A stretch of 37,897 bases of DNA from Reclinomonas americana ATCC 50394 (GCA_048213135.1 PS015028.1:405604-443500), one strand, 5' to 3'; numbered from the stretch's first letter, positions 1 to 37,897 are shown. The notes: generated from the sequence alone by a model not told the origin. Numbers and translations are program-made.

Positions 1-1999
1 ATCTTGCACTGTGCAAGCAAGATTCACGTGTCAGTGCCGCCTGCACACACAATTCAATTCACGCGTGTACGCACCCGAACGTCCGACGACGAGGCAATAG
101 TGGCCACCAGGCTCTTGCTGGACTCCGGTGGTTCTGGCGAGAGCGCGCGGCTGGCGGCGAGCACCTGCGAGCGACCAAGACCGTTTGGCGACTGCATCGG
201 TGACGGTGGCAGCTTGCTGAGGTCGGGCGAGAGGGGGATCTGTGGCGAGCGCAAGTGAGCTGCGCACGCACGCACGAAAGAAAAAGAGGATGCGATGTGC
301 CACTCACCGGTTCATCGTCAGGCGCACTCTGCCGAGCGGCCTCCTCTTCTGCGCGCTTCCACAGCTTCAGCAGCAAGTTGGTGGCACTGCACGTGTCCTT
401 TCGACTCCTCCAGTGACTGAAATCCTCCACAGCCTGCATCCGCGAAGCACGTCAGTATCGCTCAGACATCACACACGCGAATGGGAAAGGAGTGCCACGA
501 AACATGCGCATTGTTCAGCAGGTCGGCCAGACACGACAGGATAATGGGGTTAAGCGGCCGCACATCAGCATCCAGTGCATGCAGCAAGTGCGTCAATCCT
601 GCGAAACCGAGACAATCAGTCGACTGAGAAGAAGAGGAAGAGTGACGCAACGCACGCACCATCATGGTCGAAGAACATGGCCTCCGATTGTACTTGCCCG
701 ACCACGCAGTCCCACAAGGCGCCCACCAGCGCAATGCCATACTCGGCATCCGTGTGTCGATGGACTCTGTGGTGTGCACCCACCAGTCAGAGAACACAAG
801 GGTCGGGAAAAGCAGGCAAAACCAACTGCGCACTCTTTGATTCGCTTGACCAACGTTTCGATGCCGCCCGCCGAGCGGAAAATCGTGTACACCGAGGACG
901 AGGCGGCCTTGGCGGCCTGCACATTGTCAGCTTGGCAGAGGGCACTCAAAATGACCAGTAATCTGGTGCACAGCCACAGGCCGTTGTCGATGGAGGCGCG
1001 CGGGTCTTCCGATTCGAGGGTGTCTGTGTGGGGGGGGAGGTTGAGGAAAAGGGGGAAGGCGAGAGAGAGGAAAGGAAGACGGCGAAGAGAGGAGAGGGGG
1101 AAGGCGAGAGAGAGAGAGAAAAGGGGAAAGCGAAGGGAGCGGAGGGGGAGGACGAAGGAAAGCCACACAAGAGCTGAATGCAGAGACAAGGGACGAATGC
1201 ACAACTCAGATGAAACGAGCTGCGGCAAGAGAAAACACGAAATCAAGAAGAGCGACAGTTGCGGGTGGAATGGTTCGGGAAAGGAAATGACCGGACGGAT
1301 AAAGAGACAGAAATGCAGACAATCGAGCTGTTCAGGAGCAGAATGGACTAGAAAGGGGAAAGACAGTGGGAAAGGCAGAGGCCAGCGAGTGAACAGGTTG
1401 AAACAGACGCAAAGGCAACGAATGAGCGAAGAATTACAGGGCATGGTGACAGCGAAAGAAATGAAAGAAAATTGCACTGCGCCAAGAAGGCGTCTCAGTA
1501 CTCCTCCCCAACAAACCTATGCAAAACTCAATGATTCCAGACTCAATAACAACACGAATGTGCGGGCCGCCACGAGAGATGAACGAGACCAGCGCGTCAA
1601 CCTCCAAACGATACAGCACGGCATCCCGAGAGAGCGGTCGCGGAATGTGGCGGTGAACAGTGTCGCGCTGAACGACGGCGAGCAGGCGATCCGCGCATTG
1701 CAGCTCCGCACACACTTCACTCCAATTGGTGCCGGCACGACCGAGACATTGCAGGGCCTACGGCGGCGACCAATCAGACATGATCAAAGCTTTGCGGGAT
1801 GCGACGAATACAAAACGCGCACCATGGTCTGCAGTTCCTGCAACTGCGAGAATGTCCACTTGAGCCGCGGATGGATGCCTACGGGTGGTGAGCTTGTCAT
1901 CGGGAACAGGCGGGTGTCGATGTCGATATAGGTGAGCATGACTTGCAGGATGGCGTTCTGTGTGGAACACACACAGGAGCGCGTACATACACATTAACA

Positions 2000-2034
<35 letters not shown>

Positions 2035-5000
2035 GAAAGTGAGCGAAGGGCGACCGAGAGAGTGAGAGAGAGAGAGAGAGAGAAAACGTGGATGCATGCA
2101 AATGCCACGACAAAATCCACCTCCACAAAACCATGGTCTTGCCTCTCTCCCAACTCATCCCGATCTCCCNNNNNNNNNNNNNNNNNNNNNNNNNNNNNNN
2201 NNNNNNNNNNNNNNNNNNNNNNNNNNNNNNNNNNNNNNNNNNNNNNNNNNNNNNNNNNNNNNNNNNNNNNNNNNNNNNNNNNNNNNNNNNNNNNNNNNNN
2301 NNNNNNNNNNNNNNNNNNNNNNNNNNNNNNNNNNNNNNNNNNNNNNNNNNNNNNNNNNNNNNNNNNNNNNNNNNNNNNNNNNNNNNNNNNNNNNNNNNNN
2401 NNNNNNNNNNNNNNNNNNNNNNNNNNNNNNNNNNNNNNNNNNNNNNNNNNNNNNNNNNNNNNNNNNNNNNNNNNNNNNNNNNNNNNNNNNNNNNNNNNNN
2501 NNNNNNNNNNNNNNNNNNNNNNNNNNNNNNNNNNNNNNNNNNNNNNNNNNNNNNNNNNNNNNNNNNNNNNNNNNNNNNNNNNNNNNNNNNNNNNNNNNNN
2601 NNNNNNNNNNNNNNNNNNNNNNNNNNNNNNNNNNNNNNNNNNNNNNNNNNNNNNNNNNNNNNNNNNNNNNNNNNNNNNNNNNNNNNNNNNNNNNNNNNNN
2701 NNNNNNNNNNNNNNNNNNNNNNNNNNNNNNNNNNNNNNNNNNNNNNNNNNNNNNNNNNNNNNNNNNNNNNNNNNNGTTGAGCAGACTCAGTGCGCCAGAG
2801 TCGTCATTGGTGCCACACACATCCACGGCGTTCCACAGAATGTCAATGCACGAGGCGAACTCGGCGCTGCGAATGGACGAGCGATCCATCACCTCCAGCA
2901 CCGGATCCAGCAGCCCATCTGCGCGCGAGCAGTCAGACTCCGCAGAAAAAGAGGAGAGAAAGGCGCAGACACGTATGTGAGTGCGTAACATTCGCTGAGC
3001 TCCCTTGCCGGTTGTCGCCAATTGGAGAGGGCGGCCATGGCAGCCGTGACGGAGCGCGTCACGTGCGGCGAGCTGCCGCTGACATAGGGGCGTGAGAGGG
3101 CGGTGCCGACGGCGCGAGTCAGCGTGGTTTGGAAGAGGTTGGCGGGGGGCATGCCGATGCGGCCAGTGACACCAAAGAGCTTCGTCTGATTAGGAGAAGG
3201 GGGGATTAGGAGGAGAGAGTCAGAGTTAGGAAGGGATAAGAGGAGAAAAACACTCTTCGCATTCCTCGCACCTGCTGCAGCGCCAACGGCATCTTGTTCA
3301 ACAGTGAGAACGATGTTGGCGACGGCGGTCGATCCACATCCGTTTCCGCTGTGGCCGTGTCATCCACACCCGTGTACGTGGTGACGGCTGCGCCCTCCGT
3401 GCGCAACGCCGACGACAGCGATCGAATCAAGCACTTGTGCACGAGCAACTCTCGAATGCGCTGCGCCGTCACATCGTCGTCACGGCACTGCTCCAGCTCC
3501 CACACCAAGTGGAGCACACACTGCGCGGCGGCGTCTTGCACCGAGCTGTGGGGCGCCAGCAGCGCCACTGCGATGCAATCAAAGAGCAGAGCGTAGTCGC
3601 GTCCATAGGTCTCCCACTGCATGCATGCATGGTAAGCAAGAAGAGGGAAAGAGGGGAAGAAGGGAGGAAAGCAGCGCGCGCAACATCCGTGGCCAACTGT
3701 CGCACAGGCACGTGCGCCAGAGCCGCCAACAGACGAATGCCCGCCGCAAAGAACGTCTCCGCCAGGGCGCCGGCGGGAGAGTCGGGTGAATCCGCGCGCT
3801 GCGCTGCCGAGATGCCAAACTCCAGCGTGCGGTCGAGGAGCTGGCTGCAGGCGACCGAGTCGGAGAAGCACTGCGGAGGAGGGAAGGGAGTGAGGAGATG
3901 GGTGGAAGAGAGAGGAAAGGGTGGAAGTGCGCGAAGGGTGAATGGCCGGTGATAAGTGACGATGGGAGAATGGTGAGAATGATGGTGAGCAGATGATAGA
4001 ACGGCGAGAGACAGGAGGGATGCAGGAGCAGAATGCAAGGGAAATGGCGAGTAGAAGCAGGTGGAGGTGAGTGACAAGTGATAGAATGCCGAACAGACAG
4101 TGGGTGAGTGGCAGGAAGACCAGAGAAGAAGGCAAAATGGCAAAAGGAGGCGAGAGGAGGCAAGAAGAAGAGTGGAGGATGCGTGAAGGAGAGTGAGTGA
4201 GTGAGTGAGAGAGTGAGTGAGTGAGTGAGTGAGTGAGTGAGTGAGTGAGCGAGAGAGTGAGTGAGTGCGTGTGTGTGTGTGTGTGTGAGTGAGTGAGTGA
4301 GTGAGTGAGCGAGTGAGTGAGTGAGTGAGTGAGTGAGTNNNNNNNNNNNNNNNNNNNNNNNNNNNNNNNNNNNNNNNNNNNNNNNNNNNNNNNNNNNNNN
4401 NNNNNNNNNNNNNNNNNNNNNNNNNNNNNNNNNNNNNNNNNNNNNNNNNNNNNNNNNNNNNNNNNNNNNNNNNNNNNNNNNNNNNNNNNNNNNNNNNNNN
4501 NNNNNNNNNNNNNNNNNNNNNNNNNNNNNNNNNNNNNNNNNNNNNNNNNNNNNNNNNNNNNNNNNNNNNNNNNNNNNNNNNNNNNNNNNNNNNNNNNNNN
4601 NNNNNNNNNNNNNNNNNNNNNNNNNNNNNNNNNNNNNNNNNNNNNNNNNNNNNNNNNNNNNNNNNNNNNNNNNNNNNNNNNNNNNNNNNNNNNNNNNNNN
4701 NNNNNNNNNNNNNNNNNNNNNNNNNNNNNNNNNNNNNNNNNNNNNNNNNNNNNNNNNNNNNNNNNNNNNNNNNNNNNNNNNNNNNNNNNNNNNNNNNNNN
4801 NNNNNNNNNNNNNNNNNNNNNNNNNNNNNNNNNNNNNNNNNNNNNNNNNNNNNNNNNNNNNNNNNNNNNNNNNNNNNNNNNNNNNNNNNNNNNNNNNNNN
4901 NNNNNNNNNNNNNNNNNNNNNNNNNNNNNNNNNNNNNNNNNNNNNNNNNNNNNNNNNNNNNNNNNNNNNNNNNNNNNNNAGAGTGAGTGAGTGAGTGAGT

Positions 5001-5452
5001 GCAGTGAGTGAGTGAGTGAGTGAGTGAAAGAGTGAGTGAGTGAGTGAGTGAGTGAGTGAGTGACTGAGTGAGTGGGAGAGTGAGTGAGTGAGTGAGGGAG
5101 TGAATGAGTGTGTGAGTGAGAGAGTGAGTGAGTGAGTGAGTGAATGAGAGAAAGAGTGAGAGAGAGAGTGAGTGAGTGAGAGATTAGTCGACACCTAAGC
5201 CAATCATCCATCCGCATCACTCTCTCTCTCTCTCTCTCTTACAAGCCTCACCAGTGCAGCAACATCACGTCGCACAAGTCCTTGCATGGCGGCGGCCTCA
5301 TCGACGCCCGCGGCGACGGACGATTGCCGCCGTCGCAGCGCCGTCATGAGGAAGCGATCGAGGGCGGAAATGAGCCGTTGAGCGCCCTGCGCGCTCTCCT
5401 TGAGAGAGGCGGCGGCGGAGGAGGACCAGAGCGCGAGGCAGTCGTCGCTCAT
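1..5452 (-). CDS. CFAP69: Cilia- and flagella-associated protein 69 (ARM-repeat central-apparatus protein), multi-exon; 3' end beyond the window, two gaps inside
   Basis: Hand-spliced exons with compatible phases: 5452-5243, 3870-3685, 3616-~3272, ~3185-2990, 2918-gap, 1957-~1824, 1757-~1517, ~1023-834, ~769-663, ~597-504, 433-~309, ~259-~76. Motifs GLVRRDVAALVRL, VPVRQLATDWETY, CIDILWNAV, KWTFSQLQELQTMALQCL, LLVILSALCQ, ALWDCVVGQVQSEAMFFDHDGLTHLLHAL and HWRSRKDTCSATNLLLKLWKRAEEE are collinear with what I recall of CFAP69 (e.g. W..AQ..ELQ, SIWCCILG..SEDYF..EG, AASLLIKLWRKEE). Confidence 0.8.
4191..5181. repeat. (GAGT)n/(GT)n microsatellite block spanning an assembly gap, in CFAP69 intron 1
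   Basis: Directly visible tetranucleotide runs on both sides of gap 4339-4979. Confidence 0.95.
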
Positions 5453-5683
5453 TCTTTCGATGGTGGCAAATAACGATCGCGCGAGCAATGGTGGTACAAT
5501 GGTGGATATTGAAAATATCGTGGCGATCGCAGCATGTCGGAATTCGAAGGCAGCAGGCACGGACTCGAATCGAATTGATAACGCGTGCTCGGAGCTTGAG
5601 CTTCGAACAAACAACAACAAATTCATTCACCAACAAACAAGCGACAGCTGTCTCGATGACCAAGTTTCTTGTGTGTGCGTGTT

Positions 5684-7647
5684 CGCTACACAACAACAAC
5701 TTTACTAATCCAAACAGCAGCAGCTGCATGATGATCACCATCTTGAGTGAGCACCAGAAACTCAGACATCACGGGAACACTGAGAGAAAGTCGAGATGGC
5801 TAATGCTGGCGTTTCTGCAAGAGAAACCACGGCTCATGACAAGCATGGATTTGACGCCGAATTCCAAAAAGGAAGCAAGAAAGATAGCAAAGTGTTGGTA
5901 TCAAAACACAAACTTTACTAATCCAAACAGCAACACAGCTGCATGATGATTACCATCTTGAGTGAGCACCAGAAACTCTCGGAGCTCCGAACAAGTCAGA
6001 ACTGCGATCTTCACCGCATAAGCGTGGCTGACCAGTGGATTTGACGCACTTGCATAGACGCATAGCGTTTTCTGCGATCGTACACGGCTCATCGAATTCG
6101 GGGAAAGGCCATTAGCCAGGCACACAAAGCAAAGCCGAGTCCGGATCCGTGAAGCCAGCCGCTGCGATTGATCATGATGTCAAAATCGTCCTGAGATTGT
6201 GAAAAAAGGCAACAACGCAGCGACGTCACGTGCACAACGGGAAGCCGGACTCGAGAGTGTGAAATACAGGCGTTGTGGCGATCGTAAGTCGGAATTCGAC
6301 AGAAGAATGCATAATTAATATTCGAAAGCGCAGCCGTATTAGAGATCGACGAGAGTCTTCAAGTTCGCAGGATCCGGATTTGAAGAAGCTGCTGTATGAT
6401 GCGTTGGCGTGCTTGGAAATCAATGCGACCTGCGGCTGCAGCTGGCAACTTGGATCCGGCCGCGGATATCGATCCTGTCGCACCGCGCGCAGGATCGCGC
6501 GCAGCGACATTATCTTGAGCACTCGTTGGCTCGGTGGTGCACCTGCAATCGGGAAAAAGATTCAACCATGTTCCCCGTTGGTGCTCGCTGCCTGCTGAAG
6601 TGTGTCGAAGGAGGTCACGTGTCGAAGCCCATGGCACCACGTGCTTGCCCTCTCGAGCTCCGCTGTCAACGGATCCGGATCGGCCTCACCAACAACAACC
6701 ACTCGACTGCACCCCAGCTCCTTCCCGGACTTAATTGCATGTTGCCTGGCTCTGTTGGTTTTACATATGTCTTCTGATACCAACACCTCTTGCTATCTTT
6801 CTCGTTTCCTTTGTGGAATTCGGCGTCAAATCCATGCTTGTCATGAGCCGTGGTTTCTCTTGCAGAAACGCCAGCATAAGCCATCTCGATTTTTCTCGTT
6901 TTTTNNNNNNNNNNNNNNNNNNNNNNNNNNNNNNNNNNNNNNNNNNNNNNNNNNNNNNNNNNNNNNNNNNNNNNNNNNNNNNNNNNNNNNNNNNNNNNNN
7001 NNNNNNNNNNNNNNNNNNNNNNNNNNNNNNNNNNNNNNNNNNNNNNNNNNNNNNNNNNNNNNNNNNNNNNNNNNNNNNNNNNNNNNNNNNNNNNNNNNNN
7101 NNNNNNNNNNNNNNNNNNNNNNNNNNNNNNNNNNNNNNNNNNNNNNNNNNNNNNNNNNNNNNNNNNNNNNNNNNNNNNNNNNNNNNNNNNNNNNNNNNNN
7201 NNNNNNNNNNNNNNNNNNNNNNNNNNNNNNNNNNNNNNNNNNNNNNNNNNNNNNNNNNNNNNNNNNNNNNNNNNNNNNNNNNNNNNNNNNNNNNNNNNNN
7301 NNNNNNNNNNNNNNNNNNNNNNNNNNNNNNNNNNNNNNNNNNNNNNNNNNNNNNNNNNNNNNNNNNNNNNNNNNNNNNNNNNNNNNNNNNNNNNNNNNNN
7401 NNNNNNNNNNNNNNNNNNNNNNNNNNNNNNNNNNNNNNNNNNNNNNNNNNNNNNNNNNNNNNNNNNNNNNNNNNNNNNNNNNNNNNNNNNNNNNNNNNNN
7501 NNNNNNNNNNNNNNNNNNNNNNNNNNNNNNNNNNNNNNNCGTGATGTCTGAGTTTCTGGTGCTCACTCGAGATGGTGATCATCATGCAGCTGTGTTGCTG
7601 TTTGGATTAGTAAAGTTGTTGTTGTTGTTGTTGTTGTTGTTGCAGCG
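5684..7647. mobile_element. Putative non-autonomous foldback/long-TIR element with internally repeated arms
   Basis: 7540-7641 is the reverse complement of ~5690-5772, and 6775-6900 is the reverse complement of ~5783-5903. The left arm restarts at 5911 (period ~213 bp). Ends are (CAA)n/(TTG)n. No transposase ORF and no clear TSD. Confidence 0.6.
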
Positions 7648-7962
7648 CTCGATGTCTTCGCGATCGGCAGAGCTCGTCCCACCAAACTAGCAACAACTAG
7701 CACACCCTCTGCGAGTCCCTCTCGCCACCACCACTCACAAAGCTGCCCGGTTCGCGCCCTCTCTCCGAAATCCATGACCAATCCAATCAATCGAAATCCT
7801 TTGCAAACCACCACTCTGCGTTCAACGCGGTGCTGCAGCAGCAGGTGCACCTGCCACCTCTCTCTCACACTCCACTTCCGCTCTCCTCGCTCGCTCACTT
7901 CTCCACCTCTCAGATCTCGCAGTGTGTATCAAGCACTGCCGGATTTAGCCACACAACAAAAC

Positions 7963-10409
7963 ATGGGCCTCGACAGTGAACGACTGGTCGCGCCAGTCGA
8001 TGAAGTGAGTTGACGCATACACTTACACGCACCTCCCACCTACAGAGGCAGTGTGCGAGAGACAAAGCGAGAGAAAGAGATAAGAGAGTTGCAGTTGTGT
8101 CCTATATTTGGCCACCACCACCCGCCACTCACATTTTTTTGCGAAAGGATTTCATGTGCTGCGTCTGCAAAGGCGTGCTGCAACCGGACACCACTCGTGT
8201 GTGCCCACACTGTGAGCACATGTACGACGAGGCGTGTGTCAATGCATGGTGAGCGCGAAATGATTGAAGGAGAAATCCGACAACTTGCTGACAGGTTGCG
8301 TTTTCTAGGCTCGCAAATCACAACACTTGCCCGCTGTGTCGAGAGCGGCTGACCAAGGACCGATGTTGCGCGTCTCTCACTGGCCTTGTGTCTCCTCTTC
8401 TTCTCTGCCTCTGTGCACTCGCTCACACTCTTCCGCTTTCGAGTCGATCTCTCTCCTCCCCTCTCTGCCCGCCAGCTGCCTAGCCCCCCCTGTGGTCGAT
8501 ACCCTATTGGTCCTTGTCCTTACCCTCATCATAACCCCGTTGCCCAGGCTGTCTCTTCCTGTGATCGCTTTTAATCACTCTCCTGACCTAGTCCTCCTGT
8601 CATCCTTCTCCCTTTCCCTTCCCCTTGTACCTCCCCCTTCCCCCTTCCTCACCCTTCCCCCTTTCCCTCCTCCCCTCCTCCAGTGGTCCTCCCACAACGC
8701 GCCATCCGCCAAGTCCTCTGCAAAGTCCAAGTCTTCTGCGTGTTCCGCGAGGAGGGATGCGCCAAGCAAGTCTCCCTCGGCGACGTGCAGGCCCACGAGA
8801 GCTCGTGTGAGGTATGCTCTCCCTTTTCTCTCTATCTCTCTTTTCACCCTCACCTCACGTCCTCCAAATAGTTTCGACCCATCACCTGCCCGCAATGCTC
8901 GGCCTCGATGCTCTCCTTCCAGCTCGACGCGCACGTGACTGACGAGTGCCCCGAGGGTCGCACGCAATGCACGGGCGGCTGCGGGGCAGAGATGACGCGC
9001 CGCGAGCTGCTCTCGTCGCACTCGTGCGTGGAGACGCTGCTGGCCGTCAATCGTGAGCTGTCGGCCGAGTTGCAGCGCGCACGGACGGCGTTGCAGGCGG
9101 CGCGCGATCATCACGCTTCGGTGAAGCAGGTGCGCCGCGAGAAGCAGCAGGCGGAGGCGACGATGCGGGCGGAGCGAGCGACGCACCGATGCACGGAGGA
9201 GGCGCTGCGGGAGGCGCGCGAGGAGGTGCAGCGACTGCGTCGCCGAGTGGACGAGCTGGAGGGTGCGAGGAGGGCGGTGGAGGTTCCCGCGGCGAGTGCA
9301 GAGGAGGAGCCGCGGCCAGTGGTGGAGCCGGCTGAAGAGGAGGAGGAGCAGGAGGAGGAGGAGCAGGAGGAAGAAGATAGTGCCGCCAGTGGCAGCGGAA
9401 GCGGGAGCGGCAGTGGCGCTGCAGCAGTGAGCCTGGTGGCCGGTGCAGGCAGCGCCGAACATGCGGCACTCATTCTTGCCCGCTTGCATGAACTGCAGGT
9501 AAGGAATCGCATCATCACAGCACTTCTCCCTCTGCTCTGCTTTCTGTCTCTCCACACAGCACTTTGTTGCTTTCCCGTATGATTCTTTCGTCGTTCGCGA
9601 TGCAATCACTCTCTCGGAAGAAGCGGACAGAGCGATTGTCTTGCGTGTCGCTCCTGATGGCGTCGAGTACTTTTCTTCCTTTTTCTCGTATCGCGTCACG
9701 ACGTGTTCGCGTCGATTCCCTCTGCTCCCCGTCCACCACGGTGGTGGACCGTTGTGCGCTCCATTGGGCCACGCTGCTCATTCGTCCCCTGTCGTCCGAT
9801 ATTCGATTTTTGTATTTGATTGCTCTCTCTTTCACTCTCTCTCTCTCTCTCGTCACTCTCACTCTCACTCACTCTCAGCGCGGCGGTTGTGGAGGAGCAC
9901 GTTGCACGCGTGATTATACTGCGCCGATATACTGCGGCATCGCGCAGTCTTCGCCACGTTCCTCTTTCGCGTGATGCCTTTTTATGTGCGAATTGAATGT
10001 TCTCTCCTTTCGCAACGGTCGAATAATCACTCTCCGCTCTCTCGCTCTCTCTCCCTCCGTCTGCTGTGCACTCCTGCACCGAAGCGTGGCGTCCGTGATT
10101 AGTACGTGATGCACGCGCCGCCCGCGCCAGTGGTGGCACGGTGCTCACCAATGTGCCCGTATTTCGCTCTCACTCCGCCCGGTTTTTTTTTCGCGATGCG
10201 CAGGTGGCCGAGGCCATTGTGACGGAGCAGCGTCTGGGCGCGCGCGCAGTGGAGCGGCAAGTGCACGTGGACGTGCAGCGCAGCGATCTCACGCGCAGTT
10301 TCCGTCAACCCAAGCACTCGCTTCCGGGTCGCCAACAAGCAGGTCGTCGTCGCGTTTGAATGAGGCGAGGCTTACTTTTTTTTCGTTGTCGGTAGACAGC
10401 AACAAGTAA
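7963..10409 (+). CDS. RING finger + TRAF/SIAH-type zinc finger + coiled-coil E3 ligase, NRDP1(RNF41)/PDZRN3/RNF151-like N-terminus
   Basis: Exons 7963-8004, 8148-8248, 8309-8364, 8684-8811 and 8872-9498 splice to MGLDSERLVAPVDEDFMCCVCKGVLQPDTTRVCPHCEHMYDEACVNAWLANHNTCPLCRERL...CVFREEGCAKQVSLGDVQAHESSCEFRPITCPQC...CTGGCGAEMTRRELLSSHSC, then a coiled coil. Further phase-compatible exons at 9560-9666, 9879-~9985, ~10103-10152 and 10204-10297. The 3' end (TAA 10407-10409) is uncertain. Confidence 0.85.
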
Positions 10410-10514
10410 CACAATGTATCAAAAGGTTCTTTGGTGACGTGCGGCGAGGTGATGCGCCTCATTCCGGGCGCCGCTGCGCAGTGGACCATCTAATTGTGCA
10501 CAAAGAATTTCCAG

Positions 10515-11598
10515 ATGCTCTCCTCCGGCATGAATGATTTGTGCGTCGCCGAAGACGGCAGTGAGTGAGCTGCTCAGTGCACCACACCAGGCGAACACCA
10601 CGTGGATGCCCTCTTGTGCGTTCTGCTGGTCGTTGTTCCCCAGCGCATGGCAAGCGTGTGCCGCATCTGCTGGTGATCCCACATGTCCAGTTTATGTGCT
10701 ATCGCAAATTATTGCAATTGTCTCGTCCTCCTTCCCGCCCCCTGTCGCCCCCCATGTCTGCGCCACTGCACCAGTGGCACAGGCGTGAAAAGCGAGGCGA
10801 GGCGCCGGTCGACTCAACCAGCTTTTCCCTCTTTGCGCGTTAGATTCGAATCCGACACGATTGTTCTTTTCCAGATGCGCACACTTGCGGGAGGAAGAAG
10901 AAAAGAGACACAACTGCCACGGCCGTTGCACCGCACCTTTCTCCTTGTTTCTCTTCCTGCACATCGCACGTCGTCAGTCGCCGGCGAGTGCACGCCTTTG
11001 AGCGGATGCCCGATGATCGGCGAAAAGCGCGCGCAATGAGCCTCAATCGATTTTGACAACTCCATCGCCGAAAATATTCGATTCTTTTCGATTGCTTTTA
11101 TTTTTTTCGCAAGCCCTGAGAGCAGAGACCATGACGTTCCCACCGTGCATCCGAAAGGCCCACGCACAGGCCAAGGCCAACGCGGCCACACGACACTGGG
11201 CATCGCACGCGCGTCCTCCATTGACAATCAGCGCGCGTCGATTGGTGTTTGACAACAGCGGCGGCAACAGTGACGACGATCAGGACATGAGGGAAGAGGT
11301 ACGCCAGGCGATCCTCTCTGCATGGTGTCGATCAGGCGTGATCGCTGACTGCTCTCTCTTTGTGCCGCAGAGGAACCCGTTCAGTGTGGCGTGCCACTTG
11401 ACAGCCTCGTCGACGCATGCGCCTCACCACCACGTGCACATGTTTGGCCACGGATCTTCGTCATCGTCATCATCGTCTGCTGCATCAGCTGCACCACCAT
11501 CGCATGGGTCGTCTACTGCATCAGCTGCCTCTGGCAAGATGAGCAATGGAGCGGCGAGGGCAGCGGAGCAGCAGCAACAGCGCGTCTCGTCGTGCTAA
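10515..11598 (+). CDS. Probable additional spliced coding exons: a separate small gene or a 3' extension of the RING gene; function unknown
   Basis: Exon-like segments bounded by AG/GT (10515-10560, 11114-11298, 11371-11598 ending TAA) with a Ser/His/Gln low-complexity tail. The full splice path is not resolved. Confidence 0.4.
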
Positions 11599-11835
11599 TA
11601 GTGTGAGTGTGTACAGTGTCATCCGTGCGTTTTTTTCTTTATATGCGTTTCTATTCTTTTTGAATGGCGATGAGCCTGTCGCGCGCGGTGCGTTTGGAGC
11701 GCCTGCTGCGTGTGTGCGCCGTCGTCCCCGTGTTGTTTTTGTTGTTTGGTGTTGTTAGTAATGTAAGAGAGAATCGGTGTATTGCTGAGCTTGGCAGGAG
11801 AGTACATTCTTCTTCGTCATTGCGTCATTGCGTCA

Positions 11836-14800
11836 TCATCGCATCAAGAGCACCGTGGAGACATCGGTGGTGCCGGCGGGCATCTCGCGAGCGACGATCG
11901 ACGCGATGAACACGGCCAGGCAGGGCACGACCGCGAAACGACCTGCATCATGCAGGCGCGAGGGTTAGTGACGTTGTGGCGGCCACTTTCTGCCTCACAC
12001 ACACAACGCGTGTGGTGTGTGGCAGCGACGACTCACCGAGCATGGCGGCCAGACAGATGGAGATGAGGCCGGCACCACTGTGTGCGGCCACATGGGTCCA
12101 CAACTGGGCACCGCTGGACACACTGCATTGATATTCGCCGACGTCAGCAAACGGGAGGCACACGCCCAGATCGCGCCAAACAGAGTGCGGACGCGAGAAT
12201 CTTGTACAAGGGGAGAGACGTGCAACGCGTGCAGTGGGCGCGTCACGATTTCAACGGCTAGAGACGCGCGCGGGCGAGTAGGAGTGGCCGCCACCGAAGC
12301 AGCAGCAGCAGATAGAACGAAAGAAGATCAGCTATCAGAGCAGTACTACTGACGTCGCGGAACACAGCTGGAAGCGAACGCCCCTCAGCCACACAACAAT
12401 CACAGACCGGGTGTCAGACAGGAGTGTGTGTGTGAAAACTCGCTAACTAGACAACTGACACACAGTTTGCAGACAGGAGTGAGGCAAGTGGCGGTGCTCG
12501 TATCCACAAAACAGGAAGAGATGAATCTCGAAACACCACACGCAGGCACAGTAGGAGGAGAATTGGCGGCGGCGGCTGCCAGCCACGAGGCGTGCCACCA
12601 CCCGGAGTTTTGTTGGCGGCCATTTCCCGCGCTCGCTTACCTTGCTCCCGGCGACAGCACGTAAAACGGGATCACAACCGTGGGTACGCACATCAGCAGC
12701 GTGCCAACGAGGGACCGCACGGAGCCCATCAGTACGCCACGTAGGCGGCTGCGTTGTACGGCATTGGCCGCCGCGTTGTGCATCACCACGCGAAGGTAAC
12801 CGCGGAAGGCGCCCCACGGCAGCGCGACCATGGCGGTCATTGACAGGAGGCTGACAACGTTGAAGATGAAGAGGCGATGCTCGACCCACGACAGCGCCGG
12901 CAGCGCGGTGCCTGATTGATGAAAATGACGTTTAGCAATTCGACACTGACGAGGTCATGAACAGTACTCTTCTTCCCGCGCACCATCACGCTTGGCGCCG
13001 GCAATGTTGTTAAAGTGCGACACAGCGTACGAGAGTATCTCGCCATTCACCGGCAGCCGTGGCTTGACAGCGGGGTCACAACACCGTGCGATCTCGTCCA
13101 AATATCTCGCTGTCGGCGCCGCCTGGTTGACCAGTGCGGTGATGCCATTTGCTGGTGGCAGAGTGCGGAGGCATGAGTGGGACGAATGAGGGAGGCGAGA
13201 GGCGAGAGGCGAGGGATGAGAAAGTACCGAAAAACGCCAGATTGTCGACAAAGCCGACACTGTAGTTGTGCACCGAGTCGTCGCTGTACTCGGACTTGGA
13301 GTGCGCGTGCTCGAGTGGCAGCAGGCGGAGTGCCTGCTCCAGGACGGAAACGGGGAGGAAAGAAGAGCGTGATTCTGAGGGAGGAGAGGGTGAGGGAGAG
13401 GGAGAGGTAGAGGAGTGGGGAAGGAGTGGGAGTGCGACGCAACGGTGATTGGTGAGGGATTCCATGAGGCGCCACGCGGCGACGTAGGTGGGGCGGTCAA
13501 AGGAGACGAGGGAGCGTACAATGGCGCTGGTGTTGACGTGTTCCCACACGACGCGGGCGTCGGTGGCTAAAGAGGGGGAAGGGTGAGGGGGGAAAGGGGG
13601 GAAGGGGGGGAGAGGGGAAAGGGGGGAAGGGGGGGAGAGGGGAGAGGGGGAAAGGGGGGGAAAGGGGAAGGAGAGGGGAAGGAGANNNNNNNNNNNNNNN
13701 NNNNNNNNNNNNNNNNNNNNNNNNNNNNNNNNNNNNNNNNNNNNNNNNNNNNNNNNNNNNNNNNNNNNNNNNNNNNNNNNNNNNNNNNNNNNNNNNNNNN
13801 NNNNNNNNNNNNNNNNNNNNNNNNNNNNNNNNNNNNNNNNNNNNNNNNNNNNNNNNNNNNNNNNNNNNNNNNNNNNNNNNNNNNNNNNNNNNNNNNNNNN
13901 NNNNNNNNNNNNNNNNNNNNNNNNNNNNNNNNNNNNNNNNNNNNNNNNNNNNNNNNNNNNNNNNNNNNNNNNNNNNNNNNNNNNNNNNNNNNNNNNNNNN
14001 NNNNNNNNNNNNNNNNNNNNNNNNNNNNNNNNNNNNNNNNNNNNNNNNNNNNNNNNNNNNNNNNNNNNNNNNNNNNNNNNNNNNNNNNNNNNNNNNNNNN
14101 NNNNNNNNNNNNNNNNNNNNNNNNNNNNNNNNNNNNNNNNNNNNNNNNNNNNNNNNNNNNNNNNNNNNNNNNNNNNNNNNNNNNNNNNNNNNNNNNNNNN
14201 NNNNNNNNNNNNNNNNNNNNNNNNNNNNNNNNNNNNNNNNNNNNNNNNNNNNNNNNNNNNNNNNNNNNNNNNNNNNNNNNNNNNNNNNNNNNNNNNNNNN
14301 NNNNNNNNNNNNNNNNNNNNNNNNNNNNNNNNNNNNNNNNNNNNNNNNNNNNNNNNNNNNNNNNNNNNNNNNNNNNNNNNNNNNNNNNNNNNNNNNNNNN
14401 NNNNNNNNNNNNNNNNNNNNNNNNNNNNNNNNNNNNNNNNNNNNNNNNNNNNNNNNNNNNNNNNNNNNNNNNNNNNNNNNNNNNNNNNNNNNNNNNNNNN
14501 NNNNNNNNAGGAGAGGAAGAGAAGAGAAAAAGCACAGAAGAACGGAGGGAAGAGAAGCAGGGGGAGAGAAGCGGAACCCACACGGGGTGCCAAGTGAGCA
14601 GCGGAAGGCAACAGAGACGACGTGGAGAAAGGAGAGAAATGAAGACTTGCAAGACTGAGAAGATGGAGCCAACAACCGAGCGGCACAACGAGCTCTTTGT
14701 CTTTCTGCCCCACTGTCTCCCTCCTCCCACTCACCCTTCTGACACAACACCACCAAGAAATTCAGCGCTCCGGCTCTCGCCGCCGGATCTAGCGAATCGA

Positions 14801-16022
14801 GCGACGCATTCACAACACGGAACGTAGAAGCCAGTGATTTAGGGGCCAGCAAAATGTGCCGTGCTTGCACTGTGCGCGCGCGAACGATGAGTGGGGGAGC
14901 TTGCTCTTCCTTACAGAGGGGCGTGCAAGCAACTGCGCTCGGCGGCCGAGGCCAACTCGGCCCAGTCCTCCGACATGAAACTGACGGGATGATGGCTGTC
15001 CGCATCTCCTTTCGCGTCCGCGGTGGCCGCGGACAGCGGTACAACAGATTCGGCCAACTGCGCCGAGTTCCACACGGGGAAATTGATGCCTGTTGACGGT
15101 GGTGTCTGCTCCTTCTGTTGCTGCTGCTGCTGCTGCTGCTGTTGTTGTTCGCGTTCCTGCCGAGCCTTCTCCGCACTGCTCAGACTCGTTTCGTGTCGGT
15201 GCTGAATGGCGATGCGACGCAGCAGTAGCTCGAGTCGTTTTCGCTCTGGAGATGTCGCAAGAGGAAGACGGGGAAGAGGGAGAGAGAGATGAGAAAAAGA
15301 CAGGGAGTGACGACATGGCGAGTCAGATAGAAGGCAGCGAAGGCCTGAGTATGGCAACGAAACGAAGCGACATCACAACAAGGCCAAGGTAGGGTGGGCG
15401 AGACAGAGCGCGTGAGGGGAGTCAGATAGAAGGCAGCAATGTGTCACAGAATACAGCAACGAGAGGAAGCGCAAGATAGGGAGGGCGAGACAGCGCGTGA
15501 GAAAACATAAATCGGAGTCTCTCAGAGATATGAGCAGCACAGATGAACCACAGAAGAAGGACTGAAGGAGTGGCGGGTGAGACAAACAGGCGAACATAAT
15601 ACAGACACCAGGAAGAGTGAGCGAGAGGGAGGGACAGAGTGCAAGCAACGAGCTCAACACAGTCTCAACAGAGAAACGCAACTGGCCGCCTCATGCTCAT
15701 CATACACCAAATACCCGCAGAATCCCAGCCACGACAGCGGCAACGTGAGTCGCAACACGCGGTCTACACAAGCATCCTCCAGTCAGCATCGACTGCACAC
15801 GCCGAGAGGATACAGCTTATTACGAGACACAACTGAGCACAGTTCCGGCATTGGCGGCAAACCACGACGACGACGACGAGGAAGACTGAGGCCGATGGAC
15901 GGATTTCGGAGAGTTGGGAGAGATGCGAGCACGAGTCGACGATCCAACGCCCACTCTGCCACGCAATGTATTGATGAGGACCGTGCGCAGAAACCGAACA
16001 CAGGGTGCGAGTGAGAGGGAGG

Positions 16023-16086
<64 letters not shown>

Positions 16087-16483
16087 CTGAACGTAACCGA
16101 ACAGACGCTCTCTCTTTCTCACTCTCTCTCTCTCACTCTCTTTCTCTTCCTCACTCACTCGCTCACTCTCTCTCTCTCTCTCACTCACTCACTCACTCAC
16201 ACACACACTCGCTCACTCACTCACTCACTCACTCACTCACTCACTCACTCACTCACTCACTCACTCACTCTCCCTCCCCCTTCTCTCTCTCTTTCTCTCA
16301 CCTGAACGCTCCCTGCAAACTCTCACTACTTGTGATCGAGGCTCCCACAGAAGCCCGTCCGCCTCTCGAACCCATCTGCACTCCTCCTCCTCCTCCATGT
16401 GTGGAAGAAGACGAGGAGGCATCAGAGCGGGCGACAAAGCGCGCAACCCAGCGAGGGAGCAACGCTGCGCGCGAGAAGAGCAT
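11836..16483 (-). CDS. Uncharacterised multi-exon membrane protein, possible mitochondrial presequence
   Basis: Phase-consistent exons 16483-~16302, ~15955-15834, 15763-15683, ~15245-14934, 14869-~14735, ~13567-13444, 13374-~13228, ~13152-~12984, ~12911-~12641, and a last exon ~11942-11836 (GRFAVVPCLAVFIASIVAREM...LLMR*). N-terminus MLFSRAALLPRWVARFVARS, a hydrophobic segment LTLPLSWLGFCGYLVY, poly-Q, a helical middle region and several C-terminal hydrophobic segments. The path between 12640 and 12040 is uncertain. Confidence 0.65.
16024..16270. repeat. (GT)n followed by (CT)n/(CACT)n microsatellites, intronic
   Basis: Directly visible. Confidence 0.95.
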
Positions 16484-16910
16484 GTGCGCGGAAAAAGGTG
16501 CGGGACAAGCGTCTGCAAAGCTGCAATTAGAGAGAGGCAGGGAGGAGCTCGTTGCAATGGTGTGCAAGAGGGTGGTGGGAGCACAGTGGAGCTTTGCGCT
16601 CAAGCTCTGTGCGTGGAGAAAAAGGTCGACGGTCGGGTTTGGACAACTTTCTCACCAAGGTATGAGAGTCTGCTGGTGCCAACAGCATCCGCACAACGTA
16701 CTCTCGTTGTGGGGCGGTTTTTCCAGCCTGGAACTCTGCGGAGAAGAGCTTTTTTTTTGCAATGTTCGAATTCACGACATTGACGTCGCAACCTCGGCTT
16801 CAGGTTGCTGCTCCAGAAGGCTCCTTGTGGCAGCACAGCGTCGCGACAAGCACCTGCACATGAAAGCACATCATAGGACCTTACCAAAGAGGCTGAGACT
16901 CGAGTTTGCT

Positions 16911-17290
16911 CGAACGTCGCGGGCAAAACTCATTCACAAAAAGCACACAGTGCAGGGTACGAGCATTCCACCCGCTTCCACTCTCTGTTTCTCGTTGTCT
17001 TTCCACATCCTTAGCACAGGACGCCTGCAAAAAGGTCAAGTTTGCTTGCGCACGAACGTCGCGGACAACCAAAAAAGACGGAAGGAACGCGCAACGCTGT
17101 GTACGAGCATTCCACCCGGCTGCACTCTCTCCCTGTCGTTGTCTCTCCTCGCACGCAGCACAGTACGGCCCCCGAAAAGTCGAACGTCGCGGACAACACA
17201 TGTCACTCCGTCACCAAAAAAACAGGACACAAGCTCGCAACGAAGGGTACGCAACAGCACACACTGCACCCTCTCTATCTGTGTGTCTCT
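16911..17290. repeat. Degenerate tandem repeat, ~130-140 bp x3, in a divergent intergenic region
   Basis: CGAACGTCGCGG at 16910, 17053 and 17181; GTACGAGCATTCCACCCG in the first two units, degenerate in the third. Confidence 0.75.
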
Positions 17291-17413
17291 CCCTCCACAC
17301 ACACGCACACGCACGCTCATCGACTCCGACGTCTCCGACCATCTGACACCGACATTGTCTCGTCTCTTTGTGCGTTTGCGCAGTTGTGTAAACACACACG
17401 CACACACGCACAC

Positions 17414-17449
17414 ATGCTGGCCTCTCCCGTTCGCTCTCCGGTGGCCGGA

Positions 17450-17486
<37 letters not shown>

Positions 17487-19783
17487 GCAGTGCAAGTGGC
17501 ACTCAACAAGGACAACAACAGCAACAACAACAAGGACTGCCAATGATCACAGACGCACAGGCGCTGCAGTACTTGCGGCAAGTGTGTGTGCGCGCGCGGT
17601 TGACACAAAACCCGCAGAGTTGCGCGCAGCACAAAGCACAGAGAACAGCCGGGGGGAACATGAGAGCGAGATGTCCCGACAGACACGCACGCGCACGCAC
17701 TCTTGCTCTCTCTTTGCTCTCTTCGATGCACATGCGTCTCTCTCTCTCTCTTTGTCTATGTGCGTGTGCGTGTCTTGTGTGCGTTTTCCGCGTGTGAGCA
17801 ATGTCGAGCAATGAGTGTTATTTTCTGCCGTGTCGTCAGTCTGTCGGAGCGTCTCGCGCGTGCGCGTGGCGTAAGCGGCGTGAGCACTCGCTGGCGTACA
17901 GCGTGCGCACGGGTTCAGTTCCCGCTGTGACTGCTTGCTGGGCGTGGCGTTTTTCTTTTATTTGCATGCACGTGGCACTTTGATCGTACTTCAATTCGAG
18001 TCTGGACTCTCACTCTCTCACACTCACACTGTCTTTTGTCTCTTCTATATGCTTGTGTATGCATCGTCATCGCGTTGAGGCACTTCGGAGCACGTGCGCT
18101 GTTGCATTCTTTGTTCGTAACTTGCACAGTTGTGTCAGCTCTCGCTGGCGTGTATTGTGCACGTGGGTTCAATCCTGCTGTGTGCTTCTTGTTCGGCGCA
18201 GCGTTTTCTCTATTTGCATGCACGTGGCACTTTGATCGTACTTCAATTCGAGTCTGGACTCACCCAGCACGTACTTCTCTCTCACTCTCTCTCTCTCACA
18301 CACACACTGTCTTTTGTCTCTTCTATGTGCTTGTATATGCATCGTGATCATCTCGTTGAGACACTTCGGGGCACGTGCGCTGTTGCAGTCTTTGTTCGTA
18401 ACTTGCATAATTGTGTCAGCGCTCACTGGCGTGTATTGTACGCGTGATTTCAGTCCCGCTGTGTGCCTCTTGCTGGGCGTGGTGTTTCCCTTTATTTTTA
18501 TGCACTTTGATGGGCAGGGTGTACTTCAATTGCATACTCCATTCTGTAATGTGTATTTATCATCATCGTCATTGCACTCGCAGTTGCACTCTTTGACTCT
18601 TCAGCTCGGCAGCGAGCATGTACTTTCAGTGTTTACTTAAAATCCGCACGCTCCCTTCTCTTGACCACTGTGATAGTTGCTTCGTTCATATCACTGTCCC
18701 TTTCCACATCCCATCTTACTATCCCTTCCCCCACCCCCCGTGCAGTCAGCGAGCCGCAACACAAACCGCTGCTTTCGCGCTTCCCTCACGTGTCGACGAG
18801 CGAGGCACTGCGGACGCTGCGGCGATACCGATTTGAGACGGCGCTGGCGGAGACGGAGGCACGCATGGCGGCGCGGAGAATCTCGCAGCAGTGCACACTC
18901 GACCAGTCGAGTGTGCCGGAGGATCCGCAGGGCACGCTCGGTATTCCGGCGCGCATGGCTCTCGGCTCCATCTTCCTCACGCTCAAGTATCACGTGGCGA
19001 CGCTGGCACCGGGTCATGTGCGCGATCTGTTGGCGTTCTTTGCGCAGTTTTTGCGCGATTCGCCGCTGCTGTATGCGCCCTCCAACGCCACCGTCGAGGA
19101 GAATAATGTCAAGGTGTGTGTGGATTGGAAAGGGTGCTTCCCCTATTGCAGAGGATTCATTCCGCGTCTTGAAGGCACTGGACACGCTGTTCGAGTCACT
19201 GGTGCAAGCGCACACCGACAGTCGCGGAGTCGTGGAACCCAAGCCGCTCTTTGACACGCTCAGTTTGTGGCTCATTGCGCGTGGAAGCCTGCCAGTGGTG
19301 CTACAGTACGTGAATCAGCTGCGCACGCTGGGCGACTTTCAGCTCTCGCTGCCGCTGGCGCGTGTGCGCTCGTGCGTGCAAGCCATTACCAGCGGTCACT
19401 TTGCGCTGACATCGTTGGAGGACACCACGCTGGCCGACTCGTTCGAGTTGCAGGGCGTGGGCAAGAGGCCGCAGCTGGCTTTCCTCGGCGATCACCTGTT
19501 TGTGCTGGCCGAGAATGTTGAGTGCAGTGGCAGGATGTGGGACAGGGGGAGGGTCAAGGGAGAGAAATAGAGCGCATGCTGGCAATCGACTGGGTTAAAG
19601 GGAGACAAGGGAGAAAGAAACATGGAGAGAATCAGAAACTGACAGACATGCAGAGAGCAGATAGACATGCAAACAAGCAGACAGAAGGGGGAAAGAAAGA
19701 AGGGCGAATGTGGAGACTGAGTTGCTGAGGAGAGAGTATCTTCATCTCGTCAGTCTTCCTGGCCGGATTCCGGTCTCTCTCTC

Positions 19784-19829
<46 letters not shown>

Positions 19830-20110
19830 CGTCGACNNNNNNNNNNNNNNNNNNNNNNNNNNNNNNNNNNNNNNNNNNNNNNNNNNNNNNNNNNNNNNNN
19901 NNNNNNNNNNNNNNNNNNNNNNNNNNNNNNNNNNNNNNNNNNNNNNNNNNNNNNNNNNNNNNNNNNNNNNNNNNNNNNNNNNNNNNNNNNNNNNNNNNNN
20001 NNNGGGGAAAAAGGAAAAGGGGAACGGGAACGTAACGTTGGTAGGACGTACGTAGTTAGGTCGTCGTGAGAGAGAGTACTTCTACTCTCTCTCGCTCTCG
20101 TCGCGTCGTC

Positions 20111-20173
<63 letters not shown>

Positions 20174-22315
20174 CCTCTCCCTCTCTGCTCTTCCCCCCTT
20201 TGCTCTGCTCTTCTCTCTCTTCGCTCCGCTCTTCCTCTTTGTTCTGCTCTTCTCTCTCTTCGCTCTGCTCTTCCCTATTTGCTCTGCTCTTCTCTCTCTT
20301 CGCTCTGCTATTCCTCTTCGCTCCGCTCTTCGTCCCTTCGCTCTGCTCTTCGTCCCTTCGCTCTGCTCCTACTCCCTTCGCTCTGCTCTTCCCCCCTTTG
20401 CTCTACTCTTTCCCCCTTTCCCCTAACCCCTTTTTCCCCTCCCGCAGAGCATCTCGCGCGTGGCCCTCGGCTACTCAAACTCCCAGAAGGGACTCGTCGA
20501 ACACTGCGAGGGCGGCTTCCCCACCGGCGACGGCGCCTGTCTCGTCGGCTGCGCCGCGGGTCTCCTGTACCGTGATTTGTCGGGCGATTTGCACTTTGTT
20601 GATCCGACCACACTGCGTCGTCTCTCGGCGACACCCATTGCCGCCGACAGCCTGCGCAACAAGGCCGGACAGCCCATTCACGATGCGCGCGCAGCACCGA
20701 TGACCTCGGACGGCGTCTTTGTGTATGTGGTCGACCATGAGGACACGGTGGAAGGTTTCCATTTCGCCGTGCACCAGTTCCTGGCCGTCGGCACTGCGCA
20801 GCTGGAGTGCGTGCGATCAGTGTCGTTGCGCTCGCCGCAAGTGTTTTCCGAGCTCGGTGAGCACAATCCACTATCTCTCTATCTTCCCCCTGTTTGTTGC
20901 ACTCACGCAGCACCGTGGTGCGCAGAGCTGTACAGCCGATGCACGCGCGACTGGACGCGCGACGTGTACGTCAATCAGATTGATTTCACGTGCGCCGAGT
21001 GTGCCACCGATCCGTCGTGGTGTGTGTGCGCAGGTGAGAGAGAGTACGAGTTTTGGGTTCCGCCCACCTGCTGTTTGTGCTGATTCTCGCGCCGGTTAGC
21101 CTGCGCCCGCATGTGCCATGCAGAAAAGGGACACCACGTGCAGCTGAAGCGCTGGGGCAACTCATACTGCGACTGCCGTGATTGCGGATCGTGCGGATGT
21201 GCGCGCCCGGGACTGGAGGACCGCGAATGTTGCGTGTTTATGAATGCCTTGTTTTGTTTCGTCACTCACTGTTGCTCGCCGCCGCAGTCGGCAATGTGCG
21301 TGCTGTTGGCACCGGTGGCCGCGAGGCTGCTCTCCGCGGCAACATGACGCTGGAGAAGCTCATCTTCACGCCGCACTGCGTGCGCTCGCTGTATGTGCGC
21401 GAAAACTTTGGCATGTATCTGTTTGACGACGGCCTGCTGTACACGTGCGGCCTGAATGTGCACGCATTGCACGGCTTCCCCGCCGGCTTTGCCGATCGTA
21501 CCGACGACCGCAAGCAACTGCTGGCCATTATCGGCTTGCGTGACAACACTTTCACGTCGTTTGTCGTCTCGGAGAACGCCGCTTTTGCCCTGGCTGTGAG
21601 CAGTTGCGTCGTCTGTGCCATTAACTCTTGGTTCACCTTCTCACACATCGCACAGCCGACGGTGTGGTGTATGCGTGGGGCGACAGTGATTTGGGCCGTG
21701 GACTTGGACCGGGAGCGAAGCCGCATCCCCAACCAGTGGCCTCGCTCATGCACACGCTGATCACCAGCGTGGCAGCCGGCAAGACCCACTCGTTTGCGCT
21801 GTCGGGTTTGTTTTTTCTTTTTGTTCGTCGCTTGTGTTCCACACAAAACTGATGCATGTTTTTTGCTGCTCGCAGTGGACGGCACGCTGTACGTCACCGG
21901 TGACAACTTGAACAACCGCCTGGGTGCGGCCGCTGGAGCGCCGGGCCAGTTGCAGACGTTTGTGCGCTGCGAGGCACTGGCCGGCGAGCGCGTGGTCCAC
22001 ATTACGCCGCACCTGGTCCTCACTGGTGCGTATTATGGTGTCTTTTCGTGTCGTGAACTTCTTGTGAGTCGCTCACTGCCGACTGTGTCGACAGCCTCGG
22101 GCCGCGTCTTTGTGTTTGACGCGCAAGTGGCCGCGCAGTATGAGGTGCAGCCGGCTGCCGGTGCCTCGGCTGCAGCCGGACCATTCGTGCTCGACACGGA
22201 TGGGCAGAATATTGTGGACATGGCGGCGACCACCAGCAATGTGCTGCTTGTCACTGGTGAGTTGGTGGAATGGGGAAGGAATGGAGAAGAGGGAGGGGTG
22301 GAGTGAGAGAGAGAA

Positions 22316-22347
<32 letters not shown>

Positions 22348-23538
22348 CAGAGGGAGAAGCGGAAGAAGAAAGAAGAAGAGTAACAAATAGAAAAAGAAGA
22401 AGAGAGACTGCAATCTTCCTCTGTTCTCCTCCCGCTCCTCCTCCCCTTCCCGTCCTATCTCTCTCTCGCTTCGAGATTGACTGCTTGGCAATCTCCCTCT
22501 GTTCTCCTTCCTTTCCTCCTTCTCCTTCCCTTCCCCTCCTTCTCCTTCCCCTTCGTATTCCCCTTCTTATTCTCCTTCTCGGGCAGCCGACCGCCGCCTC
22601 ATGGTCGCCGGCTTGAACGCAATGGGCGAGCTGGGTGTCGACGACGCCAACCCAGTGAAGAAGGCCAAGTTGAACGAGCTGGCTCAAGACCACCGCATCT
22701 CCCGTGTGTGGGCACTGCCGCAGTGGTGCGCCTACCAGACCGACACGAAGGAGTTCTACTACATGGGCACGAGCGGCTTCGACATGACCAGCCGCAAGCC
22801 ACTGCTGTCCCCGCTGCTCAGCGGCCGTGCCCTTCGCAGCCTCGGTACCACGCCGACTGCGTTGTACACTGTGCAAGGTACCGCACTCGTGCACGCGCCG
22901 TTCTCTTTCTTCTCTGACGATTGTTATTTACTGGCCTTTTCAGACTTGGAGGGTCCGGGCTTCCCGATCAACACCATCTCGCAGTTGAGCTTCTTCACCG
23001 ACGGACGCCACCTGAACGTGCTCGTGCCGCCTGGCGTGCTGCCGAATGACTCGCCACTGCCGATTACCTGGTCGTTCTCGCTGGTCGACGGTTTCCATCC
23101 GGCCGATCGCAAACACGGCGTGCAGCCCATGCGTTGCGTGTGTTACTCTCTGCCATTTCTCGCCAACTGTTGCTGATGTACACATTCGGTGTGCGGCGGA
23201 GCAGTGTCCGGCAGCTCGGTGTCCTACTCAATCTCCCACAGCGTGGCGCTGTGTTTCAGTGCCGAGGACTCTCGCGTGTGGTTCTCTTCTTCAGTGCCCT
23301 CGAGTCCCCGCGATCCCAAGTTGGCGCCGCCGCTCATCCGCTCGTCGTTCAACAAGCCCTTCCAGACAGCAAGCAGCACGAATGAGGTGTGGAAGCGGAA
23401 GAAATTGATTTTGCTCTTTCTCTTCTGCTCTTTTGTCGTTGTTTTCTCTGCTGTTTCTCTTTCTCTCTCTCACACACACGCACATTTTGATTTTGCTCAT
23501 TCTCGTCCACTCTTTTGTCGTTGTTCTCTGTGTGTGTC

Positions 23539-23578
<40 letters not shown>

Positions 23579-26500
23579 ATCTCGCTTGCTTTCCTTCTCA
23601 TGACGTTATTCTCCGTTGCCCTCCTTCATCTTCCCTCCTTCATATTTCCCCTCCTTCGCCCCTCCTTCCCCCTTTTGCGCAGGTCCCCGCACTCCCCTCG
23701 ATGCTTTGCATTGGCGACGTGGACCTGGTCCCGCTGCTCCGCGCCGTGTGCACCATGCAGGAGACGACGACGACGTTTGAGATTTCCGCGCACCAGTTTT
23801 CGTCGCTGCTGGTGGCCGACACGATGAAGCGAGGTTGGCCGCCATTCATTTCCCCCTGTTCTTCTCCCTCGTCTTCCCAGCGCTCACTGCTCGGGTTCTT
23901 TCTTATGTACAGCCTTGACTGCGATGGCGCACAGCCGCGCCAACGAGACCGCCTTCCGCACGTTCACCGAGCGGTGCTTGGAGTTGACGCCGGCCTCGCT
24001 GGACATGCAACTGTTGACGCTGCGCGACGTCTGGCGACGCCTGAGCGAGTGTGGTTTGTAGATACTGATTGCGGTGCCGGTTAATGCCATCGTGTTTCTC
24101 ATTTTTGCGTCGTGCAGGATCCGGTGCACAGAGCGCCTTTGACGTGCTGCTGTTCAACATGGTCATCATGTGCCTCACGCTGCACATTCGCGAGTTGAAC
24201 AAGAGCACACAAATGTCGGCGCCGCCACCAGGTGATTTTGTTGTACATGTGCTGTACCTTGCTTGATAAGTGTCGTAATGGCCGAATGCTCGTGCAGGCT
24301 TGTACACGGCTGACGGAGTCCGCAACCTGCGCGACTTGGTGCTTGACATTTTGCGCTTCTCCAACTCGTCGATTCGCGAGTCACTGCTGTGGGATTCCAT
24401 GCCGCGACTGTGCGACTTGCTCAGCGAGGGTTTCAAGCTGTTCTGGTCGTCGTTTGAGGAGCGCACGAGTTTCATTTTGGGTGTCATTTCCGAGGTACGG
24501 GTCGCGTGCATATGTCGCCACTTTCTTCCCTCCATATCTCACCAGCAATCACCTGTGCAGGGCCGCATGCGCTTCCCGCTGCACCACTCGTCGCTGCTGG
24601 CCGTGGTCATCAAGTTCCTCAACGCCTCCGACGACGCGGAGAGCCTGCTGGGTGCCGGTGGCGGTGCCTCGTCGCTCCTCCTGCGAGTTGGCGACACCAT
24701 TGTGGACTCGATGCTCGACAAGATCCGCCAGATCCAAGATCGCGGTGCGCAGTCGTGCTCCTCGTGTGTGCGTGCCACGTTGTGGTCACTGAATTGTTTT
24801 GTCTGCGTCGCAGGATCGTACGACGCCGAGCCGGCGGGTGCTTCCATGGACGGGTTTGTGGCCATTATCGTCAAGGACATGCTCCTCCGTCTGCGCGACT
24901 TGCTGCAAAAGGTGACTGTCGGTGTCTGATTGCCCGTTTATGTTGCCCTGATGCTCACCGTCACTTTTTTCTGCCTGCAGAGCCCGCCGACTGCACAGCT
25001 GCAAGTCTGCTCAACGTACTCGCTGCAGCGCACCGCAGAGGGTGACATCAAGGTCATTTCCTCGTCGCCAGCCTCGCTGGCCAAGTTCCACTTGACCGCG
25101 GGCGAGCCAGTGCGGGTGTGTGTGTCTGCTTTCAGTCTCTTTCTCATTTCTCCATTCGCCTGCTGACCGCCGACGATTGAACAGGTCCGCAAGCACAACA
25201 AGCGAGCCACTCTGGTCGGTGTGTGCGACGACATTCTGTGGATTCAGTACAGTGGCGAGGAGCATGTGTCGCCGATTTTGGATCCTTCGGAGATTGTCAG
25301 CCTGAAGGTGACGTGGTGTCCATATCTCACAGTTAGTGATGTGAAATCAGTGTCGCCCTGACTTGGTGCCGTGCAGGAGATTCGCAAGCCCGGCGTTGCT
25401 GCCGTGCCCGGCGAAGTCACCGAACTCGGTCTCTTCAAGTACCCGACACGCAGCAAGGCGCTGCAGGAGTTCGACATTTCGCCGCAGGCCATTGAGCCGT
25501 TTGGCTTTAAGCATGGCCAGCGTGTGAAGGTGTGCGGATCGTGTATTTTTCTGTCCTCTCTCTCTCTGTCCTCAATTCCGCCGTTTTCGCAGACGCCTTC
25601 CGGCTCCGTGTCGACGGTCATTGGCGTGCACAAGACACACTTGTGGTTCCACGTCGACGGAGAGGCCGGTGCTTCGTACTGGGCGTCGCTCAAGTCACCC
25701 GCGGACTTTGCCAGTCGCGGATTCGTGTTGGTCGAGGTGTGGTTTGTGGGAGTCGCAGAGTGTGTTCTTGGCTTCTCAATCACATTCTTTTCCACCGGGT
25801 GCAGCAGGCTGCCGCGGCCGCCGGTGAGGCAGGCGAGGCATCGTCGTCGTCAGCGGCAGCTGATGCCGCCGCGCCAACTTCTCCCGATGCCGCATCGTCG
25901 CCCATGGATACGGAGAAGAGCGACTGGAACCCCTACGTGGAGCCGCAAGAGTTCTTTGTGCGCGTGCTGGGCATCGTGAGCCACGTTCTCCGTCGTCTTG
26001 CCGATGCCACTGCGGCGCGACAGGCCTCGATTGGCAGTGGTGCCGGGTCGACTCAAGAGGTAAGTGCGACACTTTGCACAATTTCAATTGTGCGGGTGTG
26101 CTAATCCTGTTGTTTCTTGTGCACTCGGCAGCTGGAGCGCCTGCAAAGCGCCGTTTCAGCCATGCTGCGCGACTCACAGTTGTTGCACACGACGATGCAC
26201 GGCTTTATCAACTTTTTGTCGATCCAGGCCAGTCATCTGACCATGGATTTCTTGAAGCAGGTTCCGCACTGCTTGTTGTTCCTTGCCGCGGTTGACTGTT
26301 TCCTCTCCTCAACGCCACCTCTCTTTTGCGTGACAGTTTGTGCCGCACCTGTACTCGTTGCAACACGACTTGAAGGCGCTGCTCGACGCTCTGTACTCGT
26401 CACCCGATGGTGACTGGTGGCAGCAGCAGTCGGCGGCATCGTACACGCGCCCAGTGCTGGTCGAGACGCCGCATCCGTACCCCATGGCCTACACTGACAC

Positions 26501-29500
26501 TTTCAAGGTCCTCTTCGAGTGCACCCTTGCTTGTTCTCGTTCTCTCTCACTCACTCCTTGTCTCTCGCCGACAGGTGCACATTCCCAAGGCCTCGTTCCT
26601 GGAAGTGCGCTTCGATCCGCACTGTGTGACCATGGACGCCAACGATTTCCTGGTCATGTACTCGGACGTGGACAAGAAGCAGTTGGTGCTGCCGACTCTG
26701 TGGGGCGACATGTTCTCGCAGTCATTCCTGGTCCCCGGCGACACTATTGTGCGTCTGCCATGTTTATCACTCTCTCTTCCTGCCGCCTGCTGTTATCTCA
26801 CAGATTATCCTTTTCCCTTCCTTCCTTCCCGCTTCCCGCCCCAGGTGTTCGACTTCCACGCCGCGAGTGTGGACGAGGACTCGCGCAAGCGCTGGGGCTT
26901 CCGTGCGCACGTGACGGGTCACACTTCGGGCTCGCCACCGCCGCTGCTGGAGATGTACCGCGACCTGATTTCCCTGTGTTCCATTGTGGCCAGTCGCATG
27001 ATTGCCGGCGTGCCGTCGACCTACAACCTCGACAACGTCTTCAACACGGAAGTGTTTGAGGGCGGCTTGGAGGCACGCAATCTCGGCGAGACGCTGAGCC
27101 GCTCCGTGTTTGATTTCCAGAATGGCAATGGTTTGACTGGCGACATGGCACACTTCCCATCATCATCATGCGCGTAGTTTTTCACTTTTCTCCCTTCCAC
27201 GTCGCACAGCCGTGTCGGTAGAGATTCACGGCGAAGCCGGTGGCTCCTCCATCAACGACGAGCAGTTCCACTTCCTCAAGGATCTGGTGGCGGCCAGTGC
27301 GCCACGCCCGCCAGCTACCGGGGAGGATGGCTCCGTGCCCATCGAAGAGTCTGCCTCGAGCTACTTGCTGGCCAAGCTCATGGACATTGCCGGTGCGGAT
27401 TGATTGCCGTCCTCTGTTGGTGGTCTCCTTCTCTCACTCACACAGTCTAATATGTGCGCGGCTTCACAGAGGAGACGTGCCAAAAGGAACTGCAGGAGGC
27501 GCTGGCGACGAACGAGGTGCCGGAGCTGAGCCCGCAAACGCACGACTTGATGGAGCTGCTGCGCCGATGCGCGTTTGCCGGCTTGCTGAAGATTCACGAC
27601 GGCGGTCTGGAGGCGGCCATTGACTACGCCGCACACCTGATGACGCACCACGGCCATGCGCACGGCGACGAGCAGCAACCAGAACTGATTCGTCTGTGGG
27701 TGATTGCCAGCTCAGCGCGCGTGTGGGCCGTTGTCGATGCCGTGCAGCGCATCAAAGCGGAGGCGGACAAGGTATGCGGGTGTGACATTCCCTGGCACGC
27801 TTGCGGTCTCCCTTCTCACCTCCCATTGTGTAGGCCGAGTCGGATGTGGCCAAGGCCGCACTGCGCAGCAGCGAGAACTGGAGTGTGGTGCTCGGCACCA
27901 TTCTCAACGCCGACATTCGCAAGGCCGTCTTCTCGCTGGCGTTCCGCTCGCCCAAGGCCGACTCGAACCGCCTGGCCGACAAGGTCGACGACTATCTTGT
28001 CAGCCCGGTGTCGCCGCTGCCGCGCAACCCGTTCATGCCGCCCACTCCGGCTTTCGAATTGGGCGCGCAGTCGTCCAATCCGTTCCTCGATGAAGGTCTG
28101 TGCGAGAAGAAGAGAAAAAGGAAGTGGTGCGAAAAATCACTCACTCTTCCCTCGTGTTTGCGCGCAGCGTATGGCGGCGGTGAGCCGAGTGCGTCGGGAA
28201 GCAGCGACAAGTCACCGTCGGTTGACGGACTTGAGCGCACCTCGTCACTCGAACCGCCGAGTGGCGCGTACTCGGAGGTGTGGAAGCTGTGGCGTCACAA
28301 GGCGATGGCGGAGCGTGAGGCGCCGGAGAGTATCGGGTGGCGCGAGTTGGTGCGCCGGCACCACGAAGCCGAGGCGCTGTCGTCGGCGTTCTTGCGCTAC
28401 ATTCGACAGCCGTCCACGTTTTTCTCCACCGGTTTGGGTGCCACGGCTGAGAGTGTTGCATCGAGGAATCTCGAGGTTCGTGGAAGGGAAGGGGGTAGAG
28501 GGGAAAGGGGGCGGAGAAGGGAAGGGGATGGAGGTTAGGGAAAGGAGGAATGGTGCGACGTAGGGGAGAAGGGAGAGAGGCGTGTAGTTCGCTGCCGTGA
28601 GTTATGTTGTCATAGATTGCAGAGTGGGGAGAAACAAAATGCGAGATTTAGCGCGACGGCAGGAGAGAAGGATTGAAAAACGAGGCAGGTCGCTCCCAGT
28701 TTTGAGTTCGATTGTAAGGGACGAGTGACAGAAGACAGGAGAAGTGGGAAGAGTTTGACTGGCTGTCCACGTCATCCATAAGGATTGACAAATGTCGTGC
28801 CTGGTTGTTTTCTCGTCAACAACTCATTCTGTTGAGGGTTAAGTGCAAGACACGACGAGATTGAGCTGGATAAGATCTCAGCAAAGAAGTCGCAAGCGTG
28901 AAAGGAGAGAGCATTCACGTTGGAAAGAAAGTGAGACACGTGTAGGAAGAGATATGAGAGAAACAAATGCCAGACATCGTGTGCTATGATTTCGCGCGTC
29001 ACTCTTCTCTCCGCTCATCTCGCCTCTCCCCCGCCCACAGGAGCTGATGAAGCAACCCATCAACGAGGCTCTCTACACTCTTGTCCGCGAACGTCGCGAC
29101 AACGCCGTGATGCGCCTGCAGGGCTACAAGCTGCTGTGCTCCGTGCTGGAGGACTGCGCTGTCGACGGCGAGAGTGAGCACACGGTCATGTACCACTACG
29201 TGCGTGCGATTCACGACGAGAAGAAGGCCGCCGATGATCAGATGAAGGGCGTGCTGGCCGGCGACGATGCGTGGGCCTACCTCAACGTGGCGCCGTTCAG
29301 CAAGCACTTTTTGGAGGATTTGTGGGGTTGCGGCCGTGTGCTGTCGGAGTTGATTGAGAACGAAGTCTCGCGGCTCTACACCAATGTGGTGGGCGTGCTG
29401 AAAGCCACGGTTACCACGTCGCCCCAGCCGACGGAGGAGGATGCGTTGCGTAGAAAAAGGGGGGGGGGGGAGGGTTATTGAGAAGGAAAGGAAGATGAAG

Positions 29501-29538
29501 GGAAATAGGAAACACACACAGAGAGAGAGAGAGAGAGA

Positions 29539-29623
<85 letters not shown>

Positions 29624-32600
29624 GAACGGAAGGGCGTGTGTGATTGCGCGCGACCGAGATTTTTTGTTTGATTGAGAGGATGTGGAGAAGAAGATGGGGG
29701 CTTGAGGAGAAATGACAGAGAGAGCTGTAACTTGTTGATCAGAAGCCTGGCGATTGGAAGACAGGGATGAGAGGGAAATAATGAGCAGAGAAGGTAGAGA
29801 GAGGTTCGAGCGGGAAAGGAGGCAAAGAAGGAGAAATGACGAGGTGAAGAACAGAAACTGGGATTGCAAGCAGTAGACTTGAAGGGAACGCAAGGGGAAA
29901 GAAACAGGACCGAGCGAATAGACGAATTCGGGAATTGAGACTGGGAGAGCGAGGGTGGCAATGTGAGCAGAGAGACAGCGAGAGACTCGGACTCTGATTT
30001 CTCTCTCAGATCTTCTTCCTCTCACCCCCTTCACTCGTCTGTTTTGCCTTCATCTCTCTCTCTCTCTCTCNNNNNNNNNNNNNNNNNNNNNNNNNNNNNN
30101 NNNNNNNNNNNNNNNNNNNNNNNNNNNNNNNNNNNNNNNNNNNNNNNNNNNNNNNNNNNNNNNNNNNNNNNNNNNNNNNNNNNNNNNNNNNNNNNNNNNN
30201 NNNNNNNNNNNNNNNNNNNNNNNNNNNNNNNNNNNNNNNNNNNNNNNNNNNNNNNNNNNNNNNNNNNNNNNNNNNNNNNNNNNNNNNNNNNNNNNNNNNN
30301 NNNNNNNNNNNNNNNNNNNNNNNNNNNNNNNNNNNNNNNNNNNNNNNNNNNNNNNNNNNNNNNNNNNNNNNNNNNNNNNNNNNNNNNNNNNNNNNCCACC
30401 ACGTTTTCTCTTGTTGCCACCAATCTCTCACTTGTCTCTCCCCTTCCCCATTCTCTCTTCTCTCTCTCTCTCCCTCTCTCCTCTCTCTCCCTCTTGTTGC
30501 CACCAATCTCTCGCTTCTCTCTCTCCTTCTCCAGTCTCTCTTCTCTCTTCTCTCTCGCTCTCTCTCTCCCCTTCTCTCTGCCTCTCTCCCTCTTGTCTCT
30601 CTTGTTTCCACCAACCTTCCTTCTGGCGCTGAGCACGCACAGCAGCCACATGCTCGTCCACCTCGCGCAGCACCATGCCGAATAGCTGCTGCTGCAAATC
30701 GTTCAGGCGGCGAGGCACTGGTCCACCATCCGACGCCGATCCCGCCGCTCCGGACGGACCACGACTGGCGCCGACTGGCGACTGCGCCGAGGCCGGCAGC
30801 TCATCGCGTCCCTCGTCGTCCTCAAACATGAGGCCAAACATGACGCGCTGCACGTCGCCAAGACCGCCACTACCATCGCGCAGTGCGGCCAGCTTGAGAC
30901 TGGCACGGCCAGAGCCCTTGCCACCCAGCGACTGCTCGGCCAAATAGTTGAACGTGTGCAGGGCAAATGTCTGCACCTGCTGCCGCATCAACTTGACCGA
31001 CTGTTGCGGCTCCACATCCTCGTAGCGATAGACGCGCAGCTGACGGACACGCGGCTGATTGGCCGGCGCAGCGAGATTCACCAGCAACTCGGCGCCCTCG
31101 TCACCGGCGGCCAGCGCCACCGGCAGTTTCACCCAGCCCGTGAAGCTGGCACCGGTCCACGTAAACAACGTGTTGCCGCGCAGATCCAACTTGGCGCGAT
31201 TCGGGGCCGCCTGAGCGTCGCGCAGGTGGTCCACCAGCAGAGCAATCTCGTGGATCTACACGACAACAAACACACGCGGTGAGGTAAACGGCGAGGGTAT
31301 GAGAGCGTGGGAGACTACACACCGGCGAGTGCCCGGCGCCAATGCGGCGCATGACAATCGGTGACCACTCGGTCGCCGCCTGTCGCTGCCAGTACGAGTT
31401 GGGGTTGTGGTCGACCAGATTGCGCGCCTGGTCGACGGCATCCGGCACGGTAATGTCGAACTCCTCAGTGACACGAACGGGGACCGAGTGCATCACGTGC
31501 GGCAGGGTGCTCGCGTCAATGCCGCACATCAGGGTGCTCGACTTGGAGGGGTCCTACGACAATATGTGTGCGCGCTTAGTAAAGAAACGAGACGTCGATG
31601 GTATGGACAGCAGCGAACCTTGAATGCATCCAACAACTCGCTGCGTCGGCTCATCAGCTTGCGCACCACGGGGAACACGCGCAGGCGGTTCAACATGTTG
31701 TGATCGCGCAAGCGGAATGACACGCATAGACTGCGCAGGCACAGGGCCACCAGGGAGGAATCGAGCGGGCGCGTCGGCTCCGCATTGGCCACGCCGGAGC
31801 CCGAGGCGCCGGTGCTGTGCGGAGGACAGGGAACATGTGAGGAAGAGAGAAGGTGAGAGGAGAAGGTGAGACGAGGGCGCGACAAAGGGAAACGAGATGC
31901 GAAAGTGACTAAAAAGAGTAACGAGACGGGAACGTGCCAGAGAAGNNNNNNNNNNNNNNNNNNNNNNNNNNNNNNNNNNNNNNNNNNNNNNNNNNNNNNN
32001 NNNNNNNNNNNNNNNNNNNNNNNNNNNNNNNNNNNNNNNNNNNNNNNNNNNNNNNNNNNNNNNNNNNNNNNNNNNNNNNNNNNNNNNNNNNNNNNNNNNN
32101 NNNNNNNNNNNNNNNNNNNNNNNNNNNNNNNNNNNNNNNNNNNNNNNNNNNNNNNNNNNNNNNNNNNNNNNNNNNNNNNNNNNNNNNNNNNNNNNNNNNN
32201 NNNNNNNNNNNNNNNNNNNNNNNNNNNNNNNNNNNNNNNNNNNNNNNNNNNNNNNNNNNNNNNNNNNNNNNNNNNNNNNNNNNNNNNNNNNNNNNNNNNN
32301 NNNNNNNNNNNNNNNNNNNNNNNNNNNNNNNNNNNNNNNNNNNNCTCTTGGTAGCTCATCCTTGTTTTTTCTCGCTTGGCGCAGCTGCGGAAAAGGAGCG
32401 CGCCGAAGCTGCCTTGCATGCCGCCGAAGCGGCGGTGGTGGAGGCACCTGCAGCTGCGGAGGAGGAGGAGGAAGAAAAGCCGCCTGTCAAGTCGGCCGAG
32501 GACATCCTGGTGGAGCGTGTGGCGGCGGCGCAGCAGTTGCAGACCGAGCTGGACATGGATCTCAATTTGTGTGTGTGCCTGCTGCTTAACAGTCGCGACG

Positions 32601-35600
32601 ATGTGGCGTTGGTGAGTCGGGATGAGATGCACAGCGCCTGGTTTTGTCTCCACTTCCAAACTCACTCCTCTCCTCAATAGGCTCGCGACCGTTTGCGCCG
32701 CGTGCACCGCCTCAGTCAGGAGCACGGCATGGGCGTCGACAAGGTGCTCCGACTGGTCGGTCGCGCCATGGCTGCGCATGCTGACGAGGAGGGCGAGGAT
32801 GATCCCATTTTCAATGCCGGTGTGGTCGACGCCATTGTCTGGCTGCAGTGCGCCGAGGTGCTCATGCAGGCCGGCTTTGACGCGAATCTGGCGTGCGCCG
32901 CCGCCGCCGAGTGCAAGGGTGGCATTGAGCAGGCCTTCGAGGCGGTGCTGGTGCAGAACCAGGCGGTGGCGAGTTTGGCCAGCGAGTTGGAGATTCAGCA
33001 GACGCGGGAGTTGTCGGAGGAGATGTTCTTCCCGCAGCCGGCGGCGGAGTCGGATCAGGCGAGTCTCGATGCGCTGATTGCCGATGGGTATTGCCAGGCG
33101 TTGGTGGACAAGGCGTTTGAGGTGAGGGAAGGGGTAAAGGGGGAAAGGGGGAAGGGGGTAAAGGGGGAAGGGGGAAGGGGGTGCAGGGAAAGAGAAGAGA
33201 AAGAGAGGGTGTTTGTGTTGATTTTGTCATTGTGTGCAGTGTTGTAGCGGGTGTGTGTATATGTGTGTGCGAGTGATAGACAGCGTATGAGATTCTAGCT
33301 ACCGTCATCTTCATTGTCACGAATCCCCTCCTGTCTGTGAACTCTTTCTGTGTTTGTACGAGTGAGGAAATGAGTGAGCGCGTGTGGTTTGTGTTTGTTT
33401 GTGTTCGTGTAGGTAGTCTGCTGAGACTCAATTCCTGCATCTTCATTCTCTCGACTCTCCACTTTCATCAGATTCATCGTTGTACTTCCTCCATGGAGGT
33501 TGAGTGATTTTCTTGTCAAACGTGCTCGCTCTCTCTCTCTCTGTCAATTTGTGTATGTGTGTTGGGGGAGTTCTGCGGGCGAGAGAAGAGAGAGAGAGCG
33601 CGCGTGTGAGTTTATCTCTTTCACTTCAATTCTCATTTCTCCTCTTTCTTGAACTCATTGCTGTGTTTCCACAACGATGCTTGTGTGCAGTGCTTAATGA
33701 GTGCGTTTGTGAGTGAGAGAGAGCGTTGAGTTATGATGGAATGAGCAGCAAGAGAAATTGCGGTGCAGTTCGGTGCAGTGAGACAACCCAAGATACCTCA
33801 CACGGACGTACAAGCACCTGTGCGGCAGAGCCGATTGTTAACTTTCCTCTATCCCTTTCTTTACGCCTGCCAGATCAACGAGCGCAATGTGGAGCGCACC
33901 GCCCGCTGGCTCGAGGAGGAGGGACTGAAGGGCAAGCACCAGGCGGCACGCATCACCCAGGCGCTGGCCCTCAAGAGCAACCTCGGCTACCCGTTCAACT
34001 TGGCGCTGATCGCTATTATTCAGAGCAACGGCAATGTGGACATGGCCGCCAACGTGCTGATGGAGCAGTACGACGAGTTGATGGGCAAGCTGGCGGAGGA
34101 GAAGGCACGTCTCGAGGACCCGGCGGCGCTGGCCGCCGAAGAGGGTCGCCAACCGGCTGCGCACGCACTGGCGGTGATTGAGGCGGAGAAGTTTGAGGAG
34201 AAGATTGTTGCGTGACAACCCTGTGTCTATATTTGCCAATCCCTTTCACTGACTCGCTCGGCGCGCAGAAATACGAGCACGTGCCGGAGGAGATTGCGAT
34301 CCTGTCGGACGAGGCGTACGACTTTGAGCTGCTGTCGCTGGTGTGCACGGTGGCCGGCACGCGCGCTGGTGCACACTTCCTCGGCAAGAGTCTGCGCATC
34401 AAGACCATCCTCTCCGCGTTCGTGTACGGTCCGTCGGATCGGTGTCAGAGAGTGGCGTTGTTCACGTTGCGCCGTGTGCTGCGCCGCACGCCGGTGGAGA
34501 CCACGCAGACGGCGATGAAGTTCTTCAGAAAGGAGCAAGGTTGGAAAAGGGAGAAGGGTGTAGTGTCACGCCTTCTTTCCCCCCTTTAGTTTTTGATCGT
34601 CTCTATTGCAGGCGACTCGGACATCTCCAGCGAGACGGAGGTGTTTGATTTCCTGCTCGGGTGCGTGGCCAAGGCGTTCGAGGTCGAGGTGAAGGACTTT
34701 AGGCATGATTCGCGCGGTGCGCGACAGGTGAAGCTCGATCGCTGGTCGCCGGTGCTGGACGACGTGGCGGTGAAGAAGGAGGTGGTCGACGAGTTGGTCG
34801 CCAATCTGCGTGTGCTGGTCACGGCGGAGCAGTGGGCGGATCTGGCGCAGCGGGCGCTGGTGCAGCATGTGACGCGCACGGCCATGGCAGCGGCGTCGGA
34901 GGATACGCGGCGTGGTGATCGTGCGCTGGGTCTCGGTGCAGCGGCGGTGGCGGTTGTTGGTGGGTGGACAAGGGGAGAAGGAGGGCAAAAGGGAGAAGGG
35001 AAGGGGAGAAGGAGGAGGGAAAGGGAGAAGGGGGGCGTAAGGGGACGATGCATGATGCGTTGTGTGTGAATGACAGAGATGTACTCTGCGTGTGGCATAC
35101 GTTTAGATGGAGATGTCAGATTGCTGCGACGCATGATGCGTTGTGTGCGAATGACAGAGATGTACACTGCGTGTGGAATACGTTTAGATGGAGATGTCAG
35201 ATTGCTGCGACGCATGATGCGTTGTGTGCGAATGACAGAGATGTACTCTGCGTGTGGCATACGTTTAGATTGAGATGTCAGATTGCTGCGACGCATGATG
35301 CGTTGTGTGTGAATGACAGAGATGTACATTGCGTGTGGCATACGTTTAGATGGAGATGTCAGCTTGTTGTACAGGTTATTGACAACAATAGAATGGTTGT
35401 AGGCACGGACGAGGAGAGGCGTGCGAGAATTGCTCGCTTCTTAGAGAGATCGCGAGCGTCGATTCATGTCAGAGTAATGTTTCTTTGTTTTTCTTGTCAC
35501 ATCTTGTTATCTCTCTAGAGTTTTCCATTCGACACTTTGCATGCTGTGTGGACTCGATTCGTGTCTGTTTTCTCTCTCTCTCTCAGGCTTCTTTCTCTTA

Positions 35601-37897
35601 CTCTTAGAGGCAACCGTGTGCACATGCACTGTATTCTTGTGTGCGTTGGTCGTCTGTTCTCTCTCTCTTCCCCCTCCAGGTTCCTTACTCACTCCACCTC
35701 CTCCCCACCAACAGAATCACTGCCCGCCGAGCTCAAGGAGACCCTCAAGCAGCGCCTGGTTGAATTCGGTGCGCGCCTGGACGAGCGTGAGGGTGGCACG
35801 CGTCTGCGATTCGGCACGTCGGAGAGCGACGCATCGGTGGCTCTGATCATCAATGCCAAGAAGTGCTTGGCCAAGGTCGAGGTGAGTAACTCGAATCACA
35901 CTCCTGCTTTAGTGCCACATATATGATTCACCTCGCCTCTCTTGCAGCTCCGCACTGTGCTCTCGGAGGGCGACCGCGTGTGTCGCTTCTGCTCCACTCC
36001 ACTCACGCCGGCCAACACGTACCCGGTGTGTTGGCGCTCCCCCCCAATCCCCCTCCCTGTGCTCGCAACTCACTTGCCTTGCGGTGGACGCAGAATCCAC
36101 CATCGCTGGCCCTGGTCAACGTATGCACCGACGACTACTGCACGGCCAAGCTCCAGAATTCGTGCCAGAAGTTGCTGCCGTGCCAGCACCACTGTGGCGG
36201 TGTGTGCGACGAAGCGCACTGCCTGCCGTGCCTGCAATGTGGTGTCGGACTGTCGCAGGACAAGGACGACTATTGCAACATTTGCTGGACGGAGGCACTC
36301 GGTGCGGCACCGTGCATCCGCCTCGGGTGCGGACACGTGTTCCACATTGACTGTGTGCGCGCCATGTTGGCGCAAAAGTGGGGCGGCTACCGCATCCACT
36401 TCTCGTTCATGAAGTGCCCGCTGTGCAAGACGGTGATGGATCACCCGGTGTTGGATGCGGAGTTGGCGCCCATGCGCGCACTCTTCAATGTGGTGAAGGA
36501 GAAGGCGCTGTTGCGGCTACGCCACGAGAATTTGCTCGAGGCTCCCGATATCACGCAGGAGGGCATGCCGTTCTATCACGATCCGGCCGGGTATGCCATG
36601 GATCGATTCAATTATTTCCAGTGTTCGAGGTGCAAGGTTTGTGGGGGCAAAAAAGAGGGAAGGGGAGGGGGAAGAGAGGGAGGGAGGGGGAAAGGGAGAG
36701 GGAGGGGAGGGGAAGGAGAGTGACAAAGAGATTTTGTGAGTCAGCGTGTGTGTGGGAGGGGGAAGAGAGGGAGAAAGAAGTGACAAAGAGATTTTGTGAG
36801 TTAGCGTGTGTGCGAGTGATTTGTGTATGTGTGTGTGCTCCTGAGGCGTTTAGTATGAGTACCGCTGTATGTGTATGTGATCGTGAGTTCGTGTTGGTTT
36901 GTTGATGTGGTTGTGTTCTCTGCGAGTGTTGTTTGTATTCAATTATGAGTGTCTGAGTGTGTTTGTTCGAGCGTGTCGCACATTCACAACCAAGAGAGTG
37001 ATCGAGTGAGCATGTGTGTGTGTATGTGTGTGTNNNNNNNNNNNNNNNNNNNNNNNNNNNNNNNNNNNNNNNNNNNNNNNNNNNNNNNNNNNNNNNNNNN
37101 NNNNNNNNNNNNNNNNNNNNNNNNNNNNNNNNNNNNNNNNNNNNNNNNNNNNNNNNNNNNNNNNNNNNNNNNNNNNNNNNNNNNNNNNNNNNNNNNNNNN
37201 NNNNNNNNNNNNNNNNNNNNNNNNNNNNNNNNNNNNNNNNNNNNNNNNNNNNNNNNNNNNNNNNNNNNNNNNNNNNNNNNNNNNNNNNNNNNNNNNNNNN
37301 NNNNNNNNNNNNNNNNNNNNNNNNNNNNNNNNNNNTGCGCGTGTATTGGTGCTTTGTGCCTGTTACAGCGTGCATGTTATGTCTGTTTTGTGTGTCCGTT
37401 TGTGTGCGTGTGTGTGTTTTGTGTGTGTCTACTTTGCGTGTTTTGTTGCATCGTGTCTATTACAGTGTGCATTTTGTGTTGTTCTGTGTGTCTGTTGCTG
37501 TTTGTGAGTGAGTGCGTGCGTGTGTATTTGTGTTGATTGTGTCTGCGACTATGTGCGCTTGTGTATGTTGCTAAATGGGTATTCGAGCGTGAGGTGCGTT
37601 TCTGTTTTCTGCAAGTGGGAGATGCTATCTTTGTGTTTCTTCTCTGCGCCCTCCCGTTTATATCCTCACCATCTCTCGTTTGCCAACAGAATCCCTACTT
37701 CGGCGGAGAAAGACAGTGCGGCCAGGAGGCGCCGCCGCACTTCGATCCAAGTGAACTGGTGTGCGGCTCGTGTGTGGCGGGTGACGCTGGGTTGGAGTGT
37801 CCGAAGCACGGCAAGGTATGTTGGGAGGCGATGGACTGCTTGGGGAGTTGGTTGCTCACTCCCGGTGTTGTGCAGGAATATCTCGAATTCAAGTGTC
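17414..37897 (+). CDS. MYCBP2: Giant PHR-family (MYCBP2/PAM/Highwire/RPM-1-like) RING-Cys-Relay E3 ubiquitin ligase, ~40 exons, 3' end beyond the window
   Basis: Blocks collinear with recalled MYCBP2 sequence: ISRVALGYS..GLLYRD..VDPTTL..TSDG (20448-20740), RCC1-like repeats, DOC/APC10-like domain (inverted piece), DEAYDFELLSLV..GAHFL..QRVALFTLRRVL (34310-34490), FLLGCVAKAFEVEVK, and C-terminal [54 protein letters not shown]...FYHDPAGYAMDRF..CK|NPYFGGERQC..FDPSELVCGSC..CPKHGK|EYLEFKC. The start exon 17414-17581 (MLASPVRSP...) and its links to 18746 are tentative. Confidence 0.88.
17885..18530. repeat. Tandem direct repeat, ~255-280 bp unit, ~2.4 copies (probably intronic)
   Basis: TATTTGCATGCACGTGGCACTTTGATCGTACTTCAATTCGAGTCTGGACTC at ~17959 and ~18211; matching CACGTGCGCTGTTGCA..TTGTTCGTAACTTGCA at ~18090 and ~18372; a degenerate third start at ~18448. 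Confidence 0.92.
20911..21228 (+). other. UBR-type zinc finger (UBR box) exons within the giant E3 gene
   Basis: Exons 20911-21033 and 21100-21228 give CTRDWTRDVYVNQIDFTCAECATDPSWCVCAACARMCHAEKGHHVQLKRWGNSYCDCRDCGSCGC, matching the zf-UBR Cys/His pattern. Confidence 0.75.
21288..22877 (+). other. RCC1-like repeat region within the giant E3 gene
   Basis: DDGLLYTCGLN, FALAVSTDGVVYAWGDSDLGRG, ITSVAAGKTHSFALSVDGTLYVTGDNLNNRLG, RRLMVAGLNAMGELG. Confidence 0.85.
29515..29620. repeat. Compound (GA)n/(GT)n microsatellite, intronic
   Basis: Directly visible. Confidence 0.95.
30616..31814 (-). CDS. Three exons of the MYCBP2-like gene (including the DOC/APC10-like domain) lying in reverse orientation between two gaps
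   Basis: Exons 31814-31619, 31553-31323 and 31255-30616 encode LCLRSLCVSFRLRDHNMLNRLRVF..., VTEEFDITVPDAVDQARNLVDHNPNSYWQ..., IALLVDHLRD..., LNDLQQQLFGMV. There is no start or stop of its own, and its entry and exit phases match the flanking + strand exons. Confidence 0.85.
32385..34206 (+). other. Cluster of about four UBA-like helical repeats within the giant E3 gene
   Basis: ELDMDLNLCVCLLLNSRDDVALARDRL; LMQAGFDANLACAAAAECKGGIEQAFEAVL; LIADGYCQALVDKAFEINERNVERTARWL; NLGYPFNLALIAIIQSNGNVDMAANVLM. These fit the UBA pattern (MGF/GY loop ... N.(E/D).A...L), the first one most weakly. Confidence 0.7.
35050..35362. repeat. 81-bp minisatellite, ~3.9 near-identical copies, in intron 34960-35714
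   Basis: GCATGATGCGTTGTGTG starts at 35050, 35131, 35212 and 35293. Confidence 0.95.
35948..37897 (+). other. RING-H2 + tandem-cysteine (RCR) catalytic module, partial
   Basis: Exons 35948-36025, 36094-36636, 37690-37815 and 37876-end. RING-H2 CNIC...CGHVFHIDC...CPLC; YFGGERQC with the Cys codon at 37717-37719. Confidence 0.9.

Follow-up and report, generated by a model that had tools for sequence, protein, structure and literature searches.

5' splice sites that pair with U1 in a shifted register were reportedly described by Roca and Krainer in 2009, with GUUAAGU as an example motif. In the intron-rich eukaryotic DNA analysed here (37,897 nt, hereafter the window), a class of donors of the GTTGCG type resembles these sites in that each base pair would be moved by one, such that G+1 of the intron would face the U1 base normally paired to exon G-1. 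The class differs from the shifted-register sites in human, which are a rare curiosity, in its -1 base, mostly T and unpaired when shifted, and in its core, which is GCG and not AAG.

Shifted and bulged registers are both experimentally established in human, where all validated noncanonical registers together amount to 1.5% of donors; in the tabulation by Tan et al. (2016, PMC4856993) of the data of Roca et al. (2012), the bulge +2/+3 register accounts for 54 and the bulge +3 register for 36 of 201,541 donors. Like the bulge +2/+3 (or +3) donors as characterized there, the sites in the window have U at +2/+3, lack G at +5 and exhibit a downstream consensus displaced by one base, which could pair with U1 if one U were looped out. 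Unlike those tabulated human donors, they make up 8 of 53 junctions called without a donor motif, with as many as 12 sites supported across 38 kb, and they are tied to exon ends other than G, which bulging does not predict.

Concerning the balance between the two Gs of the donor, Parker et al. (2022, PMC9803359) report a "seesaw" of -1G and +5G, with AG//GU and //GURAG as the two types of donor. Taken overall, the window obeys the seesaw as outlined in that report: among the 53 junctions, -1G is combined with +5G in 29, seven have -1G without +5G, seven have +5G after an exon end other than G, and ten have neither. These last ten depart from the published pattern, and the eight of them with U at +3 and G at +6 comply with it only after a shift by one base. 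As a separate minority donor class inside one genome, the sites also recall U12-type introns. Literature searches did not turn up any lineage reported to have offset donors of this kind as a common feature.

Motif and base profile of the donors

The first-pass annotation had listed 14 donors, most of them ordinary ones with an extra T, spread over all four main genes and always preceded by A, C or T. All 14 motifs are present at the positions and on the strands given for them (Table 1); the base before the donor (exon -1) is T in seven, A in four and C in three cases and never G, whereas exon -2 is C in five and A in six. Both the spread over the four genes and the recurrence of the class hold.

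Position +3 is T and position +5 is other than G in all 14 donors, +6 is G in 13 and +7 is T in 11, as expected of an extra T. All 14 thus lack -1G as well as +5G. GTTGCG makes up nine of the 14 and GTTGCGT seven. G at +4 and C at +5 each occur in 12 of 14, to be compared with G at +3 in 25 and C at +4 in 12 of the 36 donors with +5G; T at +7 (11/14) is set against T at +6 in 14/36 of the latter (p=0.025). The downstream profile is displaced by one base, and it shows the signature of the bulge +2/+3 register, i.e., U at +2/+3, +5 other than G, and a consensus that returns once one U is dropped. The C at +5 in 12 of 14 donors amounts to a GCG bias much stronger than among ordinary donors, and one that a mere added T would not lead us to expect. 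In the tallies below, the class is defined by U at +3, a base other than G at +5, and G at +6.

As a bare hexamer, GTTGCG is not enriched (31 copies on both strands of the window, 29.5 expected from shuffles), so it is the location of the copies that counts. Within gene spans, 18 copies lie on the sense strand. Among the nine that read GTTGCGT, seven are listed donors, two are intronic (651, 8295) and none is exonic; among the nine followed by A, C or G, two are listed donors, one lies in intron 1 (17619) and six are exonic. The copies at 17619 and 651 were considered as further class members and rejected, with 17586 (T/GTGTGC) and 659 (G/GTGCGT), respectively, favoured instead.

Table 1. Listed donors and related sites in the window. 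Exon bases are in lower case, the slash marks the exon-intron boundary, and posteriors are those of gene models scored without a donor motif.
Site	Position	Strand	Gene	Intron and acceptor	Posterior	Remark
cat/GTTTCGT	497..503	-	gene 1	70 nt, to 433	0.98	
aat/GTTACGC	2983..2989	-	gene 1	71 nt, to 2918	1.0	
gat/GTTGCGC	3678..3684	-	gene 1	68 nt, to 3616	0.97	
gat/GTTGCGC	8365..8371	+	RING/TRAF gene	319 nt, to 8684	0.17	
acc/GTTGCGT	13437..13443	-	gene 3		0.002	claimed donor, not supported
gca/GTTGCTT	14927..14933	-	gene 3	64 nt, to 14869	1.0	
cca/GTTGCGT	15676..15682	-	gene 3	437 nt, to 15245	0.74	
tca/GTTGTGT	15827..15833	-	gene 3		0.43	ambiguous
aat/GTTGAGT	19517..19523	+	MYCBP2-like gene	931 nt, to 20448	0.96	
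aat/GTTGCGT	21229..21235	+		59 nt, to 21288	0.90	
GTGAGC	21596..21601	+				unused; 7 nt upstream of 21603; no in-phase GT...AG solution
gca/GTTGCGT	21603..21609	+		53 nt, to 21656	0.94	
tgc/GTTGCGT	23133..23139	+		to 23205 or 23295	0.68	posterior summed
cag/GTTCCGC	26261..26267	+		76 nt	0.88	+3T/+6G after G
tgc/GTTGCGT	29445..29451	+		long, entering N gap		supported by phase
att/GTTGCGT	34207..34213	+		62 nt, to 34269	1.0	

Donor choice at the individual junctions

Donor use was predicted from gene models scored without any donor motif. All in-phase GT...AG pairs between coding anchors were enumerated, and each received a score that combined codon log-odds with an acceptor matrix and a prior on intron length, for which 29 canonical short introns were used in training. 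A single gene provided the codon model, the priors for acceptor and length derive from introns preselected for -1G and +5G, and all counts refer to a single 38-kb window. Whole-gene predictors, donor-neutral or matrix-trained, put tiny spurious exons into long introns and overlooked small ones in the RING gene; they were too noisy for the final models and therefore served only to suggest exons and frames. The matrix-trained predictor shifted off the donors at 21603, 23133, 2989, 8365, 13443 and 29445. Gene finders with a single matrix penalise donors of the class, such that annotations of this genome may err systematically at these sites.

The listed donor has the highest posterior at nine of 13 junctions (0.68-1.0). 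Two more sites of the first-pass annotation are supported in another way, 8365 by the RING finger and 29445 by phase, whereas 15833 is tied and 13443 was not upheld. At 15833, a tandem donor 3 nt downstream (15830, GTGTCT) reaches 0.57, and neither of the two has +5G. At 13443, the rivals are 13519 (att/GTACGC, posterior 0.41) and the motif's own +6 GT at 13438.

An in-phase GT donor with +5G is absent at seven of the 13 junctions. This applies to 2989, where a CTGAC is situated 14 nt upstream of the acceptor, and to 8365. The donor at 14933, a related form without G at +6, is the sole in-phase donor at its junction; at 34207, the only other GT is 34174 (GTGATT), which would cost 11 coding residues, and at 21603 it is 21615, with an intron of 41 nt. 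The GTGAGC before 21603, which according to the annotation must be skipped, has no in-phase solution, and the exon downstream of the intron (21658-21804) matches the RCC1 repeat profile in full (1-50 of 50).

In-phase rivals with +5G are present at 3684, 21229, 503, 13443, 19517 and 23133. For 503, the rival at 476 (GTGTGT) leaves an intron of only 43 nt. Of other rivals, neither 19522 (GTGCAG, which requires the acceptor 20450) nor 19553 (G/GTCAAG) exceeds a posterior of 0.005 at 19517, whereas 23142 (tgt/GTTACT) reaches 0.30 at 23133. The rivals of 3684 (3705, cct/GTGCGA, posterior 0.009) and of 21229 (21199, gat/GTGCGC, posterior 0.05) would each give an intron of 89 nt; both are in-phase GTGCG donors that lose on intron length and coding score only.

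Every GTTGCGT holds a second GT at +6, i.e., a rival donor that had been missing from the earlier annotation and was checked junction by junction. As the true donor it was rejected at 21603, 34207, 21229, 23133 and 29445, where phase fails; no GT exists at this position at 3684 and 8365; and it survives at 13443 and at 15682, where 15677 combined with the acceptor 15243 has a posterior of 0.24. For 29445, phase 2 alone runs open through the three minus-strand exons 31814-31619, 31553-31323 and 31255-30616, with no stop in 490 aa, whereas the GT at 29450, 5 nt further on, gives nine stops if joined likewise. The exons downstream of 29445 sit on a neighbouring contig (30396-31945) that is apparently inverted.

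At 8365, the generic model favours 8338 (0.83 vs 0.17). The exon 8148-8249 aligns to positions 2-33 of 44 of the zf-RING_2 profile, and donor 8338 would remove the last Cys of CPLC and thereby cut the final Cys pair of the RING finger; for this reason, 8365 is preferred.

It is improbable that the class results largely from errors of transcript-free gene models, with the GT at +6, an upstream GTGCG or a non-GT site as the true donor. The surviving +6 GT at 15682 and 13443, the in-phase +5G rivals at six junctions and donor-neutral predictors that are clearly wrong elsewhere in the window would fit such an artefact. However, random mispicks would land in the class in about 5% of cases and not in 47%, seven of 13 junctions offer no in-phase +5G donor, the +6 GT is out of phase at five, and domain checks support 21603 and 8365.

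Word-index protein searches for homologues spanning the junctions gave no matches. An exhaustive search with the RING exon returned 1423 relatives, of which 16 long ones, compared with the window by tblastn, matched from 34287 onward only, plus one match on the inverted contig; they therefore bear on no listed junction. The nearest named relatives, according to cluster look-ups, are scattered among a nematode, ticks, and the stramenopiles Platysulcus and Cantina. A scan of metagenomes yielded seven loci, at 38-47% identity only.

Association with the last exon base

Among the top calls made without a donor motif at 53 junctions, the class accounts for 8 of the 17 donors after an exon end other than G and for one of the 36 that follow G (Fisher p=2.0e-4). 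In the subset of 35 junctions with a posterior of at least 0.85, non-G ends are followed by the class in seven cases and by other donors in two, whereas G is followed by the class in one and by other donors in 25 (p=4e-5). In the background of sense GT sites, those of the class type are about equally common after non-G (81/1739, 4.7%) and after G (16/385, 4.2%). Of the eight non-G class calls, 1816 probably does not belong to the class, given a canonical donor that lies in phase 6 nt upstream of it.

The association thus stands, but its description as exclusive (class donors only where -1 is other than G) is overstated, because 26261 follows G and is a probable exception in the gene models. 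Similarly, the class had been estimated at about two thirds of the non-G donors and was found at 8/17 without a donor motif and at 7/9 at high confidence. About half of the introns after non-G exon ends seem, on these models, to open with a donor of the GUUGCG type. A recurrent donor class tied to non-G exon ends is, as far as predicted gene structures go, partly confirmed.

Pairing with U1 and the nature of the introns

With the canonical U1 5' end (that of the host may differ), each of the 14 donors forms 3-5 pairs in the canonical and 5-8 pairs in the shifted register. These simple counts agree with the offset U1 pairing proposed in the first-pass annotation, a proposal that is thereby supported in part. 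Four donors are preceded by CA and, read in the shifted register, mimic the CAG/ consensus of the exon. Nearest-neighbour duplex energies between donor and U1 5' end are near zero and uninformative for such short helices.

We consider it probable, at roughly 0.6, that these are ordinary U2-type introns with extra-U donors, read by U1 and then U6 in a pairing offset by one base. The extra U after GU would move the usual +5 G to +6 and the usual +6 U to +7, and the class would take the place of a +5G donor where the exon ends in a base other than G. In normal alignment such sites would be without both Gs that usually carry donor recognition, and U1 snRNA, later U6, would pair one nucleotide out of register. 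In the shifted register, G+1 of the intron would occupy the position that exon G-1 usually fills, which offers a reason for the class where -1 is not G; in the bulge alternative, one U of +2/+3 would be looped out. Shifted pairing would also bring exon -1 and -2 opposite two further U1 bases, for which A and C, respectively, are preferred. Neither register explains the rule on the -1 base cleanly, since the shifted one should prefer A (T is found in 7/14) and the bulged one should favour G (0/14). An exon G at -1 is predicted to be neutral or helpful in the bulge register, and the observed counts (0/14; class 1/36 after G) do not follow this prediction. That splicing actually takes place at the class donors, and that they are recognized by offset pairing, is what we infer from these data.

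Offset pairing would be dispensable if the donors were real but weak and tolerated by way of intron definition, a protein factor, or U6/U5 alone. This is unlikely, though several features would suit it: the short introns have a very narrow length mode, with strong signals at the acceptor and the branch-like motif, GCG is favoured more heavily in the class than among ordinary donors, and the -1 base fits either register poorly. On this reading, the GTTGCG bias would have a different origin. Donors without +5G or +6G indeed exist in the window (G/GTCCTC at 26508, G/GTGATT at 24232, G/GTACTT at 13227), but all of these follow G, whereas the class follows non-G; moreover, tolerance predicts neither a tenfold enrichment of the motif over the GT background nor the strong T at +7.

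The uniformity of the class (GTTGCG and GTTGCGT in nine and seven of 14) would also suit a dedicated variant U1 or U6 snRNA that reads GUUGCGU directly through its 5' end or ACAGAGA box, and the same holds for its abundance, far above that of the offset registers in human (bulge +2/+3: 54/201,541, as tabulated in PMC4856993). We hold such a variant to be rather improbable: GTTGAGT, GTTGTGT, GTTACG and GTTTCG mirror the variants of ordinary donors, which suits one flexible snRNA better. A search with Rfam models at gathering thresholds found no snRNA gene in the window. The 5' end of U1 is very widely conserved, which likewise speaks against a variant.

It is a tentative suggestion, at odds somewhat short of even, that a register offset by one nucleotide serves here as a routine, selected second mark of introns, used by about half of the non-G donors and at least a tenth of the introns. 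In that case, the offset register would be hundreds of times commoner than the same register in human, and a strict link to non-G would point either to G+1 being read for exon G-1 (shifted register) or to a dedicated U1/U6 variant. Offset U1 pairing has so far been established at a few human sites, each proven singly. A genome with common, uniform and rule-bound offset donors would be a natural test bed for a one-base slip of U1 and above all of U6, and would also show what sets the cleavage point during the slip.

Apart from the donor, the introns of the class appear ordinary. A YTNAY branch-like motif lies 12-28 nt upstream of the acceptor in all nine short class introns, compared with 20 of 24 canonical ones, and the short class introns (53-72 nt) share the narrow length mode of the 29 canonical introns (54-94 nt, mean 69). 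With GT/AG ends, the branch-like motif and a pyrimidine-rich acceptor, they look from their sequence like U2-type GT-AG introns. U12-type introns have the donor consensus RTATCCTT; none of the 14 donors resembles it, and since branch-like motifs and acceptors match those of ordinary introns, a U12-type origin was rejected. Copies of a mobile "introner" were rejected as well: nine introns compared by eye have the donor alone in common.

Donor choice scored without a donor motif

The window, 37.9 kb in length and interrupted by eight N gaps, is rich in introns and contains no match to any Rfam family. In a homologue search, the RING exon of its very large gene retrieves RCR-type E3 ligases of the MYCBP2/Highwire family, and the closest named relatives are spread across animals and stramenopiles at an identity of about 50%. 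Genes, scored donors and further features are listed in the table.

Features of the window (for donors, position of the first intron base and motif-free posterior)
Feature	Position	Strand	Detail
Gene 1	~57-5452	minus	
RING/TRAF zinc-finger gene	7974-10350		zf-TRAF match in exon 8872-9498; RING profile matches in exon 8148-8249
Third gene	~11839-16400	minus	
Very large gene (MYCBP2-like)	17414 to window end	plus	RING exon 36094-36636; RCC1 repeats also present
Donor	503	minus	0.98
Donor	2989	minus	1.0
Donor	3684	minus	0.97
Donor	14933	minus	1.0
Donor	15682	minus	0.74
Donor	19517	plus	0.96
Donor	21229	plus	0.90
Donor	21603	plus	0.94
Donor	23133	plus	0.68
Donor	34207	plus	1.0
Inverted repeats	5690-5978 / 6790-7625		
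Tandem repeat	17952-18487		

All 14 GTTGCG-type motifs (an extra T, mostly with G at +6 instead of +5) that the first-pass annotation had named as donors were found in place, following T in seven cases, A in four, C in three and G in none. The hexamer GTTGCG is not enriched across the whole window (31 found, 29.5 expected); the signal is where it sits, not its abundance. Among the 18 sense-strand copies within genes, the nine followed by T comprise seven claimed donors, two intronic copies and no exonic copy, and the nine followed by another base comprise two claimed donors, one copy in intron 1 and six exonic copies.

Donors were scored from sequence alone, deliberately without any donor motif. 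For each junction, one in-frame codon was anchored in the upstream and one in the downstream exon (exons being those of our own predictor in this one window), and all GT...AG pairs leaving the frame open between the anchors were scored by codon log-odds, acceptor matrix and length prior. The codon model was trained on one gene only, and acceptor matrix and length prior on 29 canonical short introns chosen for G at -1 (the last exon base) and at +5. Short introns have a narrow length mode throughout the window (54-94 nt, mean 69, sd 8 in these 29), such that intron length is useful for choosing between rival donors.

The claimed donor ranks first at nine of 13 junctions. Position 15833 is tied (0.43 versus 0.57 for a donor 3 nt away); here, tandem donors GTT/GTGTCT (slashes mark splice sites) lie 3 nt apart at 15827-15833 on the minus strand, both in phase, and could give two isoforms differing by one residue. 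The donor proposed at 13443 is unsupported (posterior 0.002), being outscored by the canonical-looking T/GTACGC at 13519 and by a GT at 13438. The donor at 8365 reaches only 0.17 against its rival at 8338; however, with the latter the RING finger would lose its last Cys. Exon 2 of this gene spans positions 2-33 of the 44 in the RING profile, so that the final Cys pair must come from the next exon. The intron at 29445 enters an N gap; its phase, joined to three minus-strand exons of the contig 30396-31945, yields 490 residues with 0 stops, whereas 9 stops appear if the GT lying 5 nt further downstream is used. At 21603, the textbook GTGAGC 7 nt upstream, which had been described as skipped, has no in-phase solution; the exon after this donor aligns with the full length of the Pfam RCC1 repeat profile.

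Every GTTGCGT also contains a second GT at +6, which the first-pass annotation did not mention. As a real donor it would impose another phase, which fails at 21603, 34207, 21229, 23133 and 29445, and at 3684 and 8365 the dinucleotide is not GT; it is still viable at 15682 (0.24) and at 13443. An in-phase GT with G at +5 is absent altogether at seven of 13 junctions, and together with the evidence at individual sites we therefore count 12 of the 14 predicted donors as supported on sequence grounds; of the other two, one is ambiguous and one unsupported. A single-matrix predictor shifted off six of the claimed sites, which shows how readily annotation can go wrong at such donors, but equally that other choices are available on paper.

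Association with the last exon base

Motif-free posteriors were likewise obtained for 53 junctions between exons of at least 60 nt, proposed by a donor-neutral predictor whose intron score takes length into account, and donors with T at +3 and with G at +6 but not at +5 were assigned to the class. Among top calls, the class accounts for eight junctions after a non-G base (other donors: nine) and for one after G (other donors: 35; Fisher p=2.0e-4). In the 35 junctions with a posterior of at least 0.85, the corresponding figures are 7 and 2 after non-G, and 1 and 25 after G (p=4e-5). Posterior-weighted counts agree: after G, 27.1 donors have G at +5, 0.9 belong to the class and 6.8 are others; after non-G, the counts are 6.5, 7.3 and 4.4. 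When every GT on the sense strands is counted, 81/1739 (4.7%) after non-G and 16/385 (4.2%) after G fit the class, so base composition does not account for the association. One of the eight, at 1816, has a canonical G/GTGCGC in phase 6 nt upstream and is probably not a class member.

The proposed rule that such donors are used only where -1 is not G thus stands as a tie to non-G (8/17 versus 1/36), but not in its "only": the donor cag/GTTCCG at 26261 (posterior 0.88) follows G and is a probable exception.

The donors at 22878 (G/GTACCG), 25308 (G/GTGACGTG) and 26261 (G/GTTCCG) all follow G, lack G at +5, have G at +6 and carry an apparent extra C. They may represent a second one-base offset type with a bulge near +4/+5; at three of seven, donors of this kind are not clearly above chance.

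Pairing register and donor profile

According to PMC9803359, donors behave as a seesaw, in which G at -1 allows any base at +5 and G at +5 any base at -1. In the usual alignment, the claimed donors lack both of these Gs; moving the pairing by one base would put G back opposite the U1 and U6 cytosine. At all 14 sites, 3-5 pairs form in the canonical register and 5-8 in the shifted one, as counted with the canonical U1 5' end rather than the organism's own, and four CA/GTTG sites resemble the CAG/ exon consensus when shifted. In human, both this shifted register and another in which a U at +2/+3 bulges out are proven (PMC4856993). The -1 rule leans towards the shifted register: G at +1 would occupy the slot of G at -1, and a true G at -1 would draw U1 back to the canonical register and render the +6 G useless, so that selection would not maintain the motif there, whereas the bulge register would only gain from G at -1. 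Against a clean fit, the -1 base is mostly T, unpaired in both registers alike. We infer offset recognition of class donors by U1, and possibly by U6.

The profile of the 14 claimed donors is that of 36 donors with G at +5, displaced by one base throughout: G at +4 in 12/14 (versus +3 in 25/36), C at +5 in 12/14 (+4 in 12/36), G at +6 in 13/14 (comparison not applicable), T at +7 in 11/14 (+6 in 14/36; p=0.025) and G at +8 in 8/14 (+7 in 15/36). Being heavily GCG, the class exceeds the uniformity expected of an ordinary donor plus T. Its introns are otherwise ordinary: the short ones measure 53-72 nt, within the common mode, YTNAY occurs 12-28 nt before the acceptor in 9/9 of them versus 20/24 canonical introns, and by eye no common sequence was seen beyond the donor.

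In human, the +2/+3 bulge is predicted for 54 of 201,541 donors and the +3 bulge for 36, and validated noncanonical registers combined amount to 1.5% (PMC4856993), in contrast to 8 of the 53 junctions scored motif-free here and to as many as 12 supported predicted sites in 38 kb. The offset register is already known; its frequency, uniformity and link to -1 are not, and in the literature searched no report of a lineage with such donors in common use was found.

Further features of the window

Intron 1 of the large gene contains at least two tandem copies of a unit of about 250-280 bp (86-95% identity), in which ARAGORN finds no tRNA. The contig 30396-31945, bounded by the N gaps 30071-30395 and 31946-32343, has its coding sequence on the minus strand although the MYCBP2-like gene that it carries on runs on the plus strand. 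When exon 29041-29444 is linked to the exons 31814-31619, 31553-31323 and 31255-30616, the frame stays open for 490 aa; the phase after 30616, read by eye, suits an acceptor at 32384/32385, and a distant homologue matches 31505-31386 on the minus strand. The contig is probably wrongly oriented in the scaffold.

The long introns 22257-22586, 19517-20447, 28477-29040 and 29445-30070 have a purine-rich 5' half (GA, GAGT repeats) and a pyrimidine-rich 3' half (CT), which could bring the splice sites together. The first of them is predicted to fold into one end-to-end long hairpin (-131.7 kcal/mol), only modestly more stable than shuffles (z -1.81; 5/100 shuffles fold as well).

Between gene 1 and the RING gene, the spacer contains nested inverted repeats of 33-104 nt (95-98% complementarity) on either side of an N gap, with a 215-nt direct duplication on the left side; they look like mobile element ends or a palindromic assembly feature.
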